Virus record (IMG/VR): IMGVR_UViG_3300037501_000255
Direction: 5' to 3' (one strand)
DNA from: a virus
Taxonomy: Duplodnaviria > Caudoviricetes
Length of the DNA stretch: 64,000 nucleotides
Shown here: piece after piece, positions 1 to 64,000 of the stretch
Layout: every line of letters starts with the position of its first letter
Position numbering within the stretch: the first letter of the stretch is position 1
Translations under genes and position numbers: made by a program
The notes under the pieces: model-generated
The model's database searches: none
What the model was told of the DNA's origin: nothing
Seen by the model: only the letters and a program-made list of their open reading frames with translations

Positions 1-660
1 CTTATCAGCATATTCTGCTGCTTCACGCGGAAGTTGACCCCCTGAACGCAATATTTTACGATAGGCGGACTCACCTAAATTATACATCGTCAGCGCAACT
101 TTTTCCACGTCTGAGTCTGGACGATACTTCAATACATCCGAGGCAGCACGCATCATTGCATTTAGGTGAGCCGCTGCACCCCAGATGGAAGATACCGGGT
201 CGAACGGGTCTGTAACTCCATACATGCGCTGTATGTGGGGCATTAGCTGCATTAGGCCTTGGGCTCCGGCTCCCGACTGAGCGCACACATCACCTCCGGA
301 CTCGACCATTGCCATGCCGCGTAAAATAGCCTCGGGCACACCGTGCGCGCTTGCAGCTGCGCTGAAAGCTTCGTCGATCTGCTGTTGGAGACCATGCGCC
401 GTGGTTGCACGCGGTGCTTCACGACGCCGGCGAATTTCGGACAGGGTATCTCCGCTAGGTATAATAACGGATTGCCCAATTTGTAGTCGGGCTGGATCTA
501 TACCAGGATTTGCATCCATCAACTCGTGCACCATCAATTTATCGCGCACCGCTGAAGGGTGTTTTTTTACTATCTTATCGAAAGTGTCTTCTTTTTGTAT
601 AGAATATACTTCAGCTTTTTTTAATAAAGCATTGAAGATGGTAGCCAGTTCGTCAGCCAT
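1..660 (-). CDS. LysM-domain soluble lytic transglycosylase (SLT); C-terminus runs off the window
   Basis: Not in the ORF track. I translated it from ATG at 660 (GGAG RBS upstream; TAATG overlap with the HNH stop). It reads MADELATIF...YSIQKEDTFDKIV...NPGIDPARLQIGQSVIIP (LysM), then ILRGMAMVESGG...GAQGLMQLMP and MYNLG (SLT motifs I-III). The frame is open to base 1. Confidence 0.9.
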   Translation of the reverse strand, partial: MADELATIFNALLKKAEVYSIQKEDTFDKIVKKHPSAVRDKLMVHELMDANPGIDPARLQIGQSVIIPSGDTLSEIRRRREAPRATTAHGLQQQIDEAFSAAASAHGVPEAILRGMAMVESGGDVCAQSGAGAQGLMQLMPHIQRMYGVTDPFDPVSSIWGAAAHLNAMMRAASDVLKYRPDSDVEKVALTMYNLGESAYRKILRSGGQLPREAAEYADK

Positions 661-1163
661 TAATTTCTCCCAAGATATATCATCCACTCTTTCGGAATAT
701 CTACGATATTTAGTACGATACCGCGAATAGGTGCGCCGGGCGGACGCACCAACCTCATCTGTGCCTCTTCAGGAGTCCGATCCCCCTTATACTGGTTACA
801 CTCTCGGCATGCGGCAACACAATTCGTGTACGAGGTTGGTCCACCGCGTGATTTGGGGAGTACGTGATCGATTGTTAGCTCAGATTTTTTATCTGCCCCG
901 CAATATACGCACTGAAAGCGGTCCCTAATGAAAACCTGCCTGCGGTAAAATTTAACCTTTATGTTGTAAGGGTTGCCTGGAAATACTCTATGTGTAAGTC
1001 TTACCACCGAAGCATCATATTCGGTCTCGGCATCATCGTAAAAGCAAAGAATTTCCGCTCTGCCACGACCATATACGAGTTGCATCGCTCGTTTCCAGGA
1101 GATTACCCTTACAGGAATATAGTTTCTATCTAATAGAAGAGCTATTCTTCTCTTGCACCTCAT
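660..1163 (-). CDS. HNH endonuclease (McrA/HNH_5-like)
   Basis: RDRFQCVYCG...LTIDHVLPKSRGG...NCVAACRECNQYKG. Confidence 0.92.
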   Translation of the reverse strand: MRCKRRIALLLDRNYIPVRVISWKRAMQLVYGRGRAEILCFYDDAETEYDASVVRLTHRVFPGNPYNIKVKFYRRQVFIRDRFQCVYCGADKKSELTIDHVLPKSRGGPTSYTNCVAACRECNQYKGDRTPEEAQMRLVRPPGAPIRGIVLNIVDIPKEWMIYLGRN

Positions 1164-1166
1164 ATC

Positions 1167-1883
1167 TTAACCTATACGATTAATTTCAAATACTGGACTA
1201 CAATCAACCTTGTCCTTTCTTACATTCGAATGAAATAAATATGTGGCGCTCGGTATCTTTTGGAAATAGTCAAATGCTTTTTCTTCATTTATTTTAGATA
1301 ATGGGATGCCATGCTTATTACACAACTCTTTAGTAAGATAGTTTATCGATTCATACTGAGCGTCCGTTAGTGTAGCGTAGTACGAATATCCCCTATATGA
1401 CAATTGCTTATAAAATTCAGTATCAGATTTACTACAGTATGGTTTGCCATACGAATCAATAAGCACATCTGGATCTGCAGATGACTCAGATAGCGGCCCT
1501 ATGCAAGATGCCTCTATAGCTATCGAGCGTGGTGACCATATCGAATTCGGCGCAGATGTGTTGCTGCCAAGGTGATACGACCAGCATGACGATGGAAATA
1601 GCTGATATATCGTACCGTCACGTGCCACGACAAAAGCCGTGCTAACATGAACGCCTGGCTGCGATAAGGTGCCGATATCTCCTGGCAACACACCGTGAGT
1701 TAGGTGCTGAAAAATCTTAGTTTTTTTTACATTTTCTCCGTAGAAGAAGTTTGAGCTATCATTTGTTTTCAAACGAATCACGTTATGAAATTCACCTTCC
1801 GATGCCACCCAGCGTTTACCATATGAATCAACAAGTGTAGACTTAAACTTTTTTTCTATATCTGCGAGTTTATATGCGCGCAT
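1167..1883 (-). CDS. N-acetylmuramoyl-L-alanine amidase (Amidase_2), endolysin candidate
   Basis: FQHLT, STAFVVARDGTIYQL, SYHLG, SIAIE, LFHSNV...KVDC. Start moved from 1964 to the ATG at 1883, which has GGAGGT 4 nt upstream. Confidence 0.85.
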   Translation of the reverse strand: MRAYKLADIEKKFKSTLVDSYGKRWVASEGEFHNVIRLKTNDSSNFFYGENVKKTKIFQHLTHGVLPGDIGTLSQPGVHVSTAFVVARDGTIYQLFPSSCWSYHLGSNTSAPNSIWSPRSIAIEASCIGPLSESSADPDVLIDSYGKPYCSKSDTEFYKQLSYRGYSYYATLTDAQYESINYLTKELCNKHGIPLSKINEEKAFDYFQKIPSATYLFHSNVRKDKVDCSPVFEINRIG

Positions 1884-1962
1884 GCGTACCTCCATATCAT
1901 ATTCTGGTGATATATATCTGAATATATTAGTAACTACGTACGGATTTTTTATTGGAGATGTC

Positions 1963-2994
1963 ATGAATAATCTTAATCACTCTTTTTTTTCCAACTCAAC
2001 AAGCGAGTCGTACTACTTTGCAGGTTACTTGCTGGCTGATGGAAGTGTTGGCCAGACAGGGGTAACGTGGACTTGTCATATTCAAGATGTGTGTGCACAC
2101 GAGGCTTTCGTGTCGTCCATTGGCCTCACGCCTGAGCGTATAAAAATTACAAATTATATTCTATCGGATGGAATAACTGTAAACCAGAAATCAACCGTAT
2201 ATGTGCCATCGAGAAAAATAGTTTATGATCTGAAAAAGTTCGGTATTATTCCAAATAAAACATATAATCATATTGACCCTATAATTGATGATAGATTTTT
2301 CCCCGCATTCCTCACCGGATTTATTGATGGTGACGGCTGTATTGTTAAACGTGGCAAATCCCATATTACAAGAATTAGTAAAGTAAATCTAACTGGTAAC
2401 AGACTGCTCATGCGCTGGTTCTCATCAAAAATAAACGAGCTATATAATATAAGTGGAACCATAGTAGATAGGGGTGTGTGGGCACATCTCATCTATTATG
2501 GAAAGAGTAGAGACATAATACTCAAAGAGTGCCTGAATAACTATAGTGGATTCAGGCTTGAACGTAAGTGGGGTCCGGCGCGCGCGCATCTTGCCAACTG
2601 GAATAGGACAGGATACCCATCAGACCTGGAGGACTTTATAGTATCTTCATATCTTGGAGGTAGCAGTATACCTGAAATTTTAAGGAAATACACTGGTAGT
2701 ATACCGATAGGTGAAAAGGGTATTAGAAGAACATTGAAAAAACACAATGTTGTTATTAGAGGACTTTCTGAGGCGTTTCGACTATCGCGACGCGTAGATC
2801 CGCAGGATCCAACTGTCGGAAGCGTTGTTGACTTATACCTGCGCGGCTTTGGATGCCTATCTATACAGAAGTTATTGGGCGTCGATCAGAAAAGGGTCAA
2901 GCGCATACTTACTCAACTGGGAATTCCTCTCCGTACACGCTCAGAGGCTAAGAAGGCCGCGCTGCGCGCAACTACTGCCGCCTGCGATATGTAA
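1963..2994 (+). CDS. Free-standing double-motif LAGLIDADG homing endonuclease with C-terminal HTH-like repeats
   Basis: YFAGYLLADGSV and AFLTGFIDGDGCI motifs. C-terminal LYLRG...SIQKLLGVDQKRVKRIL is HTH-like. ATG at 1963 has GGAG upstream. Only clear plus-strand gene. Confidence 0.88.
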   Translation: MNNLNHSFFSNSTSESYYFAGYLLADGSVGQTGVTWTCHIQDVCAHEAFVSSIGLTPERIKITNYILSDGITVNQKSTVYVPSRKIVYDLKKFGIIPNKTYNHIDPIIDDRFFPAFLTGFIDGDGCIVKRGKSHITRISKVNLTGNRLLMRWFSSKINELYNISGTIVDRGVWAHLIYYGKSRDIILKECLNNYSGFRLERKWGPARAHLANWNRTGYPSDLEDFIVSSYLGGSSIPEILRKYTGSIPIGEKGIRRTLKKHNVVIRGLSEAFRLSRRVDPQDPTVGSVVDLYLRGFGCLSIQKLLGVDQKRVKRILTQLGIPLRTRSEAKKAALRATTAACDM

Positions 2995-3475
2995 AGAACT
3001 GCATTGGAAATTGGTCTTTTTCACCCTTAATCACTTCAGGGTTTAACTCATCACACTTCCACATACTCCAGTTTACTTCTGGAAACACAGTATCTCCATC
3101 TACATCGGCCAATATGCGTGTTAGGTACATTCTGTCTGCAATGCCTAGAAAGTATTGATAAATCTTAGAGCCACCTATAATAAATGCATCCTTATCACGT
3201 ATCAAGCCGGTCATGAGTTCCGGTATTGCCTCACCCGGTGACGATACCCACTCAACACTAGAGTTATCCTCCTCTTGAAGTTTGCTGCTTATAACTATAT
3301 TTCTACGATTTGGTAGTGGTTGGCCAATAGATTCGTACGTCTTTCTGCCCATTACAACGATACTATTATATGTAAGCTTAGAGAAGTGCTTCAGGTCGGT
3401 CGGACATCTCCATGGTATTTTACCATTAGCGCCAATTATACCATTATTTGCTACTGCTGCTATTATATTTATCAT
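2972..3475 (-). CDS. folA: Dihydrofolate reductase
   Basis: IAAVANNGIIG, IPWRCPTDLKHF, VVMGRKTYESIG, LPNRRN, IIGG, GDTVFP. Confidence 0.97.
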   Translation of the reverse strand: MINIIAAVANNGIIGANGKIPWRCPTDLKHFSKLTYNSIVVMGRKTYESIGQPLPNRRNIVISSKLQEEDNSSVEWVSSPGEAIPELMTGLIRDKDAFIIGGSKIYQYFLGIADRMYLTRILADVDGDTVFPEVNWSMWKCDELNPEVIKGEKDQFPMQFFTYRRRQ

Positions 3476-4284
3476 ACTGCTATCGGAGCCTCAATCTTGG
3501 CGTGACTTTGGTAGTCTATCACGCGCATATGCTCATATTTGAAATCATCTATTTTCGTGATTTCTTTGTTTAACTCAAGACGTGGAAACTGATATGGCTC
3601 ACGGGACAGCTGCTCCGCAACCTGTTCGATATGGTTTTCATAAATATGGGCATCGTGAATTGTGTGGTACAGCATACCAGGTTCAATGCCTACCACTTGC
3701 GCAATCATTCGTGTCAACAGCGCATATGATGCGATATTGAATGGGATTCCCAGGAAGGCGTCTCCGCTCCGTTGTACCATATGGCAGTTAAGCTTGTTCT
3801 TGAACACTGTAAATTGAAATGCAAAGTGGCATGGCGGGAGATGCATGTGTTCGACCTCGCCCGCGTTCCATGCCGACACAAGATGTCTTCGGCTGTATGG
3901 AGAATTCTTCAGGCTTTCAATGACTTCGGCAATCTGGTCGATTTTTCGACCTTCCAAATTCATCCATGTACGCCACTGCACTCCGTACACTGGCCCCAAG
4001 TCGCCATTCTGATCGGCCCATTCGTCCCATATGTGTACATTGTGGTCATTGAGATATTTAATGTTGCTATCGCCTTTTAGCATCCACAGCAATTCATAAG
4101 CCACGCCTTTAAAGAATACCCTCTTGGTAGTTAGAAGTGGAAATCGATCACTGATGTCGAATTCTAAAACCGCGTGAGGAATCATTCGTGTTCCCACGCC
4201 AGTCCTATCTATGCGGGCCTCGCCCTCGTCTATGATATACTTCAATAACTCTAAGTAGCCACGTTCTTCCTTACCTACAAACAT
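3472..4284 (-). CDS. thyA: Thymidylate synthase
   Basis: DRTGVGT, FPLLTTKRV, LGPVYGVQWR, LPPCH (catalytic Cys), QRSGDAFLGIPFN, DAHIYENH. Confidence 0.98.
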   Translation of the reverse strand: MFVGKEERGYLELLKYIIDEGEARIDRTGVGTRMIPHAVLEFDISDRFPLLTTKRVFFKGVAYELLWMLKGDSNIKYLNDHNVHIWDEWADQNGDLGPVYGVQWRTWMNLEGRKIDQIAEVIESLKNSPYSRRHLVSAWNAGEVEHMHLPPCHFAFQFTVFKNKLNCHMVQRSGDAFLGIPFNIASYALLTRMIAQVVGIEPGMLYHTIHDAHIYENHIEQVAEQLSREPYQFPRLELNKEITKIDDFKYEHMRVIDYQSHAKIEAPIAV

Positions 4285-4291
4285 TGTAACC

Positions 4292-4948
4292 TCATTCGCA
4301 TTCCAAGTGCTGAACCACTCTGTTTAGTACAAATGCTGCAATCTCGCTCTCTGTGTGCCCAGAAGTATCAGGTACATATACTATATCTTTTGGTGCTATG
4401 TGCAGCATCTTGGTCAATGTTGAAATCTGCTCTACTCCGAATAGTGTGTGTGTTCTAGCATGGAAGCTCTCGTCAAAACATTCTATTCTATCCAAGGCTC
4501 CCCGGGAACGCATTTGCGCAAGCGACCACTCTACGTCTGAGTTGAAAATCAAACACATCTCAGGTCTGATTTGCTGGGCAAAGTCTAGCATGCCGCATAG
4601 GTCGGTATCCATCCCTGAAACATAATCTCGCTCGCGTGCGGTGTGATAGACGTACGTGCTTAGTGATGAGCGATCTGAAATCACAACCTTGTCCTTGGCG
4701 AGCGCCTCGGCGACTTTTTCCATATGCTGCGCACGATCGGCAAGGAAGAGGAGGAGAGCTGCTCGATCTGCTATGATATTATTTGGATCAAGTAGTAACT
4801 TCCTAATTGATGTGCAAATTGCATCATGCGGAGAGCCGGGCTCTTTAGTGAGGAATACATCATATCCTCGTTCCGAGAGGGCATTTGCGAGTATACGTGC
4901 ATGCGTACTTTTGCCGGTAGCCTCCGGCCCTTCAATAGTTATATACAT
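4292..4948 (-). CDS. tmk: Thymidylate kinase
   Basis: ITIEGPEATGKST P-loop, TKEPG, LLFLADRAQH, VISDR, DRIE. Confidence 0.93.
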   Translation of the reverse strand: MYITIEGPEATGKSTHARILANALSERGYDVFLTKEPGSPHDAICTSIRKLLLDPNNIIADRAALLLFLADRAQHMEKVAEALAKDKVVISDRSSLSTYVYHTARERDYVSGMDTDLCGMLDFAQQIRPEMCLIFNSDVEWSLAQMRSRGALDRIECFDESFHARTHTLFGVEQISTLTKMLHIAPKDIVYVPDTSGHTESEIAAFVLNRVVQHLECE

Positions 4949-5565
4949 ATTCCTCCAAGGTACTTCTTGCAGTAGCTTCTTCGATGATGCGGGGAAAGGC
5001 CGTGCTTTAAAATTGCCTCCCGATGTCCCGAAGATTCATACCCCTTATTGCCATCCCAGCCGTATACCGGAAATTCCTTGTGTAGGAAAAGCATCTGCCG
5101 ATCCTTGGCACATTTGGCTAGTACAGAAGCTGCGGCTATAGACAGGCACTTACCATCACCCTTCACAAGGCACTTCGAGGAGTGTGCTGACGGCAGAGCG
5201 ACACTCACATTTCCGTCCATTATGACATCTAGGCTAGATATGAATTGTATTTTTTCTATCTCCGCTTTTGCAACATCGAATCTTAGATGGTATGGCCTAC
5301 CAGCATCAATTTCTGATGCCGACACTTCTTTACAAAAGAAGTGCAGTGCCGACTTGCGTATGATGCCTTCGAGATAGAATCTCTTCTTTTCTGTAAGAGC
5401 CTTACTGTCATTTAGCGTCGCCAGCTCTTTAAAATCGAAATCCTTATCAAAGACAACCCCGGCTACAAACATACTTCCGGCAATACATCCGTATCCGGCT
5501 TCATCACAGCCCAGCAGCAATCTGCCGTCAGACCATGACGCCAACTCATAAGCAGTACTTATCAT
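4939..5565 (-). CDS. rnhB: Ribonuclease HII
   Basis: GCDEAGYG, LNDSKAL, VKGD, SIAAASVLAK, YGWDGNKGY, HGLSPHHRRSY. Confidence 0.95.
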   Translation of the reverse strand: MISTAYELASWSDGRLLLGCDEAGYGCIAGSMFVAGVVFDKDFDFKELATLNDSKALTEKKRFYLEGIIRKSALHFFCKEVSASEIDAGRPYHLRFDVAKAEIEKIQFISSLDVIMDGNVSVALPSAHSSKCLVKGDGKCLSIAAASVLAKCAKDRQMLFLHKEFPVYGWDGNKGYESSGHREAILKHGLSPHHRRSYCKKYLGGICI

Positions 5566-5573
5566 GCCTTCCC

Positions 5574-6860
5574 TTACAATATTTCTGATGCTAACTCGGA
5601 GAAGCTTGAACGCTCGCCCTTAGTTAGAGTTATATGAGCAGCACATTTCTGTCCTTTAAAGGATTCAATCAAGTGCGTGAGCCCATTATTAGAGAAATCC
5701 AGTCCATTACGATCTATTTGATAAATATCTCCCATAACTACCAATTTGGAACCCTCACCAACACGGGTTGCAATCGTTTTAATTTCTTCCTTTGTCAGAT
5801 TCTGCGCCTCATCACATATAATGAATGTCTTTGGCAGTGACCGACCGCGAATATATGTTGGTGGAGTCATTTCCAACTTCCCCATGTCCATAAGGTGTGT
5901 CAGGAATGTCTGGGCGGCCTTTTCGGCCGGGGGCATCAGCACCTCTAGATTATCTAGATAACTCTGAAAGTGAGGTAATATCTTCTCCATAAGATTGCCC
6001 GGCAGAAAGCCTACATCTAGACCTACTGGTACTGGAGCCTTCATCAGAACTATCTTATCATACTCGGGATTACTTCCCAAAGTTTGCTCAAGCGCTGCAG
6101 AAAGCGCGCAGAGTGTCTTACCACAACCAGCTCGCCCCAGCATAGTGACTAGGGTGACGTCCTGATCCATAAGCACATCTATGGCCATTGACTGACTCAT
6201 GTTTCTTGGCTTGATTCCAGACACGTGCTTGTAATCGGTAATTTTGACAAATTTGCCATCCTGAAATCTTGCCATGGCAGCGTGCTTCTCATCTATAGAT
6301 GAGCGCAGGTGCACGAATTGATTTTCCGGCATTTTCAGTTTAGTAGCGACGCTGCCTGCGGCGTATACGGTATTGATTACCTCTGCGCCGACTGAAACCT
6401 CAGTCAATCCACGATACACTTCTTCAATGCTGTCTGTATGCAGATCCTTTGTATGCGATTCGCACTTTTGACCCAGCGATGTACCCTTCAATCTTAGCGC
6501 GAGATCATTGCTAAGAAATATCGAATTTTTGTAACAGAGTGCTGTAGCGACAATTCTGTTGTCTGGCATATCGACTAGCCCAAGCGAAGTGAGCTTATCT
6601 TCAACTTTACCATGCCACGGCACAGCAACAACGTCTGCCTTGCCTGTTTTTATTCCAGTCAATAGATCGCCGGACTTCATTAGCTCATTAAGCTGTCGTG
6701 TAAAATATCGCGCATTTGCGCCAACTTCATTTCTATCTTTTTTGTGAGTGTCAATCTCCTCTAGGACTTGAAATGGAATCACTACCTTGCCTTCTAATTT
6801 ATCCAAGATTCTTGCGTCGTCCAATATAATATTGGTGTCCAGCACATAAGTTTTTTTCAA
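5574..6860 (-). CDS. phoH: PIN-PhoH (PhoH2/YlaK-like) protein
   Basis: N-terminal PIN domain (YVLDTN...D.RI), Walker A GRAGCGKT, IRGRSL, DEAQN, GDIYQID. Confidence 0.95.
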   Translation of the reverse strand: MKKTYVLDTNIILDDARILDKLEGKVVIPFQVLEEIDTHKKDRNEVGANARYFTRQLNELMKSGDLLTGIKTGKADVVAVPWHGKVEDKLTSLGLVDMPDNRIVATALCYKNSIFLSNDLALRLKGTSLGQKCESHTKDLHTDSIEEVYRGLTEVSVGAEVINTVYAAGSVATKLKMPENQFVHLRSSIDEKHAAMARFQDGKFVKITDYKHVSGIKPRNMSQSMAIDVLMDQDVTLVTMLGRAGCGKTLCALSAALEQTLGSNPEYDKIVLMKAPVPVGLDVGFLPGNLMEKILPHFQSYLDNLEVLMPPAEKAAQTFLTHLMDMGKLEMTPPTYIRGRSLPKTFIICDEAQNLTKEEIKTIATRVGEGSKLVVMGDIYQIDRNGLDFSNNGLTHLIESFKGQKCAAHITLTKGERSSFSELASEIL

Positions 6861-6873
6861 GGAAACTCTCCTA

Positions 6874-7239
6874 TTAGATAAGGTTGAAGTACTTAAGGTG
6901 TACTTCGTATCTCTTTGTCTTTCCGTCGTTTATCTGTATGATTTCCGGCTGGCGCCATTCACCAACAGTGATCGTGTCCCCCTTCTTAAAATTAGTCCTT
7001 TTCACGATAGTTTTCTTTAGCCCAAAGTCCTTTTCGATTTGAAGACCGAAGTTTGCAATAAGATAATCTCTCCATTCGTATTTTGGATACGACGGGTCAT
7101 TTTTGGCTCTTTCTATTATTTCTGAAGAAACATTGAAGCGGGTAAGCAGTGCCCATACCCACTCATTTTCCAGGGCTTCGATTTGCCTGCCGACCTCAGC
7201 ATAGGTCTCGCACTGTACGACTTTAGTCGTGAAATTCAT
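6874..7239 (-). CDS. Hypothetical protein
   Basis: Fills the gene chain and overlaps the previous stop (ATGA-type). No motif recognised. Confidence 0.7.
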   Translation of the reverse strand: MNFTTKVVQCETYAEVGRQIEALENEWVWALLTRFNVSSEIIERAKNDPSYPKYEWRDYLIANFGLQIEKDFGLKKTIVKRTNFKKGDTITVGEWRQPEIIQINDGKTKRYEVHLKYFNLI

Positions 7240-7805
7240 AATTTGATAATAGCTTCTCTGGTCCCCAAAATTATGGTATGAAGAACCTTATCTTCTTCCG
7301 CCAGCGCCGACTGGCGCCGCGCGGCAGGGCATTCGACTTCAATGCGGCCACAAGAAAGCAGATATGGTTCATACACTATATCATAGTTTTTATTGCTATA
7401 TTTGATATTTACCTCATCTGGAGTGAGTATTCTAACTACTAATGTGTATGGATCTACATTCCATAAGTTAGCATAGTACTTGAATATACCTAGGAATTTG
7501 CGATCTGGTATATTAGTATCTATATTATCTATGATGTACTTGAAATCTTGCCCTATAAATGACATCTGAGAATTGCATTTCTCATGCACGCGTACGGTAG
7601 CCCATAGCTTATGCTTTGAAACTGGCGCAATAATTCTTTCATTAAGATCTGGATCTGAATTATAGTTCGCTCTGAGCGCCCATGAGAAGCTGGACGGCAC
7701 GCATAACTTATCGAAGTTCCTTATCAGGACCTGATGTACATAATGTTCTAAATTAGTGGGATACCTGCCCAACCCTTCGTGACATAGAACGCATGTATCT
7801 GTCAT
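7236..7805 (-). CDS. Hypothetical protein, possible HNH-like Zn-finger nuclease
   Basis: CVLC...NLEH...VRVHEKCNS matches the CxxC..EH..HxxCN spacing of HNH domains. Confidence 0.45.
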   Translation of the reverse strand: MTDTCVLCHEGLGRYPTNLEHYVHQVLIRNFDKLCVPSSFSWALRANYNSDPDLNERIIAPVSKHKLWATVRVHEKCNSQMSFIGQDFKYIIDNIDTNIPDRKFLGIFKYYANLWNVDPYTLVVRILTPDEVNIKYSNKNYDIVYEPYLLSCGRIEVECPAARRQSALAEEDKVLHTIILGTREAIIKL

Positions 7806-8362
7806 AGATAATCTCGCAACGGCGTATATGCCGATAGACGTGATAGAGAACCCGATATCCGCTTACGTCTTTTGAAGTAAGACTCGGTATTGTATACACA
7901 GTCCTCATCTAAGAATTGCTCTATAATGGCTTTTTTATTCTTAGCTCCGATACTGTTCAGTGCCGTATCTAAGACGCGCGCAAATTCACTACTCAAATAC
8001 TCTTGTTCGGGATGTTCACAGGTGCCTAATAAATCGACACCGACCTTCTTGAGGCGCTCTGCTGCAACCTTATATCGCTTTTGCTTGCGCACGAAATCAA
8101 CTATCTCTCTTCTTATTGTATGCCCTGCCCAGCCAAAAAAATTGACTGTAGAGTTAATAGGAAAAGTCTGTATGGCTAAAGTATGTGCCATATATGCAAT
8201 TTGCGATACGTCTTCAACGCTTGTAATTATACCATACTTCTTAATATATTTGTTTGGTATAAATTTTGTACGTTCAAATATCACATCAATCTTTTCCAAC
8301 CCGTCGCGCAACAATATAATATGGGCCCTCGCCTCATCGGCATCAAACTGATTTAGATCCAT
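7802..8362 (-). CDS. Phage sigma-70-like RNA polymerase sigma factor
   Basis: EDVSQIAYMAHTLAIQTF...VNFFGWAGHTIRREIVDFVRKQ matches region 2. PEQEYL...LDTALNSI resembles the start of region 4, followed by a short tail. Confidence 0.7.
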   Translation of the reverse strand: MDLNQFDADEARAHIILLRDGLEKIDVIFERTKFIPNKYIKKYGIITSVEDVSQIAYMAHTLAIQTFPINSTVNFFGWAGHTIRREIVDFVRKQKRYKVAAERLKKVGVDLLGTCEHPEQEYLSSEFARVLDTALNSIGAKNKKAIIEQFLDEDCVYNTESYFKRRKRISGSLSRLSAYTPLRDYL

Positions 8363-9412
8363 ATATAATCTCCATTAATTCCTCTTTCTTGGCGAGCCAA
8401 TCATCGCTCTCCCATATGACCAGTACGCGGTACCCGGCCTGCTGGAGACTTGTTATTTTTTTCTCATCCGCCTCCCAACGCTCCCGTGCACGATATCTGT
8501 TGCCCGGGAGTATAATAACATCATCACTATCATAGTGCCTTGGGTTAGCATGTACATAATCTCCGTTTATCTCTACAACAATCTTCCTCTCTTCATTTAG
8601 TTCATCTGCACAGTATTTTGTGCATAAAATCTGCTCACCTAAAATCCATGTTCTCTAAATTGAAAGAATTTTTCAGCTTTTAGATGTAATTTTGAAAATC
8701 TATTGCGCAGAGCGCGCAGGGCTGACAGGCGCATCTCCCTCGCGCCATTCACATCCAATTCAAAACGCTTAATTAACAACTCTCGCCTTTTCTGACGCAC
8801 TTCGGGCGTGCTAAGTGCGCGGCGGATGTTTTGGGAAGTACGGCTGCGAAATTCATCGTCTTGCCACATCAGTTTTGTGGCTATGCTGCGACGGAGGTGG
8901 GACTCCTCAGTTGTATTGTACTTAAATTTTCCACTGCGACGCAGCTCGCTATGTGAGGCGCTAATTTGTTTCTTTACTATCTCGAGCTTCGATATATTAT
9001 CTACGCCGTACCTATCTTTAATGACGCGAGCGATTTCGTCTTGGGTTTTACTGAGAGAGAATCCACACTGTTTGCCGGAACATGCGAACGAACAGAAGGA
9101 TTTGGGCTTACCTCTGCAGAATCCAACTTCTATGCCGCACTGCCTACAGCGTGGCGCACCATGTGTCAAGATATGTTGCCGCTCACGGTATTCGAATGTG
9201 TTGTGCCCAAGAGCAAATTTTGAAAATCTGCCGCGCCTGAATGCAGGCCTATCTGAACAATATCCGCACGCGCATACTGGGGCTACCCCTTCGTAATCCC
9301 GCGCTATAATATACTCTTCGATAGTCAACGAATGCTTTTCTTGCACATACTTGGATAGCTGTCCTGCCAAATTGTTTGTACATTCAAAATCACACAATAC
9401 ACATGTTTGCAT
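8343..9412 (-). pseudogene. Zn-finger/YGVDN-repeat homing endonuclease whose PD-(D/E)XK (Vsr/DUF559-like) nuclease domain lies in the -1 frame
   Basis: The track ORF stops at TAG 8639-8641 (GGA TTT TAG). The -1 frame, open from 8654 to 8343, reads LGEQILCTKYCADELNEERKIVVEINGDYVHANP...LQQAGYRVLVIWESD. One extra T would fuse the two parts. Confidence 0.8.
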
Positions 9413-9452
9413 GATTACTCATGTCACATATATCGGGTAATTAATAGATGCC

Positions 9453-11924
9453 CTAGCATTTAGACGAACCGCAATCCTTGCATGTTAAACACCCTTCGGC
9501 GTACATGACATTCTTTGAGCCGCAGTCTTTGCACTTAACGCCGGTTGTCGCACCATCGGCAATATATTTTTTAAGCACCCGAGAAAGAACCTTATTGATG
9601 TCAGTTATATTTCCATCTTTATTCAACTGAGCCACAACAAATTCAACGTTGACCCCGTGACGCAAGGACATTGAGATCATTCTAGTTGCCCAGGCTGACT
9701 CTGGATTATCGAATGTATTGACGATATTCTTAACAACAAGCTCCTCCTCTCCGTCTGGAAGATGCAGGCTGTATGTTCCATGCTTGATCTTTTTAATGAA
9801 GCCACCCTTTAACTTGGAGGGCAGTATCAGATTCTCTGCTGCGCCAGCAAAGATTTCATATGGCTTACCGTTCATGAGTCCAACAAGAATGACCCATTTG
9901 ATGCCCTTTACTGTTACATGATGTATCTCGCACGGCAGTGTTTCAGGCCGCTTCGGGGCATGTGTTGGCTGAATTTCTGTTGGTCGACCATCAGAGTCGG
10001 TTTTGGGGCCGACATCTGCGGCAACAAGAACTCCGCTCCTGCAGCTATCGCGATAAACAGTAATCCCCTTGCAACCAGACTTCCAGCCTCTACGGTAAAC
10101 CCTGTCAACATCAGCCTTAGATGCGCTATTTGGAAGATTAGTCGTCTTGGAAATAGCATGGCATACCCATTTCTGCGCCGCAGCCTGCAGATCAACTGCA
10201 GCCTCCCAGTCAATCTCGTTTGCTGTCGCCTTGTTGTACGGGCTCTGCTCTACATCGGATTTGCCAGTAATCTCCATCCATTTCGTTACACCGTGATGAT
10301 ATACGGTATACTCTTGCCACTTATCTCCCATATGATCTACAAAATCAACTCGCGCATCCTTATCATTAGGATTGATCTTCTTACGACGCTTGTAGTGAGT
10401 CATAAATACCGGCTCGATACCGCTAGTCGTCTGGGTTAGGGTAGATACAGAGCCTGTGGGAGCGGTGGTTGTGAGTGCTATATTTCTACGGCCGTGCTTG
10501 AGGTACAACTTGTGTAGCTCAGGGTCTGCATCCCAAATTCTTTGCAGGAATTTATGCCCCTTCTCTTTTTTAAGGTTAAAAATCGGGAATGCACCACGCT
10601 CACGAGCCATGATTACACTGGAGCGGTATGCTCCCAGGGCCATAGTCATATATATGGATTCTACCGCAGCAATACTCGCATCTGAGCCGTAGCGTAAGCC
10701 GAGCGCTGCAACCGTATCGCCGATAGCTGTTACCCCAAGACCGGTACGACGGCCATTTATAGCTGCAGTCCGGATACGCTGCCAAAGCACACGCTCGATC
10801 AGCTTTACCTCTTCGGGCTCTGGATCTGTATCAATTTTAGCAAGCACTTTATCTACTTGTTCAATTTCTAAATCAATCAAGTCATCCATAAGACGCTGTG
10901 CCTTCTCAGCGTCGGACTTGAATGCTTCAAAATCGAAGCTTGCCTGTTTAGTAAATGGATTTTTGACATATGAAAAGGTGTTTAGAATCATCAGACGGCA
11001 TGAATCATATTCAGACAGAATTATTTCGCCACATGGATTTGTACTCTTCGAACCAAAGCCTTCCTCGGTATATACGTCGGCAGGCGTATTCTCAAGTGCG
11101 GTATCCCAAAATAAACATCCTGGCTCAGCACTCGCATGCGCAGCTTCAACGAATTCATCCCAAATCTGCTTAGCATCTACCATTTCCTCAATAATATGCT
11201 TGGCATCTTTAGCTACAGGAAATCGTAGCTGCACTTGTGTGCCAGCCTCAACAGCGGAAAGAAATTCATCGCTCCAGCGAACAGATATGTTGGCACCAGT
11301 TACCTTTTTAAGGTCTCTCTTGATATTTATAAAGGTTCGAATCTCTGGATGGTGGCAGTTAATTGTTAGCATCAGAGCGCCACGTCGACCGCCCTGAGCG
11401 ACCTCGCGGCAAGTGTTAGAGAACCGCTCCATAAATACAGCAATGCCATCAGTTGTCCCTGCCGCATTTTGTGTAGTGAGGCCCTTGGGGCGAATAGTTG
11501 AGATATCGAAACCTACACCACCTCGCCTCTTCATAATCTGAGCTTCTTGCTGATCTGTGAACAACAGACCGCCGTAGGAGTCTGACGGTGCGGGGATAAC
11601 AAAACAATTGCTTGCAGACTGTAATTTATATGGATTCCCCAATGCACTCATTGGGGAGCCTTGGGGCACAACACGCCTAAATTCTTTGAAGAGTTCAAAA
11701 ATCTCATCTTCACTCATGGGATTAGGATACTTTGCCTCAATTCTGGCAAATTCCTTAGCCAGCCTACGGTGCATATCATGAGGAGTTGCTTCAAGCAGCC
11801 TACCATCATTATCACGCAATGCGTATTTGTTTATGAAAACTGATGCGGCTAGTTCATCGCCGCCAAAATAATTCTTAGATAATTGCATTGCCTCTTCAAC
11901 TGAAACGACCATGTTGCTCTCCAT
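9453..11924 (-). CDS. nrdJ: Class II (adenosylcobalamin-dependent) ribonucleotide reductase with TSCPD-like and Zn-ribbon C-terminus
   Basis: SNCF, RRGALM, NPCGEIIL, RRTGLGV, TTAPTGSVS, KGITVYRD. C-terminus CKDCGS...CLTCKDCGSSKC. No intein seen, and no beta-subunit gene nearby. Confidence 0.93.
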   Translation of the reverse strand: MESNMVVSVEEAMQLSKNYFGGDELAASVFINKYALRDNDGRLLEATPHDMHRRLAKEFARIEAKYPNPMSEDEIFELFKEFRRVVPQGSPMSALGNPYKLQSASNCFVIPAPSDSYGGLLFTDQQEAQIMKRRGGVGFDISTIRPKGLTTQNAAGTTDGIAVFMERFSNTCREVAQGGRRGALMLTINCHHPEIRTFINIKRDLKKVTGANISVRWSDEFLSAVEAGTQVQLRFPVAKDAKHIIEEMVDAKQIWDEFVEAAHASAEPGCLFWDTALENTPADVYTEEGFGSKSTNPCGEIILSEYDSCRLMILNTFSYVKNPFTKQASFDFEAFKSDAEKAQRLMDDLIDLEIEQVDKVLAKIDTDPEPEEVKLIERVLWQRIRTAAINGRRTGLGVTAIGDTVAALGLRYGSDASIAAVESIYMTMALGAYRSSVIMARERGAFPIFNLKKEKGHKFLQRIWDADPELHKLYLKHGRRNIALTTTAPTGSVSTLTQTTSGIEPVFMTHYKRRKKINPNDKDARVDFVDHMGDKWQEYTVYHHGVTKWMEITGKSDVEQSPYNKATANEIDWEAAVDLQAAAQKWVCHAISKTTNLPNSASKADVDRVYRRGWKSGCKGITVYRDSCRSGVLVAADVGPKTDSDGRPTEIQPTHAPKRPETLPCEIHHVTVKGIKWVILVGLMNGKPYEIFAGAAENLILPSKLKGGFIKKIKHGTYSLHLPDGEEELVVKNIVNTFDNPESAWATRMISMSLRHGVNVEFVVAQLNKDGNITDINKVLSRVLKKYIADGATTGVKCKDCGSKNVMYAEGCLTCKDCGSSKC

Positions 11925-12415
11925 TACAAATCAACTTCCTGTAATTCATTCATTGCGTTCAAAACTTGTCTGCCGGTACGCAGAGCGTATTTGATAGTGT
12001 TATATGTACCACCGCTTTTGCGCCCTTCCCAAAAACATATCATTATGTGGGATTTGTCGACTATCTGGCGATCCCTAATGTGATAATTCGCAGGCCTATA
12101 GACCTTTCCTACAATACTGGTTGACTTCGCTCTCAGTGCATGTGATAAAAGAAGCTCGGCTTCCTCTCTAGTCCAAAATTTGCCTTGAATATCTGCCGGA
12201 AATGGCAGAAAGAGATTGTACGAGATATTCTTCTCAATGCAGGCCTGCGCTACCCACATGTCCGCACCAATGCAGCCGCCAAGATTAAATTCTGCATTGT
12301 GAAAAGTGTGAGCGCAATACTCAACAAGGAGATTTGCTATCTCCTTGGCGTACTCGACATTTGCAAATCCTGTCGGTCTATGCCCCGTCACACCTATCTG
12401 TGGTACAAACATCAT
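11924..12415 (-). CDS. SLOG-superfamily (YspA/DUF1273-like) protein
   Basis: IGVTGHRP, GGCIGADMW, RDRQIVDKS, FWEGRKSGGTYNTIKYA. Confidence 0.8.
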   Translation of the reverse strand: MMFVPQIGVTGHRPTGFANVEYAKEIANLLVEYCAHTFHNAEFNLGGCIGADMWVAQACIEKNISYNLFLPFPADIQGKFWTREEAELLLSHALRAKSTSIVGKVYRPANYHIRDRQIVDKSHIMICFWEGRKSGGTYNTIKYALRTGRQVLNAMNELQEVDL

Positions 12416-13018
12416 TTACCTTTTCATGGCTGCAGGTACTGCCCCGTTAGTCTTTTGCTTCTGCTGGCGCAGTTTTGGCCGTAGAATGCTCAGTAATCCG
12501 GCAGTTCCAAACGCAGTAAGTGCTACTGCGAATAGATCAGCATTCGACCCATCACTTTTTTCCTCCGATTGAACCCCGCCATCAGCTATACTCAAGACAG
12601 TAGTCTGGCCATCTCTAGCTATGAAGATTGGAGAATTAGTAGCGGGGTTATCGTTTATGAGCCGAGCTGAATGGAGCATTTCATGTTCGTATATGGTGTC
12701 AACATGCATGCCGTCTCTCCAGTATTGATGTACGCCTTGCACTGTATCAATTACAGCGGGGCCATCCGTGCGGTGATATTTTCCGTTAACTACCCAGGCC
12801 ATTGAACCATCGGCAAAGAAGATGGCGGGGCCGCTATCGCTGTGGATTGTGAGCTGCAGGTCTCGCTGATAATAATCAAAGTACAGAATGCCATCACTGG
12901 AGAGAAGAATTTGCTCTCCTCCAGTGTTCGCGTAGTCGAAATATATGTGAAAGGGGCGGTCTGACCTGACAAGGCGAATTTGAGAAAGAGAACGCTCGTC
13001 AATCGTCGGGCTCACCAT
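12416..13018 (-). CDS. HRxDGPA-repeat protein with C-terminal membrane anchor (family member 1)
   Basis: HSDSGPA and HRTDGPA repeats. C-terminus LFAVALTAFGTAGLLSIL followed by RPKLRQQKQK. Confidence 0.75.
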   Translation of the reverse strand: MVSPTIDERSLSQIRLVRSDRPFHIYFDYANTGGEQILLSSDGILYFDYYQRDLQLTIHSDSGPAIFFADGSMAWVVNGKYHRTDGPAVIDTVQGVHQYWRDGMHVDTIYEHEMLHSARLINDNPATNSPIFIARDGQTTVLSIADGGVQSEEKSDGSNADLFAVALTAFGTAGLLSILRPKLRQQKQKTNGAVPAAMKR

Positions 13019-13304
13019 ATGTATCTCTTACCTGTTGTTCGCCAAATATATTATCTAACGTTTTGGAATCCTCGTTTAAAGCCTCTTTGCCTATCTGGGC
13101 ATACATCTCTTGTAACTCAGGATTCATCTTTTTCTGCACATATTCAATTGTATTAGCATATTGCACATCAACGCGAAATTTGCTGAAAATTTTACAGTAA
13201 TTGTTTGATCCACAGGCCGGGCATGCTGGATTTACTCCGCCCATATATACAAAATGCTCCTTCTTAAACTCACAATCCTTACATCGAAAATCAAAGAGCG
13301 GCAT
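12999..13304 (-). CDS. FmdB-family zinc-ribbon protein
   Basis: MPLFDFRCKDC...CPACGS. Confidence 0.85.
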   Translation of the reverse strand: MPLFDFRCKDCEFKKEHFVYMGGVNPACPACGSNNYCKIFSKFRVDVQYANTIEYVQKKMNPELQEMYAQIGKEALNEDSKTLDNIFGEQQVRDTYGEPDD

Positions 13305-15546
13305 GTGTTACCTCGCGATTTCGTACTTCCTGTTTCTTTGCGGAGGAGGGTTTTGCTGCTCCGGATAGATAAGAGACCAATGCAGCTATTCCTAAGGCGC
13401 CAATGGCTGTAACCCATGAGCTGCTATCATCAGTGTTGGCCACAGCCTCATCTTGCTCAGTCACCTCATTCGCGTCCAGCACAAAGGCATACTGTATCGG
13501 TATAGCGGGGGTGCCCTGTAACGATACACGCAGTACTCCCGGATCTTCTGAATCTCTCTCGACCTTCACATCCGGTTCGTTGTCAAGATCTTTTAGAATA
13601 TTCTCTATTCTTTTTTTAACACTATCTATATCAATATGCTTAATATCGTTACCGATATACCTACTCATGCTTTCCTTCAGAAGTTGCTTGACGCGCGCCT
13701 CCTGCTCTTCTGGGCTTAAGTGATCTACTTTGAATTGCATTTCTAGTTGTTCCATAGCCTCCTCAACCTCTTCGGCCGTAAAGAATGGAGCCTCAGAATT
13801 ATGCGCAGCAGTGTGGGTCGTCGCCGAGCGAAGCGCCTCTTCACGCACGGCGCGTTCGTGCATTCTGCGGACACTAGCCGCTACCGACTCACCTGTACCA
13901 CCATCGTCCTCGGCGGCATCCCTAATGGCTGAACGATCGTCTATTAAATTATTAGATGCGATACCTTTTAGGTAAAAAATTTTTGAATTAACTAGATAGT
14001 TGCCAATAACAGATATTTGGCTGTTATCTTCGACCTCAATAAAAATTGTTGCATCTCTGATGATGCAATTGGCCAGCTCCACATCTCTAGTTGACTTTAT
14101 TTTGAGCGTCCCTCCGGTAATCTCGGCATCTGCTATACCTAGAGGTGTAAGCTCCCCGCGCAGGACTGCAGTTCCCGTCGCGCTAACTGTCATTCCGCCA
14201 AGAGATAACATGCGCATACTCATCATATCGGCGCTATTTTGAGGGGTTTCGGCTATTTTTATACCTTCACGATAGAATTCATACTGATTTACAGGTTTTA
14301 CATTGTATGTCTTAATCTTATAGAAAAACTTGTTATCCGGACACGGGACGCTCTTCAGAAGGTGATGGGTTGACTGTTCAAGGCCATCTCCGCCACCCCA
14401 CTTAACAGCAGGGAGGCCCAGCTCATCTCTATGTAATTTACCATTGCGCGCCCAAATTACGGTATGATCTCCATTATTCTCGACTAGAATAGCGGCAGGC
14501 AGATCTCCGTCGCGATGCCATACACCATTCTTAAAGAAAATCTGAGTTCCACATGGCAACTTTACAGCAGGCGTAGCGGAATTAAGGCTATGAAGTTTGC
14601 CATCCACATAGCAGTATTCCTCGCCGCCAGGCTTTATGAATGCCGGACCATCTTCGCGATGCATTGCACCGTTTTTGTAATATATTTTCGTACCATCTGT
14701 AAGCTCTATTGCAGGACCATCATCGCGATGTTTTATAGTCGTACCTGCCACATACCAAAAACGATTTCCCTGTAAATCTTGAAGACAATAGCCACGCTCG
14801 TCATCGTGCACTACAGTCGCTTCAAGTCTAGTAGCCATGAAATGCGCAATTGATGCCCGATTCTGGCCATCAGCCGAGATTCCTCTTGAAAAGATTGTTT
14901 TTGGTTGCTCACTTGCCCTGCCTCTGTGATAATATAATGTTTCGTCTCCATTTATTACAGCTGGCCCATCTTCGCGGTGTATACGACCGTGCTGTACCCA
15001 AATAGACGTTCCACCGGGAAGCGTGATTGCCGGGCCATCCGTTCGATGAATATGACCATTTTGTATATATACTGACGTACCGTCATCAAATTCAAGAGCT
15101 GGAGCTCCATCGCGATGAGGTACTCCATTCTCACACCAGCACGTATACTTGATGTTAGTGTCCGGAATCAACATCTCTACTGCCGGTCCATCCGTGCGGT
15201 GCAGCACTCCAGTCTTGAAATACATTTTAGAATGATCGGTGACTAACGCAGGGCCGTCTGTCCTGTGCAAATTTCCATACTGATACCAAAATTCGTGGCC
15301 ATCGGCGTTTATCATGGCAGGGCCAGATTTTCTATGCAAAAGGTGCGAGTCTTGTAGGCGATACTCGGTTGTATTATCAGAGGCTGTCTTTTCCAGGACG
15401 ACCTCCGTCGCATCTTCTACATCAAACTTACCGAGAAATGTAACAATATCCTCTCCGGCAAGCGAGCGTGGTGGAGAGGCCAGCGTGCTTAAAATTCCAC
15501 GTATGCTGTCTACTACAGCATTGTATTTATCTTTGTTTAATGACAT
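13291..15546 (-). CDS. HRxDGPA-repeat protein with a tail-sheath C-terminal-like domain and a C-terminal membrane anchor (family member 2)
   Basis: About 11 H-R-x-D-G-P-A-type repeats and a short beta-solenoid. Segment 13480-13701 aligns with the C-terminus of the sheath. Anchor WVTAIGALGIAALVSYL followed by a basic tail. Confidence 0.75.
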   Translation of the reverse strand: MSLNKDKYNAVVDSIRGILSTLASPPRSLAGEDIVTFLGKFDVEDATEVVLEKTASDNTTEYRLQDSHLLHRKSGPAMINADGHEFWYQYGNLHRTDGPALVTDHSKMYFKTGVLHRTDGPAVEMLIPDTNIKYTCWCENGVPHRDGAPALEFDDGTSVYIQNGHIHRTDGPAITLPGGTSIWVQHGRIHREDGPAVINGDETLYYHRGRASEQPKTIFSRGISADGQNRASIAHFMATRLEATVVHDDERGYCLQDLQGNRFWYVAGTTIKHRDDGPAIELTDGTKIYYKNGAMHREDGPAFIKPGGEEYCYVDGKLHSLNSATPAVKLPCGTQIFFKNGVWHRDGDLPAAILVENNGDHTVIWARNGKLHRDELGLPAVKWGGGDGLEQSTHHLLKSVPCPDNKFFYKIKTYNVKPVNQYEFYREGIKIAETPQNSADMMSMRMLSLGGMTVSATGTAVLRGELTPLGIADAEITGGTLKIKSTRDVELANCIIRDATIFIEVEDNSQISVIGNYLVNSKIFYLKGIASNNLIDDRSAIRDAAEDDGGTGESVAASVRRMHERAVREEALRSATTHTAAHNSEAPFFTAEEVEEAMEQLEMQFKVDHLSPEEQEARVKQLLKESMSRYIGNDIKHIDIDSVKKRIENILKDLDNEPDVKVERDSEDPGVLRVSLQGTPAIPIQYAFVLDANEVTEQDEAVANTDDSSSWVTAIGALGIAALVSYLSGAAKPSSAKKQEVRNREVTHAAL
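14400..15345 (-). repeat. Protein-level array of about 22-aa [LI]HRxDGPA repeats (MORN-variant/YwqK-like beta-hairpins) in two blocks (6 and 5)
   Basis: HRKSGPA, HRTDGPA x3, HRDGAPA, HREDGPA x2, HRDDGPA, HSLNSATPA, HRDGDLPA, HRDELGLPA, read directly from the translation. Confidence 0.85.
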
Positions 15547-16339
15547 GTGCTAATGTGCGCTCCTCTTTCTTCGTCTTTTTCTTTGCCTTAGTAGCGGCAA
15601 TTAGGCCGGCGAAGGCTAGGCAGGCGGCAGCACTTGCAGCTAAGCCGCCTGCCCCCTCTTCTACCACGTCTTCCTCAAGAATATCGTCTGCATCGCTTCT
15701 AATATAGTCCAAAAGTTGCTCAAGTTCCTCGTCTGATGGCATGGTCTCAGAAATACGTATCTTATCTGAGTCGTATTCCCTGCCATTATTATCCACAATC
15801 TGTACAGAGGAGGCCGACATATTCGAACCGATGATAAATATCTCTGGATTTATATCAGAGATTATCATTATCTTTGTGTCCACAAACTGTGAATTTATTA
15901 TAGCAATTCTCTTAAACGATCCACGTATAGTCATTTGGCCAGGATAATCACTTAGCGGAAGAGGAGAGAACTTTACTCTGTTTAGGATAACGTACTGCAG
16001 ATCTGCATCGGCTTCCATATTATACATTAACTCACCCTCATATTCAATGTCATATAGCTCTCGCGGATCTAGCCTGCGCGACATTCTCCTAAAAATCCCA
16101 TTTCCACACATAGCTGCCGCACGTCGATAGTATAGATCACCATTCTCATGACCGGCTAGAGAACTAAGGGCGTGATAAATCTCGAGGTCAGGCTCTTCCG
16201 TCAGTCGAGTAACACTCTTTGTATGGCTATTTAGCAGATATTTGTGCCCATGAACATCATAGAAGATCGAGCCATCAGGATGAAACTCTCGTCTCTCAAT
16301 GCGACACTGAGCTATCTCTTTCTCTGTGGTATAAGGCAT
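15527..16339 (-). CDS. Hypothetical protein with C-terminal membrane anchor (family member 3)
   Basis: Acidic linker, then GGLAASAAACLAFAGLIAA, then TKAKKKTKK. Shares segments with members 2, 4 and 5. Confidence 0.7.
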   Translation of the reverse strand: MPYTTEKEIAQCRIERREFHPDGSIFYDVHGHKYLLNSHTKSVTRLTEEPDLEIYHALSSLAGHENGDLYYRRAAAMCGNGIFRRMSRRLDPRELYDIEYEGELMYNMEADADLQYVILNRVKFSPLPLSDYPGQMTIRGSFKRIAIINSQFVDTKIMIISDINPEIFIIGSNMSASSVQIVDNNGREYDSDKIRISETMPSDEELEQLLDYIRSDADDILEEDVVEEGAGGLAASAAACLAFAGLIAATKAKKKTKKEERTLAHVIKQR

Positions 16340-17541
16340 TCTTTCTCCTCGAGACTCTTCTTTTGTACTACTTTCTTTGTTTTATACATCTTGCTCAACA
16401 TACCTACCCCTGCCGCCAAAGCCAGTGGTAGCGTCCACGAGAAAATTCCTTCCGGACCATCGGACTCTTTTACCTCTGGTTCAACCTTATCCTGCTGCGG
16501 TGAAGAGAATTCCTTGTATTCCATGGGCAGATCTAGTCTGCCAGAATCCTCTATAGCCGACGACAATATATCCACGCTATCTTTTTCTGGTGACATCATT
16601 GTGAAACATGCCGAAGGATCACATTTATGTATTCCGAATGTTGCCAAGTATAGTTCATATGGTATATCCACATCCCCGGCATCCATAACGTATAGCGATG
16701 AGCCCTCTTCTTGTAATGAACCATGAATTGCAGAGAAGTCATCTGTAGTCATAGCATCTCCGGCCAAAGCATGATAGATTCCTATAGCCGCTGCGCGGCG
16801 CTCATATCCGTGCTTAAGAGATGCCAGATCATTGAGCAGCTCGATCACCTGCAGCGAGGTGCCGCGTTCATACGCCTTTGATGATATGATGCTCCTGAAT
16901 ATCCTCCAAGCATCAATGTATGCCTTATATGCGGTGCGGCGGGCAACGACCTCTCTCATTTTAGATCGAGTTTTTTGTTTACTCATAAATTCAGCCTTTG
17001 ATAGTCTTTTGCCATTTAGGTAGTAGCTCGTTCTATTGGTTAAATGATTTATCTTAGCTGGGCCGTCGGGATTATGCAGTTTCCCGTTGTAATAGAACAT
17101 TTCTTCTGTTGTAGATTTGTTTGAGGCAATTACTGCCGGCCCACCAACACGATGGAGTGTCCCATTAATCATCCAAGCCGTATATGAACCGTCACTTGTC
17201 TCTACTGCCGGCCCATCGGTCCTATGCGGTTTGCGTGTTTGGCGACTCTTCCAGATCCGCTGCAGCGCTCCGTTTGGCAGGTAGTGGTAGTGGGGCTCAA
17301 TTTTGACGCGCTCACAATACTGTTCGTACGTTAGTCTTTGACCGTCACAGTAATACAGTTCTTTGCCATCACTAGTGACGATTGCTGGGCCCGACTCGCA
17401 ATGAATAGGTGAGCCACCAACAGTCTCTATGGCAACACCAAAAGTATCGCACGTGCTTTCTACCAAATACTCTTTAACATTACGGACTTTGCCGTCACGT
17501 GTTTTAATCACCGTCATTTTCTGAGCTGACATGTTCCACAC
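16312..17541 (-). CDS. HRxDGPA-repeat protein with C-terminal membrane anchor (family member 4)
   Basis: HCESGPA, HRTDGPA, HRVGGPA, HNPDGPA. Anchor IFSWTLPLALAAGVGML followed by KMYKTKKVVQKK. Confidence 0.75.
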   Translation of the reverse strand: MWNMSAQKMTVIKTRDGKVRNVKEYLVESTCDTFGVAIETVGGSPIHCESGPAIVTSDGKELYYCDGQRLTYEQYCERVKIEPHYHYLPNGALQRIWKSRQTRKPHRTDGPAVETSDGSYTAWMINGTLHRVGGPAVIASNKSTTEEMFYYNGKLHNPDGPAKINHLTNRTSYYLNGKRLSKAEFMSKQKTRSKMREVVARRTAYKAYIDAWRIFRSIISSKAYERGTSLQVIELLNDLASLKHGYERRAAAIGIYHALAGDAMTTDDFSAIHGSLQEEGSSLYVMDAGDVDIPYELYLATFGIHKCDPSACFTMMSPEKDSVDILSSAIEDSGRLDLPMEYKEFSSPQQDKVEPEVKESDGPEGIFSWTLPLALAAGVGMLSKMYKTKKVVQKKSLEEKECLIPQRKR

Positions 17542-18958
17542 CTATAAAGTCATCCAATTGCTCAACTAATTCTGAGGCTGCAGATGGATCGTATACCCTC
17601 ATCTTACCGAAATCTTTTACAAATTGCAATTCGCCCTTCTCCGCATCACGCATTTTGACAATTTGAAATGGCATATCTTGGTATTGATGCTCATTATCCC
17701 TGCTCTCGATAACGAATACCATGTTGGCATTTTGTGATATGCCTGAAGCTCGCGCAAGCCTTGTGGTATTGTACTTTTGATTATTTAGTGAGTGACTAGC
17801 ATTATTAGGACGATTTACTTGACATGGTGTTACTATAGGAACATCATAAATTCGGGCCAGTTCATGCAAGCCGGCAGCAATATCGCCCTGAGCCTTCCAG
17901 TCCGCTTCGTCCTCGGCACCCTTCATTAGTCCGATATAATCGACTACAACAAGATCTACATCCATTGACTCTTTGACTTCGAGTAACTTTGCCTCAACGT
18001 CATCGACACCCACACCTCTAGGCATGTCTGCCACGAACAACTTCTTCTGCTTATCATATTCTTTGATAAACTTACATGCTTTCTTGAATGAATTCATGTC
18101 TTCGGCCTGAAGCTGTCCCCGTCTAAGATCGCCAAATGGCAGCTTGCCGATACAGGAAACCATTCTCTTGTTTAGGTAGGCGCTGCTGGATGCCTGACCT
18201 CTGTTTGAGCGCGGCATTTCCAATGAGATGTACAGAATATTATTCCCATCATCTTTAAAGTCTGCCGGTGCCGTATCAATTGTATTGCTGCCCATCCAAG
18301 CATTGATTGCCCAATTCATTGATACAAGAGATTTACCTGATCCCTCAAAACCCGCAATAATGATCAGCTCTCCGCCGAAGAAGCCATTAGTGAGATTATC
18401 TAGGCTATCGAAGCGCGTTAGTACACCCTTGAAGTCCTGCGGACTTGTGGCGATGTGATTGTATTCTTTAAAAATGTTGACTATATCCTCGCCGAGAGTT
18501 CCCTCATCAAGTGCCTTGCCTTGGCTTATTAGATTAATCTCGCGGTGGGCATCAGTGAGGCGCTTATTTAACTCGCGAATATCCATATTAGCCGAAAGTC
18601 CGGCACCAAGACTGCTGGAGAGTTCTGAAACTAAGGCTTTATTGTACCTGTCTTTAAGTAGTTTAAGGTAAAATTTGAAATCAGTCTCTGGACCGGTCTG
18701 TATGCCTAGAACTTCTTGGTACTGATTTCCAATCTTTGTCTTCAGTGCCCCATAACCCGCAGCATCGCAATACTGCATCATAGCCTGTGGGCTTAGAACC
18801 TCCTTGATAGATGGCTCCAGAAATGCTGAGTGGAGGATAGTAAAGAAGTCTCTAAACTCTGCTGAAAAGTACCCCGCTTTAACTGAGCGTGATAATTCCA
18901 TCATACTTTTTCGGCTACGCACAGCATAGCTAAGTATTGTCTGATCTAAATTATTCAT
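17504..18958 (-). CDS. dnaB: Replicative DNA helicase, DnaB family
   Basis: IIIAGFEGSGKSL Walker A, LYISLEM, VVVDYIGLM, PCQVNR, VKMRD. Confidence 0.92.
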   Translation of the reverse strand: MNNLDQTILSYAVRSRKSMMELSRSVKAGYFSAEFRDFFTILHSAFLEPSIKEVLSPQAMMQYCDAAGYGALKTKIGNQYQEVLGIQTGPETDFKFYLKLLKDRYNKALVSELSSSLGAGLSANMDIRELNKRLTDAHREINLISQGKALDEGTLGEDIVNIFKEYNHIATSPQDFKGVLTRFDSLDNLTNGFFGGELIIIAGFEGSGKSLVSMNWAINAWMGSNTIDTAPADFKDDGNNILYISLEMPRSNRGQASSSAYLNKRMVSCIGKLPFGDLRRGQLQAEDMNSFKKACKFIKEYDKQKKLFVADMPRGVGVDDVEAKLLEVKESMDVDLVVVDYIGLMKGAEDEADWKAQGDIAAGLHELARIYDVPIVTPCQVNRPNNASHSLNNQKYNTTRLARASGISQNANMVFVIESRDNEHQYQDMPFQIVKMRDAEKGELQFVKDFGKMRVYDPSAASELVEQLDDFIGVEHVSSENDGD

Positions 18959-19638
18959 TTCTCCGCCACCCTAGACTTAATTCGGTGATCTACGCCAAGT
19001 GATACAATAGTTTTTACAGACTGTGAGCTAATCGACTCGAATATCTTCTTAAATTGCCCAGTAAAAGCCTCGTTCAGAGAAGAGTGATTTGTCGCGAATA
19101 ATATCGGTAGTCTATTCTGTACTCTATATCTAAACACGCGCTCGAAGGAGCGACCGAAGAAATTCTCAGAAGATTCGGTATCTGCAAAGTGTCGCGAGTC
19201 TACTTCATCTATACAAAGAAAATCTACATTGATCAGCTTATGATAAAATGTGGTTTTGTATGTATGGTCTGCCAGGTATGAGGCTATGTCCGAAAGCGAT
19301 GTGTAGTATGAAGTATAGCCACTCTTTAGCGCCGCCTTGAGGATAGTGCAGGCGCTCATTGTCTTCCCCGTCCCCGGCGAACCAGCATAGCATATCGATT
19401 GTCCGCCACGATACATATCGTCGATGTGTTCAACATACGCCTCTGTACTCTTTTTTATATGATCAGAGCCGGCGAAGTTTTTATAGGACAACATCCAGTA
19501 CGCTTCTGGTATATTTGCGTCCGCCATCGAATCTATGAATGAACGCATCGGAGTGCACTTCGCACAGCCGGTCTTACAGCCACACTTTTTACTAATCTCG
19601 GATTTCGCTAGCTGCTTCTTCCTCTCGATGACCGACAT
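18955..19638 (-). CDS. DnaC/DnaI/IstB-like AAA+ helicase loader
   Basis: CGCKTGCAKC Zn motif, YAGSPGTGKT, LCIDEVD, ATN. Start set at ATG 19638 (GGAGG RBS). Confidence 0.88.
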   Translation of the reverse strand: MSVIERKKQLAKSEISKKCGCKTGCAKCTPMRSFIDSMADANIPEAYWMLSYKNFAGSDHIKKSTEAYVEHIDDMYRGGQSICYAGSPGTGKTMSACTILKAALKSGYTSYYTSLSDIASYLADHTYKTTFYHKLINVDFLCIDEVDSRHFADTESSENFFGRSFERVFRYRVQNRLPILFATNHSSLNEAFTGQFKKIFESISSQSVKTIVSLGVDHRIKSRVAEK

Positions 19639-20329
19639 TGTCGTCCTCCATATTATCATTCACTTCGGATAGCGGCACGGGGCGCTCAAACGGCGAGCTT
19701 GACATTGAGAAGTCTGTGGGTAGGCGCATTGATAGACGACCAGTGCGAGGTGCTCCGAACTTCGTTGCGGCCGTAGCTATCTGGTTAACTAAATTCACCT
19801 TAGCTTGAATGTCCGCCATAGCAGCGTCCTTCTTTTCCGAATCTGTAGTGATAGTGATATTTGAGCCATCCAGTACGATATCTTTAACTACAAAAGAGCC
19901 TAGCACCGTCTTGATTTCTGAATTGGTAAATATTAGCTTCGCCAAATCTGGCGTCCAGCGAGATTGCTCTATAAGCGCTCTGTCTACGCCATCAATTGTG
20001 AACAATCTATTTAGTGCGCCAGTAAATGCTACCGTAATTGATGTCTTTGCAGGCATTTGCGGTTGAATTGGGTTTGGTGACGGAGATATTGGATGTAATT
20101 GTACCGGCCGGAATTGATCGTCGTCATCGGGGCCGTCGCTTGGTGGAGCTGGTGGAGGCGCGGTATCTACGGCTGGAATTTCTTCCACATACAGAACGTT
20201 CTCCCACAATATTTTACGACGAATAACATCTTGAACTATAACAAGGTATCTTTCGTCCTCGAAAAGCAGTCTGCCAACTACGGCATGGGGACGGGGCACT
20301 CCTGGTATCTTGAGAAATACTTTTAGCAT
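19592..20329 (-). CDS. Hypothetical protein with a possible Sm/SH3-like N-terminal domain and a Pro-rich linker
   Basis: VVGRLLFEDERYLVIVQ...KILWENVLYVE beta pattern, followed by PPPAPPSDGPDDDD. Confidence 0.6.
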   Translation of the reverse strand: MLKVFLKIPGVPRPHAVVGRLLFEDERYLVIVQDVIRRKILWENVLYVEEIPAVDTAPPPAPPSDGPDDDDQFRPVQLHPISPSPNPIQPQMPAKTSITVAFTGALNRLFTIDGVDRALIEQSRWTPDLAKLIFTNSEIKTVLGSFVVKDIVLDGSNITITTDSEKKDAAMADIQAKVNLVNQIATAATKFGAPRTGRLSMRLPTDFSMSSSPFERPVPLSEVNDNMEDDNVGHREEEAASEIRD

Positions 20330-21046
20330 TCATTCACTCCAACCAACTATATTCATCTTCTCGTCGACTATATTATTGAAACGCAGTCGATCGACGAATG
20401 TCTTGAAATCCGGCACGGCATCAAGATGCCCGTCGCGATACGCGAGAAGTGCCATCCTTAGTTCGCCGAAGTCGCGAAGGGACACGATATTTAATACCTC
20501 AGGACAGTTGTCCTGTATCCATGAGATCATCTTTTCAGGTAGTGGTTTGTCGCGAGTGATCTTTCTGGCTTTGTTGCGATAAAATTTGAACTCCTGCACT
20601 AAGTCCGGCACCGTCAAAAAGCTTAGACTTGTTATTTTTTTATTCTTCTTAGAGACCTTGTTAGTAAATATCCAATCTATATACTCCTTGCTAAGCAGCG
20701 CATCATTTCCAAGCATTGCGTATACTTTCCTAATACAGAAGATCTCCACACCGTTGAATAGTCCACGATCATTTAGTGAAAATGTAAACGAAAAGCCGTA
20801 ATATCGCTTATATTGCTCAGCAAAATAGCCTAAAAGGCATACGAGGTGGTCTTTCTTTGAATCCCACTTCTGAGGATCTTGCCAAAATGAGGAATAGCTA
20901 TCGCGCCAGCGTCTCCAATCATCAATTACCTTTCCGCAGTTGCTGCACTCAAGCCACGGCGTATTATCATCATCATAGCGAATATTGAAAATACCAACAT
21001 CGCGGCATGCGGCGGTATCGTGAATAATCGGCTTTTTCTTGCTCAT
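20330..21046 (-). CDS. Hypothetical Zn-ribbon protein, possible replication initiator
   Basis: LECSNCG motif. Lies two genes upstream of the DnaC-like loader. The function is inferred from position only. Confidence 0.5.
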   Translation of the reverse strand: MSKKKPIIHDTAACRDVGIFNIRYDDDNTPWLECSNCGKVIDDWRRWRDSYSSFWQDPQKWDSKKDHLVCLLGYFAEQYKRYYGFSFTFSLNDRGLFNGVEIFCIRKVYAMLGNDALLSKEYIDWIFTNKVSKKNKKITSLSFLTVPDLVQEFKFYRNKARKITRDKPLPEKMISWIQDNCPEVLNIVSLRDFGELRMALLAYRDGHLDAVPDFKTFVDRLRFNNIVDEKMNIVGWSE

Positions 21047-22557
21047 TACAACTTACCCTTTTTTGATAGGTATTTGTGCATGTCTGGGCCAGTCTTCACT
21101 GCAAAGGCAGGCTCAGACTTATATATATCATAGCGCAATACTGAGTGATCCTTCATAAAGTGCGTCTGATCGAATGTCTCTATTATGAATGCGTCTCGCT
21201 TGTTTGATTCGGGATTTGTGCGGATTACTCTCCCAACCCGCTGAAGCGCCTTGGCGGTACTCTTGCCACCAGCGCACGGGATGAGCGCATCGAGCTCCTT
21301 AATATCTACGCCTTGGTCATAGATGGTGCTGGCAACCAGGATATCGATAAGGCCGGCTCGGTAGTCATCTCGTATTTTTTCTCTCTCCGAGGCTCGCATT
21401 CGTCCATTGACAAGTCTTACTCGAATATCCGCAGGCATCTTCTCAATTAACCTCTCGCCGTGAGAGATTTCGCGATAAAGCATTAGTGGTCGACGACCCA
21501 TCTCTAGTAGCTTTAAAGTGTTACTAACGAGCATGCCGTCCCTTACATCATTGTCATTAATGTATTTCTTCTTAACATCTCGCCACTGCTTTTCTATAAA
21601 TGACTCATATTTGGGTATATCTCTAAAGATAATCTTTGGCTGTGCAAGATAGCCCTTCTCAATTAATTCGGATGCAGTGATGTCGCATATTCGCGGTCCA
21701 AAAGCAGCCTCGAGGAGAATATCATCTCCTGATGTTCTCCATGGTGTTGCTGTAAATCCAAGACGGTATGAGGCGTCCTTGCTTTCGCGCAAAATGAGGC
21801 GTATGGACTGGGCTGCTGCAAACTGCGCTTCATCAAGAATTATTACTTTAGATGAGTGTATTGCATCAAGTATGTCCCGTTTCTGCTTTTCATTTGGCGT
21901 CCAGCGCTCAACGTCTTCTTCATCAAGTGCCTTGATTGCCTGACCGCATGCCGTGCCAGCTGTCCATACACTGCATACATTTATTTTTCGTATCTCGCAT
22001 TTCCCACCGCCTATTATGCCGACATCAAGGCCTGTGGCGTCCGCGATAGTTTCATGCATTTGATTTAGCAGCTCCAAACTGACTACGTATACCATTGTCG
22101 GTAGATTCAGTTGCCCTACGATATTAGCTATCGCATAAGTCTTTCCGGAGCCGGTGGGCGATTTTATCATACCACGCTTTTTATCTAGGGCCATGTCCGT
22201 TATTCGAATCTGGTGGGGGTAGAGCTTTGGGCCCAGATACGGAGCCGGTTTGAGGCGCTCCTCATAGCGTATATTGTTTACTATCTCAACTTCAATTCCA
22301 AATCCCCTAAGTGCCGTATGTACCTTTTCTACCAGTCCAGATGGGAATTTGAGAGTGCGTGTAAGAAGTCGATTTTTACCGTCCCACCCGCCTGTTTTAT
22401 ATTGCAGTTGGAATTTATAACCGGGCTCAGAGTATGATAATAGATCAGATATCGCATCTATTATTTCAAGTTGCGTTAGACCTTCAATTTGAGTATAGAC
22501 TGAACTTACTATTAGTTTAACCACATTGCCTGGCCAATTAAGACACATAAGGGCCAT
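21046..22557 (-). CDS. Superfamily 2 helicase (UvsW/XPB-like)
   Basis: SPTGSGKT, ILDEAQ, GFTATPWR, YDQGVDI, QRVGRVIR. Confidence 0.92.
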   Translation of the reverse strand: MALMCLNWPGNVVKLIVSSVYTQIEGLTQLEIIDAISDLLSYSEPGYKFQLQYKTGGWDGKNRLLTRTLKFPSGLVEKVHTALRGFGIEVEIVNNIRYEERLKPAPYLGPKLYPHQIRITDMALDKKRGMIKSPTGSGKTYAIANIVGQLNLPTMVYVVSLELLNQMHETIADATGLDVGIIGGGKCEIRKINVCSVWTAGTACGQAIKALDEEDVERWTPNEKQKRDILDAIHSSKVIILDEAQFAAAQSIRLILRESKDASYRLGFTATPWRTSGDDILLEAAFGPRICDITASELIEKGYLAQPKIIFRDIPKYESFIEKQWRDVKKKYINDNDVRDGMLVSNTLKLLEMGRRPLMLYREISHGERLIEKMPADIRVRLVNGRMRASEREKIRDDYRAGLIDILVASTIYDQGVDIKELDALIPCAGGKSTAKALQRVGRVIRTNPESNKRDAFIIETFDQTHFMKDHSVLRYDIYKSEPAFAVKTGPDMHKYLSKKGKL

Positions 22558-22595
22558 ATTTCAGGCCCCTCCGTGTTGGGTTGTAACGCAGCTGT

Positions 22596-24059
22596 TTAGC
22601 GGCGCCTATCTAAAATGTCCTTGCGTGAAGCTGAGATTAGCTTGCCAACAGCGCTTTTGTTTTTGCGTATCTTGTCAAGCATCTTATCTGCCGCAGTGGT
22701 AGTTCTATCTTTGTTTAGTCCGACATTCATCTTGTCTGCAGACATCTTCTTCTTGTCTACTAGGGCAGACATGTGGCGATCTGCTTCCTTCTTGAGCGAA
22801 TCAACGCGCTCGCGCGGGAGCCCCATTCCACTGAATATGAAGTAGATCTGTATATCATCATTATCTGATGGAACTTGGTATATGCCCTTGAATACGCGAG
22901 CTGAGCTGTACTCATCTGCAATGAACTTAAATATGAATGAAATCGACTGTGTCGGCACTCTATCTAGCACCTCTTGGCGCGCAGTTACGAGAATGCCGAC
23001 GCTTTGAGCTTCTTTGAGGTCAAAGCCGCTGGCCAATAGACCATGCTCGAGATTGTCGGAGATTGCGGACACTAGAGCAAGGTCATTGCTCTCATACTCA
23101 TCTCTTGAAATACGATTGGAGCCGAAGAGTACGCAATTGCCTGCTTCCAGCAGTGATTTTGCTAAATCCATCGGATCAAGAGATTCTAGATTTGATGGTT
23201 GTGAGGCTAGAGCATTAAACATATGCAGAGGCTCAACAATAGCGTTGTTGGCGACTTTCCAGAATTGAGCAGGGCCCAGATTTGAGTAGGCGAGCTCAAT
23301 TTTGGCATTATCCACGAGAACTAGCGAATTAATTACCTCTTTCGAGGCCATGTCCGCCATCTCGGATAGCACCTGTACAGCATTGAATTTAGACTGACTG
23401 TCGTCCGTTGAGCCGGGCAGTACCAGCATTACTATTACTGGCTTTCCAAATGTCGCAAGCAGGCTTGCAATTGTACTGGCGCTTCCTGCGCCGGTACCGC
23501 CGCCAGCCGATGCACACAATACAAGTACGTCAGCCTCTGCAATATGCTCGGTAATGAATGTTTTGACATGTTCAAAGTTGTCTTCTATGGCAGCACGAGC
23601 TACTTCCAAATCCTTACCTGTTCCGCCAAGGGAGTAGTTCATGAAGAATTTGCGACCCTCAGGAATTTCCAGCAGCTCAAGATCCTGCTTTGCGGTATTT
23701 ACAGCGCAAACGTCGTACCCAAGGTCATAAAAGACCTTGGCTAACTTGCCGCCGGCCTGACCGGAGCCGATTACACCAAAACGAAGAGACACTCGCCTCT
23801 CAACTGTTTTTGGCTTTGGCTGCTCGGTACCAGAAGACTCGCGCTGGGCCTTCTTTTGCTCTAGGAATTTTTCAAAATCCTGATTTCTAATTGCTTCTTT
23901 TGTTGGGTCTGTCATCTCTGGTCTCCCGTGACTTAATAGTATTTTTAGTTGTTCATTTTCTTTTATTATTTGAGCTTCGGACTTGATGTACGTAGTACGG
24001 GTGTCCTCATCAATTATTACAACTCTAGACGACTTATTTTCACTCATTGCGCGCCTCAT
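22596..24059 (-). CDS. Tubulin/FtsZ-superfamily GTPase
   Basis: FGVIGSGQAGGKLA, AVNTAKQDL, GTGKD, signature AGGGTGAG, LVDN, T7-like SLDPMD. Probable start MSENK at 24047. Confidence 0.92.
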   Translation of the reverse strand: MRRAMSENKSSRVVIIDEDTRTTYIKSEAQIIKENEQLKILLSHGRPEMTDPTKEAIRNQDFEKFLEQKKAQRESSGTEQPKPKTVERRVSLRFGVIGSGQAGGKLAKVFYDLGYDVCAVNTAKQDLELLEIPEGRKFFMNYSLGGTGKDLEVARAAIEDNFEHVKTFITEHIAEADVLVLCASAGGGTGAGSASTIASLLATFGKPVIVMLVLPGSTDDSQSKFNAVQVLSEMADMASKEVINSLVLVDNAKIELAYSNLGPAQFWKVANNAIVEPLHMFNALASQPSNLESLDPMDLAKSLLEAGNCVLFGSNRISRDEYESNDLALVSAISDNLEHGLLASGFDLKEAQSVGILVTARQEVLDRVPTQSISFIFKFIADEYSSARVFKGIYQVPSDNDDIQIYFIFSGMGLPRERVDSLKKEADRHMSALVDKKKMSADKMNVGLNKDRTTTAADKMLDKIRKNKSAVGKLISASRKDILDRRR

Positions 24060-24897
24060 TTGAAGCCCAGGTATTCACAGCATGCCACGACAGCGTATGC
24101 TCCAAGGCTTCTCTGAGTTCATATTTTGAGTTCCACCCCATAGCCTGTAGCCTGTCACAGTTGGCTGGGGTAAATTCATGCTTTGCAATGTCAATTGGAA
24201 GCCCTTCTGAAATCCTCTGTAGGCCCATCATAATCTCATACTCGCTCGCAACCCTACCCGAGGCAGCAAAGTACTCTCCGCTCATACTGCCGGAGTTTAA
24301 CAGAAGCTCGGCAGACGATAATAGGTCTTTTATATATAACCATTCTCTGGGCGTATTTGAGGCTGCCTCTGTGTTGGGCCACTTACTTGCAATAATGCGA
24401 CCCATTGCCGCGGTGAGCGGATCGCCGTCCTCCTGACGTGGACCATATATTCGGCATGTGCGCAAAATGCTTGTCGTATCCATATTGCTATCTGATTTGC
24501 AAATTTCAACGCCATAACGATACGATTCATTTCTATCCTCTGACCATGAATCCGGCACTAGGTAGAGCACATGCGCGCCAAATTCTTTGGCACTAGCAAT
24601 GGTCCGTACAAGGGATTGGTGATACGTGCTGCGCTCTGGGGTTTTGCAGAAAACCACCTGGGAGGGGCGCTCTAATTCAAATAACTTCCTGGTTATATGT
24701 GGGTCGCTCATTTGTGTAAGGTAAAATTTGTGCCTCTCCCCTCTTTTATGCGAGAGCGCAAAGTGTAGATTTCGCAAATCTCGCTCTACACGCAAATCAT
24801 CTACTGTGACTAGCGTATGTTGCGTGTTTTGCAGCAGGGATGCTGCTAGACTTGCGCCTAGACCCGAGGCGGCTCCAACAATCAAAATCTTAGACAC
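24040..24897 (-). CDS. NAD-dependent epimerase/dehydratase-like protein with degenerate motifs
   Basis: KILIVGAASGLG, LRTCRIYGPRQ, REWLYIKDL, LGW-like MGW...LREALEHTLSW. No YxxxK motif found. Confidence 0.75.
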   Translation of the reverse strand: MSKILIVGAASGLGASLAASLLQNTQHTLVTVDDLRVERDLRNLHFALSHKRGERHKFYLTQMSDPHITRKLFELERPSQVVFCKTPERSTYHQSLVRTIASAKEFGAHVLYLVPDSWSEDRNESYRYGVEICKSDSNMDTTSILRTCRIYGPRQEDGDPLTAAMGRIIASKWPNTEAASNTPREWLYIKDLLSSAELLLNSGSMSGEYFAASGRVASEYEIMMGLQRISEGLPIDIAKHEFTPANCDRLQAMGWNSKYELREALEHTLSWHAVNTWASNEARNE

Positions 24898-24905
24898 TCT
24901 AGCTC

Positions 24906-25544
24906 CTATTTTGTAAACCTTGCCTCTTCTAAGAATTGAGGTCGGGTGGGACGGAGGATATTTGCCGGTATATATCCCCGCTTTTCATTGATTAATACAT
25001 CGAGGGTCTGCTCAAACGTAGTTCCTTGGATTGATGCTGCGTAAATATCTGCAGCGCCCGATGCCCGCGCAAGGTGTAAGCCGGGGTCGCTAACGCTAAG
25101 GCCGTATGGGATTCTGGCATCTGCGCCAAATATATCGGAGGCAACAATGTTCATAGGCTGCCATACTAAAACATATGAAGAGTGATACTTTGCTATCTTT
25201 TTTAGCATATCGATCTCAGGCTGAGTAACGCAAAGTATTGATGATTGGTAGCTACTATAGATTGTCAGATCCAAAACCCCATCAACATGCGGATCTGTTC
25301 GCTGAGATATGAATATGTCTGGTGTGACGCAGAATTGCGCCGCCCGCTCACCAACAGCAATGACTACATCAAAAAATGCTCTCAAAGTCTTATAGCTTAT
25401 TGCGGGAAGGCGATTGTCTAAGACGAGGACACGCCGCCCGTCCATTGAGTGCTGTAGTGCGGAAACATTTACAGCCGAGCTGTGATTTCCAAAGAGATTA
25501 TTTTTGTTCATGCCATTCTTTAAGTAAATCGCTAAGATCTGCAC
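24906..25544 (-). CDS. Hypothetical protein, weakly Maf/DUF115-like
   Basis: LQHSMDGRRVLVL...DVVIAVGE...VTPDIFIS resembles the Maf N-terminal Rossmann pattern, but the GPSL motif is absent. Start may be 25511. Confidence 0.4.
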   Translation of the reverse strand: MQILAIYLKNGMNKNNLFGNHSSAVNVSALQHSMDGRRVLVLDNRLPAISYKTLRAFFDVVIAVGERAAQFCVTPDIFISQRTDPHVDGVLDLTIYSSYQSSILCVTQPEIDMLKKIAKYHSSYVLVWQPMNIVASDIFGADARIPYGLSVSDPGLHLARASGAADIYAASIQGTTFEQTLDVLINEKRGYIPANILRPTRPQFLEEARFTK

Positions 25545-26187
25545 CAGATACTACATCTGTGAGAAGCGCATCTAACATAGCAATACTGGACTTGGTTTCA
25601 AACCTAAGGTCTTGTATTCCATCATATATATAGTATGGACCTTCATTAGTATTGTTTATCGACTCCCATGCAATACTCTTAATTAACTCCGCCTGCTTTT
25701 CAGCATAATTCCTATATCTGTATAAATTGGCTATAGTGTGAAATGGTAGGACTGAAACTTCAATCCCTGCAGGGTATCCAACCGTATGTACTGGTGCGAG
25801 AGTCTCTGCATGCCTCATAATACACTCTTTGATTAGTCCAGGGGGCGTAAGTGCCGCGTCAGCCCGGACAATACAAAGTGAAGTCAGTCCAAATTTAATA
25901 CACGCCTCATATGCTTTTCCTACCCAGTCTTTCTTATCTGAGAAATGCAACTTAACCCTCTCATCTGACTGAATAAGTGTTTTATCTAGTGCTGCTGAAT
26001 TAAATGCCGTGCCGTTAACCTGCGCCATATCTTTATAGTCGAGACACACAACTATCTTATGTGCAACCTCAACATCAGTTACTGCTAAAATCGTATGCTC
26101 CAATATGGTCTTACCAGCTGCCCTGTAAAGAAGCTTCCACTCCCACATTGGATCTCGCAGGCTCCCCAAAATGACGACGCCAATCAT
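25498..26187 (-). CDS. SpsF/KdsB-like cytidylyltransferase (GT-A fold)
   Basis: VILGSLR...KLLYRAAGKTILEHTI, IVRADAALTPP, GYPAGIEVSV, DLRFET. Confidence 0.7.
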   Translation of the reverse strand: MIGVVILGSLRDPMWEWKLLYRAAGKTILEHTILAVTDVEVAHKIVVCLDYKDMAQVNGTAFNSAALDKTLIQSDERVKLHFSDKKDWVGKAYEACIKFGLTSLCIVRADAALTPPGLIKECIMRHAETLAPVHTVGYPAGIEVSVLPFHTIANLYRYRNYAEKQAELIKSIAWESINNTNEGPYYIYDGIQDLRFETKSSIAMLDALLTDVVSGADLSDLLKEWHEQK

Positions 26188-26753
26188 CGGAGCCTCTCGA
26201 AAAATTCCTTGATAGTTAAAGAGAATATTGACTCATCTTTGTATTTACCTTTAATGAAGACGGACCGGCGCCGAATACCTTCAGCAGTGAAGCCATTGGC
26301 ATCTAATACTTCTGCTATATCATTGGTGCTCACAGCGCTTATCCACACCTTATTTAGACACAACTCTCTAAATGCATAGTCCAAAAGAGTTTTGAATGCA
26401 TGCTGGGAGGCAGGATGATCTTGCAGTGTGCTTTTGTGTCCATCCTTATCTACCATTATGAATATCAGCCGACCATGGCGAGAGGCCCAATCTATATCAG
26501 TAATTCCACATATTCCAACAAGCCAACTGCGACTTGCTGAAGAGCTGTCTGACTTAGATACTCTTATAGCAAACATATGTTTATCTGTGTGCAGTATACG
26601 CTCATACCACTCAGAAAAGTTCATATCATTAAATTCAGAACGCTCATCCATAAGTAGGTTGAATCCAGAATTTATGATATTCTTCACTGAGTTAATGTCG
26701 GATCGATCGATCTGAGATAATTCTACATGAAGATCACTCATTTTTAAACTCAT
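26184..26753 (-). CDS. GNAT acetyltransferase (RimL/PseH-like)
   Basis: LVGICGITDIDWASRHG, LDYAFRELCLNKVW, GFTAEGIRR. Confidence 0.85.
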   Translation of the reverse strand: MSLKMSDLHVELSQIDRSDINSVKNIINSGFNLLMDERSEFNDMNFSEWYERILHTDKHMFAIRVSKSDSSSASRSWLVGICGITDIDWASRHGRLIFIMVDKDGHKSTLQDHPASQHAFKTLLDYAFRELCLNKVWISAVSTNDIAEVLDANGFTAEGIRRRSVFIKGKYKDESIFSLTIKEFFERLR

Positions 26754-27204
26754 TTTGGAATATGGACATCTCTACCACATGAACATATTTTCCATCTAAA
26801 TAGTAGTGCTGTCTTTTACGCACCTCAATATTACCACCTAGGAAAATATGGTCTTTGATAGCCTCGCTACGATCGTATATTATGTCTGCAGTGAGTTTAT
26901 TGCAGTTATATGTGTCGAATAAATCTGACAATACTCTGCGTATTATCATCCGGCGATCGGCATCTGTAGAAAATATTATTGAATATTTCAGAACACGACT
27001 TATCCAATTTATACTATGTACCTTGATAAAGGCTACGGGGTTTCCATCTTCAGACAGGATTACGCGCCAGGAGCCCAGCTCCCCCTCGATCTCATCCATT
27101 GTCCGCTTATGCTTGTCGTACAACACATAGTCATGCTCTTTTCTATTGATTGCAACAACTATATTGGATATGTGTATCTTTTCTGCCTTACTTGCTCTCA
27201 GCAT
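26734..27204 (-). CDS. GNAT acetyltransferase-like protein, divergent paralog
   Basis: PVAFIKVHSINWISR, LFDTYNCNKL, GGNIEVRKRQHYYLDGKYVH. Confidence 0.65.
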   Translation of the reverse strand: MLRASKAEKIHISNIVVAINRKEHDYVLYDKHKRTMDEIEGELGSWRVILSEDGNPVAFIKVHSINWISRVLKYSIIFSTDADRRMIIRRVLSDLFDTYNCNKLTADIIYDRSEAIKDHIFLGGNIEVRKRQHYYLDGKYVHVVEMSIFQNEFKNE

Positions 27205-27334
27205 TACTAAGTCCCTCTTGCACCGGGATTGTCGTACAGTCCCGTACGCTACTGCATACTATTTTTGTGCCAGAGTAGGTCCATTTTACAATTTTGAATA
27301 CGCCATCAGGTCTTTTGTGAATCTTCTTCTTCAA
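27188..27334 (-). CDS. Small 48-aa hypothetical protein (not in the ORF track)
   Basis: TTG at 27334 with GGAGG 4 nt upstream. Reads MKKKIHKRPDGVFKIVKWTYSGTKIVCSSVRDCTTIPVQEGLSNAESK and fills the only gap in the cluster. Confidence 0.45.
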   Translation of the reverse strand: MKKKIHKRPDGVFKIVKWTYSGTKIVCSSVRDCTTIPVQEGLSNAESK

Positions 27335-28472
27335 TAATCCTCCCTGTTGATTTTGCAAGTGCCAAAATCTTGTCTAGTGCAAGATTCCAGGTATATTGGG
27401 GCGCAGTTTTAGCCATTTCAGGCTTCATCTTAATACACACATCGCTATAATTTTCATAAACATACCGCAACTTCTCGCCAAAATCCACAGGGTCAGGATT
27501 TCCCGTAGTTGCACCTGGGGTTACACCCCAGTATTGCTCTTGCGGAAGAGCTTTTCTTACACCGCAACGCGTAAGTATAGAGTTGGAATCATTTAAGAAA
27601 TCTAGTTGGCCGCCGAAACGGGGGGCTACAACCGGCAAGCCGCAGGAGAGTGCCTCTAAGAAGGGCATCCCCCACCCTTCAGATGCAGTCATAAGCGCAA
27701 ATGCATTGCAGGCCGTATATAGGGATGCCATGTTATCCACTTTCTTATTGACTATACAGATTTCTGGCATCATTTTACCATATTTCTTAGACAATTGATT
27801 TAACTTCGGTCTCAAGTCAACCTCGAAGGGCTTGACTTGCTCTCCATTTTTGAATATTTTAGTTTTAAGAACCAGGCACACATCGTCATCTACAGCAAAT
27901 GTTTTACAAAATACATCTAGTAGGGCAGGCAATTGTTTTCTGTAGTGCGGGGCTGCAACGCATAGAAATTTGAATTTCTTTTGTGTTGGAAGCTCTGCAG
28001 GCGGCGCTGATGGGTTAAATAGACCCAGATCTATTCCGTGATGTACGACGTGTATCTTTTCCGAGGGGCATCCGTTGCGGCGGAACATGTCGGCAACATA
28101 GTTGCTGGATGGAAGCACGAAATCAACTAGGTGGTAGAATTTTTTCCAGCCTGCAGGCATATGACTTGATTCATAGTCGTATAGTGCCATCTTAACTTTT
28201 GATGATGTTAAGAATCTTTGTTGGAAATTCTGTGGTACAGTGAATACTATATCGATATCATATGGTATTCCCTTCCTTATCATATGTCGTTCTGATAGCA
28301 TCGCATCGGAATTCCTCTTTTCATTCCAATACATCATCCCATTAGTACCATTTGTTGATATGAAATCTACCGCATGACCGCGAAGCTCCGCAGCGTGCAG
28401 TAATTCCTCCATAACCACAGACCATGATAGGTCTGCGGCTCCCCAGGTAAAACTTCGTATCCTCATTGTCAC
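27306..28472 (-). CDS. Glycosyltransferase family 4 (GT-B fold)
   Basis: HVVHHGID, KFKFLCV, EGWGMPFLEALSCGLPVV (EX7E motif). Confidence 0.92.
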   Translation of the reverse strand: MTMRIRSFTWGAADLSWSVVMEELLHAAELRGHAVDFISTNGTNGMMYWNEKRNSDAMLSERHMIRKGIPYDIDIVFTVPQNFQQRFLTSSKVKMALYDYESSHMPAGWKKFYHLVDFVLPSSNYVADMFRRNGCPSEKIHVVHHGIDLGLFNPSAPPAELPTQKKFKFLCVAAPHYRKQLPALLDVFCKTFAVDDDVCLVLKTKIFKNGEQVKPFEVDLRPKLNQLSKKYGKMMPEICIVNKKVDNMASLYTACNAFALMTASEGWGMPFLEALSCGLPVVAPRFGGQLDFLNDSNSILTRCGVRKALPQEQYWGVTPGATTGNPDPVDFGEKLRYVYENYSDVCIKMKPEMAKTAPQYTWNLALDKILALAKSTGRIIEEEDSQKT

Positions 28473-28954
28473 CTATTCTTGACAGTTGCTTGGTGTTGAT
28501 GTTCGCTGAGCTTCATAGCTGGTTTCTGCTTCTTTTGGACCTTTTGTTTTTTATTATTCGATCCAAGCAGTGAGGCCAGGCCTGCGATAGTTACGCATGC
28601 AATGGCTAGGCGTGCAATGCTTTCCGTGGCTGGGGTACTATCACTATCCTCTCTGGGCGACAGGTCGTCTTCTGACATATCTAGGACGGAGTAAAGCATA
28701 ACCTCGGCGCCCGCGCGGCGGGCCTCTTCTATGAATTCCTGCTGCAAATGCAACGTATATTCGTCTGTATATAGCTCTCTTGGATCCCACATTGCAATGA
28801 TGAACTTGGAGATTTCCTCTCCGAATGCGCCAGCATGTACATCCAATTTTACTGAACGAATGCCTCCGACCATATAGCCGTTATAGTGCACACTCGTCTT
28901 GCCCATAGAAGCATCTAGCGCCATTTTAATCTCGATATTATTGCCCAGCTTCAT
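28469..28954 (-). CDS. Hypothetical protein with C-terminal membrane anchor (family member 5, detached from the array)
   Basis: IARLAIACVTIAGLASLLG followed by NNKKQKVQKKQK. Shares DPRELYxxEY with member 3. Confidence 0.7.
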   Translation of the reverse strand: MKLGNNIEIKMALDASMGKTSVHYNGYMVGGIRSVKLDVHAGAFGEEISKFIIAMWDPRELYTDEYTLHLQQEFIEEARRAGAEVMLYSVLDMSEDDLSPREDSDSTPATESIARLAIACVTIAGLASLLGSNNKKQKVQKKQKPAMKLSEHQHQATVKNR

Positions 28955-28965
28955 TCTTTACCTCA

Positions 28966-31734
28966 TTATATCAAAAGATCTGCAATTTGAGATGAGGTTA
29001 CTTTGGTTACCGCGTCTTTAAATCCGGCTTTCTTAAGACTTACGGAAATAACTATTCTTGTGCGCAACTGCGGGAGAGCACTGCTCTCTTTTATATTCTT
29101 GCAGTGTAGACGCAATAGCCCAGTTGAGTGGTCAATGTAAGTACCAATGATCTCATCTGATATAAAATACCCGTCGTTATAGTCGTAGCCATCTAGATCC
29201 TTAGAGAAAGAGCTTATGGCAACTTCAAATCTAACTTGATTATCTGCAATGGCAGATGAGGCCACATAAGTGCCATCAGAGAAACGCATCTTACCCAAGA
29301 CAAGTGACGAGAATATATTGATCTCGCCAACAGTATCACCTGTCGGCAATTCCAATTCGATAATGTTCTTTTCAAAATCCAGAGTATGCACGGAGCCATC
29401 AAGATGCTTAATATCTCCAGTCAGATACACATCTCCTGGTATAAATGCACTGTTTAGGCCGCCATTCTCAGGGGAGCTCTGCAAGTCTGAGAGATCGAAA
29501 TCTATAAATGTCGTCGTGACAAATCTACGCAGATCAAGCACTTCGATACTATCACAATCCCATGTTGGCACGAAGTTTATTTGGAACGTTATAGGCGAGA
29601 ATGATGTGTTGTTTACAAGAGTTGTGTCCTCGCTATGGATTGCTAGTGTCGACTCTGCTGTTGTTGTCAGTTTTGAAAATTGATTAAATAGCGGCTCAAC
29701 CGTCAGTCTAACGCGCGTAAACGATGAGCCAGCAGTGAAGCCTGTGCCATTATTAAGGTATTGCGTTAGCTCATACCCATCATCGGCGGCCGTGACGTAA
29801 CCATCGCCCGACACATCAGCGCGCAGCAGCTCAGCTACGCTTACGGCCCCATTTAGCACAGCCTGTAGTTGAGTTGATGGCGAGACCGTGCCCTGATTAA
29901 GATTGGGGGCATACCCATCCAACTCAACCAGACGAGCCGCATCTTCTAAGCTGATTACGCCGTCGCCATCCAGATCACCGTAAATATCAGTGAGGATTTC
30001 CTGCTTTATTATCCTATATTTCTTAGTTGGTTGCAATGTGTTTGGGATAATGGTTGACCCAACCACGTTTTGAACCAACAAGTCTGATCCCGGATTGATG
30101 ATATCAAGCGTGTTGTTGATCGCCAAAGCCGGGTAGAGCAGACTTCCAGATATTTGTGGATTGTTTTTCGGATTTCTGTCGCGCATTCTACCTAAAAGTA
30201 GTGGCTTGAGTCCGGAATCTAGGAGATCGCTTACACTGTCTTGCTCGAGTGCGGATATTAGGGCTACATCCGTTTGGCGGGATGCCTGGCTGTCGCCCGT
30301 CTTTGGATGTGCTATTATGTCAGAATATTCTTCTGTATTCTGAAGAATGATATAATTCTCCGCATCTTCGGAAGTATTAACTAGCGGTATGTTATCTGCA
30401 AACCGCTGTACCGTTACCGCGTTATTGTCTAGCTCGGTTTTTGGTTCAGCGATTCGAATGCCGGCATCATATGCAATACCGCTGGCGGCAAAGGCCCCGG
30501 CCGTCCATACCTGGAACCACATTGACTTGTCTGCTACATCCGTCCAAACTCCGGTATCAAATACGCTAAGGCGCAGGTCTGCGTTAGAATTGCGCGCTTC
30601 TGGAGTAACAAGCGTGCCAGTCGCAGTAGATCCTAGACGACGTATCGTGATGGCGTAGAATTGCCCGTCTACCAGCCCACTAAGAGTGGGATTGCCTAGT
30701 TTTGTACCTGAAAATACAACGTCAATTATCTTATAATTTGTATCTAGTACAATCCCTTGATTAAGCAGATCATTCTGAGTTAGTGTAATTGTCTCTATTG
30801 AGTTTACATCTGGATCGAATGCTATCTCCGTGTCTGGCAGATAATCCGTCGAAACCGAAGCTGTATCAAGAAGTGGTCTGAGGCCAACCTCTAGCGAGCC
30901 GCTCCATGATGTGCCGGAAGATAGTGCAAATGCTAGCGATATTTTCTGTATGTTATTGCCGCGCATCTTGAACTTCTGCGCGAGCATAAACGCAGTGTCG
31001 GCACCTTGGGTAAATTCGCGTGTAGTCGCCGTTGTAGTGTTAACGTTAAGATCGTCTATATCATTCGCTGGCCCCAGTGCCGCCACGAGTTCCTCATGAA
31101 GGCTCTTGGCTACTTCGGATGTTTTAAAGTATGCAAGGCGTAGATCGGGTTCTGCTATCTGCTCGGCTGCGATACATCCGCGATCAAGTCGAAATGATGA
31201 GGCCTCGGTAAGAATGAGTCTTCCGCCTACATCAAAACACCCATAGCCATCAATAGATGTATTTTGATTTCCACGTAAATTTTGTGTTAGAATATTCGTA
31301 ACTTCAATAAAGTGATTTCTAGTTATCTTGGACACGTTGTCATTTAATTCAACCATCTCATAAATCAAGCTGTTGTCGAAAGTTTTGCCTAATATTAGAA
31401 CTGATGTTTTCAGGATGCCATCAACTCTTGCATCTGACAGGGTCACGGCCAATTGATTGCCCCCAACCCTGTCTGTGCACAGATACGGCGAGCTTAGCAA
31501 GCCCTGTCCGTCAAACGTATTAAGTGCCTCAAGCCCTTGCTGAAATGCGTCGAGTGAATCACTGTCAAAAATGACGGGCTCTTCCGGAAAGTCAAGCTGA
31601 ATTCCGCTTCCGGCGACGGTGCTGGCGAGGGCTGCGGTGTTTTTGAGGTGAAATTCCTGCTCAGTTTGCAGGTCATCCTTGCTTACCTGCATAAAATCGA
31701 AGAAATTGTTACGTTTTAGTAATTCAATAGTCAT
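28966..31734 (-). CDS. Putative virion/baseplate-associated protein with a dockerin-like Ca-binding pair
   Basis: Last gene of the tail operon. Contains YGDLDGDGVISLEDA and ADVSGDGYVTAAD...LTQYL, and 6 DGY motifs. Confidence 0.65.
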   Translation of the reverse strand: MTIELLKRNNFFDFMQVSKDDLQTEQEFHLKNTAALASTVAGSGIQLDFPEEPVIFDSDSLDAFQQGLEALNTFDGQGLLSSPYLCTDRVGGNQLAVTLSDARVDGILKTSVLILGKTFDNSLIYEMVELNDNVSKITRNHFIEVTNILTQNLRGNQNTSIDGYGCFDVGGRLILTEASSFRLDRGCIAAEQIAEPDLRLAYFKTSEVAKSLHEELVAALGPANDIDDLNVNTTTATTREFTQGADTAFMLAQKFKMRGNNIQKISLAFALSSGTSWSGSLEVGLRPLLDTASVSTDYLPDTEIAFDPDVNSIETITLTQNDLLNQGIVLDTNYKIIDVVFSGTKLGNPTLSGLVDGQFYAITIRRLGSTATGTLVTPEARNSNADLRLSVFDTGVWTDVADKSMWFQVWTAGAFAASGIAYDAGIRIAEPKTELDNNAVTVQRFADNIPLVNTSEDAENYIILQNTEEYSDIIAHPKTGDSQASRQTDVALISALEQDSVSDLLDSGLKPLLLGRMRDRNPKNNPQISGSLLYPALAINNTLDIINPGSDLLVQNVVGSTIIPNTLQPTKKYRIIKQEILTDIYGDLDGDGVISLEDAARLVELDGYAPNLNQGTVSPSTQLQAVLNGAVSVAELLRADVSGDGYVTAADDGYELTQYLNNGTGFTAGSSFTRVRLTVEPLFNQFSKLTTTAESTLAIHSEDTTLVNNTSFSPITFQINFVPTWDCDSIEVLDLRRFVTTTFIDFDLSDLQSSPENGGLNSAFIPGDVYLTGDIKHLDGSVHTLDFEKNIIELELPTGDTVGEINIFSSLVLGKMRFSDGTYVASSAIADNQVRFEVAISSFSKDLDGYDYNDGYFISDEIIGTYIDHSTGLLRLHCKNIKESSALPQLRTRIVISVSLKKAGFKDAVTKVTSSQIADLLI

Positions 31735-31743
31735 AATCCCTCT

Positions 31744-34700
31744 TTACTCCACAAAATTAACATATGCCCGTGTATGTGCCGGCTTAATTCTACCAATTAG
31801 ACTCTCGATGAGGGTCATGGCAATGGCATTATTCATAATTACATCAAATGAGTCTACAACGTTAACATCAAAGCTGGACAGGTGCGTGCTGCGAGACAGC
31901 AGGTTTGATAGGAATTCCGTTTCAACAACATTCTTATCAAAATCATATATAGCTGTAGTTAATGTATCTTCTATTACAGGCGATGCCGCTTCAAGATTCG
32001 ACTGATAGTTAAGATCTAGACTCTGCCCCGCTACTACAGATGGTTGACGATCACGCAAGGAGAATCTAACATTATCCATTCTAGCCATTGCATTACCGGT
32101 ACCCTCATAAGAGTTGCCTAGCGTAATATTTGCAAGAGTATCTTTAATATCTATATTTGTAGTCATGAAGTTTGAGTCAATTACGCCACTTGATCCGTAA
32201 GTGACTCCGATACCGTAGTTGAGGCCGGGCGAACCCCAGGTGATGACACCGCCCTCTACCCCGTCTACCCATAGACGCATACGATCCTTATTATCCTGAT
32301 TATTTACATTGTACGTAGCCATTACGCGGTGCCACGTATTTCTAGCCCAACCTATAGGATAGGATATAAGGCTGGTTGATACCGATGAGCGTATTTCGAA
32401 ATTAAGGTACCCGTACCCATCCTTGTATATAGATATACGATCGCCAAGAGCATCTATTGGTGTGTATGCTACACTGACCAACGTATTCTGGGTTGGAAGC
32501 GCCTGTTTGAGCGTGATCGTTTTGCCGTCCAAGCCTAGTTTACTGTCTTGAGCATAATCTACGCCTGAACCGGTGTCGGTTACAAGACGAATGCTGTTAA
32601 TGCTTCGGGCACGATTAATCAACTTGATGGTGTTCCTGGTGATTGAAGTCACCTGTACGGACTGCATGGATGTAATATCCACATAGTATCGTGTGTTTTC
32701 CATATCATCATATACGTCAATTGCTGGGCTTATCCAGAATTCTATTGTGCCAGCATCCTGACGTATTATACCATCATCATTAGAGAATATTACAGGCTTT
32801 TCACCAGTCAGAACAATGCAGTCTCCAAATGATGCATTGACACTGCGACTATTGGTTAAATATTTTCGATTATATGTCTTATATGTATCAGATGAATTCA
32901 ATTGGTTATCATCGAATTGTAATAGAAGTAGCGTTTGAGGTGTTGGGGCGGCCGGTGTGGGCTCCAGATAATATCTTGTTATCGACTTCTCATCGGCAGG
33001 GGGCTCCTCGCCCGCGCGCACGTCCATAAGCATTTCATTTAACATGTGCACTTCATCTATAGTGCCGTTAAGTGCATTATTACCATTTATATCTGTACCT
33101 ATACACAGCTTTCCTTTAGAATCCAACTCTATTGTTAGTGGAGTAGGGTATTCTATCAAATAGAATGTTGGCTCAAGATTGAATGGCAGACCGCCGCTAC
33201 CAAAAATGAGCAGGCGGAAGTTTCCGTTATAGTAACTCAGTATTTGAGCATAGTCTCCATTATTTTCTGAGCGTGTAAGCGATACATCTTCAACGATCTC
33301 CACAGCGCCCAGGGATTCGTACCCATCAAAACCATTAAATGTAAACGCTATAGTGCTGATGGATGTGAAGTAATTTGTTGTTACAAAATTTCCATATCCA
33401 GTAAATGTTACAGTTTCAGCTAATGGTCCAAAACCAAAAACAGTGCCCGTAATTACCGCCTGATTAATGGAGCTGAAGTTTATGTTGTTTGTGCCATGTA
33501 GAGTCAAGCGCAGACGTTTTCCGGCTACAGTATTAGATGGCTGCGGTACAGAGGCGAATGTGCCTGTAATTGTCGTCCCCGATTGGACAAAGTATCCATC
33601 AGTTATATAACCATCAGAATTATCTTCTATAGAAATGCGATCAAATATATATTTGTATATATCAACGTTCAAAAGCGACTGTGGCGGAATAAAGTTTGTT
33701 TTTAATCGATTATCTGATGTATATTTATATATCTTATCTCTGATGCGACCACGCGTCAATCCCAATGTATTGACGAAAACACGATCACCTACCGATACGC
33801 CTGAATTAATTTTGAGAATATTGGAGCCTGCTGTACGAGATACTGTGTATTGCGGATTGGTCGCGCCTAGGCCACGTAACTCTATTGGCTCACCGCCCGC
33901 AGACTGTGTATATACAGCGAATGGCTCGAGATCAATATCCGCTGTCACTGAGAGAGAGAGCTGATTTGCTGTCCAATTCACATTAGATAATGAAAGTGTA
34001 AGTGGAGAGGCTAGAGTTACCTGCGTCTGACTCAATATACTGGTGATTGTGTGTGGGCTCGCCGCGCCATCGCTGGTCGGGTCTAGAATGACAAGCTGAT
34101 CTCCGATATTAATACCGTTCGTGATAAACGCTGCCGAAGAAGACGTAAATATGTTTGACGCTGCGACAGTTACGCCGTCGGCGCCGCCAATTGTATTTTG
34201 CGTGGCAGAGCTTAATATTTCTTCTGTCGCATTTGTACGATAGAGATCAGTGCCTAGGATTGGTGCAGGTTTACCACCGAACTTCCAATTGTTTGCTACT
34301 TCTTGACCATCAATAAATAGATGCATCTCGTCAATGCTATCTGCCGAATTAAATCTCCAAGAGAGTGCAACCTGATGATCTTCTCCTGCTAGCCAACTCT
34401 GAATATTCGCAGAAATGGCATATGCTCGTGGGCGGGCCGGTCGTGTGCGCCCATTTTTATCAAAAACTCTGCCGACAATATAACCTGAACCATCTTTAAA
34501 TAGAGAAATTCTATTATGAGTGGTACTTAGGCCTGTATCAAAAATGTAGTGTATGTTGTCAGATGAAAGGTCTATACCGTCAGACAATAGATATCCGTCT
34601 ACACCATCATATCCGTCGATAGTTGTGGAGAATTTTATATAGTTATCTGTAGTATAGAAAGCGTCAGACACCTCATTGATAAATAGGTTGCTGTCATATC

Positions 34701-37700
34701 CATCAGTTATATTGTAGAATTGGCCTGTTGTTGTGATTTCTGTAGTAAAGTCTACACCGTCACTCGCCCAAGCCTGCCAGCGCATCTTCCAACGATTTTC
34801 TATATCATCATACCATATAAAATATCCCTTATCAGTACTTATATTATATGGCCTTCCAATTGGACTATTGGGGTATGGGTCAAAACGTGATACTGTAAAC
34901 GGCATTCCTAATGGATTGAATGCTGTTTCACCTATAAAGATGTCTCCTAATGACAGCGAGTAGCCGTCATTAAGACCATAATTGTAGAACCAATTCATCC
35001 CATCATATCCGTCGTAGCCGTCGCCTATCGCATAACCATCTTGTGTTATATGGAAGGTGAGTGAGGCGTCGTTGTCTAGACCCCGCCAGTCTGGCGCCAG
35101 AGTTGTAATAAATGTGCCTTCACGGTGTGAGACGTATGCTTCTGCCGGGTATTCTATCAAATCCCCATCGGCTATATGCGCACCGATATTGCGGCCTGCA
35201 GGACGGTATTCTACACTCCCGCCAGTGCGCGGTGGGGCGAGGTATAGGTTGTCACGATCGGCAGTCCATTCGTTGAAATCCAGCTCGCGTATAACCGGGT
35301 CAACCTTAGTAATGCTTGATACCATCTTTGTGATAGCAGCGTTCGTCGGGCCCGTTAGGAATGCCTGAAGGGCGCCGATTACGGCACTGCGATACATCTC
35401 TCGGTCAAAGCTAAGATCGAATGTGGTGAGTTCCGGAATTTGTGTGAGGCTACCAAAGTTAGCCAATAGCGCTTGGCGTAATGCACCATAACGATATGTG
35501 ACGTAGTACTCGTCACCATATGACAGGGTGTCACTTATGCTAAAATCTAGTTCATTATCTCCATATTCATAGCTAACAATTAAACTGTCATAGACATAAT
35601 CATAGTTAAAGAATAGATTTCCAACATCGTAATCTATTAACAATGCATCCCCCGCCGTGAGTGTTGCCACAAGCGGATTTCGCATTGTAATCGTGTTGCC
35701 ACTAAATGTGTCGACTGACGGGTCATAGTAATTTACCAGCTGATGTGCCGGGAGTGTCTGTAATTCGTTTATAGAATAAATACCATTGATGCTACGTATG
35801 TCAAAATTAGTTGCTGCCGTATATCCATCAGAAAAATCAATATCGAATAGTGACCATTGTACTGATTTATCACTATCGGTAAATGGAAGATCTACTACAA
35901 CTGTGTTGGTGGACAGGACTGCTGTGATTTGTCTATCGAAATCATCTGGAAATCTAATGTAGTGATACCCGTCCGCATGCGAGTTGGAGAATGCGGCGTC
36001 CAGAGCCACAAATGTTGTCGATCCAACAGTTCTCTGCCCCTCAACTCCATGCTGTTTCAGACCCAGTATGCTCAACTTATTTGTATTATTTGATAGGAAT
36101 CTTTCTCCAGCTGGAAGAAGCGAGTTAACATCTACATAATCTGATGTATTTGAAAAATTTGCAATGTCATATATTGATTCTGTTACGTTGGTTAGTTTGT
36201 ATGAGACGCTATTGACACCAGATATCCGTGGGCGCTGCGTGTAGTGGCGCGCGTGGGCGTAGTTAATCTCTCCAAATAGTTCATTATCGACATCTGTACG
36301 TAGATATACTGAGCCAGATTCATAATCTATTAAATAGTATCCATCTGAACTTAGCTTTAGCAAGTTTGCTGATAATGTTTGAAGTGCACCATCGTAGAAA
36401 AATTCAGATTGGAATATATCTGTGTTTGTAAAAGAGACTGATGAGTTTACCGGCGAACCTATGTACTTTCCAGTGGCAGAGACAATTTTTGAATTTTTGA
36501 GTTCGAACTTAACTATTTTACTAGTTAATGAAGTCGATACGACTTCGGATACAATTAGATTCTCACCAACAACCCTCTCAAAATCAGCAAATTCATTCTC
36601 GACTGTTTGAATTCTAGGCAGTTGTGAGCCGGATATCTGAATCATATAATCATTGAATCTATTAATCAGATATCTCTCACCAGTAGTTTCGTTGTATACA
36701 CGAAACGCATTTGTTATTGGATAATGCTTTGTGATGATCTTATTTGCAGATAGTAGTCTGTTTTCTACCAGCTCATCTATAACTTCCTTATGTACTAGAG
36801 CTAGATAATCTGTGCCCTCGGCTAGGACAAACTCGTAGTCGAATGTAATTTTTGTATTAGTCAGTCCAATTAGATTTCGCAGTGAAATCGCAGCTAGTTC
36901 ATCGGTATCGGGCTCGAATGTATAGTCTATTCCGCTAATGAAATATTTTCGATACGTATAATTTGCTACCGGCGGCACTCCGCCTGTACCATTATTTGTT
37001 GTAGCGCCATATACGAAGACCTGACCGGTTTCGTAATTAATGCTGTATTCGCCAGGAGCTGATGGGAGGCGAGCCTGATCATAAGCTATTTCTTTATTGA
37101 ACGCTGGGTGAGTTGTGGTGTAAGGAATGCCCGATGGTGGATTTGGATCTAGAAATACCACTCCAGCACTGGTTGCGACCACATCTGAGCTGGTTACAAT
37201 TGGGGCATAATTTAGGAAAAATGTATTCTGAAGAGCTCCTATCGGTTCACGCACTACGCTATTTAATTGTGTAACTGAAACTGTATCTGAATTAACATTA
37301 ACGCCATTATGTATGTATGAATATGATACGACCAGCGTGTCTGTGGGCTGTGGTTCTGGAAAATATCCATCTAGTATTGCTGCTTCAGATAACTTAAATT
37401 GTCTATTTGACAATGTTTGTAGCGACGTGGCATATTGAGTATCATATCTATTGTTCAATACTGAGTACTTATATCTAGGAATATCATATATGTACTCATT
37501 GAAATTAGAATCAATGAGTTTTATAGCATGTATTTGCGCTATATTTGACTTTGATAGTGTTATTATAGTATTTTCGAATGAGTTTGATACAGTTTCAGTG
37601 TTGGAAACGTTTTCCTCTTCAATATATACTGACCTAAGTGAGATCGGATCTGGCGGAAAGGACGATATGACGGGGTTCGCCTTGTAATAATCATCGCCAA

Positions 37701-38331
37701 GGAGATTTTGGGCAACACTGGGATCGAATAGTATTGATTTTGTAACCTCTGTGCCCTCGGGAGTTGTTGCTACGCGCAAGACCTCGAAAGCACCTTCGTT
37801 ATTGAGGCGATCTGTCGCCGAATAGCCGCGTTTTTTGATTTCATTGTCTACTTGAACAGATAGGTAGTTTGCATTTCCAGTTTCAAAAATATCGTGGCGT
37901 GCTAGCGACAGCTGTTCGGCCATATTTGCAATATGGTTTCTTACCGGAGTGGGCGATTCGACATCATAAACATCGGGCATATCATCTAGCATTTGCGTGC
38001 GGAGAGCATTCTCATCCTCAATGCCGATAAAAATGTATTTATTACTATCACCATCTTCCTGTAGTATGTCATTATTTATACTTGTGAATGGCTGAGATGG
38101 CGTGGACTTAAATACTGCAGAATACAATACTAATGGAAATTGCGGAGAAGTGTTTACTGTCAAAACATCGCCAGATACCTCCACTGACTTAACCGTGAGG
38201 GCCGGGATGTTGGCAATATTGGATTCAATCGCAACATTTGCGATGCCTATGGCGCTACTGAGATCATCTGAAAACTGTGCCTGTATTTGTGTAGATGATC
38301 TGTTTAAAAATCTGCGTATTCTAAGGGTCAT
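31744..38331 (-). CDS. Giant baseplate wedge protein (gpI/gp7-like) with LamG/ConA-like domains
   Basis: Follows baseplate J. Wedge-like ALQAFLTGPT..AI and C-terminal IKPAHT. LamG-like GTIEFWI...WHRVMATY...LWVDG. 15 DGY motifs. Confidence 0.75.
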   Translation of the reverse strand: MTLRIRRFLNRSSTQIQAQFSDDLSSAIGIANVAIESNIANIPALTVKSVEVSGDVLTVNTSPQFPLVLYSAVFKSTPSQPFTSINNDILQEDGDSNKYIFIGIEDENALRTQMLDDMPDVYDVESPTPVRNHIANMAEQLSLARHDIFETGNANYLSVQVDNEIKKRGYSATDRLNNEGAFEVLRVATTPEGTEVTKSILFDPSVAQNLLGDDYYKANPVISSFPPDPISLRSVYIEEENVSNTETVSNSFENTIITLSKSNIAQIHAIKLIDSNFNEYIYDIPRYKYSVLNNRYDTQYATSLQTLSNRQFKLSEAAILDGYFPEPQPTDTLVVSYSYIHNGVNVNSDTVSVTQLNSVVREPIGALQNTFFLNYAPIVTSSDVVATSAGVVFLDPNPPSGIPYTTTHPAFNKEIAYDQARLPSAPGEYSINYETGQVFVYGATTNNGTGGVPPVANYTYRKYFISGIDYTFEPDTDELAAISLRNLIGLTNTKITFDYEFVLAEGTDYLALVHKEVIDELVENRLLSANKIITKHYPITNAFRVYNETTGERYLINRFNDYMIQISGSQLPRIQTVENEFADFERVVGENLIVSEVVSTSLTSKIVKFELKNSKIVSATGKYIGSPVNSSVSFTNTDIFQSEFFYDGALQTLSANLLKLSSDGYYLIDYESGSVYLRTDVDNELFGEINYAHARHYTQRPRISGVNSVSYKLTNVTESIYDIANFSNTSDYVDVNSLLPAGERFLSNNTNKLSILGLKQHGVEGQRTVGSTTFVALDAAFSNSHADGYHYIRFPDDFDRQITAVLSTNTVVVDLPFTDSDKSVQWSLFDIDFSDGYTAATNFDIRSINGIYSINELQTLPAHQLVNYYDPSVDTFSGNTITMRNPLVATLTAGDALLIDYDVGNLFFNYDYVYDSLIVSYEYGDNELDFSISDTLSYGDEYYVTYRYGALRQALLANFGSLTQIPELTTFDLSFDREMYRSAVIGALQAFLTGPTNAAITKMVSSITKVDPVIRELDFNEWTADRDNLYLAPPRTGGSVEYRPAGRNIGAHIADGDLIEYPAEAYVSHREGTFITTLAPDWRGLDNDASLTFHITQDGYAIGDGYDGYDGMNWFYNYGLNDGYSLSLGDIFIGETAFNPLGMPFTVSRFDPYPNSPIGRPYNISTDKGYFIWYDDIENRWKMRWQAWASDGVDFTTEITTTGQFYNITDGYDSNLFINEVSDAFYTTDNYIKFSTTIDGYDGVDGYLLSDGIDLSSDNIHYIFDTGLSTTHNRISLFKDGSGYIVGRVFDKNGRTRPARPRAYAISANIQSWLAGEDHQVALSWRFNSADSIDEMHLFIDGQEVANNWKFGGKPAPILGTDLYRTNATEEILSSATQNTIGGADGVTVAASNIFTSSSAAFITNGINIGDQLVILDPTSDGAASPHTITSILSQTQVTLASPLTLSLSNVNWTANQLSLSVTADIDLEPFAVYTQSAGGEPIELRGLGATNPQYTVSRTAGSNILKINSGVSVGDRVFVNTLGLTRGRIRDKIYKYTSDNRLKTNFIPPQSLLNVDIYKYIFDRISIEDNSDGYITDGYFVQSGTTITGTFASVPQPSNTVAGKRLRLTLHGTNNINFSSINQAVITGTVFGFGPLAETVTFTGYGNFVTTNYFTSISTIAFTFNGFDGYESLGAVEIVEDVSLTRSENNGDYAQILSYYNGNFRLLIFGSGGLPFNLEPTFYLIEYPTPLTIELDSKGKLCIGTDINGNNALNGTIDEVHMLNEMLMDVRAGEEPPADEKSITRYYLEPTPAAPTPQTLLLLQFDDNQLNSSDTYKTYNRKYLTNSRSVNASFGDCIVLTGEKPVIFSNDDGIIRQDAGTIEFWISPAIDVYDDMENTRYYVDITSMQSVQVTSITRNTIKLINRARSINSIRLVTDTGSGVDYAQDSKLGLDGKTITLKQALPTQNTLVSVAYTPIDALGDRISIYKDGYGYLNFEIRSSVSTSLISYPIGWARNTWHRVMATYNVNNQDNKDRMRLWVDGVEGGVITWGSPGLNYGIGVTYGSSGVIDSNFMTTNIDIKDTLANITLGNSYEGTGNAMARMDNVRFSLRDRQPSVVAGQSLDLNYQSNLEAASPVIEDTLTTAIYDFDKNVVETEFLSNLLSRSTHLSSFDVNVVDSFDVIMNNAIAMTLIESLIGRIKPAHTRAYVNFVE

Positions 38332-38334
38332 TTA

Positions 38335-41300
38335 TTACCTACTATCTTCAACTATAGATACTTCGCCCGGTACTATATATTGATTCCTATCCGCCGATAT
38401 ACTTTTCACTACACCTGTCTTACCTGATAAGTTAAATTTTGTAATCACTACCCTGTCCACTCCTGCAACCTGATATGCGGCACTAATGAGATCGGAGGCA
38501 TCAAGCGTAGTATTTAGACCAGTTGCTGTTGTAAATACTGTTAACGTCTGCTCGACGGACTGGAGAATACTGGATGTGTTTGCCACAGCGTTGCTAGCAA
38601 CCACAATCTTCATACCTATGTCCACCACAAGTGCAGATGCCTGCTTTACTAGCACATCTGCGGTTACAGGTCTTACCTTTTCAATGGCAAAAGTAGAGTC
38701 AGTAATAAGTTTATTGTAATTGTACTTTAATGTTATTCTCTCGCCTTCTTTTGGGGCTGTATAGGTGTACGTAGTGAGGTACCCAGTACCCGAGATGGGC
38801 TGATTCATTCCAGTTATTGTAATGTTGCCTGAAACAATACCGGAGGTATTTGTAAACCCGCTAGCTACGGCAATTGATGATACGTACGCGTACTTATATT
38901 TAGATACATACACGCCTGAGGCGCCGGCCACAAGGCTTTCCGAGTTGTTTGTATCACAGTAGTAGTAGACAACGCGTAGCTTTTGGCCTGTGGTAAATGA
39001 GTTATCTAGGTTGCTCTGCGTCTCCGACAAAGATATTTGCGTACGCGATAACAGGCTATTTACGAAACCTGTACCGTCAGAATATCTATTATCTAACAGC
39101 TCATAATTTAATGTATCGAATGAGAAATCTACGCTGCTCACGGTGTCATTTGCGACCGTAACTCTCTCCACCGATTCAAGTCTTGCAACAAATCCGCTCG
39201 CTGGAATATTTGACAATCCAAGTGAGTTTAATATACTTGATTGTAGATCTAGCGCTAAACCATTCTGCGTGACAGTTACAATGTCCTCAACCTTTTGCAA
39301 GGTATGTCCTATAATTGTTAGCCTTCCTCGACTTGGTGTGCCTTGTAGATTAATTCGCAGATATGATGGCGCATATCTTAAATTACGCACTATAGTTGAG
39401 CCAGAGTAAAGATTGGTTATAGGCTGTATGCCTGATGTTATGAGCGCTACAGTAAATGCATTTTGATTTCCTGTTGCCGGTAGCGACAGGAGTGATGTTG
39501 TCGGAAGTATAGAGGTTATGTCTGCCACGTAACTTACGTACATGGTCGTGCCTATCGGTAAATCGCTTACATTTGGCAGCTTAACCTGTGTACCTGTGAA
39601 TGTACCAAGATCATATCCGTCTGGAGAAAACCGGTCTGTAACATTATACTTTACCGTGGCGGCGGCGCCAAGTGGCAGAGTCGTGTCTGTAGGTAGCGTA
39701 ATTTCACTACCAGTATAAGAGCCATTGCTTAGCTTTGTATAGAACACCTCTTTATTGACATCATCTACGATGCTTAATATGTTAACAATCGGCGTAGAGA
39801 CTGTTATCTTACCGCCCACATTTGCGGATACCTCTTCCTGTATCGTACTTACATCTATAACTCGCGATACTGGATGAGTGACCGTAACATAGTAACCGTC
39901 AACCGTGGAGTATAGGAGGAGTTCTTCTTCAAGTTCTACTCTGTTTGAGAAGCCCCAATCTATGGAATCCTGCACTGTTCTGAAGTTACTTAATGCGGAT
40001 AGGTCATCAAAATCAATATCTGGATCATATATATTATCCCATAGATAACTTACTTCTATATTGTCAGTTGCTACAGGAAGAGTATTTCCAGCAATCGTAA
40101 TTCTGCCTGTGGTATTAGCCTCGCCTACCGCGCCATCTGGATTAGAATTCGAGACGGTATATCTCTCACCGGTTGTGGCATTGTAGACGCGATCAACCGC
40201 TATTATTGGGACGTGTTGTAGGGTTAGCGTTGCTCGATCCGTAGAGGAGAGTGTAGCTGCTTCATTCTTGAGTGTTATTTGCTGGTGGATATTTGGAAAT
40301 GATTGTACATCACTAAATGTTGTGGCGTCTTGGCCATTAAAGATGCCCTTTATGATCACTTCATCTTCCAATTTTATATTGTTACTTATCCATCGTAATT
40401 TATCAAATCCGAATGGACTGCTACCAAAAGCTCCGGTATCAGCTACGAGCTCGAAATTGCCAACCTCATTGCCGCTCTCATCAATATACTTCTGAATGAA
40501 ATTAGCGCCTGATGAACCGCCACTTACAGAAAGTATCTCTAGAACCGGCTGTAGCGGAAGCGTGCCTGCACGAATCGATTCCCGACGGCGCTGCTGGAAG
40601 TTGAGAGCAGTACTTATACCGCGCTGCCCTAAAATATAGTCATTTTTAGCATCTGTAGGGTCGCCTTTCCCACTAAGGTCTTTGTATATATATGACTCTA
40701 TTGCCTCTTCTGTGGCCTGACCCTGAATATAGAGATCTACTTTGCCGCCCGTGCCGGGGTCTACAACAATCTTCTTGCCGGAAGAGTCCACTGAAACTTG
40801 AGTGCCGTCACGGGTCATGAGGGGATCTCCAGGTTCTACGGCTAAAACATCTACAACTCTGGTATCGGCTCTTAGTGTATTGATGTAACCCAGCGCCGTT
40901 CCTATATTTGAGCCGGCAAAGATGCTGAGTATCCTAGCCCTGAAAGTAGCATCGCTTTCAACATTGGCACCGCCAGAAAATGTCTCAAGATTTGTAACTG
41001 CAGAAATTCCTGGCACACTGGCACTTGTCAGAGAATATTTGCTTATATTGCCGGCAGCACCTGGACTTACTGCCTCAACTGGCACCTCTATAGCATATTC
41101 ATCGGTAATTCCTGCAGTATCCAATTCTAATCGCAGTCTGGAAGCATTTGCCGCATATACTCCCGAATTAGATACGGACATCGTAGCTGCTATCATAGTA
41201 CGGAATCGTACGCCACTGCGTGAGGTGACTGCCGTATTTGCAGGTATAGCGATATCTGAATCTAGTGCTGTAGCCGTGAATACGGCTACTCCGCTTGCAG

Positions 41301-41553
41301 CGGCCCCACCGCCTCGTGTGGCGGAAAAGTTTGATGCCAAACGATCTAGACTGGAGCCCGTCGCGGTCGCGTAGGATTGTAGATTTGCTATGCTGCGCAA
41401 GTCGGCGTATAGGCGCGAAATCTCCTGTGCTGCAGGGTCTACAGCCACATCGCGAAAAACCGTACCTGGCTTTGTGTCTGCATTCGGCTGCAATAGCCTT
41501 ATATTATCCAACATTGAAAGTATAATGCTATCTAAACTTCTGAAATTAGCCAT
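38335..41553 (-). CDS. Baseplate J-like (T4 gp6-like) wedge protein with large insertions
   Basis: ATGSSLDRLASNF, ASGVAVF, VEAVSPGAAGNI, GGANVESDATFRARI, and C-terminal IDASDLI...VAGVDRV-like segment. Confidence 0.88.
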   Translation of the reverse strand: MANFRSLDSIILSMLDNIRLLQPNADTKPGTVFRDVAVDPAAQEISRLYADLRSIANLQSYATATGSSLDRLASNFSATRGGGAAASGVAVFTATALDSDIAIPANTAVTSRSGVRFRTMIAATMSVSNSGVYAANASRLRLELDTAGITDEYAIEVPVEAVSPGAAGNISKYSLTSASVPGISAVTNLETFSGGANVESDATFRARILSIFAGSNIGTALGYINTLRADTRVVDVLAVEPGDPLMTRDGTQVSVDSSGKKIVVDPGTGGKVDLYIQGQATEEAIESYIYKDLSGKGDPTDAKNDYILGQRGISTALNFQQRRRESIRAGTLPLQPVLEILSVSGGSSGANFIQKYIDESGNEVGNFELVADTGAFGSSPFGFDKLRWISNNIKLEDEVIIKGIFNGQDATTFSDVQSFPNIHQQITLKNEAATLSSTDRATLTLQHVPIIAVDRVYNATTGERYTVSNSNPDGAVGEANTTGRITIAGNTLPVATDNIEVSYLWDNIYDPDIDFDDLSALSNFRTVQDSIDWGFSNRVELEEELLLYSTVDGYYVTVTHPVSRVIDVSTIQEEVSANVGGKITVSTPIVNILSIVDDVNKEVFYTKLSNGSYTGSEITLPTDTTLPLGAAATVKYNVTDRFSPDGYDLGTFTGTQVKLPNVSDLPIGTTMYVSYVADITSILPTTSLLSLPATGNQNAFTVALITSGIQPITNLYSGSTIVRNLRYAPSYLRINLQGTPSRGRLTIIGHTLQKVEDIVTVTQNGLALDLQSSILNSLGLSNIPASGFVARLESVERVTVANDTVSSVDFSFDTLNYELLDNRYSDGTGFVNSLLSRTQISLSETQSNLDNSFTTGQKLRVVYYYCDTNNSESLVAGASGVYVSKYKYAYVSSIAVASGFTNTSGIVSGNITITGMNQPISGTGYLTTYTYTAPKEGERITLKYNYNKLITDSTFAIEKVRPVTADVLVKQASALVVDIGMKIVVASNAVANTSSILQSVEQTLTVFTTATGLNTTLDASDLISAAYQVAGVDRVVITKFNLSGKTGVVKSISADRNQYIVPGEVSIVEDSR

Positions 41554-41561
41554 TTACGTTC

Positions 41562-41993
41562 CTATATCTGTATATCAAAGACTTCACGGATAACGCTTCC
41601 CTTTTTCGTTGTGACATCAATAACAATGTTATATTGCCGTGCATCATAAAGACTTCGCTGTACCTTTACATTCAATATTTGACTTAGCTGCTCATTTGGC
41701 GTTAGGTACTGTCCGTCTTTCAGCTGTAGTGCCTGGAGTTTCATCAAATTCGTCAAACAGAAATTTACAGCATCAGCTACCTCTGTTTCTAGAATATTAA
41801 ATGGCATTGCTTTGCCGATCACTCTGTCCCCCAACGGGCTCCCATACCACGGATTAAGTGCGGAGCTGCCTTGAGAGGTTAGAAGTATCTTTACGATATC
41901 TTGTTTTAGCTTGTCTTCATTGAAGATACGCTGAAGGGCGCCGTCGGAGCCGAAGCTGAAAGAGCCGTTGACTAGTTTAAGATCAAATGACAT
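41562..41993 (-). CDS. gp25/GPW-like baseplate protein
   Basis: LKQDIVKILLTSQGS..LNPWYGS; size and position also fit. Confidence 0.85.
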   Translation of the reverse strand: MSFDLKLVNGSFSFGSDGALQRIFNEDKLKQDIVKILLTSQGSSALNPWYGSPLGDRVIGKAMPFNILETEVADAVNFCLTNLMKLQALQLKDGQYLTPNEQLSQILNVKVQRSLYDARQYNIVIDVTTKKGSVIREVFDIQI

Positions 41994-41997
41994 GCAC

Positions 41998-43467
41998 TCA
42001 TTGAGTTTTTGCCTCGGCTGAAGCGAATCCTTCTGCTATATTAAACGCTTCTATAACCTTCTCCTCTAGTGCCTTGAGCGACTCGGCCACCGTTGCGGGA
42101 GTGGTGTTGAAGAGAGCCTCAATAGTGGAGTCGGGCGGGCGGAAAAACTCATCCTCCTTAAGTCGCTTTTGTGCATCTTCGTTGAGCAGCCCCAGCAAAT
42201 ACTTCGTTTCAATGGCAAATAGGCCATAGATTATACATATAACATCAAATATTGATAGTCCGCTAAACTCCCCAGTATAGTACATAAGCTGCTGTTTTAG
42301 CTGCTCAACCCTAGTCAACTTCTCGTCCTTTTCGTGCTGCTTTTCTTGTAATTTTCTATTTAACTCTTCAACTTCATATGTTATTAGGCTGTTTAGCTGT
42401 GCCACTAGCACGTCTGGTACAATATTTGAGGTGCTTACTCCGTGTTCCAATCTACGTATTTCCTCGCGGCGCTTTACCTGCTCGGTTGGCAACATAAAAG
42501 CTATAGCATTCTGGTTGGCGATTTCCGCCTTTATTAAAGCTATTTCTTGATCTAGGGCGTAAATTTTTGTCTCGGCCTTAATTGTGGTACTCTGAGCCGA
42601 GCGCATTTGTGGATTCGATACTGGGGTAGGGACAAATGCAATCTGAGTAGATAGCCCCTGCACCTCTTTGCGCGCCTCTTCGAATTTAGTGGCTAGACTC
42701 TTTAATATTTGCAGTAGCTTTGTAAGTATTGCCAAATCAACGAATGTGAATTGAGCCTCTTTAACACTAACTCCAGATGCTGATATTAAGCTTTGCAGCT
42801 GTGCCTTAAGCTTCTCAACTCCCTCTGTGTTATTTATAGTCTTGACACGCATATAGAATATGTTATCTATTAGCGGCCTTGATAAGCGGGCCTTGCTTCC
42901 CATTGGTATGTAATCTTCGCCATTTATGGTGTGCTGAAACGATGGCGCAAGCCTTCGGGTTAGCGGAAAAACCGGCACGGCAGCATCGACTACTAGTGGA
43001 AATAGCGATGTGCGCTTAGAATTTGATTTTACGCCTGCAGATATATTTTCTGGCTTAAACATAAATTCAGCGAATCTAGCAGGATCTGGCGGCTCCACAA
43101 GCCTGCCATTTCTTTCACGTATCTGTAGAAATACTTCTCGATCCAGCTCCTCACTATTATATAGTGAGTGGAAATAATTTAGAGTTCCATCTTGTGATAT
43201 GTATGTCTTGAATTCCCCGTCTCTGCGATGCTGATGTACAAATGCCGGATCTGTGGCAGCCGGCAACCCGATCATTCTATAGAAGGCATTAAGCTTCGTT
43301 TCGCCTATACCTCCGGGCGAAACCGGAGCTGCTGCGACAAGCTCATTGTATTTTGCAGATACCTGAGAACGATAAATGTCTATAATTGAGTATAGCTGCT
43401 CTGCAAATGTAAGAGCATCAAAGTTAGAGCTTTCATTTTCGACATCGTTCTGTATATGCTCCGCCAT
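41998..43467 (-). CDS. Hypothetical baseplate-region protein, coiled-coil rich
   Basis: Lies within the baseplate operon. Long heptad-like segments and one hydrophobic stretch (LSIFDVICIIYGLFAI). Confidence 0.65.
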   Translation of the reverse strand: MAEHIQNDVENESSNFDALTFAEQLYSIIDIYRSQVSAKYNELVAAAPVSPGGIGETKLNAFYRMIGLPAATDPAFVHQHRRDGEFKTYISQDGTLNYFHSLYNSEELDREVFLQIRERNGRLVEPPDPARFAEFMFKPENISAGVKSNSKRTSLFPLVVDAAVPVFPLTRRLAPSFQHTINGEDYIPMGSKARLSRPLIDNIFYMRVKTINNTEGVEKLKAQLQSLISASGVSVKEAQFTFVDLAILTKLLQILKSLATKFEEARKEVQGLSTQIAFVPTPVSNPQMRSAQSTTIKAETKIYALDQEIALIKAEIANQNAIAFMLPTEQVKRREEIRRLEHGVSTSNIVPDVLVAQLNSLITYEVEELNRKLQEKQHEKDEKLTRVEQLKQQLMYYTGEFSGLSIFDVICIIYGLFAIETKYLLGLLNEDAQKRLKEDEFFRPPDSTIEALFNTTPATVAESLKALEEKVIEAFNIAEGFASAEAKTQ

Positions 43468-45266
43468 TATGGCCTCCTGCGACCGCCAGAAGACTGCACA
43501 TATTGCCTCTCGCGACGGCGACGTGGGTATTGTCCTGCCGGTTCTACAAACTCGACATTTAGAACCTTACTTACAATATTTGTTCCATCAAATATCCCTG
43601 GCGAAATACACTCTTGATTACCAACTAGAAATGACGCTGTAATTTCTGCCGTACCGGAAGATGTTGACGTAAAAGATGCTTTGTATGTCGAGTCTGCTGT
43701 ATCAAACACAACTGGTCCGACTGTGCCCATGGACGCTGTAAACACAACCTGAAAATTTGTATTGGGCAACTGTGCATCTATGAGATTTGCGCCACTACGT
43801 TCGTTAATCCGCAACGACAGCTGTGCGCTGTCGGAGCCGTCGGCAACAACATATACTTTAGATACTTCAAATACACTTGAGGTTTTTGAGGCTCCGATAC
43901 ATACAACATCTTGATAAAATGATGTTAGGTCTGATAGGTATGCTGTTATTGCATCATTGACATCTTGCGTTGCATCATATGTCGGATCAGCTGCTAGCCG
44001 ATCGTGTATGTCATTTAGGGTCTCCTCTAGCGCATCTGGACGAGGGAATCTGCGTCCAACCTTGGTAATTACCGCGTCTAGGGCACGAGCTCCGCCTGAA
44101 CCTCCCGAGTCCTGATTTGCATTATTGCTTGCAGCAAATTGCACTGCCTGCACCTCATCCATGCAGCCTAGGCTGATGAGATTGCTTAGGAGCAATTGTG
44201 TTTCATCTGGGACTATTTCAAAAGAAACAACATCGTCAACTGTTAGACCGCTGGCCTTGAATGTTACCGTTCCTACCGTCACATCTGTAACCGGATACAG
44301 GGTTCCATCTACCAATATGCGTATGGTCGCAGGCTCTCTATTAGCCGCACTGTCTTCCGATGTGGGCTTCAGTTTGGATGAATCTATAATGTATTTTTTT
44401 AAGTCATTGACTTCGGGATGAGATGGTACAGACAATACCGTTGCCTCGGGAATGATGGTAATCGTAAATCCATCCACCGGTTCGAAGCTAATGCCGGCTT
44501 GCGAGGATAGGATTGTACCCGAGCCGGACGGAGGATCTTTGATTATTGGCGGACAGCTATCAGGATTGCAGCAATCGGCCTCTGTGGCGCAGAAGAATTG
44601 TGCGCTGAGGCCCATGAAGAAGTCCAGCATATCAAGGATGAATGTCAGCGGTGCTAGAGCACCGACCTCATTCAAAAATAGCTGTAACAGCTGACAGATG
44701 CGCTGCGCACATCCATCGACGGCTGCGAAGTTGCCACTTGCTACATCTGCGGGTATTTTGTTTCCGCATTCTATAATCTGCTCAATTATTGGGATTAATG
44801 CCGACAGCATTGCCATTATTATGGCAATGACTAGTTTTATGATATCTATTATGAATAGGATGGTTGCCAGTGGAGGAAGTAGTGCTATTACTGGTGGTAT
44901 TATGTTGAGAAATAGCTCTATGATACTTTCTATTACTGGTATTGGGTTAAAGAGCGCGCATATTATATCTAATATGCCGCGAATTAAATCTAGTATGATG
45001 AATATGGGGGCAAATCCCGACATCACGGATCCTATTGGTCCCATAATTGTCGTTAGCAATTCATTTATTGACTTATACGGCTCTCCCGTCGGCTTAATCT
45101 TGCCTCCGCCAGGAAATTGCATCTGCAGCAATTTCTCATTTGTCATTGCCTTCTTATCTGCCGGCTGAAAACCAGTATTAAATGGAGGATAGAAATTTTC
45201 ACCAAATGCTGCCATTACAGCAGCATTGAATGGGTTAATTGGTCCGACTGGAATGCAACCCGGCAT
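43467..45266 (-). CDS. Protein with extended hydrophobic helices and a C-terminal invasin/Big_1-like Ig domain
   Basis: About 120 residues of I/L/F-rich helices. VADGSDSAQLSLRI...TYKASFTSTSSGTAEITAS matches the Big_1 pattern. Confidence 0.65.
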   Translation of the reverse strand: MPGCIPVGPINPFNAAVMAAFGENFYPPFNTGFQPADKKAMTNEKLLQMQFPGGGKIKPTGEPYKSINELLTTIMGPIGSVMSGFAPIFIILDLIRGILDIICALFNPIPVIESIIELFLNIIPPVIALLPPLATILFIIDIIKLVIAIIMAMLSALIPIIEQIIECGNKIPADVASGNFAAVDGCAQRICQLLQLFLNEVGALAPLTFILDMLDFFMGLSAQFFCATEADCCNPDSCPPIIKDPPSGSGTILSSQAGISFEPVDGFTITIIPEATVLSVPSHPEVNDLKKYIIDSSKLKPTSEDSAANREPATIRILVDGTLYPVTDVTVGTVTFKASGLTVDDVVSFEIVPDETQLLLSNLISLGCMDEVQAVQFAASNNANQDSGGSGGARALDAVITKVGRRFPRPDALEETLNDIHDRLAADPTYDATQDVNDAITAYLSDLTSFYQDVVCIGASKTSSVFEVSKVYVVADGSDSAQLSLRINERSGANLIDAQLPNTNFQVVFTASMGTVGPVVFDTADSTYKASFTSTSSGTAEITASFLVGNQECISPGIFDGTNIVSKVLNVEFVEPAGQYPRRRRERQYVQSSGGRRRP

Positions 45267-47206
45267 TACTTAATCTCCATACCAGTAGGCAGCAGAAGTC
45301 TCTGGCCATCTTTGCCATAAAATGCAATGGCTGACCCAGAGAGCAGGGTTTGACCCTCTGCTGTAAGCTTCAGATCGCCACCAGATTTTACCTCAATATC
45401 GGTATCTGGGGCACTTTCCAAATGTATCCCTTCACTATCCAACGTGATCACATGAAATCCTGCAGTTCCGCTATCTGCGCTCTTGACTTTCACGAATATT
45501 TTTACAACCGGGCTATCATTTGGACTATCATTTACCGCAGAATCTCCGCCCACCTGAACATAAACGTTTCCGTCCATCTGCGAAATGACGCTGTGGCTAT
45601 TCCTGTCCATGCCTATTCTTGATATTACAGAGCCGTAAGTGTCTATCACTACAGACTTATTATCTGCGGCGTCTCTTCCGATATTAAGCTCGAGGCTTCC
45701 ATCTAAATTTGCGTGCACACTGCGGCCTCCGGCATTCGCTTCAGAGTCTGTAGTAGAATTTTTCAATTTTGATGTTATAATGTCGCCAAGATGAGCTTCT
45801 GGAACGGTATTTAATATGTCATGATATGCTGTCTTGTATGCAAATCTATTTTTTGATAATATATCTGTCGGGGCATAGGATGGGTCTAGCTCTATGCCAC
45901 CTCCTGCACCGAATCCAAACTGTTGTATATCCACACGATTTTTATCTCTGAATTGACCATTATTTCTCGTGGCTTCAGATGAGGTGTCGTATGAATTTAT
46001 AAATCTGCTTAGTAAAGGTATGTTGCCGGTATTCGACGACGCTGGGATGTTGACTTTGAGCAGGCCTTCGCCATCAATATCTACGGAGAATCTAGAGTGT
46101 GAATACCCGACACCGTCAGTCGCATCCGGGTCGTCAAGCGTATCTAGTCGCGGCGGCACTGCAACCTGCTTAACTTTACGCGAGTTAAGTTCGAAGTGGT
46201 ATTTGATTGACCTACGTAGAAGTGCTAGATTTTCTTCCAACACTTTGCCTGTGTTATCTTGTATTGGAAATAGGATTTTGTTTCTGTTTAGATCTAGTAT
46301 ATTTCCATATATATCTACCGTTGTACCTATAATATTCTCAAATAGAATATTTGGCAGATGCATGCCTAAATTCATAACATCGGTTCTTTGCATATCGCGA
46401 CGTGATGGCTGATTTAGGAAGTCTCGGCTAGAATCAGCGGAGAGCCTTTCAACCTCCTTGCCGTAATCCTCGCTCATATCCTTCAGTGCATATTCGTATA
46501 CCAGTGTACGGTGCTCTGCTAGCGCCGGGTTGCGAAAAGATATTGCCTCAGATGCCGTACTAGACTTTGTCGTTAGCGGTTGGGCCTGCATACTAGGATT
46601 TCTACCTATAGCTGATAATTCGTAATCGTAATCTATAGCAGTTAGCTTGTCGCTGTTCTGTTCTATGGCTCGCGGAGCTGGTCTCAAATCACGGAGTACA
46701 ATGCCGCTAATGTGACGATACGCCTCAGTATTCTCGTATTTATTTCTAAAGTATTCAAGTGCGGTTTTTGTGCGCGCATTATGCTTTACAAAAGTATCCC
46801 CACCAGTTGTGAGTTCCAACCCATATTGGGTGAGTCGAACACGGCTACCTGCCAAACTCTGAAGGACAATATCTCCAGGACTTAGAGTGGGGTACTGCCG
46901 CTCATTGACGGTAATCGAGCTTATATCTGTGGTTCCGCCAAAATCAAGCTGCGAATAAGCTGATAGAGGAACCGTGCCGATCGGAACATGTTGGCTCATA
47001 CCGGCATGCGTCATCATGATGCGCGTTTTCGAGGTTGGCCCCACAAAAATGCCCCATCCATTCGCCGCATATGGGTGCGGAGCATAAGTTGTAAACTTAC
47101 GCGATGTATCCATATCGGTAAATCTATATACGATCTTATTTGTTTTAGGATCGTACGAATCAATAATAGCTGGTCTAGCCTGCAGTTTTGGCAACGGTGA
47201 ATTCAT
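45266..47206 (-). CDS. Central spike protein (gp5/VgrG-like)
   Basis: N-terminal OB-fold-like PHPY...GWGIFVGP. C-terminal beta-strand repeats (SLELNIG, GNVYVQVGG, IEVKSGGDLKL). Follows the hub gene. Confidence 0.7.
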   Translation of the reverse strand: MNSPLPKLQARPAIIDSYDPKTNKIVYRFTDMDTSRKFTTYAPHPYAANGWGIFVGPTSKTRIMMTHAGMSQHVPIGTVPLSAYSQLDFGGTTDISSITVNERQYPTLSPGDIVLQSLAGSRVRLTQYGLELTTGGDTFVKHNARTKTALEYFRNKYENTEAYRHISGIVLRDLRPAPRAIEQNSDKLTAIDYDYELSAIGRNPSMQAQPLTTKSSTASEAISFRNPALAEHRTLVYEYALKDMSEDYGKEVERLSADSSRDFLNQPSRRDMQRTDVMNLGMHLPNILFENIIGTTVDIYGNILDLNRNKILFPIQDNTGKVLEENLALLRRSIKYHFELNSRKVKQVAVPPRLDTLDDPDATDGVGYSHSRFSVDIDGEGLLKVNIPASSNTGNIPLLSRFINSYDTSSEATRNNGQFRDKNRVDIQQFGFGAGGGIELDPSYAPTDILSKNRFAYKTAYHDILNTVPEAHLGDIITSKLKNSTTDSEANAGGRSVHANLDGSLELNIGRDAADNKSVVIDTYGSVISRIGMDRNSHSVISQMDGNVYVQVGGDSAVNDSPNDSPVVKIFVKVKSADSGTAGFHVITLDSEGIHLESAPDTDIEVKSGGDLKLTAEGQTLLSGSAIAFYGKDGQRLLLPTGMEIK

Positions 47207-50200
47207 TATGCGGTCTTCCCCATATCATCGTTTGGTACACCGAGTGATGCATCGAGCTCCCCGGCCTGCGCGGGAGCGATGTGCTGCCCCTGCGTTTGCT
47301 CGCCAGCAGAGTCGCCAGTCACGCTACGGTCTACAATTATTGCGATATCCAGTGCATTTACTGGCAGGCCGAGAGACTGCCCGCTAGGGTCAATAGAGTC
47401 ACTCATCCATGCACGTTGAGATGGCATACGGCGATATTTGATATCATCATCAGTCAGTTTTCTATCTATCACAACTATTGCGCCGGGATCTGAGCCCTGT
47501 TTAAAATACTTTTCTTCTATTCTTTGAGGCGCTTCTTCGCTCTTATCATTAACTTGAGTGGCATCTATACTCAAAGAATCATTTAGAGGTATTGTTTCTT
47601 CAGGATATATTCCAGTAGTCATGACAGATCGAATTGCTGACATATATGCCTTGATTGTATCCTCCGTCGGCGTTACTACTGGTTTTCCATCTTGCCTGCG
47701 TCCAGTCAGCTTATTGATATCAGCAACCATAAAGCCTCGTATTTCTAATTTAATTGAAGCGCCTCCACTAGAACTTATGGTAGAGTGTGCTTTGATTATG
47801 GCATTTTTGATTTTTGAAGCATTTGTTTTAATGAAGTGCTGCATTGGCCCGTTATCGATATCGGGTGCCGGCGCTTCAGATGTTTTTATTGGGAAGTATA
47901 GTGTTTCTAATACCTTTACCTGTGCAGAGGCCGGAGGCGCACGGTTGACTCGCTGATTTAGTCCGCCGCGCGCGGCGTCAGCCAGGAGCGTTCTGCCTAT
48001 AATATCAAATGGCTGAGGTATATATTGCCCTAGTGGGCGGCCGTATGCTAGCTGCAGCGTCGTCGTAAAACTATTAGATCTTAGATCTATGCTGTGATTT
48101 ACTGATGTGATGTAATATAACATTTCTTTCGCTGCAATATATACAGTTTCTCCTACTTGATAGTGCTCATTCCCAACAATAGTGATAGATCCAGTATGTA
48201 TCTGCCCTCTCTGCTGCATCAATCTCATTACAGCATATGGCGCGAGCTGTGTTTCTGGATTATTTAGATATGGTACCTTATCATCTGCAGCGTGCCTGTA
48301 TCCGAACTGCCTCCATAGATCAAAATCCGATGCGCCCGCCCAGAAGGCCAACGGATTTCCTGTAACTATAGCCTCGCCCTGGCCAAGAAGATTTTCTGAG
48401 CCATACACATTAATGCGTGTGAAATCAGGCGGTTTAATTTCAAAATCCATGGAGAGGATTACATCATCTTCTATGACAAATCTTTTTCCAGAATTTCTAC
48501 CAAAAGTATTTTGCAAGTCATTTATAACCATGTCTTGTATGAATTTTGGTATAAATGAAACTCTATCATTTCCAAAAATGGCGGCCGTATCTGACACCAT
48601 AGAGCTAAAAAATGCTCCTATTAGTGCTCCAGGACCGTTAAAGGTGGCGGCACTGTCAATGCCGCTTTGCTGATCCAACAGCCTTACCGTGGCATTGATG
48701 AGAGTTTGTCGTTTGGAAACCCTGACCGATATTTCATTAGTTAACCTCAATCGTTCAGAGGCTGCATTGCCATTAGCATTTGTGTACTTATTTATTTCAG
48801 ATAGTATTGCCGCGCGCTGCTCGATCGAGTCTGCAAAATACTCTTCTGCCGGATGGCCGGTAAGGCGACGCAGATCGTTGCGCACAGACATAACTTCCGT
48901 GATGATCTCATTCTCATTTAGTGACGTGGGCCACGCCTCGCTGTCTAGGTTTTCAAGAGCTAGATCCGTCTGAGTTCCCTCTGTGAATGCCGCATGCTCC
49001 AAACTGGCTTCGCGTAGAGCTACGTCATCTATTGCATATGTAACCAGCCCCGAACTTCCTGAGGGATACGCACGCGTAATATATTTTAGACCTGCCCCCA
49101 GGGCGCTGCCGTCCGCATAATCATTTAACTTATCTATGCCGCCCAAGAAAGCGACGCGTTCACGTATCTCTAGTTCAATAACAGTGAGTCTGTCTTTGTA
49201 TGTTTGTGCTCTATTTTTTATCAGATTTTCTATGAATGGAGGTACTAAGCTAACTCCATCTGTCTGACCGAGCTGTATTAGACGCAGCATAAGTGATAGC
49301 GGTATTTTGTTATATTCTGGGGGTCTAAAATTTATATTACCTTGGCTATCAGCAAATAATTCAAAGTGCAGTACATTAGCAACTTCTTGCGCTATTTCTA
49401 TCGGATGCTTATATGTGTTTTTGAATGGATCGAATCCCTGGTTGTCCTTTAAGTCCTGAACGAAACTTTGAATAGATAAATCTGTGCTATATCTATCTGA
49501 TACAACAAAGAAATTGTTATCTTTATTGTATTTAACATCTTCTGGTTTCTTGAGTAGAATATATTGTACTCTTTTAGATGCTTGATTGTTTTCATCGTCT
49601 GTTAAGTGTTGAACTACATCATCTCCGAAAATTCTGACATCACCTACATTGCTCATAGTCGAATTTAGTCTTCGCAGAGCCGCTTCCGCTGCGACCTGTT
49701 CGGCTTGCAGCATCTTCAACTGCTCTTGTACTGCAATGCTGCCATCGACTAGCTTAACATTCGCTATCTTACCCTTAATGCCCGCCAATTGTCGCTGTAG
49801 GGCATTAATAGAGCCTACCGCGCGCGACACCTGCCGCTCGAAGGCTGCGGCCTGAGTGGCCCTTTCCCGATCGATGACTTCCGTTATAGCTGGAAGAAAT
49901 CGCCCATTAGTTGGATTTGATTGTTCAAAAATATCGAATAAATGATCGAAGTAGGCGTTTGAACTACCCTCATTTGAAAGCGTGATTGAGCCCGAGTCAA
50001 GTGCAGCACGTATAAATGTATTGTAGTTGTATGGCTTTCCACATATAAGTATGCTGAGTATATCTGCTGCATCTAATTTAGCAAATACATTGTTAAGCAC
50101 TGTGAGTCCATAATCTTGCTCAATTCCAGGCACTGAGGCGAATGTGTCTCCTAGTGGGCGATTGACGTTTATGTTTTGTGTAACAGTTAGAATACCGCGT

Positions 50201-52182
50201 TTCCACCGATACAGTAGTCCATTTACATGACGCAGTGTTTTGGTTCCGGCCTGCGTATTCTGGGATGTGTCTGAGCTGAGTTCTTCTGCAGTCAACACAT
50301 CTTTGCCTAAGAAGGGATAGTCGTGGAATTTAACTACACCAGCCTCTATTCTCTTTATATTTTCAGGCAATAAGCTCGTACTCTCGACTAGACCTGTGGC
50401 AGGTTCGATCTTGATTTCATTTGGCGTCAGCGGATCTTCTAGCGCTCCCTGCAGTTGAGTCAATCCCGGTTGCGTATTTATGCGGGATATCTCCAAAAAA
50501 TGCATATTGTCTTTCGCTCGTATATTAACAGCGTAAAATCCGTCCTCTGCGCGATAGCTGCTACTTACGCCGGAAATGATACCCTGCCATATCTGCGGCC
50601 CTGTACCGCGAAATACGTGCGGATTTCTCATGAGCTTGTATATCCACAGCGGTATATCTGGAGCTAGCCGTATGCGCTCCTGATCTATGAAATCATCACT
50701 GATGCGAGCCTTTGCATCCTCAAGGCCAAGCACTGAGGTGCTGACATTCTGCGCCAGTTGCGCTAGCGTAGTGTCGTAAAGCGGTGTTTCATCACGCGTA
50801 AAAGAGTTGGCGAAAACATGAATAGCATCCATATGCTGAATTATGTGATGCCCCACGAATTCCTGCCTCATCCGATCCAGCACATCGCTATTTAAGTTAT
50901 TGAGCAATTGAAATTCATCTATAGCACGATCTTGTATAACCTTGTATTCTCTCAATAATTCAAATATTTGCTTAACTCTTATTTGCTCTGTTGCTGTAAA
51001 GCGCTGCTCTTCCGGGATGTTTGACTCTTGCGGACCCTGCCCTGAGGCAAACCCCCGACCCGCACGTAGATCGTTTACGAATCTGCGTGCATCGCTAACA
51101 TCATCAGTGCCGTATACGAGATCATTTTCTGTGAATGGCTGATTTAGCGCTATTAGGGTAGCGGATACGTCGGTGTCTGTGCCAAATGGGAAATTAAAAT
51201 TTATCTCACTAACACCGCGCGAGCGGCGAGAGGCATTTAGTTCTACATCTAGCTGCATAGCCTCATTTGCAATTTGCTTTGCTCTCTCTGTAATATATGA
51301 TGGTATTCTTCCATTTTCCAGATATGCTTCTTTAAGAGCGCGATCTATATCATCTTCTGTTATTACTGATAGTCTATACGGGTCTTGTAACGTGATGTCG
51401 CATTTGCCTTCTCCAGTCGAGAGTGTGGTTGTGGTGGTTATGTTGGACATCATCGTGAATTCCATGACTCCGACACCCGGTCCCGTACCCCTCATATCAC
51501 CAGCAAGGGGATCTACTATCCATGTTGTGAATTTATTTTGCTTGGCTTGCTCTGAGGCCTGCATTACTCTAAATAATTGCTGCAACCACGGCTGTGAAGC
51601 CATCATGTCTCTAATCATTTGACTTGATGCTCCAGCTAGTGATGTCTGTGTAGCTCCTAATAAATCTAGGGCTGAGGCATTTGCCAGGCCGATGGATGCT
51701 ATATCAAATATTGCATTAAATAGATTTCCAAGAGCGCCTGATGCGTAGATGAAATCAGGATCTTCGATAATCTTGTCTACGAAAATTAGTGACTCATAAA
51801 ATGCTATGTCTTCGCATTTTTTTCTGAACAACGTCTTAATGGCTCTTATATATAACTGCTCTTTTTCATCAAAATAATCTGGATCAAAGTTCTCTCTTAA
51901 AGTTGAGAACATCCTTTTTTTGATTACTACTGATGGCTGCACATCTTGCGAGAGAATTCGGCGTTTTGATGGAGCTACTACGTCAGAGATGTGGGAGCCA
52001 GCAAAAGATGTCCCGGGGACGCGCATTGTGCCGTCCTCTATAAATGAGTTTTGAAATACCCTTGCGCCCACAGCTTGCAGTACGCGGGTGAGCGTTGATT
52101 GTATCTGCCCGACAAATTCACCAGACCTATCTCCAATGATGTCTGGATAGCGCGACCTTGCAGTGTTAAATAAAATAGCCAA
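47206..52182 (-). CDS. Baseplate hub (gp27/Mu gp44-like) with large insertions
   Basis: GKCDITLQDP, IWQGIISGVS...IRAKDNMHFL, FELFADSQGNINFRPP, GSITIVG...VGETVYI...YYITSVNHS. Confidence 0.75.
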   Translation of the reverse strand: MAILFNTARSRYPDIIGDRSGEFVGQIQSTLTRVLQAVGARVFQNSFIEDGTMRVPGTSFAGSHISDVVAPSKRRILSQDVQPSVVIKKRMFSTLRENFDPDYFDEKEQLYIRAIKTLFRKKCEDIAFYESLIFVDKIIEDPDFIYASGALGNLFNAIFDIASIGLANASALDLLGATQTSLAGASSQMIRDMMASQPWLQQLFRVMQASEQAKQNKFTTWIVDPLAGDMRGTGPGVGVMEFTMMSNITTTTTLSTGEGKCDITLQDPYRLSVITEDDIDRALKEAYLENGRIPSYITERAKQIANEAMQLDVELNASRRSRGVSEINFNFPFGTDTDVSATLIALNQPFTENDLVYGTDDVSDARRFVNDLRAGRGFASGQGPQESNIPEEQRFTATEQIRVKQIFELLREYKVIQDRAIDEFQLLNNLNSDVLDRMRQEFVGHHIIQHMDAIHVFANSFTRDETPLYDTTLAQLAQNVSTSVLGLEDAKARISDDFIDQERIRLAPDIPLWIYKLMRNPHVFRGTGPQIWQGIISGVSSSYRAEDGFYAVNIRAKDNMHFLEISRINTQPGLTQLQGALEDPLTPNEIKIEPATGLVESTSLLPENIKRIEAGVVKFHDYPFLGKDVLTAEELSSDTSQNTQAGTKTLRHVNGLLYRWKRGILTVTQNINVNRPLGDTFASVPGIEQDYGLTVLNNVFAKLDAADILSILICGKPYNYNTFIRAALDSGSITLSNEGSSNAYFDHLFDIFEQSNPTNGRFLPAITEVIDRERATQAAAFERQVSRAVGSINALQRQLAGIKGKIANVKLVDGSIAVQEQLKMLQAEQVAAEAALRRLNSTMSNVGDVRIFGDDVVQHLTDDENNQASKRVQYILLKKPEDVKYNKDNNFFVVSDRYSTDLSIQSFVQDLKDNQGFDPFKNTYKHPIEIAQEVANVLHFELFADSQGNINFRPPEYNKIPLSLMLRLIQLGQTDGVSLVPPFIENLIKNRAQTYKDRLTVIELEIRERVAFLGGIDKLNDYADGSALGAGLKYITRAYPSGSSGLVTYAIDDVALREASLEHAAFTEGTQTDLALENLDSEAWPTSLNENEIITEVMSVRNDLRRLTGHPAEEYFADSIEQRAAILSEINKYTNANGNAASERLRLTNEISVRVSKRQTLINATVRLLDQQSGIDSAATFNGPGALIGAFFSSMVSDTAAIFGNDRVSFIPKFIQDMVINDLQNTFGRNSGKRFVIEDDVILSMDFEIKPPDFTRINVYGSENLLGQGEAIVTGNPLAFWAGASDFDLWRQFGYRHAADDKVPYLNNPETQLAPYAVMRLMQQRGQIHTGSITIVGNEHYQVGETVYIAAKEMLYYITSVNHSIDLRSNSFTTTLQLAYGRPLGQYIPQPFDIIGRTLLADAARGGLNQRVNRAPPASAQVKVLETLYFPIKTSEAPAPDIDNGPMQHFIKTNASKIKNAIIKAHSTISSSGGASIKLEIRGFMVADINKLTGRRQDGKPVVTPTEDTIKAYMSAIRSVMTTGIYPEETIPLNDSLSIDATQVNDKSEEAPQRIEEKYFKQGSDPGAIVVIDRKLTDDDIKYRRMPSQRAWMSDSIDPSGQSLGLPVNALDIAIIVDRSVTGDSAGEQTQGQHIAPAQAGELDASLGVPNDDMGKTA

Positions 52183-52191
52183 ATACTACCT

Positions 52192-53160
52192 CTACCTTCG
52201 CAAATCCAACCCCTTAATATTTACACCATCTAGGCTGGCAGCGGCACCGCGCATATTATTGGCATCAAAAATATCCACAGATAAGGACATGTCCGCCCCT
52301 CCACTTCTCTCACCGGCCTGCTGGTTTACTTCCAGTATTGGCAGTGGCTGATCTAGTTCAGTGAAACTGTATGGGTTAGACGGACCCGCCGGTCCTTCTG
52401 GTTGTTTGTGCCATGGCATAAAGTTATGTCGAGATCCTTGACGCGCATATGCTACAAACTCTATGTCGTAATCGAACCACCCCAGCTTCTGCGTTGACTC
52501 AGTCACGTTAAAACTTTTGAAGTATCCACGATACAGAACTCCTTGAAAAAACATATCTATATTGGATGCCAGCGATGCTAGCGTGGGGCGCGGTCGATTA
52601 AGTCCATTAAATAGTTGCGATGTTATTTGTAATACATTTTGTCCAAATAGAAAGCCATTCCCTTCTGCGCTGCCAGAGTTGCCCAGGCCTGTGATGAAGC
52701 TGCCTATGGCTTGATCTAGCTGTACATTTGATAATTGCTCTTCTAGTGCCGCAGCTATACCTTCAAAGGCAAGCTGTTCAGATCTGTATATGGATTGCAG
52801 GATATTGATGCCCTCCATGCCCGCAGAGCCTGTCGTTCCATTTAATATAATTTGATCTAGGTTTTCACCGCCATACTGAACAACGAATCCGCCCTTGGTT
52901 CTCATATTCTGTATGATTTTTGAGCTCATGATTTTAATCTGTTGCGGATTTATATACATCTGTATGTAGCCCAAATGTGGCGTCCTCCAGGTCACCATCT
53001 CTCTGACAACTCTTCCTACGTGAGGACGATCTATGAGATTTAGTACCGAAGCATTAACTTTACCAGATGAGGCGCTGATCGATGCCGCTCGATTCGCAAG
53101 TAGCTCCGGATTTGCCAATGTAGGTTCTGGCGGAAATGGGTCTAATGGTTGAAATGCCAT
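52192..53160 (-). CDS. Tail tube initiator / tube-like baseplate protein
   Basis: MYINPQQI, RTKGGFVVQY, YRGYFKSFNVTES...FDYDIEF. Lies between the tape measure and the hub. Confidence 0.7.
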   Translation of the reverse strand: MAFQPLDPFPPEPTLANPELLANRAASISASSGKVNASVLNLIDRPHVGRVVREMVTWRTPHLGYIQMYINPQQIKIMSSKIIQNMRTKGGFVVQYGGENLDQIILNGTTGSAGMEGINILQSIYRSEQLAFEGIAAALEEQLSNVQLDQAIGSFITGLGNSGSAEGNGFLFGQNVLQITSQLFNGLNRPRPTLASLASNIDMFFQGVLYRGYFKSFNVTESTQKLGWFDYDIEFVAYARQGSRHNFMPWHKQPEGPAGPSNPYSFTELDQPLPILEVNQQAGERSGGADMSLSVDIFDANNMRGAAASLDGVNIKGLDLRR

Positions 53161-53175
53161 ATGTGCTCCGATACT

Positions 53176-55485
53176 TTATGTTGCTACTGACTGCTTTATT
53201 TCTACTCGCAATTCTCTCTTAATTGAAGAAACCACCGCTTTTATACTATCTCCATCTATCTTAAACGATATTGGTATCTCCAACTGTTGAGCCTCAAATT
53301 GCAGCGCCGTGGGCCCCTGCCTGGTGGCTGTGGGCGGCGCTGTTGGCGCGGAGGGCGTCGGCGTTGTTACGGGCGTGTTTGGTGTGGGTACTGCGGGAGT
53401 TTGCAGTGATTCTACCTGCGGTGGAACCGGAGCTTGAGGCACCTGCAATACCGGAGTCTGCACTCCCTGTCCGGCATATCCTGCGGGTGATATGCCCATG
53501 TTGGCATAATCAAGCTGTAGACGGCCTACGTTCAATCCATAAGCGCTCTCCATCTGCCTGACACTTCTAGTTGGCAGCGTATTGTACTGTTCAATCTCTC
53601 TTCCAGTAGCGAATGGTAATTGCTGGCTTTCCCCTACAGTGCGGGTTGAAGCATACAGGAGTTGTGTGTCTCTTGCAACATCTGCTGTTGATGGAAAAAG
53701 CTTTGTGCGCAGCATGCTGCCTTTAGCCGCTCCACCTTCACCAATTATTAATTCTGGGGTAGCTAAAATTTGCTGGGCCGCGGCAAGGTCTGCATCCTCA
53801 GCAGCCATCGCGCCAGGCCGGGTGGTGGATTTGTCTACCACTACTTTGCCAACTGAAGATTTAACCTGATCAAAAATCACTCTTGCCGAATCTCGAATGG
53901 TATTTGCGGCTTGTTGATATGATGAGACCATCTTTCCCAAAGCCTCGGCTTCTTCTGCGCGCATTTTATTGACAAGCTGTTGCTTTACTCCAGTCTCCAT
54001 ATCTATTCTGGCTTGCCCAACTTCCATAAGTTGTTGACGACCTTGCTCTAGCGCTTGCGGGCCCGCAAAGACCTCAGTAGATCGCTCAATTTCCCCGCGT
54101 TGCATGATGCCCAGCATGGTATCTAATTTTCCAGTATCGCTCTGGCCTGTAATTGTTTGAAGCAACTGTCTTTGTAGGAGATATTGCGACTCTTGTCCGG
54201 TATCTAGCGCTTGGCGACGAGTTAGTATCTCGCCCCCTCCCATTTGCTCTAACTGTTCACGAATAGAGGTGAATATTTCGCCAGTTCTCCCTTCAGCAAG
54301 CGCTTGCTCTACTTCTAGACCAGCACCAATTGCTCCCCGGCCCTGACCTACTTGAGATTGCATTCCAAGAAATGCTTTTAGTCCAAAATTCATATCATGC
54401 AAATTGCGCACAGTATCTGTAAATAGCTCTTTGCCAAGCTCCTGCCTGCCTTCCCCTACAGATTTAACGAATGCATTGAAGGTATTTGATAAGCTTTCAA
54501 CTGATGTGCCGTAATATCTAAGCTGTGAGGCTGAACCCATGACTGATTCGGATACGTTCCTCATCGATAGTCCGGTCCCTCTCTGCGCAAGAGATAGAGC
54601 TGCGAACAGTGTGCTTGTATCTGATGCGCTGCGACCTAGTTGACGTATATTCAGCTGTACATACTCACTAATCTTGCCCATTTCAAGGCCTGTAGCTTTT
54701 GATAATCTAATTGCAGCTGTCAGGCCATACATCCGTTCGCCTGTTGCGGTAGTGTCCCCACCCATTTTACCAAACACTTCGCTTACATCTATACCTGCGG
54801 CGGTTAGAGACCCCATAGAGGCACGTGTAGCTTCAACACTCATGCCCAACTGTTGCGCCGAGCGCGCAGAGTTGGTTAAAGCCTCCTCTACTCGGGTAGT
54901 AAATTCTTCGCTACCCAAACCTGCGGTTGCAAATGCGCCTCCAAGATCGACTATACCTGGAGCAATACCCTTCACTTGTGCAGTAATCTGAGATTCTAGT
55001 TTCTCTATCGGCTGAAGCAGCTCATCGACCAGCGGCGCGCCCAACTTAAACACCACCATCTCTGCCAAGTTTACACGATTTGCTGCGAGCAGGCGCTGTA
55101 TTTCGCCATTCATTTTCGTAGCCTCTCCCGAGGCTACGCGATATGCATTTTCAAACTCTTCACCTAAAGCATCTGAATCGATACCTATTTCGCTTAAATC
55201 TATACCAAATGCTGACTGGGCTAATTTTTTAAGCTCATCACCAGCCTTGCCTGCAACGGTTGCTATATTTTTGAAAATAGTATTAGCATCCTCTTCTAAG
55301 TCGCTAAATGCAGATTTCAATTCGCCAACACTATCTTCCATGCCTGGAAATAGATCTACTTTGTCGCCTGCCACATCTCCCAATTTTTTAGCAAGCTCAA
55401 CTATACGAGCCAGTATCTGCTCTACCGCCTGCAGCTTTGCAGGATCTGGTAGGTCTGGGTTTGTTGGATTCGTAGGATCAGCCAT
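53176..55485 (-). CDS. Tape measure protein
   Basis: Ala/Gly/Gln-rich and predicted helical, directly downstream of the chaperone pair. C-terminal Pro/Thr-rich linker. Confidence 0.8.
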   Translation of the reverse strand: MADPTNPTNPDLPDPAKLQAVEQILARIVELAKKLGDVAGDKVDLFPGMEDSVGELKSAFSDLEEDANTIFKNIATVAGKAGDELKKLAQSAFGIDLSEIGIDSDALGEEFENAYRVASGEATKMNGEIQRLLAANRVNLAEMVVFKLGAPLVDELLQPIEKLESQITAQVKGIAPGIVDLGGAFATAGLGSEEFTTRVEEALTNSARSAQQLGMSVEATRASMGSLTAAGIDVSEVFGKMGGDTTATGERMYGLTAAIRLSKATGLEMGKISEYVQLNIRQLGRSASDTSTLFAALSLAQRGTGLSMRNVSESVMGSASQLRYYGTSVESLSNTFNAFVKSVGEGRQELGKELFTDTVRNLHDMNFGLKAFLGMQSQVGQGRGAIGAGLEVEQALAEGRTGEIFTSIREQLEQMGGGEILTRRQALDTGQESQYLLQRQLLQTITGQSDTGKLDTMLGIMQRGEIERSTEVFAGPQALEQGRQQLMEVGQARIDMETGVKQQLVNKMRAEEAEALGKMVSSYQQAANTIRDSARVIFDQVKSSVGKVVVDKSTTRPGAMAAEDADLAAAQQILATPELIIGEGGAAKGSMLRTKLFPSTADVARDTQLLYASTRTVGESQQLPFATGREIEQYNTLPTRSVRQMESAYGLNVGRLQLDYANMGISPAGYAGQGVQTPVLQVPQAPVPPQVESLQTPAVPTPNTPVTTPTPSAPTAPPTATRQGPTALQFEAQQLEIPISFKIDGDSIKAVVSSIKRELRVEIKQSVAT

Positions 55486-55813
55486 CGATCAACTCTTCCT
55501 TGGGTAGTTCCTTACCAAAGTGCCGCGCGAGAACATCAGTAAATACTTCGGGATCACTTTCGGGACGACTCTTCTTGCTTTCGCGTGCTTTCTGAACGCG
55601 CTCGACGCCCTCTGGATTCGAAAATGATGCTAAGTAATCTATGTACTCTATTGTTTTATTAGATGCTTCTTGCATATCCTGCTCTATCATGCAGGCATAC
55701 CATTGTAATTCAAAAATGGGCAGAGAGGCGATCTTGGGATCGCTCACCGGGACTCCCCATGCTTTTGATAGCTCCCATCTGACCCGGTGAGTGGGGTCAG
55801 TGGTCAGCTCTTT
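55478..55813 (-). CDS. Tail assembly chaperone, -1 frameshift extension (lambda gpT-like)
   Basis: The frame of the 55478-55747 ORF is open upstream through the slippery site and reads KELTTDPTHRVRWELSKAWGVPVSDPKI... Confidence 0.85.
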   Translation of the reverse strand, partial: KELTTDPTHRVRWELSKAWGVPVSDPKIASLPIFELQWYACMIEQDMQEASNKTIEYIDYLASFSNPEGVERVQKARESKKSRPESDPEVFTDVLARHFGKELPKEELIDG

Positions 55814-55819
55814 AAAAAA
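55743..55819 (-). promoter_or_regulatory. Programmed -1 ribosomal frameshift signal with a downstream pseudoknot-like structure
   Basis: TTTTTTAAAG at 55819-55810 contains two overlapping heptamers, T_TTT_TTA and T_TTA_AAG. Stem CTGACCC/GGGTCAG (55800-55779); its loop CTCACC is complementary to GGTGAG at 55748-55743. Confidence 0.85.
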
Positions 55820-56415
55820 CTACGGCTAAACTCCTTCTCAACTTCGCGTTGTACGCTAGCAGAGAATGCCATGAGTGCCGTAACCATAAATGCAGGCCAC
55901 CTCGACAGCTCGGAATACTTCCGCAACATTGGGTCTTTTATTGAATCTTGCCCAGTATAGAATTCCTCAAATGCAATGCCGTTAACAGATATCAGCGATG
56001 CAGCTAAACCCATAACTGAAGCTTGATAAGCCTCGGTGAGGTCTGCTTGTTGTAGCAAATCTAGTATTTTAGCATTATCATTAGATTTTAGAACTTTGAA
56101 TCTAAACGTTAGCCCGCCATACTCAATATCCTTAGTCTGGTCTTGGCTAAGAAACATAAGCTTTTCAAATGCTATTTTCTTTTCTACCTCTTTTTTGAGG
56201 AGCGGGTCTTCCGGTAGAGAGGGTTCCTCTGGGGCGGAGGTTGAGGTCGGCGATTGAGCAGCTGCCTGCTCCACATCTGCCATTTGCTTGTCGAAAAGAG
56301 CGTCATCGTCATCCGGAGGGGCGACGGTATACACTTTGGGGGCCGACTGCGCTTCTGCCTGCTCTGAACCTGGGGCGTGGGTGAAATTTGACATGGACGG
56401 GTGTGTTATCTTCAT
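55804..56415 (-). CDS. Tail assembly chaperone (lambda gpG-like)
   Basis: Lies between tube and tape measure. Ends AGT TTT TTA AAG AGC TGA. Confidence 0.85.
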   Translation of the reverse strand: MKITHPSMSNFTHAPGSEQAEAQSAPKVYTVAPPDDDDALFDKQMADVEQAAAQSPTSTSAPEEPSLPEDPLLKKEVEKKIAFEKLMFLSQDQTKDIEYGGLTFRFKVLKSNDNAKILDLLQQADLTEAYQASVMGLAASLISVNGIAFEEFYTGQDSIKDPMLRKYSELSRWPAFMVTALMAFSASVQREVEKEFSRSFLKS

Positions 56416-56426
56416 CGCTATACTCC

Positions 56427-56465
56427 AAAAATAAATATGCCCTAGATATATACATCCAGGGCATA
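56427..56465 (-). terminator. Intrinsic terminator after the tail tube gene
   Basis: TATGCCCTGGAT-GTATAT-ATCTAGGGCATA forms a 12-bp stem with one G-U pair, followed by TTTATTTTT. Confidence 0.75.
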
Positions 56466-56488
56466 CATTATGAGGCTATGAACCTAGA

Positions 56489-57169
56489 TCAGCCGCCGCC
56501 GAAAATTGGGGCGTCATTGAGCAGCAGACCAAGTGATGCTGCATCAAGCGTACCTCTACGACCTACGTCAGTTGTGGTTTCAATGTTATAAGCCAGATTG
56601 CCAGCTCCAGGACCACCGAGATAACCGCTAAAGAAGTCGTCTCCGGGTAGGGCGGGGGAAGTAGTGCCGTTAGCGAAGTAGGTTACCACATCCTCAGGAA
56701 TAATAGTAGCTTCTTGAGTGATAATGTATTCGCGTACCTGATAGCTGCCAGAAAGTTGTGTAAACCAGCAATTTTTGTACTCATGTATTACCATGCCTGG
56801 CGAGTTAGCGACGGGAGAGAAGTCGGGTGCTTCGCCGGCTTGCGCATACATTGTATCAAAAACCTTGATGGTGAACGGTATACGCTGTGACTTGATATTA
56901 TGGAATGGACGCCCGAATGCCAACGGTAGGCTGAGGCCGTCAAACGTGATACGTGTAACGGTAAGCTCTACTTCTGGTGCGGAATTTGGCACGACTTCCA
57001 GGACGCCATCGAACCCAACTTCGCTGACACGTTGAACAGTACGATTCTGACGGATCGTCATGTTCTGAATAGCGCCGACCTTCTTGTTATCAACCTCTAC
57101 CAGAATCTGGGTAGACAACGAAGTTGAGATGAATGTCTCAAGCCTCGAATTTGTATTTGGGTAAGCCAT
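56489..57169 (-). CDS. Tail tube protein
   Basis: Follows the sheath. ILVEVDNKKVGAIQNMTIRQNR...EVGFDG..EVVP, and YKNCWFT. Confidence 0.88.
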   Translation of the reverse strand: MAYPNTNSRLETFISTSLSTQILVEVDNKKVGAIQNMTIRQNRTVQRVSEVGFDGVLEVVPNSAPEVELTVTRITFDGLSLPLAFGRPFHNIKSQRIPFTIKVFDTMYAQAGEAPDFSPVANSPGMVIHEYKNCWFTQLSGSYQVREYIITQEATIIPEDVVTYFANGTTSPALPGDDFFSGYLGGPGAGNLAYNIETTTDVGRRGTLDAASLGLLLNDAPIFGGG

Positions 57170-57196
57170 TTATCCTCTCCTCAATCCATTCTTAAA

Positions 57197-59761
57197 TTAG
57201 ATAGTAACAGTAACATCTACGAACACCCAGTTGATTGGCGTGGCCGGCGATATGGTTACGCTGACATCATACTGGCGAGGCTCAATCGGATTTCTCTTAA
57301 CCAGTAGGTTAGAGAATCCGGTGAGCAGACCCTGTGTAACGAGCCCTTCGAGAGTATTCTTAACTGCCGAAGTTATCGATGGTATCGTAGTAGGTCCTGA
57401 TACCGTACCTATGAATGGGGTCACTGCATTGCGAAGTGCGCGGGCTGTGGCGTCACGGATGTGGACGATTGAAATCTCTTCCTCTTCCGGGGCACCAGAC
57501 TGCGTTGTCGTGAGGCCGTGCAGAATCTTACCTCCACCCGCGACAGGCTGAACTACGCAGACGCCCGCATCCGCAAGTTCATCGAGTGTCACCTGACGAT
57601 ACTGGCGATCGCGCAGGATATTGAAGCCTGCCAGAGTTTTGAATGTGACCGGCTGCGCAAAATCAGTCTGCGCAGCTAGGTGACCACCCAAGCATGCAGC
57701 CAGGTAGAAGCCGGGCAGCGTGGTGTTGCTACCATTTATGCTGCGAACAATCTGGTCTGGCGCCATATAGGTAACGCGGTAGGTATTACCAAAAGCCTCA
57801 GTAACCGAGTAGTTGGCTAGGTCTTCGATGTTGCCATCAAGCACCTCTTCCACATCATCACCCTGTATACCTTCTAGCAGACCAATATCTTCTACGGCAG
57901 CATCTTCACGGCCAATTAAATTATCCGGGGTAAGGCCGCTAGTGGCGCCGATTATGAGATTGCGCTCACGAGCATTTACGACGTTAGACATAACCTCGCA
58001 GTGCACTCGGGCGGCCTGGAAGATGTTTGAAATTGTGGCTGACGGAACTGGGACGAGCATCTGCAACTCAACAGTCTCGAGGGCTTCAAGAGCAGAGGTC
58101 CAGTTAGAATCAAAGAAATCTGCGTCCTTTTGATCTACGTAGGTGATACGGAGACCTTTGCCTGCCGTCATATAGTTAAGTACAATGTCATCTGTGAGAC
58201 ACAGGTACGTGCCCTTGTCTGCATTGTCAATTACGCGCCATTCAACATCAGAGAATTCGACGCCGGCAGTGTGCGTGCCAGAGGTGCGCTGAGCGGTAAC
58301 TGTGCTATTGTCGCCATAGCCGTCGCCTACGCTGAGAATATTGTAGGTTGCTGCCAGGGCTGCTGGGGTGATAATCTGAATTTGCTTCAGGGTATCATCT
58401 TCGCCAGCATCAAGGAAATCTACCGAGAAGAATGCAGTATCTGACTGGAACGTGATCGCAGTTGCAGATGTCGTGATCACATAACCGTCGGTGCCGGAAT
58501 CCTCGACTTCGGCAGCTTCAATCATCGTATAGGACTGCGAGAATGGGCCCTGTACGAAGTTTGCATAAGCATTTGCAATTGTGTTATATGATGGATTGTA
58601 AAAGGCCTCTTTTGAAAGCAGAAGTTGCTCTTCGGTGCCATCTGAAGAGACTACGAAGATGTGTACTTCAGTATCTCCATCTGGCTTAGCGCCGAGCGGG
58701 AGTGGGAAGATGCAATCTGTGCTTGCAGTGTTACCTGTAGCGCCCTCAACGTCGACCGTGAGAGGATTGTCCGCTGCTAGCAACTGAGCGCTGGTACGAC
58801 GAGGTACTGGCGGCTTCGCCTGCAATGCAATTAGGCGTGGGGCGCCGTTCTCGAATGCCATCTGGGAGGCTAGTGACAGTGAGTTGGCAACCGACGGATC
58901 GCCGTGTTTTGCGAAGAGGGCTGGGCCATTATCGAAAATTTCGGGATCATTTAGATCTTGCTCTGCAATGTAACGGGCTACGAGATTGTCATTCTTAGCC
59001 AAGACGCCCGAGCCAACCTCAACGGAGAAGCGATCGCCAACATCGAAAGGCACAGCGCCTTCGGAGATGGAGAAGCTCAATAAGCCATTGCTGTAGACTG
59101 CGCCATCAGACTTCCAACGTATTGGATTTCCGTTTGAATCTTTGATGACTCCACTAACAGAACCTGACAATGAAAAGGTGGCCTTGCCTGAAATAACCGC
59201 CCCATATCCATCACGTACTACCGCTATGCAGCGGAGAGTCCAGGTTTCGGCCGGAGCAGCGGTCTCCACCAGGGAGGCAGCCGTCAGATTTGGTTGACCA
59301 TTACCCGCATTTGTGGTTGGGGCAGACCAGTACTGAGGTGAAGCAGTCGTGCCACCTTGGTTAACCAAGTAAGCTTGTTGTAGTTGTATACGACCCGTTG
59401 CGATCTCTACACGAGCATCATAGCGAGCATCGAATGGGTCAGTGTCAATCTGCGCTTCAAGAACACGCAGTGGCGAACCATTCTTAAGGAGGGTAACGCG
59501 ATTTGAAACGAGATTGCTCTTTGAGATTTGAAAGTGGCGACCGTCGGGAGCATTTGAACCAGAGAAGTCGGGATTTACGCCGTCGGAGCCCGAGCCCGTA
59601 GCTGATTCGATCAGAGTTTCCTCGGCCTCACCCTCCCCAACTATGCACAAAAGTCTTGCGCCGGTGTTGCCGGCCACGGAACGAGATAGCGTCTTTGTAC
59701 GTACAAAAACCCTCGGCTGGGTGCGCTGTGGAACGCCTGGGACGATATTTGCCATGAACAA
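57197..59761 (-). CDS. Contractile tail sheath protein with inserted domains
   Basis: N-terminal PRVFVRT. C-terminal LADAGVCVVQP...EISIVHIRD...DVSVTISPATPINWVFV. Likely start MANIV at 59755. Confidence 0.92.
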   Translation of the reverse strand: MFMANIVPGVPQRTQPRVFVRTKTLSRSVAGNTGARLLCIVGEGEAEETLIESATGSGSDGVNPDFSGSNAPDGRHFQISKSNLVSNRVTLLKNGSPLRVLEAQIDTDPFDARYDARVEIATGRIQLQQAYLVNQGGTTASPQYWSAPTTNAGNGQPNLTAASLVETAAPAETWTLRCIAVVRDGYGAVISGKATFSLSGSVSGVIKDSNGNPIRWKSDGAVYSNGLLSFSISEGAVPFDVGDRFSVEVGSGVLAKNDNLVARYIAEQDLNDPEIFDNGPALFAKHGDPSVANSLSLASQMAFENGAPRLIALQAKPPVPRRTSAQLLAADNPLTVDVEGATGNTASTDCIFPLPLGAKPDGDTEVHIFVVSSDGTEEQLLLSKEAFYNPSYNTIANAYANFVQGPFSQSYTMIEAAEVEDSGTDGYVITTSATAITFQSDTAFFSVDFLDAGEDDTLKQIQIITPAALAATYNILSVGDGYGDNSTVTAQRTSGTHTAGVEFSDVEWRVIDNADKGTYLCLTDDIVLNYMTAGKGLRITYVDQKDADFFDSNWTSALEALETVELQMLVPVPSATISNIFQAARVHCEVMSNVVNARERNLIIGATSGLTPDNLIGREDAAVEDIGLLEGIQGDDVEEVLDGNIEDLANYSVTEAFGNTYRVTYMAPDQIVRSINGSNTTLPGFYLAACLGGHLAAQTDFAQPVTFKTLAGFNILRDRQYRQVTLDELADAGVCVVQPVAGGGKILHGLTTTQSGAPEEEEISIVHIRDATARALRNAVTPFIGTVSGPTTIPSITSAVKNTLEGLVTQGLLTGFSNLLVKRNPIEPRQYDVSVTISPATPINWVFVDVTVTI

Positions 59762-59839
59762 TCTCCTTAAGAACTGCCTAGATTATTATCTATATTCAGA
59801 AGCATATTAATTAGTAGAGAGCACAACTGTCTGTATATA

Positions 59840-60616
59840 CTATGTTATGCTAATATCTCCGCCTAGTGCGACGGCGGGGATGTCTTCGGATGAGGCATCT
59901 ACTTCGAAGCACAAGTGTATTCTATCTACAAGTGTTGTGATGGGTATTTCTCTTCTCCATTCTGAATATGTATTAACCGTTATGCTGGTGGAGAAAATTG
60001 GATCTGCTTCGCCGATATTCTCTTCGGACTGACCGGAGCTGCTGACGTTTTTTATGAATAGCCCACTCTGTCGAAGCATGGTCCTGTATGTATTTTGCAG
60101 CCCAACCAATATAAGATCTCCAATTGATAGAACATCTTCCTGGGAGCGTCCCAGAACTTTGATCTCAAATGACTGTTCCCAGGCACCGGCAAAAATGACG
60201 GCTGCAGGAGCATTTATGATAGATTGATTTCCATACCCATCCGTCACTTTTTGTGATGAGTAGGCTATTGTCTGCTCATTCTGATTGAATGATATGGGCG
60301 CATATGAGGTTGAGGCCGGGCGCACAGTTATTGCAGGCAAAAATGATATGTCCTGTCGGTGAGTGCTACCTATATATAGCCGGGTAGTTTTTTCGTTGAT
60401 ACGACCATCATCAGCAGATAGTCCCAGATTATTCGGCGTTTTTGGGAAACCGAATTTGTCAGTCACATATCTATATTCCCGATCTCGCTTAAACATCTCT
60501 CTAAGGATGTCGATAAGCAGGTTTCTGCCTGCCATCATAGCGGTATTGCGAACAATATTGTCCAGCTGATATATATCAGAGAAGACTATGTACCCGCTAC
60601 CTATACTCATACTCAC
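59840..60616 (-). CDS. Neck/tail-terminator-like protein
   Basis: Immediately upstream of the sheath. FLPAITVR and WEQSFEIKVLGRSQEDVLSIGD fit a gpU/gp15-like pattern. Confidence 0.5.
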   Translation of the reverse strand: MSMSIGSGYIVFSDIYQLDNIVRNTAMMAGRNLLIDILREMFKRDREYRYVTDKFGFPKTPNNLGLSADDGRINEKTTRLYIGSTHRQDISFLPAITVRPASTSYAPISFNQNEQTIAYSSQKVTDGYGNQSIINAPAAVIFAGAWEQSFEIKVLGRSQEDVLSIGDLILVGLQNTYRTMLRQSGLFIKNVSSSGQSEENIGEADPIFSTSITVNTYSEWRREIPITTLVDRIHLCFEVDASSEDIPAVALGGDISIT

Positions 60617-61107
60617 ACATCCTGCGATGTCTGTCCTTCTATAACATCAAATAACTTGAACTGCGCCGGCTTATTGTCTAAAATTGCTTTTGAAATATAC
60701 TTGCCTGGTCTTAACTGCGCCATCCATATGCCTGCGCGATTTGTAGTTGTTTCCTTGATTACTTTTTTATCCGCATTCATTATTTTAACGGATACACCAT
60801 GTAGGGGCTTTCCATCCTCAGAAAGTATCTTGCCCTGCACCATAGCTCCTTTTTGGGCCGGCGACGTATCGGGCGGTAGGGCTATCTGCGGTTGAGTGGG
60901 CGGCTGTAACGGTGCGGGAGCGTGAGGCTCAGGGGCGCGTGTGGGGATTTGATGCTGAGCAGAGATGGCCTTCGAGAGCCCCGAGAAAACCTCGGCATTG
61001 ACTTTTGCCTGCAGTAGTTTTATATTAGTGTCCATTACTGCAAGTTGCGCCTGCATCTTTGTTATCATTTCATACATTTCTTCTATCATTTGTATCGGTT
61101 CTTTCAT
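60613..61107 (-). CDS. Coiled-coil protein with a carboxypeptidase-regulatory-like (transthyretin-fold) domain
   Basis: Start moved to MKEPIQ at 61107 (AGGA RBS, 10 nt after the upstream stop). VQGKILSEDGKPLHGVSVKI...TTTNRAGIW...PGKY. Confidence 0.7.
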   Translation of the reverse strand: MKEPIQMIEEMYEMITKMQAQLAVMDTNIKLLQAKVNAEVFSGLSKAISAQHQIPTRAPEPHAPAPLQPPTQPQIALPPDTSPAQKGAMVQGKILSEDGKPLHGVSVKIMNADKKVIKETTTNRAGIWMAQLRPGKYISKAILDNKPAQFKLFDVIEGQTSQDV

Positions 61108-61117
61108 AATGCTGTTC

Positions 61118-64000
61118 CTATGATGGTATTCCTGTTCCTGCGTGAATATTGTTGGCTGTAGTTGGACTGTCAGCGAGCACGCCTGCAACGGCAAGCACCC
61201 CGGATGAGGCGGTCCCTGACGTATTCCCCCATGCAAGTAGGTTGGTGCTGCCACCGGTAATCGCAAAGGGGCCGCCCGTTGCCGTCCATTGCAAGGCGCT
61301 GTTGAATGCTAGTAGACTTTGATTTGCAGCAGCAGCGAATACCGTCAATGACGATGGGAGGATAAATTGTGATGTAATATTCCCGATTATGACCAGTCTA
61401 CCTAGATCATTTGCCGCAGTAGATGCTGCAAATGATATTGTATCAAACCTATTATTTGATATATTTACTTGTGACATTAGTTTTGGGAACGAAACAGTTC
61501 CCAGTCTGTTGCCTGAAATACTACTTAAGTTGAATGATCCTGTGCTGCTAAATGCTGAGAAGTCGACATCATCCAGTTTGTTGCCTGTCATGACCAATTC
61601 TGTCAGATCGCCATTGGCTGTAGATGAGGTAAATGATACATCTCGTCCTACATTACCGCTAATTGCCAGTCTCGCCATCCCTCTTGTGCCAGAATTAAAT
61701 GCTATCGTACTTGCCGTATTGTTTCCATTTATTACAACATCCTGTATGGAATATATGACGGCGGCACCCCAAGCTTGCATGTCAATACCAACATTTTCCA
61801 TTGTATTGTTATTTATACTTATATTTGCTAATGTTTCGCCATTTATAGAGAATGCATCAGATATCAAATTATTATAAATATGCAAATAGCTTATATTTGT
61901 GCCACTATTGACAGTGCCAAGCGCTAACTCACCAAGCACATTAGAGCTGATGTCTAAGTTTGTAAATGTTTTACTAGCTATTGATGAACCTCCTCGCGCC
62001 ACAACCTGCGCTGCGCTATTTCCTCTTATGTTCAGACCCGTTACATCCGCACATTCGCCTATATCTGAAAACATCCAGATATATCCATCCACTGTATTCT
62101 CTATAATTGAGAGGTTTGCAATGCTATATGATGATGATCCCCCGATCTGCAGCCTAAATATCGGAATATCTCCGGTTTTATTGCGTGCTATTATTACATT
62201 GTTAAGCGCGCGAGTCTCTGCATCAAAACCGCTATTTTGAATTTTTAGGTTTCCGGTAATTATATTATCTGTAATATTGCAACCATCGATGCCATTTGAA
62301 GATAATGCTACTGCGTTAAATAGTGCAAGGTCTTGCTGAACGTCGTTGTGTGTTACTGTAAGGCCCGAGCTTCCCGTGATCGGGTATACGCTTAAGTTTG
62401 CTACATTATTGCCCTTAATTCTGGTGTTTAGGATTGTCCCGCTAAGTAATATGTCGAGGCCGTACGTCTGATTGTCCGAAATTAGGCAGTAGCTAGCGCC
62501 CGACGTGAATGACATGCCAACATCAGAATTCCCGGCAATGATGCAGCGATCCATACTCCCGGAGGTGGAGAGCGTCTTTTGTGAGAACTTATTTCCTATT
62601 ACAGAAGTGTCGTTAATTGTCGTCGCCGCTGATAGCGAAACATCTGAGCCGAAATAGTTGTTCTCTATTATATTATTCCCAGTTGCAGATGAATATACAA
62701 CATAGGTGCCTGCACCGGCCGAGGAGGCGCTTAATATGTTGTTTGATATAATAGACCGCTGCCATACAGCTGAACTTGAATTTGTTGCGCTAACAATCTT
62801 ATTGTTAGATAATATTGAGTTGTATATATTGTTTCCAGTATTGAAGTACAGTGTTTCAATAACATTGCCATCGATAACACAATCCGTCAGTGTTGTTGAA
62901 ACGTCAAATCTGAGCGCTGTCTGAATAATGTTGTCAGCTATTGAGCATAGAGACATCGGCATTTGTATTCTTAAGCTTGATCTCACATAATTACCAGATA
63001 TTCTGATACGAGTTAGCGATGATGCTGCTGAGAACATTAAATCTGTACTTGTATCTAAATATGAGTTATTTGAAAATACGCTATTAGCTCCTAATCTTAT
63101 TATAGTATTTGAATTTATTCCTGTTTCAAATACGTTATCTGTTATTATGAGCGGGCCCTTGTCAGCCGAGAATGTCATGGCCGTCTGCCCCTCAAATGAG
63201 TTGCCGGTTATAAATATAGGCTCCGTACCCCCACCATCCTCGCTAAAGTCAATGCCGCAGCCATTAGTGGCGGTGCCTGTAAAAATATTCCCTGTAATAG
63301 TAATTCTTCCGGCTTTTTGATCTATAAGCAATTTTCTAACAAAATAGTTGTTTGCAATAGTAATGACAGATTCTCTATTTGATGCACTAGAATTTACGTA
63401 TACATTAAACCCTATCGCAGCGTCTACGAATGTGTTTCCGGAAATTTCTCTCGCTAGCCGAGCGGCGCCAGCAGGTGTTGCGTCAAATTGTGCAGAAGAG
63501 AGGCCGGTGTTGCCACATACCATACCGCTGGTACCGGTGATACCTAAATTCAAGCCGGTCATTGAGCCGCGATTGTTTAGAAATTTTGTCAGAGAAGCGT
63601 TTATGATTGTGTTGTTTGAAAAATTACAGTCGTCAAACACGCAATTATCTACATTTAATAGGTGTTCCGTGGAATTGCAGTGAAAAAGTTTCGCTGTTCC
63701 GCTAAGCACTACGCTGTAAAATGTGCTATTTGATATGGTTGCGTCAGTTTCCGGAGCGACTGGCGAGCCTGCAGTTATTATATTACCTGATGATGCTACA
63801 ACATTCGTGAAGGAGCTAGCGGTGATGTTTATGTTGCCAAGTAAAATGAGCGTTTTAGCTACTCCGTCCCCATAGAAATTACACCCGGTAATACTCAAAG
63901 CACCCGCTTTAGACCATAGCTGTCCGAAATTGCCGCTTGGCCGGAAGGATGTATTTGCGATCGAGCTGCTGGGTGTGCTTGCGTCATTGCATGTGAGAGA
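61118..64000 (-). CDS. Right-handed parallel beta-helix protein (tailspike/fibre-like); N-terminus lies beyond the window
   Basis: Dozens of I-x-G/D/N-N repeats. The track start at 63898 is an internal TTG, and the frame is open to the window edge (LTCNDASTPSSS...). Confidence 0.8.
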   Translation of the reverse strand, partial: SLTCNDASTPSSSIANTSFRPSGNFGQLWSKAGALSITGCNFYGDGVAKTLILLGNINITASSFTNVVASSGNIITAGSPVAPETDATISNSTFYSVVLSGTAKLFHCNSTEHLLNVDNCVFDDCNFSNNTIINASLTKFLNNRGSMTGLNLGITGTSGMVCGNTGLSSAQFDATPAGAARLAREISGNTFVDAAIGFNVYVNSSASNRESVITIANNYFVRKLLIDQKAGRITITGNIFTGTATNGCGIDFSEDGGGTEPIFITGNSFEGQTAMTFSADKGPLIITDNVFETGINSNTIIRLGANSVFSNNSYLDTSTDLMFSAASSLTRIRISGNYVRSSLRIQMPMSLCSIADNIIQTALRFDVSTTLTDCVIDGNVIETLYFNTGNNIYNSILSNNKIVSATNSSSAVWQRSIISNNILSASSAGAGTYVVYSSATGNNIIENNYFGSDVSLSAATTINDTSVIGNKFSQKTLSTSGSMDRCIIAGNSDVGMSFTSGASYCLISDNQTYGLDILLSGTILNTRIKGNNVANLSVYPITGSSGLTVTHNDVQQDLALFNAVALSSNGIDGCNITDNIITGNLKIQNSGFDAETRALNNVIIARNKTGDIPIFRLQIGGSSSYSIANLSIIENTVDGYIWMFSDIGECADVTGLNIRGNSAAQVVARGGSSIASKTFTNLDISSNVLGELALGTVNSGTNISYLHIYNNLISDAFSINGETLANISINNNTMENVGIDMQAWGAAVIYSIQDVVINGNNTASTIAFNSGTRGMARLAISGNVGRDVSFTSSTANGDLTELVMTGNKLDDVDFSAFSSTGSFNLSSISGNRLGTVSFPKLMSQVNISNNRFDTISFAASTAANDLGRLVIIGNITSQFILPSSLTVFAAAANQSLLAFNSALQWTATGGPFAITGGSTNLLAWGNTSGTASSGVLAVAGVLADSPTTANNIHAGTGIPS

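Follow-up and report, generated by a model that had tools for sequence, protein, structure and literature searches.

A conserved set of putative C-terminally membrane-anchored proteins in the replication operon of a tubulin-encoding jumbo phage clade

Five proteins of an uncultured, tubulin-encoding freshwater giant (jumbo) phage, four of them (M1 to M4) encoded in its replication operon and one (M5) outside this array, share a C-terminal organization that points to membrane anchoring. The reading that we favor, with a probability of roughly 45%, is that they constitute a conserved C-terminally membrane-anchored set of a tubulin-encoding jumbo phage clade, acting as cytoplasm-facing tethers or scaffolds. 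The window, i.e., the whole stretch of DNA that was analyzed, is 64,000 nucleotides long and belongs to a record of 97 kb. Only weak sub-threshold Pfam matches were obtained for M1–M5, none being significant or above the curated cut-off among enzyme, defense and NCBIfam families, and a literature search found no paper describing this anchored-protein cassette.

The earlier note had called open reading frames at 12416, 13291, 15527 and 16312; all four are real and lie on the minus strand at the coordinates that it gave. They correspond to M1 (12416..13018, 200 aa), M2 (13291..15546, 751 aa), M3 (15527..16339, 270 aa) and M4 (16312..17541, 409 aa when read from the GTG at 17541). For M4, the ATG at 17532 is the more likely start, giving a probable length of 406 aa, because the orthologues open with MS/MT..K(L/M)T(V/M)(I/L)(K/R)T. 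As had been proposed, the array is located between dnaB and nrdJ, and a TubZ/PhuZ-like tubulin (22596..24059, minus strand; PF00091 E 6e-13, PF22453 E 8e-12) lies 5 kb away as the first gene of the same string. The DnaB-like replicative helicase (17504..18958, minus strand; PF03796 E 7e-32) overlaps the start of M4 with its 3′ end. Between M2 and M1 lies invariably an FmdB-family zinc-ribbon protein of 101 aa (12999..13304, minus strand; PF09723 E 4.7e-9, TIGR02605 E 1.2e-10), which has no anchor and retains 57–70% identity across relatives. M1 is abutted by a SLOG/YpsA/DprA-like protein (11924..12415, minus strand), with sub-threshold matches to PF06908 and PF02481, a weak match to ShosA and a position conserved in relatives. 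The ribonucleotide reductase (9453..11924, minus strand, 823 aa), the nrdJ of the earlier note, forms the downstream end of the string, and relatives carry RNR Pfam families in this slot. The genes from DnaB to RNR overlap or abut and belong to an otherwise close-packed, same-strand string starting at the tubulin; hence, M1–M4 are probably co-produced with the replication proteins. M5 (28469..28954, minus strand, 161 aa) is flanked by a 922-aa virion-like protein and a GT4 glycosyltransferase, and its orthologue P0051 (58% identity) has the same anchor and the same context.

The C-terminal plan described previously, i.e., an acidic linker followed by an Ala/Gly/Leu helix and a basic tail, is indeed common to the four array members, and Kyte-Doolittle scans agreed with the reported lack of an obvious signal peptide, no N-terminal hydrophobic segment being seen in M1–M4. 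These scans revealed exactly one hydrophobic segment in each of M1–M4, ending 20–27 residues before the C-terminus, the tail of M5 being of 29 aa. Under a strict threshold (mean hydropathy of at least 1.6 over 19 residues), M1, M2, M3 and M5 scored above the limit and no other window of M1–M5 reached it. The M4 helix is borderline, averaging 1.72 over 17 residues and 1.47, under the threshold, over its 19-residue uncharged run. The predicted anchors, all on the minus strand, correspond to residues 160–180 of M1 (nt 12479–12541), 708–731 of M2 (13354..13425), 229–251 of M3 (nt 15587–15655), 364–382 of M4 (nt 16396–16452) and 112–132 of M5 (nt 28559–28621). The genome-wide search for additional members that had been suggested covered 77 tiled genes and added M5 to the set, with four tail-anchor-like proteins retrieved under the strict threshold and five with a 17-residue window. 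M1–M5 are the only proteins of this kind in the 97-kb record, and four of them are encoded within five consecutive genes, of which the zinc-ribbon gene is the fifth.

Anchor statistics were then computed on 36 proteins of the cassette, taken from this phage and from related ones. The uncharged run has a mean length of 19.4 aa with 49% Ala/Gly/Ser, the 20 residues preceding it bear a net charge of –4.3, and the tails (11–30 aa) one of +4.4. The helix is not amphipathic, as illustrated by a hydrophobic moment of 0.39 for a mean hydropathy of 1.70, and this low moment favors a spanning helix over a surface one. A rough Hessa-type sum, using approximate scale values, was positive for all anchors (mean of +3.2 kcal/mol). 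The anchor helices are marginally hydrophobic but predicted to span, and insertion into a membrane is the most likely interpretation of these sequences. In textbook terms, an uncharged run of 15–25 residues placed between opposite charges marks a membrane span. This signature speaks against an unlikely alternative in which the C-terminal module would be a protein docking or oligomerization tag rather than a lipid anchor, with a bundling small-residue helix and a basic tail binding nucleic acid or an acidic partner. Such a tag would send the proteins to a proteinaceous structure, e.g., to a replication compartment, to tubulin filaments or to the procapsid. The marginal hydrophobicity and the high Ala/Gly/Ser content would suit it, as would a conservation that is position-specific beyond mere greasiness, e.g., the invariant SW..PL..AAG of M4, and the Lys-rich tails might attach to DNA or to an acidic C-terminus of a partner protein. 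However, the low hydrophobic moment disfavors an amphipathic bundling helix, and in both AF2 models (M3 and M4) the helix is isolated, of low confidence and unpacked.

If the helices are membrane anchors, the question of their orientation follows. An acidic stretch before the helix and a charge of +4.4 after it lead the positive-inside rule to predict a cytoplasmic C-tail, contrary to the classical N-in/C-out topology of tail anchors. This charge bias speaks against translocation of the tail, and the lack of an export signal speaks for an N-domain residing in the cytoplasm, where the favored reading would place it. The reverse topology, with the N-terminus outside, the basic tail in the cytoplasm and an action in the envelope, the proteins arriving at the membrane from the periplasmic side, e.g., as ejected virion proteins, or via an unrecognized export route, would account for the strong charge asymmetry, and it could also fit the proximity of M5 to virion and tail genes and the presence of a fibre-like segment in M1 and a sheath-like one in M2. 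Nevertheless, it appears highly improbable, given N-domains of 110–710 aa devoid of a signal peptide and the location of M1–M4 in the replication operon, outside the structural module; moreover, N-tail translocation is unlikely to carry a folded beta-helix or MORN-like arrays across when no signal is present. Proteins carrying LPXTG, PEP-CTERM or GlyGly-CTERM sorting signals combine an N-terminal signal peptide, a signature motif that directly precedes the C-terminal helix, and a short cluster of basic residues. This class was rejected for M1–M5, in which no N-terminal hydrophobic segment and no LPXTG, PEP or GG before the helices were found, and whose type of basic tail measures 11–30 aa vs 3–6 aa in sorting-signal proteins.

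Upstream of the anchors, the earlier note had seen a patchwork of modules shared in three ways, of which only the HRxDGPA repeats held in profile comparison. These repeats are present in M1 (2 copies), M2 (about 11) and M4 (4), and their relatedness is significant by BLASTP (1e-6 to 3e-11) as well as by hhalign (M4 vs M2, Prob 98.6%, E 5e-16; M1 vs M2, Prob 98.5%, E 2e-15). The array is no freely shuffled patchwork, each member being matched 1:1 by orthologues at its own position. The repeats have a period of about 23 aa and appear as serial, MORN-like beta-hairpins at residues 10–180 of the M4 AF2 model (pLDDT 76.4). Atlas clusters matching this model carry MORN_2/DUF6745, and those with PF07661 (MORN_2) in 15–62% of their members reached TM scores of 0.49–0.51. 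In addition, some distant HRxDGPA proteins have precomputed PF07661 or PF20530 matches. No member scored above the gathering score of Pfam MORN (PF02493) or MORN_2 (PF07661), the best MORN_2 score being 14.6 vs 29.6 bits, in M4 only. The best Foldseek match of M4 in the PDB was Toxoplasma gondii MORN1 (6t69; E 0.033), junctophilin-2 being also among the matches, none of them significant. In M4, whose orthologues are 42–59% identical, the hairpin array is followed by a long helix (182–221), a conserved helical domain (to residue 346), a disordered acidic linker, the anchor and a Lys-rich tail. M1 is simpler, its N-domain comprising the two repeats and a 31-aa fibre-like segment before the acidic linker, anchor and basic tail. 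Its positional orthologues in L007, L008, L009 and L015 have all retained a hydrophobic helix followed by a basic tail, with a Lys breaking the uncharged run in that of L007.

M3 was modeled with N-terminal hairpins, a right-handed beta-helix (aa 75–200, nt 15740–16117, minus strand), a helix and a disordered acidic linker preceding the anchor and Lys-rich tail (pLDDT 74.7, pTM 0.73, with a pLDDT of about 90 over residues 120–200). The structural matches of this model were generic beta-helices only (tailspikes, CAP/TBCC domains, pentapeptide proteins and bactofilin; Z 5–7, at most 7.2). Its family is small: a set of 1.84 billion proteins yielded 9 representatives, all except one having an uncharged helix and a basic tail; the tail of the most distant, P0047, is not basic. 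The beta-solenoid thought to be shared by M2 and M3 showed no significant homology (hhalign Prob 4.2% and 11.7%; Smith-Waterman z 3.2, with 20 of 2000 shuffles equally good), and residues 480–526 of M2 matched Pfam Beta_helix (PF13229) below threshold (17.9 vs 25.9 bits). Likewise, the L-x-SL..H..Y-x-RRAAA motif attributed to both M3 and M4 did not stand up: BLASTP gave E values of 1.3–2.3 in the ORF set of the 97-kb record, and hhalign aligned the anchor only (Prob 8.8%). In M3 orthologues RRAAA is replaced by RRAVV, RPTVV, SPKLL or RPVCV. Moreover, in the M3 model LYYRR sits in a low-confidence loop and a beta-strand starts from A75, whereas the motif is helical in the M4 model.

M2 is the largest member, and its orthologues measure 739, 817 and 530 aa. 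It contains the HRxDGPA repeats (aa 66–380), a probable short beta-helix (aa ~440–545), an acidic helical linker, a putative sheath-C/gp25-like module (residues ~610–695, 13462..13719, minus strand) and a further acidic linker before the anchor and basic tail. This module, newly noticed here, weakly resembles the C-terminal, gp25-like and sheath-initiator-like end of the phage's own tail sheath (57197..59761, minus strand, 854 aa; PHROG sheath families, E 1e-12), in which the C-terminal ~70 residues are concerned. Four concordant lines suggest this resemblance. Among all ORFs of the record, the sheath was the best non-self BLASTP match of the module (E 2.6e-4), and the similarity reached a shuffle z of 8.8, with 0 of 2000 shuffles as good. 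A profile comparison by hhalign gave Prob 64% and E 6.4e-5. The M2 orthologue of L007 matched phrog_279 'tail sheath' (E 0.0034), M2 of this phage itself matching no sheath Pfam or PHROG model. Finally, the ESM Atlas model of the segment, of low confidence (whole-protein pLDDT 0.55) and superposed over 79–85 residues, gave a TM of 0.61 over 79 aa to a GPW_gp25 cluster (99% GPW_gp25), 0.57 to a cluster with 42% Phage_sheath_1C and 0.42 to one with 52% Sheath_initiator, these two families being the most frequent in their respective clusters. The Glu-Pro-Arg motif is typical of gp25/TssE; at its position M2 and its orthologues read EDPG, EDGT or TNPV. The L015 orthologue has a reduced version of the module or none.

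The order DnaB, M4, M3, M2, zinc ribbon, M1, SLOG protein and RNR was found in six further related metagenomic contigs, and synteny is invariant also with the helicase loader, UvsW and the tubulin. Across the seven lineages, including this phage, the anchor plan is kept at each cassette position, the exception being the M2-position protein of L014, without anchor. Anchors persist even where N-terminal domains were lost or swapped between relatives. The retention of the anchor at all cassette positions indicates that it is under selection. Besides, anchors are of position-specific types, with SW..G (in the form SW...G..G) in M2 and M4, AC(L/V)..AG in M3 and M5, and VALTA in M1. Such a conserved type for each position points to a defined hetero-oligomer in which the helices would pack together. 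Within the operon, M1–M4 also evolve faster than all other genes, with 42–47% identity to their nearest full orthologues (operon neighbors, 56–88%) and 13–31% to a distant relative (neighbors, 40–75%). The family had been called diversifying, which is accurate for this fast change and for the gain and loss of whole modules, but positional orthology is strict.

Evolution at this pace is no less compatible with host-interface proteins than with scaffolds. In an alternative reading, M1–M4 could form a host-interface or conflict module, i.e., anchored early proteins blocking superinfecting phages or neutralizing host membrane weapons and defenses; the gp25-like module of M2 could, for instance, cap or mis-nucleate a T6SS, a tailocin or the tail of another phage, and proteins of the host envelope could be bound by the MORN-like arrays. 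Superinfection exclusion often relies on small membrane proteins that are produced early. M1–M4 are probably co-expressed with the replication genes, and a sheath-mimicking module would be odd for a replication scaffold. We nevertheless regard this possibility as somewhat unlikely, since no PADLOC model or known exclusion protein was matched and the sheath-like module of M2 is closest to the phage's own sheath. Furthermore, accessory conflict genes usually lie in variable islands, and strict 1:1 orthology with a fixed order in a core replication operon over seven lineages would be unusual for them.

In the favored reading of a cytoplasm-facing anchored set, the helix and polybasic tail would pin each protein post-translationally to the inner face of the cytoplasmic membrane, the large N-terminal part remaining in the cytoplasm on a flexible leash. 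These N-terminal parts would be binding modules rather than enzymes, with MORN-like arrays in M1, M2 and M4, a beta-helix in M3 and probably M2, a helical domain in M4 and a gp25/sheath 'handshake'-like end in M2. The complex could then serve as a membrane platform keeping phage components at the membrane, i.e., replicating DNA or the replisome and, via M2, sheath or tail subunits. What the sequences show is the architecture, its conservation, the synteny and the kinship of the modules; membrane insertion, orientation, oligomerization and tethering are inferred from them. Such a mechanism has precedents: in E. coli, tail-anchored proteins insert at far lower TMD hydrophobicity than type II proteins, the moderately hydrophobic ones unassisted (PMC6794478), phi29 p1 and p16.7 are phage membrane proteins organizing replication (PMC4974454), and in the T6SS the C-tail-anchored TssL stands beside the gp25-like baseplate protein TssE (PMC3426401, PMC4604203). 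A bolder and quite improbable extension, by analogy with the T6SS membrane complex, is that the clade builds a platform on which its own contractile tail docks at the membrane. The set, joined via its small-residue TM helices, would display the M2 'handshake' module and the other binders at the inner membrane, where tail/sheath assembly, or tubulin-positioned replication, would be nucleated or parked; if true, this would be a phage-encoded junctophilin-like tethering system organizing the infected cell.

Jumbo phages remodel the bacterial cell by means of tubulins, shells and vesicles, and to our knowledge phage-encoded membrane-tethering factors are hardly known. Here, a candidate C-terminally anchored set is built firmly into the replication operon in a clade of uncultured giant phages, fixed in position and fast-changing in sequence. 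It uses MORN-like arrays, a repeat type of eukaryotic membrane tethers such as junctophilins, to which M2 adds a sheath-docking-like module. If the anchors work as predicted, they would provide handles on where such phages replicate or assemble and on whether their tails dock to membranes like T6SS sheaths. The polarity from acidic linker to basic tail also lends itself to testing the rules by which tail anchors are inserted in bacteria.

Among known systems, phi29 has a genome of 19 kb, replicates by protein priming and infects Gram-positive hosts, unlike this jumbo phage, and its p16.7 is anchored at the N-terminus, unlike the C-terminally anchored M1–M5. Its p1 and p16.7 attach replicating DNA to the membrane (PMC4974454) and would resemble M1–M5 by the role proposed for the latter, a similarity in sequence not being expected and no DNA-binding or replisome-binding module being recognized in the latter. 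The bacterial tail-anchored proteins TssL/SciP, DjlC and Flk (PMC3426401, PMC6794478) are closer, having, like M1–M5, one moderately hydrophobic helix no further than about 30 residues from the C-terminus, no signal peptide and a large N-domain expected in the cytoplasm. TssL moreover adjoins the gp25-like TssE of a contractile machine, and M2 itself carries a gp25-like module. Known bacterial examples have very short, weakly charged C-tails. M1–M5 differ from them by tails of 11–30 aa with a net charge of about +4 after an acidic linker, a polarity opposite to the positive-inside rule, by a lack of sequence similarity and by being a phage-encoded set of four to five, in one operon. To the gp25/TssE/sheath C-terminal domain (GPW_gp25 PF04965, Sheath_initiator PF10934, Phage_sheath_1C PF17482), residues ~610–695 of M2 bear a weak likeness, in that a helix, a beta-hairpin and a strand, in this order, can be matched to the final ~70 residues of the sheath of this phage; unlike these proteins, the module is an isolated unit of ~85 residues within an anchored repeat protein encoded in a replication operon. 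Finally, junctophilins are eukaryotic membrane-to-membrane tethers, and the HRxDGPA consensus of M1, M2 and M4 is a variant of its own. The likeness is thus an architectural analogy that does not imply common descent (Foldseek E 0.03–0.5), in which M4 and M2 show the same order as junctophilins (PMC8934682; PDB 7rxe), i.e., a MORN or MORN-like array, a long helix, a variable region and a C-terminal anchor.

The four open reading frames (ORFs) of the array, which an earlier note had read as a mosaic of tail-anchored proteins, were all present on the minus strand of the window, as were nearly all long ORFs and every gene treated here: M1 (12416-13018, 200 aa), M2 (13291-15546, 751 aa), M3 (15527-16339, 270 aa) and M4 (16312-17541, 409 aa). 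The gene order runs from DnaB (17504-18958) through M4, M3, M2, an FmdB-family CxxC_CxxC zinc-ribbon protein of 101 aa (12999-13304), M1 and a SLOG/YpsA/DprA-like protein (11924-12415) to the ribonucleotide reductase (RNR), and neighbouring genes abut or overlap by 14-38 nt throughout. Upstream, the same close-packed string contains an IstB/DnaC-like helicase loader, two proteins of unassigned function, UvsW and a TubZ/PhuZ-like tubulin, with one 38-nt gap from UvsW to the tubulin. Regarding the start of M4, the ATG at 17532 (MSAQKMTVIKT...) is most likely used rather than the GTG at 17541, because it matches the N-termini of the orthologues (MS/MT..K(L/M)T(V/M)(I/L)(K/R)T), i.e., the proteins at the same syntenic position of related contigs. 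A public call for a protein identical to M4 on a 368-kb contig (P0005) has 286 aa only and cuts through the repeat array; it is too short, the long form being covered to 85-99% by six orthologues. The window represents the minus strand of an IMG/VR virus record of 97 kb, which CheckV scores as 23% complete. Proteins identical to those of the window are carried by a 367,953-bp contig, and the source is therefore a jumbo phage of about 370 kb. No cultured close relative was found, the identity of DnaB to any phage record not exceeding 30%, and a megablast search of the phage collection with this region gave no match.

The cassette is real and conserved. The same order from DnaB to RNR was found in the related metagenomic contigs L004 (Hainich groundwater), L006/L007, L008, L009, L015 (108 kb) and in the 83-kb contig of the public protein P0018; relatives were located by fetching the contigs that encode relatives of M3 and M4, and M2 orthologues were recovered through their M3 neighbours. 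In nearly all of these contigs, the protein at each M position ends with an acidic linker, an uncharged helix and a basic tail. This design is kept despite quite different N-terminal parts, as illustrated by the M4-position proteins of L008 and L015, which are devoid of repeats, and by M2 lengths of 530-817 aa. The exception is L014, whose M2-position ORF (839-1882, 347 aa) consists of repeats only, has no anchor and ends 20 nt short of the end of the contig; a split M2 gene or the loss of the anchor may explain this. Full-length M4 orthologues, 42-59% identical, all keep IFSW(T)LPLA(L)AAG(V)GML and, behind it, a Lys-rich tail. The M3 family counts only nine representatives among 1.84 billion proteins, and its helix and basic tail are kept down to 34% identity, the one exception being the most distant member (P0047), which has a tail that is not basic.

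Within the operon, the M genes evolve fastest, with position, order and anchors fixed: identity to L006/L007 is 42-47% for M1-M4 versus 56-88% for the operon neighbours, and identity to L015 is 13-31% versus 40-75%. A tblastn search with M2 gave isolated repeat matches only, in jumbo and other phages, pattern scans of IMG/VR, run with M3, with M4 and with the M3 alignment, gave no relative, and a search with the M2 region 420-751 recovered M2 alone, though orthologues exist. M1-M5 (M5 being a fifth anchored protein, at 28469-28954) matched nothing at curated cut-offs in Pfam, PHROGs, NCBIfam and PADLOC. Fast evolution and module turnover speak for a conflict function, i.e., superinfection exclusion or anti-defence, and this is the main rival to a reading of the M proteins as membrane-fixed binding proteins; however, their position in a core operon is invariant, and no defence-related match was found in the PADLOC scan of M1-M5.

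Several observations concern the other genes of the string. The zinc-ribbon protein, whose C-terminal half is acidic, separates M2 from M1 in every relative. With 57-70% identity across relatives, its conservation far exceeds that of its anchored neighbours, so that it may serve the cassette as a soluble partner or as a regulator. The SLOG/YpsA/DprA-like protein lies 3' of M1 in the relatives whose contigs reach past M1; its Pfam matches are sub-threshold, and it weakly matches the Shosta antitoxin model ShosA. In Bacillus, YpsA affects FtsZ-dependent division, which is of interest beside a phage tubulin. The two proteins between UvsW and the helicase loader (19592-21046, 245 and 238 aa) are 40-79% identical across relatives and gave no Pfam match. 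The gap between tubulin and UvsW, where this long gene string has few intergenic gaps, contains a GC-rich hairpin on the minus strand (22549-22570, 7-bp stem, 8-nt loop), which may act as a terminator or as an attenuator; a scan for promoters and terminators did no better than on shuffled sequences. Finally, the RNRs of L008 (9509-13039), L015 (14640-17285) and the P0018 contig carry intein/homing-endonuclease domains (Intein_splicing, LAGLIDADG, Hint), and that of the window (823 aa) is apparently without an intein.

Membrane fixation was approached by applying a Kyte-Doolittle scan to every ORF of the record, using the classical criterion of a mean of at least 1.6 over 19 residues as well as a 17-residue window. 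M1-M4 each have exactly one hydrophobic segment, ending 20-27 residues before the C-terminus, and an N-terminal one is absent. The scan also picked out M5 as a fifth protein of the same design. The 19-residue criterion is passed by M1, M2, M3 and M5; M4 falls below it, its 19-residue uncharged run averaging 1.47, and reaches 1.72 over 17 residues. Tail-anchor-like proteins among 77 tiled genes numbered four at the 19-residue threshold, with M4 and no others added at the 17-residue window. The M5 orthologue is 58% identical, with the same anchor and neighbours. A "tube-like" reading of M5 found no support: its ESM Atlas matches all had a TM below 0.5 and were unrelated to tail tubes.

Over 36 proteins (M1-M5 and their orthologues), the uncharged run averages 19.4 residues, with 49% Ala/Gly/Ser, a mean hydropathy of 1.70 and a hydrophobic moment of 0.39, i.e., not amphipathic; the net charge is -4.3 in the 20 residues upstream of the helix and +4.4 in the tail, which is 11-30 residues long. 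Anchor flavours are specific to each position (SW..(A/G)..G in M2 and M4, AAC(L/V)..AG in M3 and M5, VALTA in M1), which goes beyond generic greasiness and suggests a specific packing of the helices. A rough Hessa-type sum, with approximate scale values, was positive for all anchors, so that the helices are marginal as Sec-type transmembrane segments. This is not disqualifying, because tail-anchored proteins of E. coli have an insertion threshold at a much lower hydrophobicity than type II proteins, moderately hydrophobic ones inserting unassisted (PMC6794478). Sorting signals of the sortase or PEP-CTERM type were considered and rejected, as were holins, on the lack of a signal peptide and of a signature motif and on the large N-terminal domains. 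We infer, on good grounds, that the C-terminal segment is a membrane anchor.

The patchwork of modules proposed in the earlier note held for the HRxDGPA repeats and the anchors, and was not borne out for the two other modules, a solenoid common to M2 and M3 and an RRAAA motif common to M3 and M4. The repeats link M1, M2 and M4 by BLASTP (1e-6 to 3e-11) and in profile comparison (hhalign Prob 98.6%, E 5e-16 for M4 versus M2; Prob 98.5%, E 2e-15 for M1 versus M2). The AF2 model of M4, built like that of M3 on 11 sequences (pLDDT 76.4), predicts serial beta-hairpins (aa 10-180) with a 40-residue helix behind, a helical domain to aa 346, a disordered linker and a C-terminal helix. Its best PDB match was T. 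gondii MORN1 (E 0.033, not significant), with junctophilin-2 lower in the list, and its ESM Atlas neighbours were phage clusters, some having MORN_2 or DUF6745 in 14-62% of their members. From these matches, the HRxDGPA repeat is a MORN-like variant, common in phage and metagenomic proteins and usually without an anchor. All lineages conserve the helical domain, with Y256, H257, F269, D287, Y298, F313 and T314 invariant; a fold search with this domain returned generic helical hairpins only (Z at most 7.8), and a protein-atlas feature search returned nothing.

For the solenoid, hhalign gave a Prob of 4.2% in a register differing from that first proposed, the Smith-Waterman z was 3.2 and, with M2 orthologues added, the sole match was a weak resemblance between the N-terminal hairpin of M3 and one repeat unit (Prob 11.7%). 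In the M3 model (pLDDT 74.7, pTM 0.73), N-terminal hairpins are predicted to precede a right-handed beta-helix (aa 75-200, pLDDT about 90), a short helix, a disordered acidic linker and an isolated C-terminal helix; fold searches returned generic beta-helices only (CBA120 TSP3, Z 7.2; CAP/TBCC CARP domains, Z 5.8-6.1; pentapeptide proteins; bactofilin, Z 4.8). The RRAAA motif reached a z of 4.7 for hand-picked windows, but it was missed by hhalign and is not kept in M3 orthologues. It is modelled in M3 as a low-confidence loop at its start, the rest opening a strand, and in M4 as a helix; the likeness was treated as chance. A "DPRELY..EY" motif of M3 and M5 was marginal (z 4.3, with 6 equally good scores in 2000 shuffles), and hhalign linked these two proteins only via the anchor (Prob 32-44%). 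With one module of three holding, the mosaic reduces to a repeat family (M1, M2, M4) and a shared design of the anchor, the cargo being otherwise unrelated. The original observation is confirmed in part, and its interpretation is partly supported.

Two cargo segments resemble parts of other proteins of the record, the tail sheath and a fibre-like protein. When M2 560-705 was compared by BLASTP with every ORF of the record, the best non-self match was the tail sheath (57197-59761, identified by PHROG sheath families at E 1e-12), with an E of 2.6e-4 and a local score 8.8 sd above 2000 shuffles. An alignment of three M2 orthologues matched the ~70 C-terminal residues of the sheath (hhalign Prob 64%, E 6.4e-5), the L007 orthologue independently matched phrog_279 "tail sheath" (E 0.0034), and the ESM Atlas model of M2 610-695 superposed on clusters with GPW_gp25 (99% of members, TM 0.61), Phage_sheath_1C (42%, TM 0.57) and Sheath_initiator (52%, TM 0.42). 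Each of these lines is weak singly; a gp25/sheath-C-like module is likely when they are taken jointly, and it would lie some 15 residues ahead of the M2 anchor. No Pfam or PHROG sheath model matched the M2 of the window itself, which does not keep the Glu-Pro-Arg motif typical of gp25/TssE. In M1, aa 116-146 share 55% identity over 31 aa with a repeat unit of the fibre-like protein (z 10.9). This protein of 777 aa (G000:C1:32-2365, outside the window) is rich in DGY motifs, and the M1 segment (aa ~110-150) falls within 12479-12700. The segment is absent from the closest M1 orthologue, and distant ones have an ordinary HRxDGPA repeat there; an exchange within the genome may be involved.

As judged from these sequences, the most economical reading is that the M proteins would be fixed by their C-termini to the cytoplasmic membrane, with large, non-enzymatic binding domains held by flexible acidic linkers on the cytoplasmic side, and would be produced along with replisome and tubulin. 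Their topology is a real problem. By the positive-inside rule, the acidic-before/basic-after polarity predicts that the tail stays cytoplasmic, whereas export of N-terminal domains of 110-710 aa without a signal peptide is not plausible. The tail could be translocated against the rule, as occurs with mitochondrial-type tail anchors in eukaryotes, or the helix and polybasic tail could bind the inner leaflet without a classical span; both ways, the cargo would face the cytoplasm.

What such a platform would hold is suggested by the operon context to be replication, for which the membrane-associated p1 and the membrane protein p16.7 of phi29 are a precedent (PMC4974454). The M2 module would point to sheath or tail, with a precedent in the T6SS. 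There, TssL is a C-tail-anchored protein of the TssJLM membrane complex, to which the baseplate with its gp25-like TssE is recruited (PMC3426401, PMC4604203). The cassette is apparently undescribed, literature searches on tail-anchored proteins in jumbo phages and on HRxDGPA/HREDGPA/DUF6745 having found no relevant paper. Its novelty would lie in a phage-encoded, multi-protein set of tail-anchored, MORN-type tethers including a sheath-like module; tail-anchored MORN tethers are themselves of a known kind. The junctophilins, which tether one membrane to another (PMC8934682), have an order of parts (MORN array, long helix, variable region, tail anchor) that parallels M4 and M2, as an analogy that does not imply descent.

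Follow-up and report, generated by a model that had tools for sequence, protein, structure and literature searches.

To our knowledge, only two roles of handshake domains have been described: they form the polymerising core of the contractile sheath, or they serve as baseplate initiators of the gp25/TssE type. In sheaths and in gp25/TssE-type initiators, the hairpin takes up strands from the N- and C-termini of adjacent sheath subunits (PMC13433997), and full-length sheath proteins polymerise by themselves, giving rise to polysheaths (PMC3004832). In the T6SS the end of the contractile sheath is met by TagA, a membrane-bound protein that stops further polymerisation and holds the sheath (PMC6745524). 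Here we describe a protein of 751 residues, encoded in a giant phage from a freshwater metagenome, in which a diverged copy of a sheath C-terminal domain stands immediately before a predicted membrane anchor. The analysis covered a stretch of 64,000 nucleotides, hereafter the window.

The 751-residue protein and its neighbourhood

The gene (P0001, 13291..15546, minus strand, as defined by the ORF list and its translation) was found amid DNA-replication genes; helicase, helicase loader and ribonucleotide reductase genes appear to belong with it to one operon, the tail genes being located elsewhere. This operon is tightly packed and comprises a UvsW-like helicase, a DnaC-like ATPase, DnaB and ribonucleotide reductase, with a TubZ/PhuZ-like tubulin gene just upstream. 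Between dnaB and the ribonucleotide reductase gene the minus strand carries an array (12416..17541) encoding four putative tail-anchored proteins (12416..13018, 13291..15546, 15527..16339 and 16312..17541) and, inside it, a Zn-ribbon protein (12999..13304). At its start the 751-residue ORF shares 20 nt with the gene upstream, and its end runs into the Zn-ribbon gene downstream. Apart from the array, a fifth such protein is encoded at 28469..28954, and all five share the same ending, an acidic linker followed by a hydrophobic helix and a basic tail. When the other four were compared by hhalign with sheath, tube and initiator profiles no match was obtained, and no tail-derived module was found in them; a candidate tube-like segment in the fifth protein was rejected (probability 0.2%, E 0.32). 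Scanning the locus for promoters and terminators gave nothing above chance, and no RNA runs containing it were found; the gene is probably expressed early or middle, alongside the replication genes. The preliminary description of this locus had called the protein non-structural, a label that agrees with the location of the gene outside the tail module and that is inferred from this position only.

The N-terminal part of the protein contains about 11 HRxDGPA (MORN-like) repeats, arranged in two blocks between residues 63 and 395 (14362..15360, minus strand), which were listed by a regular expression and by BLASTP to the paralogues P0004 and P0131. These repeats are confined to the 750-residue forms of the family, and the MORN profiles PF02493 and PF07661 did not match the 751-residue protein in Pfam searches at E values up to 10. 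The paralogue P0131 showed a marginal MORN_2 match (E 0.039). Next comes a beta-solenoid-like region (residues 441-545; 13912..14226, minus strand), identified by alignment and by a weak Pfam Beta_helix match (E 0.0025), which is kept in all orthologues, long and short, and is 49% identical to that of P0125. The solenoid-like regions of the 751- and 270-residue proteins matched each other with an E value of 4.5e-4, to be read against a reversed control that already reached 0.014.

The remaining elements, all on the minus strand, form the C-terminal module. An acidic helical linker, recognised from the sequence (residues 546-610; 13717..13911; 37% identity to P0125), leads into the sheath-derived handshake domain (residues 611-689; 13480..13716), which was delimited by sequence profiles together with secondary structure and fold, and whose predicted elements follow the order helix, helix, beta-hairpin and final strand. 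The hairpin (residues 659-677, DVKVERDSEDPGVLRVSLQ; 13516..13572) is the element common to the sheath and the gp25-like initiator, and contains a family-invariant V-S. A second acidic linker follows (residues 690-710; 13417..13479), the first residues of which align, in other family members, with the last strand of the sheath. The hydrophobic anchor helix (residues 711-730, W-VTAIGALGIAALVSYLSGA; 13357..13416) has family-invariant W, G and A residues and a small-xxx-small spacing and, with 60% identity to P0125, is the best-conserved part of the module. The chain ends in a basic tail with a net charge of +3 (residues 731-751; 13294..13356), the orthologues having C-termini of the form E-[VL]-x-N-A-T-[VLF]. 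Searches of PHROGs, NCBIfam and the ESM Atlas with the 751-residue protein gave no match.

The best hydrophobic 19-mer spans residues 712-730 (Kyte-Doolittle 1.74), and W711 lies 21 residues past the end of the sheath-like segment, in good agreement with the anchor that had been placed about 20 residues downstream of it. A scan of the entire protein revealed neither a second hydrophobic stretch nor a signal-like N-terminus. The lack of a signal peptide, together with a single hydrophobic helix at the C-terminus, would place the handshake domain in the cytoplasm. The best explanation for this layout is a modular protein held at a membrane through its predicted C-terminal helix; the basic tail and the acidic flank preceding the helix are a poor fit to the positive-inside rule for a classical tail anchor.

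Homology of residues 611-689 to the tail sheath

The segment originally pointed out, 13480-13701 on the minus strand, lies inside the 751-residue ORF and translates to EARVKQLL...PIQYAFV, that is, residues 616-689. The ORF at 57197..59761, which is a sheath by PHROG 2839 (E 1e-12) and by Pfam Phage_sheath_1C (E 2.7e-4), ends as had been quoted; recounting the ungapped 30-residue comparison again gave 11 identities, with the (Y/F)IG and NxLxxL motifs present. The C-terminal domain of this sheath (residues 764-854; 57200..57472, minus strand) represents the type of source from which the domain was captured. By BLASTP, residues 560-751 matched the sheath with 23 identities over 92 positions (E 2e-5) in an alignment that ends at the sheath C-terminus, and the sheath was the best non-self match (E 1.9e-4) among all 140 window ORFs of at least 80 aa.

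Profile comparisons gave a stronger signal. Aligned by hhalign to the sheath C-terminal profile, the profile of the six family members yielded an E value of 3.9e-10 and a probability of 96.7% over 74 columns, with a score of 63, reversed profiles and 30 column shuffles scoring 22 at most. A family-only HMM, built with no sheath sequence, matched 117 of 120 sheaths of the lineage, at their extreme C-termini; in a six-frame search of 18 related phage records sheath C-termini were its only matches (in 7 of the 18), and within the window, too, the sheath C-terminus was the one match. Pfam Phage_sheath_1C matched the 74-residue segment in register (residues 33-69 to profile positions 58-94) with an E value of 0.072 and 13.6 bits, below a gathering cut-off (26.9 bits) that the phage's own sheath also misses (21.4 bits). 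The family profile found no sheath among PDB sequences. Since generic sheath models and PDB sheaths are matched far less well than the sheath of the lineage itself, these data point to capture from the lineage sheath. The match is limited to the final ~80 residues of the sheath; the remainder of the protein consists of repeats, solenoid-like region and linker, and the chain continues into the anchor. Together, these comparisons demonstrate at the sequence level that residues 611-689 are homologous to the last ~80 residues of the lineage's sheath, of which they form a diverged copy.

As an AF2 model whose input alignment includes sheath sequences is circular in part, fold evidence was drawn from a model made from family-only sequences. 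This low-confidence model has a helix-helix-strand-strand-strand order and, compared with 48,161 PDB chains, its top eight matches were gp25-like, TssE or sheath C-terminal domains (Z 6.6-7.9), among them the gp25-like 2ia7 (Z 7.9) and the TssE chain 6gj1_D (Z 7.3). The AF2 models of the domain had pLDDT values of 45-65, and VIA-align Z scores below 8 fall in a range that the tool itself flags as common. A Foldseek search of the domain model against the PDB returned nothing significant (best E 0.8). The profiles and, at low model confidence, the fold comparison agree on the central claim of the preliminary description, a sheath C-terminal (handshake) domain before an anchor in a repeat protein outside the structural module.

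The phage encodes a second bona fide handshake-hairpin protein, a gp25-like sheath initiator of 143 aa (41562..41993, minus strand; Pfam Sheath_initiator, E 3.7e-5), which matches the sheath hairpin (hhalign E 1.6e-7). A gp25 origin of the captured domain was rejected in favour of a sheath origin, as similarity to the initiator covers only the 27 columns of the hairpin (hhalign probability 14.8%, E 1.8e-3); the Pfam gp25/TssE initiator families (PF04965 and PF10934) did not match the 751-residue protein. The domain, previously termed "gp25-like", is of the sheath type over 74 columns and has only the beta-hairpin in common with the phage's initiator. Of 19 sheaths, 18 retain the Arg of the P-R motif in the hairpin, as do 14 of 14 initiators, but none of the six family members has it; consequently, canonical handshake binding cannot be assumed.

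Three other contigs each have a positional orthologue (750, 258 and 317 aa) in the corresponding slot, flanked by dnaB and the ribonucleotide reductase gene, and all orthologues (258-751 aa) keep the solenoid-like region, the sheath-like domain and the anchor. Even though they are 23-47% identical overall, the sheath-like domain always adjoins the anchor and the hairpin holds family-invariant residues, a pattern of sequence conservation that demonstrates selection on the sheath-derived domain. The 751-residue protein diverges at a far higher rate than the sheath or the products of adjacent genes (47% identity vs 85% for DnaB). An exhaustive phmmer search retrieved five homologue clusters only; word-indexed protein searches added no family members, megablast of the locus against isolated phages gave no match, and tblastn of the whole protein against phages matched only the HRxDGPA repeats (Celeribacter P12053L, Atu_ph07 and PA5oct-like phages). 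Among the related phage records searched, the gene was absent from more distant relatives carrying the same sheath family, which implies that tail assembly as such does not require it. The domain is thus a known one in a new architecture, within a narrow uncultured clade.

Possible functions of the anchored domain

By analogy with the T6SS protein TagA, and through a different fold, the protein may be a cytoplasm-facing, membrane-tethered handshake module that engages the arms of sheath subunits or sheath ends, a reading to which we give a probability of roughly 0.4. Under this proposal, the large N-terminal part, including the handshake domain, would stay in the cytoplasm, about 20 residues off the membrane surface, where sheath subunits are made. 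The domain would engage the phage's own sheath by beta-strand exchange, either taking up the free arms of sheath subunits or donating its own last strand to a free hairpin, and sheath polymerisation at the membrane would thereby be tethered, capped or locally controlled. The beta-solenoid-like region, and in the long forms also the HRxDGPA repeats, might supply further binding surfaces. Control of this kind is plausible given that sheath proteins polymerise by themselves into polysheaths. The protein may cap, nucleate or tether sheath assembly at the membrane. We consider doubtful the broader idea of an own-sheath fragment turned membrane-tethered regulator, which would bind sheath subunits or ends by handshake and set where, when or whether the sheaths of the phage or of a competitor polymerise; such a regulator would add a third functional class to the handshake-domain proteins, next to sheaths and baseplate initiators.

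Several observations speak against sheath engagement: the loss of the hairpin Arg, the deletion of the strand preceding helix 1, the position in a replication operon, the fast evolution and the absence from distant relatives. The other anchored paralogues, moreover, have no tail-derived module, and the charge pattern is atypical of a classical tail anchor. Alternatively, the domain may have been exapted and no longer touch the sheath. It would then be a small domain for oligomerisation or spacing in one member of a set of five scaffold proteins tethered to the membrane, which would organise something else there, for example the replisome, phage DNA or the phage tubulin. We regard this as a credible, if tentative, alternative, since the gene shares its operon with the UvsW-like helicase, DnaC-like ATPase, DnaB and ribonucleotide reductase just downstream of the TubZ/PhuZ-like tubulin, the acidic-linker, hydrophobic-helix, basic-tail ending is common to five proteins of which the other four match no sheath, tube or initiator profile, the conserved hairpin Arg is lost, and no part of the C-terminal module is more conserved than the anchor helix with its small-xxx-small spacing. 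Nevertheless, position is the sole link of the protein to replication, the entire sheath C-terminal unit has been kept (both helices, hairpin and last strand) and not a fragment of it, and the hairpin is the most conserved element in common with the sheath.

A role in conflict within the infected cell appears improbable. In this case the handshake domain would act as a dominant-negative or a decoy, poisoning or sequestering contractile machinery of foreign origin in the same cytoplasm (host T6SS sheaths, tailocins, induced prophage tails or co-infecting myophages), or would occupy a host defence sensor that recognises the sheath, even though no defence system of this kind is known to us. Its fast evolution relative to its neighbours, patchy and clade-restricted distribution and mosaic architecture, and its probable expression in the early or middle phase together with the replication genes, are what such a factor might display, and the loss of the Arg could yield a non-propagating binder; in addition, the membrane is where T6SS sheaths start and end (PMC6745524). 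On the other hand, the domain resembles the phage's own sheath and not those of T6SS or tailocins, its family profile matching no PDB sheath. Superinfection exclusion, in which the anchored domain would jam the tails of superinfecting myophages at the envelope, is suggested by the domain identity and the membrane anchor only, and we consider it extremely unlikely on topological grounds: the sheath of the infecting virion stays outside the outer envelope, the tip of the tube alone reaching the inner membrane (PMC3004832), while the 710-residue N-terminal part, which has no signal peptide, is not expected to be exported and would remain cytoplasmic. Finally, that the segment is unrelated to the sheath and resembles it by chance is very improbable. 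The sub-threshold match to the generic Pfam model, the lack of a significant Foldseek match in the PDB, the VIA-align Z scores below 8 and the low confidence of the AF2 models would be in line with chance, whereas the profile-profile alignment is significant and its controls fail, the sheath-free HMM finds the sheath C-terminus as its sole match in whole phage genomes, and an independent family-only model ranks handshake domains first among all the chains compared.

A third copy of the handshake domain that is conserved, anchored in the membrane and encoded outside the tail module would be a new use of the domain. If the sheath is bound, the protein would offer a handle on the old question of how myophages prevent their self-polymerising sheath from assembling into polysheaths and at which site in the cell tails form, as well as a natural minimal sheath-binding module with which to study or block contractile injection systems. 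If it is not bound, the locus would still show clearly that a fragment of a virion protein has been recruited into a protein outside the virion.

Comparison with sheaths, initiators and TagA

The closest relative is the C-terminal domain of the lineage sheath (PF17482, domain I), with which the 751-residue protein shares ~75 homologous residues, a predicted succession of elements (a pair of helices, then the two-stranded hairpin, then the last strand) and the motifs (Y/F)IG, V-x-V-x-R...D/E-P...(N/D)-V/I-S/x-V in the hairpin and P-x-x-P. It differs from the sheath in lacking the N-terminal arm, the tube-binding and surface domains and a free C-terminal arm; the strand before helix 1 is absent owing to a 7-residue deletion, and the family has lost the near-invariant Arg-Gln that follows the hairpin Pro. 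Furthermore, the domain is not chain-terminal, being followed by the acidic linker, membrane helix and basic tail, and the gene is placed among replication genes.

The initiators gp25, TssE and Afp9 resemble the captured domain in being small stand-alone handshake domains that offer a hairpin to sheath arms and are not themselves sheath, but the genes of the family described here lie outside the baseplate operon, and their products have a predicted membrane anchor and are devoid of the conserved Arg. With tail-anchored, or C-terminally anchored, membrane proteins the 751-residue protein has in common the lack of a signal peptide and one hydrophobic helix within ~40 residues of the C-terminus; in contrast to them, a long and strongly basic tail of 21-30 residues follows the helix, which is atypical for a translocated tail.

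Regarding the T6SS proteins TagA and TsmA, which combine ImpA_N with a hydrophobic region, the likeness would be a possible functional analogy only, the phage having perhaps made its own analogue from a piece of sheath. They show no sequence or fold relation to the 751-residue protein, in which neither ImpA_N nor VasL was matched in Pfam searches at E values up to 10. Moreover, TagA is bacterial and not phage-encoded, and works via TssA-like contacts and not through a sheath-derived handshake domain.

A sheath-type domain ahead of a hydrophobic helix

The source of this DNA is a freshwater metagenome, for which a search for RNA data gave none; the window belongs to a 97-kb IMG/VR record, and the longest contig carrying the 751-aa protein reaches 368 kb. 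The ORF of this protein occupies 13291..15546 on the minus strand, and bases 13480-13701 translate to its residues 616-689. As the preliminary description had reported, this segment and the end of the phage's own sheath share 11 identities, ungapped, over the final 30 residues, a count that we repeated, together with the (Y/F)IG and NxLxxL motifs. The membrane anchor, said to follow at about 20 residues, was located 21 residues after the segment as W711 and the hydrophobic stretch 712-730 (Kyte-Doolittle 1.74).

The sheath gene (57197..59761) was recognized by a match to PHROG 2839 (E 1e-12) and a sub-threshold match to Pfam Phage_sheath_1C at its C-terminus (21.4 bits, with a gathering cut-off of 26.9), and a Pfam search of it gave no match for the sheath N-terminal domains. 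Its closest relatives from isolated phages, Bacillus phage G and SPO1-like phages, are just ~27% identical. Two adjacent tail-tube paralogues are present in the related genomes G001 (L114/L126), G002 (L115/L127) and G005 (L118/L128), and one clear match was found in the window (56489..57169).

Several independent tests, all at the sequence level, indicated that the resemblance of residues 611-689 to the sheath C-terminus is real. When residues 560-751 were compared with the sheath by BLASTP, 92 columns aligned (E 2e-5), up to the sheath C-terminus, and among all window ORFs of at least 80 aa the sheath was the top non-self match of the 751-aa protein (E 1.9e-4). With the C-terminal module as query, phmmer run exhaustively over 1.84 billion representatives recovered five homologue clusters (P0125, P0126, P0127, P0128 and P0130). 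When the profile of the six family sequences was compared by hhalign with that of 19 lineage sheath C-termini, they matched over 74 columns (probability 96.7%, E 3.9e-10) with a score of 63, against 22 or less for the controls (either profile reversed; 30 column shuffles). A family HMM built without any sheath sequence, used in a six-frame search of 18 related jumbo-phage records (60-480 kb), found matches in seven, all of them at the C-terminal end of the sheath gene of the record concerned. Once the anchor was removed, it matched the extreme C-terminus in 117 of the 120 lineage sheaths and, among 140 window ORFs, only the sheath (E 4e-6), the gp25-like initiator being next (E 0.15). MAFFT, unaided, also brought family and sheaths into alignment, with other family members retaining an alternating last strand where the sheath has its terminal VTVTI. 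Together with the fold models, these results uphold the earlier claim of a sheath C-terminal domain placed ahead of a membrane anchor.

An AF2 model from the six family sequences alone had low confidence (pLDDT 44.6) and the order helix, helix, strand, strand, strand. Scanned without the Foldseek prefilter against 48,161 PDB representatives, its top eight matches were all handshake domains: gp25-like 2ia7 (Z 7.9), the phi812 sheath (7.7), TssE 6gj1_D (7.3), IraD (7.2), which we take to have a gp25-like fold, and the sheaths of phiKZ (7.0), phi-kp24 (6.9), the Anabaena CIS (6.8) and Mu (6.6). A second model, which ranked sheath C-termini first and reached pLDDT 70-77 across the two helices and the hairpin, is partly circular, as sheath sequences were among its input. 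Because Foldseek alone gave no significant match for the domain and all Z scores were below 8, the fold evidence is supportive, not decisive, and it is the sequence comparisons that bear the claim.

The domain had also been described as gp25-like. The initiator of this phage (41562..41993; Pfam Sheath_initiator, E 3.7e-5) was aligned with 13 orthologues from related records; the resulting profile matched the sheath profile only in the hairpin (E 1.6e-7) and the family weakly, over the same 27 hairpin columns (probability 14.8%, E 1.8e-3), so that the hairpin is common to three proteins of the phage. The gp25 likeness therefore holds for the hairpin, but the domain as a whole is of sheath type (74 versus 27 columns), and the anchored protein carries the entire sheath C-terminal unit. 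In contrast to sheaths and initiators, where the Arg of the hairpin-turn P-R(-Q) motif is kept in 18 of 19 and 14 of 14 sequences, respectively, none of the six family members has it. Our literature search gave only work on sheaths, initiators and the T6SS, and no paper in which a membrane-anchored protein other than a sheath has a sheath C-terminal domain. New here are the architecture and context in which this known domain occurs, in a protein of putative role that is limited to a small clade of uncultured phages.

Architecture, topology and divergence of the anchored protein

The first 62 residues of the 751-aa protein are followed by two blocks of HRxDGPA repeats (about 11 in total), a solenoid-like region with a weak Pfam Beta_helix match, an acidic helical linker, the sheath-derived domain, a second acidic linker, the hydrophobic helix, in which W, G and A are invariant, and a basic C-terminal tail. 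The solenoid-like regions of this protein (13912..14226) and of the 270-aa protein encoded at 15527..16339 may be related, hhalign giving a probability of 33% (E 4.5e-4; reversed control, E 0.014).

The flank before the helix is acidic (net -6) and the tail basic (+3, up to +8 in paralogues), charges that by the positive-inside rule would hold the tail in the cytoplasm. Yet, as the N-terminal part comprises 710 residues without a signal peptide, its crossing of the membrane is not expected; whether the helix is a true tail anchor or re-entrant, the sheath-like domain would be cytoplasmic. The C-termini of the five homologues have a conserved E-[VL]-x-N-A-T-[VLF] past the basic stretch, with EVTHAAL (13294..13320) as its counterpart in the window; conservation of the very end of the chain, behind the membrane helix, suggests that the tail has a specific partner on whichever side it lies.

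Three other contigs carry the gene in the same slot, with the order dnaB, ~400-aa, ~260-aa, the 751-aa orthologue, Zn-ribbon, ~200-aa, ~162-aa and ribonucleotide reductase. The orthologues measure 750, 258 and 317 aa, and in the short ones the repeats are missing, with the solenoid, the linker, the sheath-like domain and the anchor all retained. Their identity to the 751-aa protein is 47%, 23% and 24%, compared on the same contigs with 85% and 79% for DnaB and 80%, 60% and 72% for the Zn-ribbon protein, which points to a gene evolving fast relative to both. Within the closest orthologue pair, identity was 42% in the sheath-like domain, 60% in the anchor and 14-37% in the linkers. The gene is missing from relatives further away, whose sheaths are about 50% identical, and in one complete genome the Zn-ribbon gene lies in a different context.

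Anchored paralogues and gene neighborhood

Five window proteins, including the 751-aa protein, lack a signal peptide and have the same kind of ending: an acidic stretch, then an Ala/Gly/Leu helix of ~19 residues, then a basic tail. Four of the five genes are adjacent to each other. The other four, all on the minus strand (12416..13018, 15527..16339, 16312..17541 and, as the fifth, 28469..28954), encode Lys/Arg-rich tails of net +7 to +8, and their anchors are kept by orthologues in three other contigs; the products of 12416..13018 and 16312..17541 have HRxDGPA repeats in common with the 751-aa protein. None of these four showed similarity to the sheath, tube or initiator profiles, and a tube-like piece considered in the fifth was not supported by the tube comparison.

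The genes from the UvsW-like helicase through the reductase overlap or abut and therefore look like one operon. Directly upstream lies a TubZ/PhuZ-like tubulin gene (22596..24059, minus strand; Pfam Tubulin and TubZ-like_C), separated from this replication operon by a terminator-like hairpin (22570-22549), although the promoter and terminator scan overall was not above chance. The gene that separates the anchored array from the reductase (11924..12415, minus strand) encodes a 163-aa protein, which weakly matches YpsA/DprA-like members of the SLOG family (E 6e-4 and 2.5e-3). The reductase itself (9453..11924; 823 aa) is intein-free; those of related contigs (L091:9518-13219 and L092:8179-11772; 1233 and 1197 aa) contain an intein with a LAGLIDADG endonuclease.

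Possible role of the sheath-derived domain

Domain I of sheath proteins has a two-stranded sheet that takes up the N- and C-terminal ends of subunits in the next disc, and the handshake domain of the initiator does likewise for the first disc (PMC13433997). Accordingly, a hairpin-bearing domain held near the membrane could either bind sheath subunits by their arms or insert its own last strand into a free hairpin at a growing end. We assign a probability of about 0.4 to the 751-aa protein acting as such a membrane-tethered sheath binder. The main alternative, nearly as probable, is that the domain was taken over simply for oligomerisation or as a spacer in a membrane scaffold unrelated to tails, which would fit the position of the gene in the replication operon, the lost hairpin Arg, the fast evolution and the anchored paralogues without relation to tails. 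An involvement in conflict inside the cell, directed at host T6SS or tailocins, at co-infecting myophages or at a sheath sensor, is possible, with a low probability. It is very unlikely that the protein blocks incoming tails from outside, because the sheath of an infecting phage stays out of the cell throughout.

A membrane-tethered sheath binder would have both a rationale and a precedent in known systems: the full-length T4 sheath protein self-polymerises into polysheaths (PMC3004832), and in the T6SS the membrane protein TagA/TsmA stops and holds the sheath (PMC6745524).

Follow-up and report, generated by a model that had tools for sequence, protein, structure and literature searches.

The window, by which we mean the entire 64,000-nucleotide stretch of phage DNA analyzed here, carries a module of minus-strand virion genes next to a short group of sugar-related genes (Table 1). 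The tripeptide Asp-Gly-Tyr (DGY) occurs 28 times in six of the virion ORFs (15+6+3+2+1+1), whereas composition predicts about 1.2 copies, and the remaining translated minus-strand ORFs of the window contain none. A first-pass annotation, made from the letters alone, had listed exactly these per-protein counts and had estimated about one chance copy in the giant wedge-like protein; recomputation from the Asp, Gly and Tyr contents of that protein (7.4, 6.9 and 5.6%) gives 0.63. Its '926-aa beta-helix' with one copy is correct for the part inside the window, but the full ORF encodes 2038 residues and six DGY. Similarly, its observation that non-virion genes lack the motif stands as a count, but the depletion is not significant (about 1.3 copies expected in the window and 1.5 on the contig). 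The significant contrast is with the density in outer proteins, 4.7 DGY per 1000 residues, which would predict about 49 copies in the non-virion ORFs.

Table 1. Coordinates of the sugar-related genes and the virion module, with DGY positions given as residue numbers
Feature	Position	Strand	Remarks
Rest of sugar-related cluster	24040..27204	-	Two GNATs (156, 189 aa); 212-aa unknown; 229-aa ORF with marginal nucleotidyltransferase N-terminus; 285-aa SDR, dehydratase/epimerase-like
GT4-family glycosyltransferase, 388 aa	27306..28472	-	Glycos_transf_1 (3.6e-10), Glyco_transf_4
Last tail/baseplate protein, 922 aa	28966..31734	-	6 DGY: 162, 606, 644, 652, 848, 854
Giant wedge-like baseplate protein, 2195 aa	31744..38331	-	Strings of beta-sandwich modules; 15 DGY: 321, 663, 787, 835, 1098, 1104, 1107, 1122, 1210, 1239, 1245, 1573, 1578, 1669, 1971
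Dense DGY patch in wedge, residues 1098-1247	34591..35040	-	Seven DGY, including back-to-back DGYDGYDG
Baseplate J / gp6-like wedge protein, 1072 aa	38335..41553	-	2 DGY: 552, 645
DGY-free block, mostly inner tail	41562..57169	-	PHROG matches, several weak: gp25-like wedge (143 aa); unknowns of 489, 599 and 646 aa; 322 aa; 1658 aa (weak PHROG matches including lysin-bearing tail protein); tape-measure-like (769 aa); chaperone-like (203 aa); virion structural protein read as tube-like (226 aa)
Tail sheath, 854 aa	57197..59761	-	Pfam and PHROG sheath C-terminal domain; 3 DGY: 184, 425, 480
Protein upstream of sheath, 258 aa	59840..60616	-	1 DGY: 126
Small conserved transthyretin-like protein	60613-61266
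2038-aa protein, C-terminal part	61118..64000	-	Runs off the window; contig ORF 27620-33736

The 854-aa carrier is the sheath of a contractile tail: over about 320 residues its core fold resembles the sheaths of phi812, pyocin R2, T4 and Mu (Z 25-33, rmsd 2.5-3.0), and Foldseek gives E 1e-16. All three of its DGY lie in the roughly 530 residues added to this conserved core, and in its AF2 model (pLDDT 87) they occupy hairpin turns. The wedge, in which DGY is the top tripeptide, gave a weak Laminin_G_3 match in domain searches and, in structure comparison, weak matches only, to CBM-like beta-sandwiches. An AF2 model of its residues 1040-1700 (pLDDT 84) places 10 of 10 DGY at strand ends or loops. 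Its dense patch is modeled as an irregular loop (pLDDT 60-74, residues 59-85 of the model), and several sites there fall within lineage-specific insertions; the best-conserved wedge sites are residues 1098 and 1245, present in 72 and 81 of 115 sequences, respectively.

The 1072-aa protein matches Baseplate_J (2e-18, residues 66-251), phrog_6 (residues 5-288) and phrog_4226 (residues 957-1039), with its DGY pair between the conserved N- and C-terminal parts. One DGY pair of the 922-aa protein lies within a dockerin/EF-hand-like loop; region 585-651 of this protein matches Dockerin_1 at E 0.0013, under the Pfam cut-off. The 258-aa protein, called terminator-like in the first-pass annotation, matched no family in Pfam and PHROG profile searches; it has homologues in relatives G001, G002, G004 and G005, and the equivalent ORFs of L010, L014 and L016 carry DGY at a similar position (residues 120-131). 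Mapping DGY onto predicted structures, a check that the first-pass annotation had proposed, thus put all 13 modeled sites of wedge and sheath at strand ends, turns or loops, and from secondary structure together with substitution patterns we infer that the tyrosines are probably exposed to solvent.

Between the baseplate J-like protein and the sheath, the mostly inner-tail block contains no DGY in about 5,050 residues, where about 24 would be expected at outer-protein density. ORF counts confirm that outer and inner virion proteins do contrast, and relatives also have an equivalent DGY-free block downstream of the sheath, with one exception: in G001, homologues of two of the block's unknowns carry 3 and 1 copies. 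Portal and terminase have no DGY. DGY enrichment is absent from tube-, chaperone- and tape-measure-like proteins as it is from non-virion proteins. The best-conserved unknown, considered in the search for the capsid protein, was set aside as a PrkA-like protein.

Selection at the protein level

On the 97,323-nt contig, we counted 69 DGY, all within the virion module, compared to 4.1 expected from composition (P ~2e-58). The enrichment runs beyond the region delimited in the first-pass annotation, into about ten further fiber-like or virion proteins. A first-order Markov estimate is 12 copies, and 2000 runs of within-protein shuffling, a control that had also been proposed at the outset, yielded a maximum of 13.

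The pattern GAYGGNTAY has 71 matches on the coding strand of the contig, 69 of them in frame, and 2 on the other strand. Neighboring wedge copies at residues 1098, 1104 and 1107 are coded by GATGGTTAT, GACGGCTAC and GACGGATAT, which bears out the earlier remark that adjacent copies use mixed synonymous codons. Because the signal is in frame and its codons are mixed, selection acts on the protein rather than on DNA, as had been proposed; a relative with 56% GC, which has 105 DGY versus 13.7 expected, supports the same conclusion. A cause at the DNA level is ruled out by this combination of frame and strand specificity, mixed codons and persistence at 56% GC. We give next to no credence to the possibility that the excess is an artifact of composition, DNA or annotation: DG and GY dipeptides are somewhat frequent in the carriers, as the Markov estimate reflects, but the observed count far exceeds both that estimate and the shuffle maximum, the signal is independent of GC content, and the sites are conserved above background.

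The motif is also specific. Single-position variants on the contig are at or below expectation (DGF 4, DGW 0, NGY 1, EGY 1, DAY 1), and SGY, AGY and YGD are at expectation along with NGY, DGF and DGW. Over 246 sites, D-G-Y itself holds 12 bits of information and each flanking position at most 0.13 bits. Hydrophobic residues are mildly preferred at -1 and -3, and across these sites neither Asp/Asn at -2/-4 nor a conserved acid downstream is enriched. Three strict positions without flanking context are the sequon-like behavior that the first-pass annotation had described. The window's own phage is strict, whereas one lineage has relaxed the motif to D-[G>A,S]-Y: DAY reaches 22 copies versus 4.7 expected in G002 and 11 versus 3.2 in G001, and DSY 13 versus 4.0 in G001, with the excess in both genomes found only in proteins that carry DGY.

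Distribution and turnover among relatives

DGY enrichment is common to a large clade of uncultured jumbo phages. In the outward-facing tail, baseplate and fiber proteins of this phage and its relatives, the tripeptide occurs at about 15-20 times the chance level. Coding-strand counts in six relatives are 90-130, versus 1-8 on the opposite strand. Sheath homologues contain 229 DGY (18.8 expected), and 120 full-length wedge homologues contain 980 (64 expected), distributed across 142 alignment columns. A distant sister group still shows a 4-5-fold excess in the same outer proteins, in which DGY is the top tripeptide (13 versus 3.2 and 15 versus 2.8 expected in homologues), while the remainder of its proteome is at expectation.

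Individual sites are gained and lost by lineage, chiefly within insertions and loops, yet those that exist are under purifying selection: in pairs of sequences at 60-80% identity, DGY is kept in 65-74% of cases compared with 32-33% for all tripeptides, so that sites are retained 2-3 times better than other tripeptides. Insertion columns of the wedge alignment hold 26% of DGY sites versus 5% of residues, a five-fold excess, and sequences without the motif at DGY columns have NST, DPN, DGT, NGS or DGE instead. Among sheath homologues, nearly all sequences keep DG at q423, and two of three clades keep it at q478. The Tyr at these turns switches by lineage, being replaced by E, V, S, A, Q or T while the turn is retained. 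One clade has a sheath without DGY, with Tyr replaced at both conserved DG turns; the genome of G006, a member of this clade, is still DGY-rich. In a sister clade, a new sheath DGY has been built from an xPD loop. Inheritance of a repeat domain is ruled out as the source of the sites by their spread over 142 columns, many insertions and unrelated module types.

We rejected Phage G as an experimental model: its homologous tail module (3 DGY in 8.6k residues) and its genome (33 versus 21.8 expected) are not enriched. Its block gp420-431 has 14 DGY versus 2.2 expected, a block chosen after the counts were seen.

Sugar genes beside the tail module

The GT4 gene lies two genes after the last DGY-rich protein. 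Homologues 36-44% identical occupy the same position in G001-G005, each a few kb from a homologue of the 922-aa protein, and GT4 stands beside tail genes in all six genomes checked; in G001 it is duplicated. In structure comparison the resemblance to solved GT4s is limited to the donor-binding half and thus does not point to an acceptor. The low-density sister clade likewise has the gene in syntenic position, and GT4 presence does not track DGY density.

Beyond GT4, profile matches of the cluster are weak except for the 189-aa GNAT and the SDR. The SpsF-like gene named in the first-pass annotation drew marginal hits, and Maf found no support; Maf and GT8 were not found in any genome searched. 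By tblastn, the non-GT4 members have no homologues in G001, G002, G004 or G005, bar a weak, partial SDR match in G001 (2e-05); of the whole cluster, GT4 alone is conserved clade-wide. The proposed link of DGY to a neighboring GT4/SpsF cluster, which was to be judged by co-occurrence across related phages, is not supported in the form given. Covariation of DGY with the window's sugar cluster was discarded for the same reason.

The four relatives compared have genes for GDP-mannose dehydratase (Gmd) and an epimerase/reductase in their core set; the 97 kb covered of this phage's roughly 370 kb yielded neither. In G001 and G002, large soluble glycan islands adjoin the tail genes, and the islands differ between lineages. 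The Wzy_C domain (PF04932) is absent from G000-G005 and was found in 10 of 14 control genomes.

A candidate modification sequon and its alternatives

Judged by its sequence patterns, DGY has the look of a tag for recognition or modification that has not been described before: a short linear motif that would be presented in exposed turns, loops and insertions of outward-facing tail, baseplate and fiber proteins and read by one shared trans-acting factor. The interpretation that we favor, tentatively and short of calling it probable, is that DGY serves as a sequon, marking an exposed Tyr for covalent modification; the clade-conserved GT4 and GDP-sugar genes beside the tail genes are possible sources of the activity. 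A soluble enzyme in the infected cell would recognize Asp-Gly-Tyr on folded or folding virion proteins and modify the Tyr hydroxyl. Among candidate chemistries glycosylation leads, although unproven, because GT4 (six genomes) and Gmd with an epimerase/reductase (four relatives) are conserved. The outcome would be a tail surface with many modified sites, whose number per protein is tuned by site gain and loss, comparable to the turnover of N-glycan sequons on animal-virus surface proteins. The single partner, its enzymatic nature and the Tyr glycosylation chemistry are all what we infer from the behavior of the motif. The fuller proposal, in which a new cytoplasmic Tyr-modification system with a DGY sequon, strict except for its relaxation to D-[G/A/S]-Y in one lineage, coats the outside of the tails, baseplates and fibers of the clade and site number evolves in the manner of a glycan shield, is possible but slightly more speculative.

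Known sequons include Asn-X-Ser/Thr, which is also used by cytoplasmic NGT/HMW1C-type enzymes, and the Bacteroidota O-glycosylation motif D-(S/T)-(A/I/L/V/M/T); to our knowledge, no three-residue sequon directed at Tyr has been described. DGY resembles these systems in its three residues, its sparse flanking context, its enrichment on a defined class of surface proteins, its location in exposed regions and the gain and loss of positions while density holds. It differs in that Asp-Gly precedes the candidate acceptor Tyr, and in being known here from sequence alone. Our literature search found no paper connecting DGY with phage biology. Mycobacteriophages encode glycosyltransferases and carry glycans on their virion proteins, which are proposed to form a surface shield (Freeman et al. 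2023, via PMC12619734), and the same account places the glycans at the C-termini of capsid and tail-tube subunits. Relative to that account, DGY is internal, multi-copy and Tyr-centered, and the tube-like protein, portal and terminase lack it. The targets of phage glycosyltransferases may instead be DNA or the glycans of the host envelope (PMC12619734).

The first-pass annotation had pointed to Tyr O-glycosylation of Gram-positive S-layers. In Paenibacillus alvei SpaA and Thermoanaerobacter, this occurs at 2-4 sites per protein in variable sequence context, and a membrane O-oligosaccharyltransferase transfers the glycan, assembled beforehand on a lipid carrier, in the course of secretion (PMC2943079). 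The systems share the Tyr hydroxyl as the (here candidate) attachment point on a repetitive surface array. The analogy is a poor fit, however: DGY has up to 15 sites per protein in an invariant D-G-Y context, the phage records lack a Wzy_C gene, and virions assemble in the cytoplasm. A host-encoded enzyme of this type is conceivable, but it would act outside the cytoplasm (PMC2943079).

Much of the evidence for a single reader would apply equally if DGY turns were non-covalent docking sites for a shared decoration or cement protein, a fiber adaptor or an assembly chaperone, namely three-position specificity without flanks, the outer versus inner contrast, purifying selection and lineage-specific drift at the middle position. 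The core genes of the clade include one for a GroEL-type chaperonin, and the module contains the small transthyretin-like protein (Table 1). We nevertheless judge docking unlikely: lattice decoration usually needs fixed positions, whereas DGY turns over across its many columns, often in insertions; copies that follow one another at a three-residue spacing leave too little room for proteins to dock independently; and a candidate partner was not found. Slightly less likely again is a role in which Asp-Gly turns, in the manner of Tyr-rich antibody loops or carbohydrate-binding modules, display an exposed Tyr that makes weak, multivalent contacts with matrix or with glycans of the host surface; such contacts would hold a large virion close to its host. 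The sites do lie on outward-facing proteins, the carrier beta-sandwiches are nearest, weakly, to carbohydrate-binding modules and a LamG-like domain, and the D/G/Y-rich patches look like binding loops. Generic stickiness, however, predicts Tyr in many contexts, and SGY, AGY, NGY, YGD, DGF and DGW remain at expectation; the strict D-G-Y order, together with the concerted absence at the sites of one protein, speaks for a specific reader and against a diffuse physical property.

The Asp-Gly pair classically forms tight turns, and DGY could be a purely structural beta-hairpin or Ca-binding turn inherited with beta-rich modules. The conservation of DG at q423 and q478 of the sheath, the hydrophobic preference at -1 and -3, which fits a preceding strand, and the dockerin/EF-hand-like pair of the 922-aa protein all agree with this idea. 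We consider it very improbable for several reasons: NGY, DGF and DGW, which form turns just as well, show no enrichment, Tyr is swapped while the turn stays, neighboring inner tail proteins have none, the homologous tail proteins of Phage G are not enriched, and new sites appear de novo in loops and modules of unrelated types, which speaks against inheritance along with a repeat. In the EF-hand/dockerin loop, D-x-[DN]-x-D-G-x-[ILV]-x-x-x-[DE], Asp-Gly occupies positions 5-6 and the next residue binds Ca through its backbone, with no requirement for Tyr at position 7. The one pair in the 922-aa protein fits this pattern and may be a Ca-binding turn, on a match below the Pfam cut-off. The 246 sites show no enrichment of Asp/Asn ligands at -2/-4 or of the downstream acid about seven residues on, and the Ca-binding alternative offered in the first-pass annotation accordingly fails for the population: variant counts and flank statistics rule out a general beta-turn or Ca-loop there.

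If DGY is a sequon, as we favor, it would be the first sequence-defined motif for modification of protein tyrosines and, in phages, the first such tag to span the virion; nature would already supply hundreds of acceptor sites, together with loss-of-site controls. It would offer a handle on the role of many jumbo-phage glycosyltransferases, and a three-residue tag read on folded beta-turns could be useful for site-specific protein labeling. If it is instead a docking or adhesion motif, it would still mark the outward-facing surfaces of uncultured giant virions, surfaces that evolve by motif density rather than position, a mode that we have not seen described for phages.

As a search for the writer, we contrasted the gene contents of G001 and G002 (DGY-rich) with those of G004 and G005 ('poor'), which yielded 154 candidates on a single phylogenetic split. 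This contrast was abandoned since the 'poor' clade is still 4-5-fold enriched in the same outer proteins; the trait thus differs in density, not presence. A tyrosinase search was blank, as were its controls, and a Hanks kinase was found in G001 only. GT2 counts are 4/4/4 in DGY-rich versus 1/2 in DGY-poor genomes, which, with the glycan islands of G001 and G002, is a suggestive clue to the writer and only that.

DGY in the virion proteins of the window's phage

The window spans nucleotides 30854-94853 of a viral record 97,323 nt long, which by the protein collection is part of a jumbo phage genome of roughly 370 kb; Bacillus phage G is its closest cultured relative, at an identity of only 27-31% across conserved cores. 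By ORF calling, the long ORFs lie on the minus strand, with one plus-strand exception. Gene order begins with a 2038-aa protein that is cut by the window edge (its truncated form is the 926-aa beta-helix of the first-pass annotation) and continues through 217-aa and 258-aa proteins to the tail sheath. Tube-like, chaperone-like, and tape-measure-like proteins follow, in a block with three unknowns and a 1658-aa protein weakly matching a lysin-bearing tail protein, and then a gp25-like wedge protein, baseplate J, the 2195-aa wedge-like giant, and a 922-aa protein. Next come a sugar-related cluster (a GT4 glycosyltransferase, two GNATs, a marginal nucleotidyltransferase-like ORF, one unknown, and an SDR), a TubZ/PhuZ-type tubulin, and genes for replication and nucleotide metabolism.

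The first-pass annotation had counted 15, 6, 3, 2, 1, and 1 copies of the tripeptide Asp-Gly-Tyr (DGY) in the window's tail and baseplate proteins. These counts are exact, and the summed expectation across the six proteins is ~1.2. In the wedge-like giant, DGY heads the list of over-represented tripeptides (15 versus 0.63 expected). The whole record contains 69 copies, compared to 4.1 expected from composition and 12 from a first-order Markov estimate, and none of 2000 within-protein shuffles of the record yielded more than 13. All 69 fall within its first 66 kb, the virion module, where enrichment reaches about ten further fibre-like or virion proteins beyond the window.

DGY is carried by the sheath, baseplate J, the wedge-like giant, the 922-aa, 258-aa, and 2038-aa proteins, and upstream fibre-like proteins. 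No DGY occurs across the ~5,050 residues from the tube-like to the gp25-like protein in the window's phage. Relatives likewise have a DGY-free block after the sheath, except that in the complete relative G001 homologues of two of its unknowns bear a few copies; the portal, large terminase, DNA polymerase, and recombinase of G001 have none. The annotated absence of DGY from non-virion genes holds as a count of zero, but with ~1.3-1.5 copies expected it is not a significant depletion; what is significant is the contrast with the density in outer proteins (4.7 per 1000 residues).

Each position of the motif is specific across the whole record. Tyr alone is enriched after DG (DGF, 4 versus 4.5 expected; DGW, 0), Asp alone before GY (NGY, 1 versus 4.1; EGY, 1 versus 2.9), and Gly alone between D and Y (DAY, 1 versus 4.4). 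At the DNA level, GAYGGNTAY matches the coding strand at 71 places (69 in frame) and the opposite strand at two, and every synonymous codon is used. Among 246 sites from three genomes, flanking positions carry ≤0.13 bits each versus ~12 bits in the motif, the sole trend being that hydrophobic residues are mildly favoured at -1 and -3.

Positions of features in the window's phage and its relatives
Feature	Location	Strand	Remarks
2038-aa ORF	contig 27620-33736; in-window part 61118-64000	-	6 DGY in full ORF
HNH endonuclease	window 660-1163	-	
LAGLIDADG-type homing endonuclease-like ORF	window 1882-2994	+	sole long plus-strand ORF; between amidase and DHFR genes
TubZ/PhuZ-type tubulin	window 22596-24059	-	Tubulin 6e-13, TubZ-like_C 8e-12; directly adjoins sugar cluster; kept in 4/4 relatives checked (38-41% identity)
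Fibre-like protein	relative G002, 216238-217629 (L130)	+	five tandem 22-residue repeats, each opened by DGY; 66-nt DNA period
Unannotated giant proteins gp420-gp431	phage G, 316-348 kb (L163)		
GT4 duplicated inside one 754-aa protein	G001, L096:10902-13166 (with island, 297.9-313.2 kb)	-	
13-kb sugar island	G001, L095:17900 to L096:10889		follows the GT4 duplicate
PrkA-like gene	G001, L095:5310-7271 (trio, 282.7-287.3 kb)	-	clade core gene
Flanking genes of the trio	G001, L095:4117-5298 and L095:2678-4120	-	highly conserved core genes
GroEL-type chaperonin	L085:9162-10841	-	Cpn60_TCP1, 3e-75; core gene of all four full genomes compared

Distribution and evolution of the sites

The trait is common to a large clade of uncultured jumbo phages. 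DGY occurs 229 times in 120 sheath homologues (18.8 expected), 980 times in 120 wedge homologues (64 expected), and 234 times in loci surrounding related sheaths (45 expected). Whole contigs of relatives have 90-130 coding-strand matches versus 1-8 on the other strand, and G002, at 56% GC, has 105 in-frame copies versus 13.7. A distant group (sheath ~41% identical) is DGY-poor by whole-genome count, yet in its outer-protein homologues DGY is the single most enriched tripeptide (13 versus 3.2 and 15 versus 2.8), with the remaining proteome at expectation (22 versus 18 and 13 versus 15). The trait is therefore older than the dense clade, and its density variable. Phage G lacks enrichment genome-wide (33 versus 21.8) and in its tail module. 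One run of its unannotated giant proteins has 14 DGY versus 2.2, a significance overstated by post hoc choice of the block; these proteins have no BLAST similarity to the window phage's carriers.

Two of the window's three sheath sites (alignment positions q423 and q478) are conserved Asp-Gly turns, with DG retained at q423 in nearly all sheaths and at q478 in two of three clades. In the query's clade the third residue is Tyr in 58/65 sequences at one turn and 65/65 at the other. A clade of 41 sheaths (P0066-P0118) is essentially without DGY, having E, V, A, Q, S, or T as the third residue at the two turns; 38/41 of these sheaths carry DAY at two further sites. The rest of the genome of one member (G006, the contig of L010) is DGY-rich (95 versus 2), making this clade a natural untagged-sheath control. 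Its sister clade bears DGY in 13/14 sequences at a loop where every other sheath has xPD.

The DGY sites of the wedge family are spread over 142 alignment columns, of which two are broadly kept (72/115 and 81/115 sequences); in other sequences DGY columns hold NST, DPN, DGT, NGS, or DGE. Insertion columns hold 26% of DGY sites versus 5% of all residues, and DGY flanks are conserved below average. Between sequences 60-80% identical, 65-74% of DGY copies are kept, compared to 32-33% of tripeptides overall and 24-47% of DGx or xGY, and at 45-60% identity the figures are 42-50% versus 16-17%; the sequence pairs are non-independent, but the ratio is stable. Existing sites are thus constrained. DAY is moderately enriched in G001 (11 versus 3.2) and G002 (22 versus 4.7), as is DSY in G001 (13 versus 4.0), all confined to DGY carriers, which suggests that specificity has loosened to D-[G/A/S]-Y in this lineage. 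The motif of the window's own phage is strict, without this relaxation.

Structural placement and reading of the motif

The sheath model (pLDDT 87) is that of a genuine sheath. The core common to minimal sheaths comprises ~320 residues, and the three DGY sites are predicted to lie at hairpin turns in the extra ~530. In solved sheaths with added domains, those domains face outward. A modelled wedge segment (pLDDT 84) consists of beta-sandwich modules strung together, and 10/10 DGY are placed at strand ends or loops, the dense patch being in an irregular loop of lower confidence. In other carriers DGY stands ahead of YFAVRA-type strands, in modules that resemble FN3. The motif thus sits in turns of unrelated folds.

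The motif is strict at three residues and free of flanking context, it sits in loops and is limited to outward-facing virion proteins, and its positions turn over although existing sites are under purifying selection; one clade lacks it in concert at the sites of one protein, and the middle residue drifts by lineage. Together these features point to a single shared factor reading DGY, and not to something the fold requires, an effect of composition, or diffuse stickiness. The pattern most closely resembles a modification sequon, a plausible reading that we place somewhat below an even chance. Docking of a shared protein onto DGY seems unlikely, and direct display of Tyr by an adhesion turn slightly more so; a structural or Ca turn is improbable.

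A literature search gave no paper that ties DGY to phage biology. New here are the position-by-position statistics and structural mapping; tests of how the sites evolve (retention, turnover, concerted absence, de novo gain, and drift to D-[G/A/S]-Y); the finding that a low-density sister clade still bears the trait; and negative tests of the sugar-cluster link and of other candidate writer (modifying enzyme) families.

Sugar genes and candidate modifying enzymes

Glycosylation is the leading chemistry for such a modification, on circumstantial links: all genomes checked have a conserved GT4 next to their tail genes, the four relatives compared share Gmd (GDP-mannose dehydratase) and an epimerase/reductase as core genes, and G001 and G002 have large islands of soluble glycosyltransferases beside the tail genes. 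GT4 presence does not follow DGY density, and structure comparison matched solved GT4s to its donor-binding half only. Of the neighbouring cluster proposed as the source of the modification, GT4 is present in relatives, but the other members were undetected in the four relatives searched, save for a weak partial match to the SDR in G001; the SpsF-like call drew only marginal matches and the Maf-like one none. The S-layer precedent fits poorly: Tyr glycosylation there differs in mechanism and has no sequence context (PMC2943079).

The 13-kb island of G001 encodes a 1129-aa multi-GT protein, GT2s, a GT47-like enzyme, a methyltransferase, a DegT aminotransferase, and an RmlA-like transferase. Most of its genes lack a tblastn match in G004 or G005 (the low-density sister group); DegT matches in G005. 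The PrkA-like gene of G001 is a near homologue of PrkA/YeaG-type 'serine protein kinase' (PDB 9xip, E 1.7e-126). The trio that it forms with its flanking genes was not found in the 97-kb piece of the window's phage; it looks like bacterial prkA-yhbH-spoVR, carried by jumbo phages.
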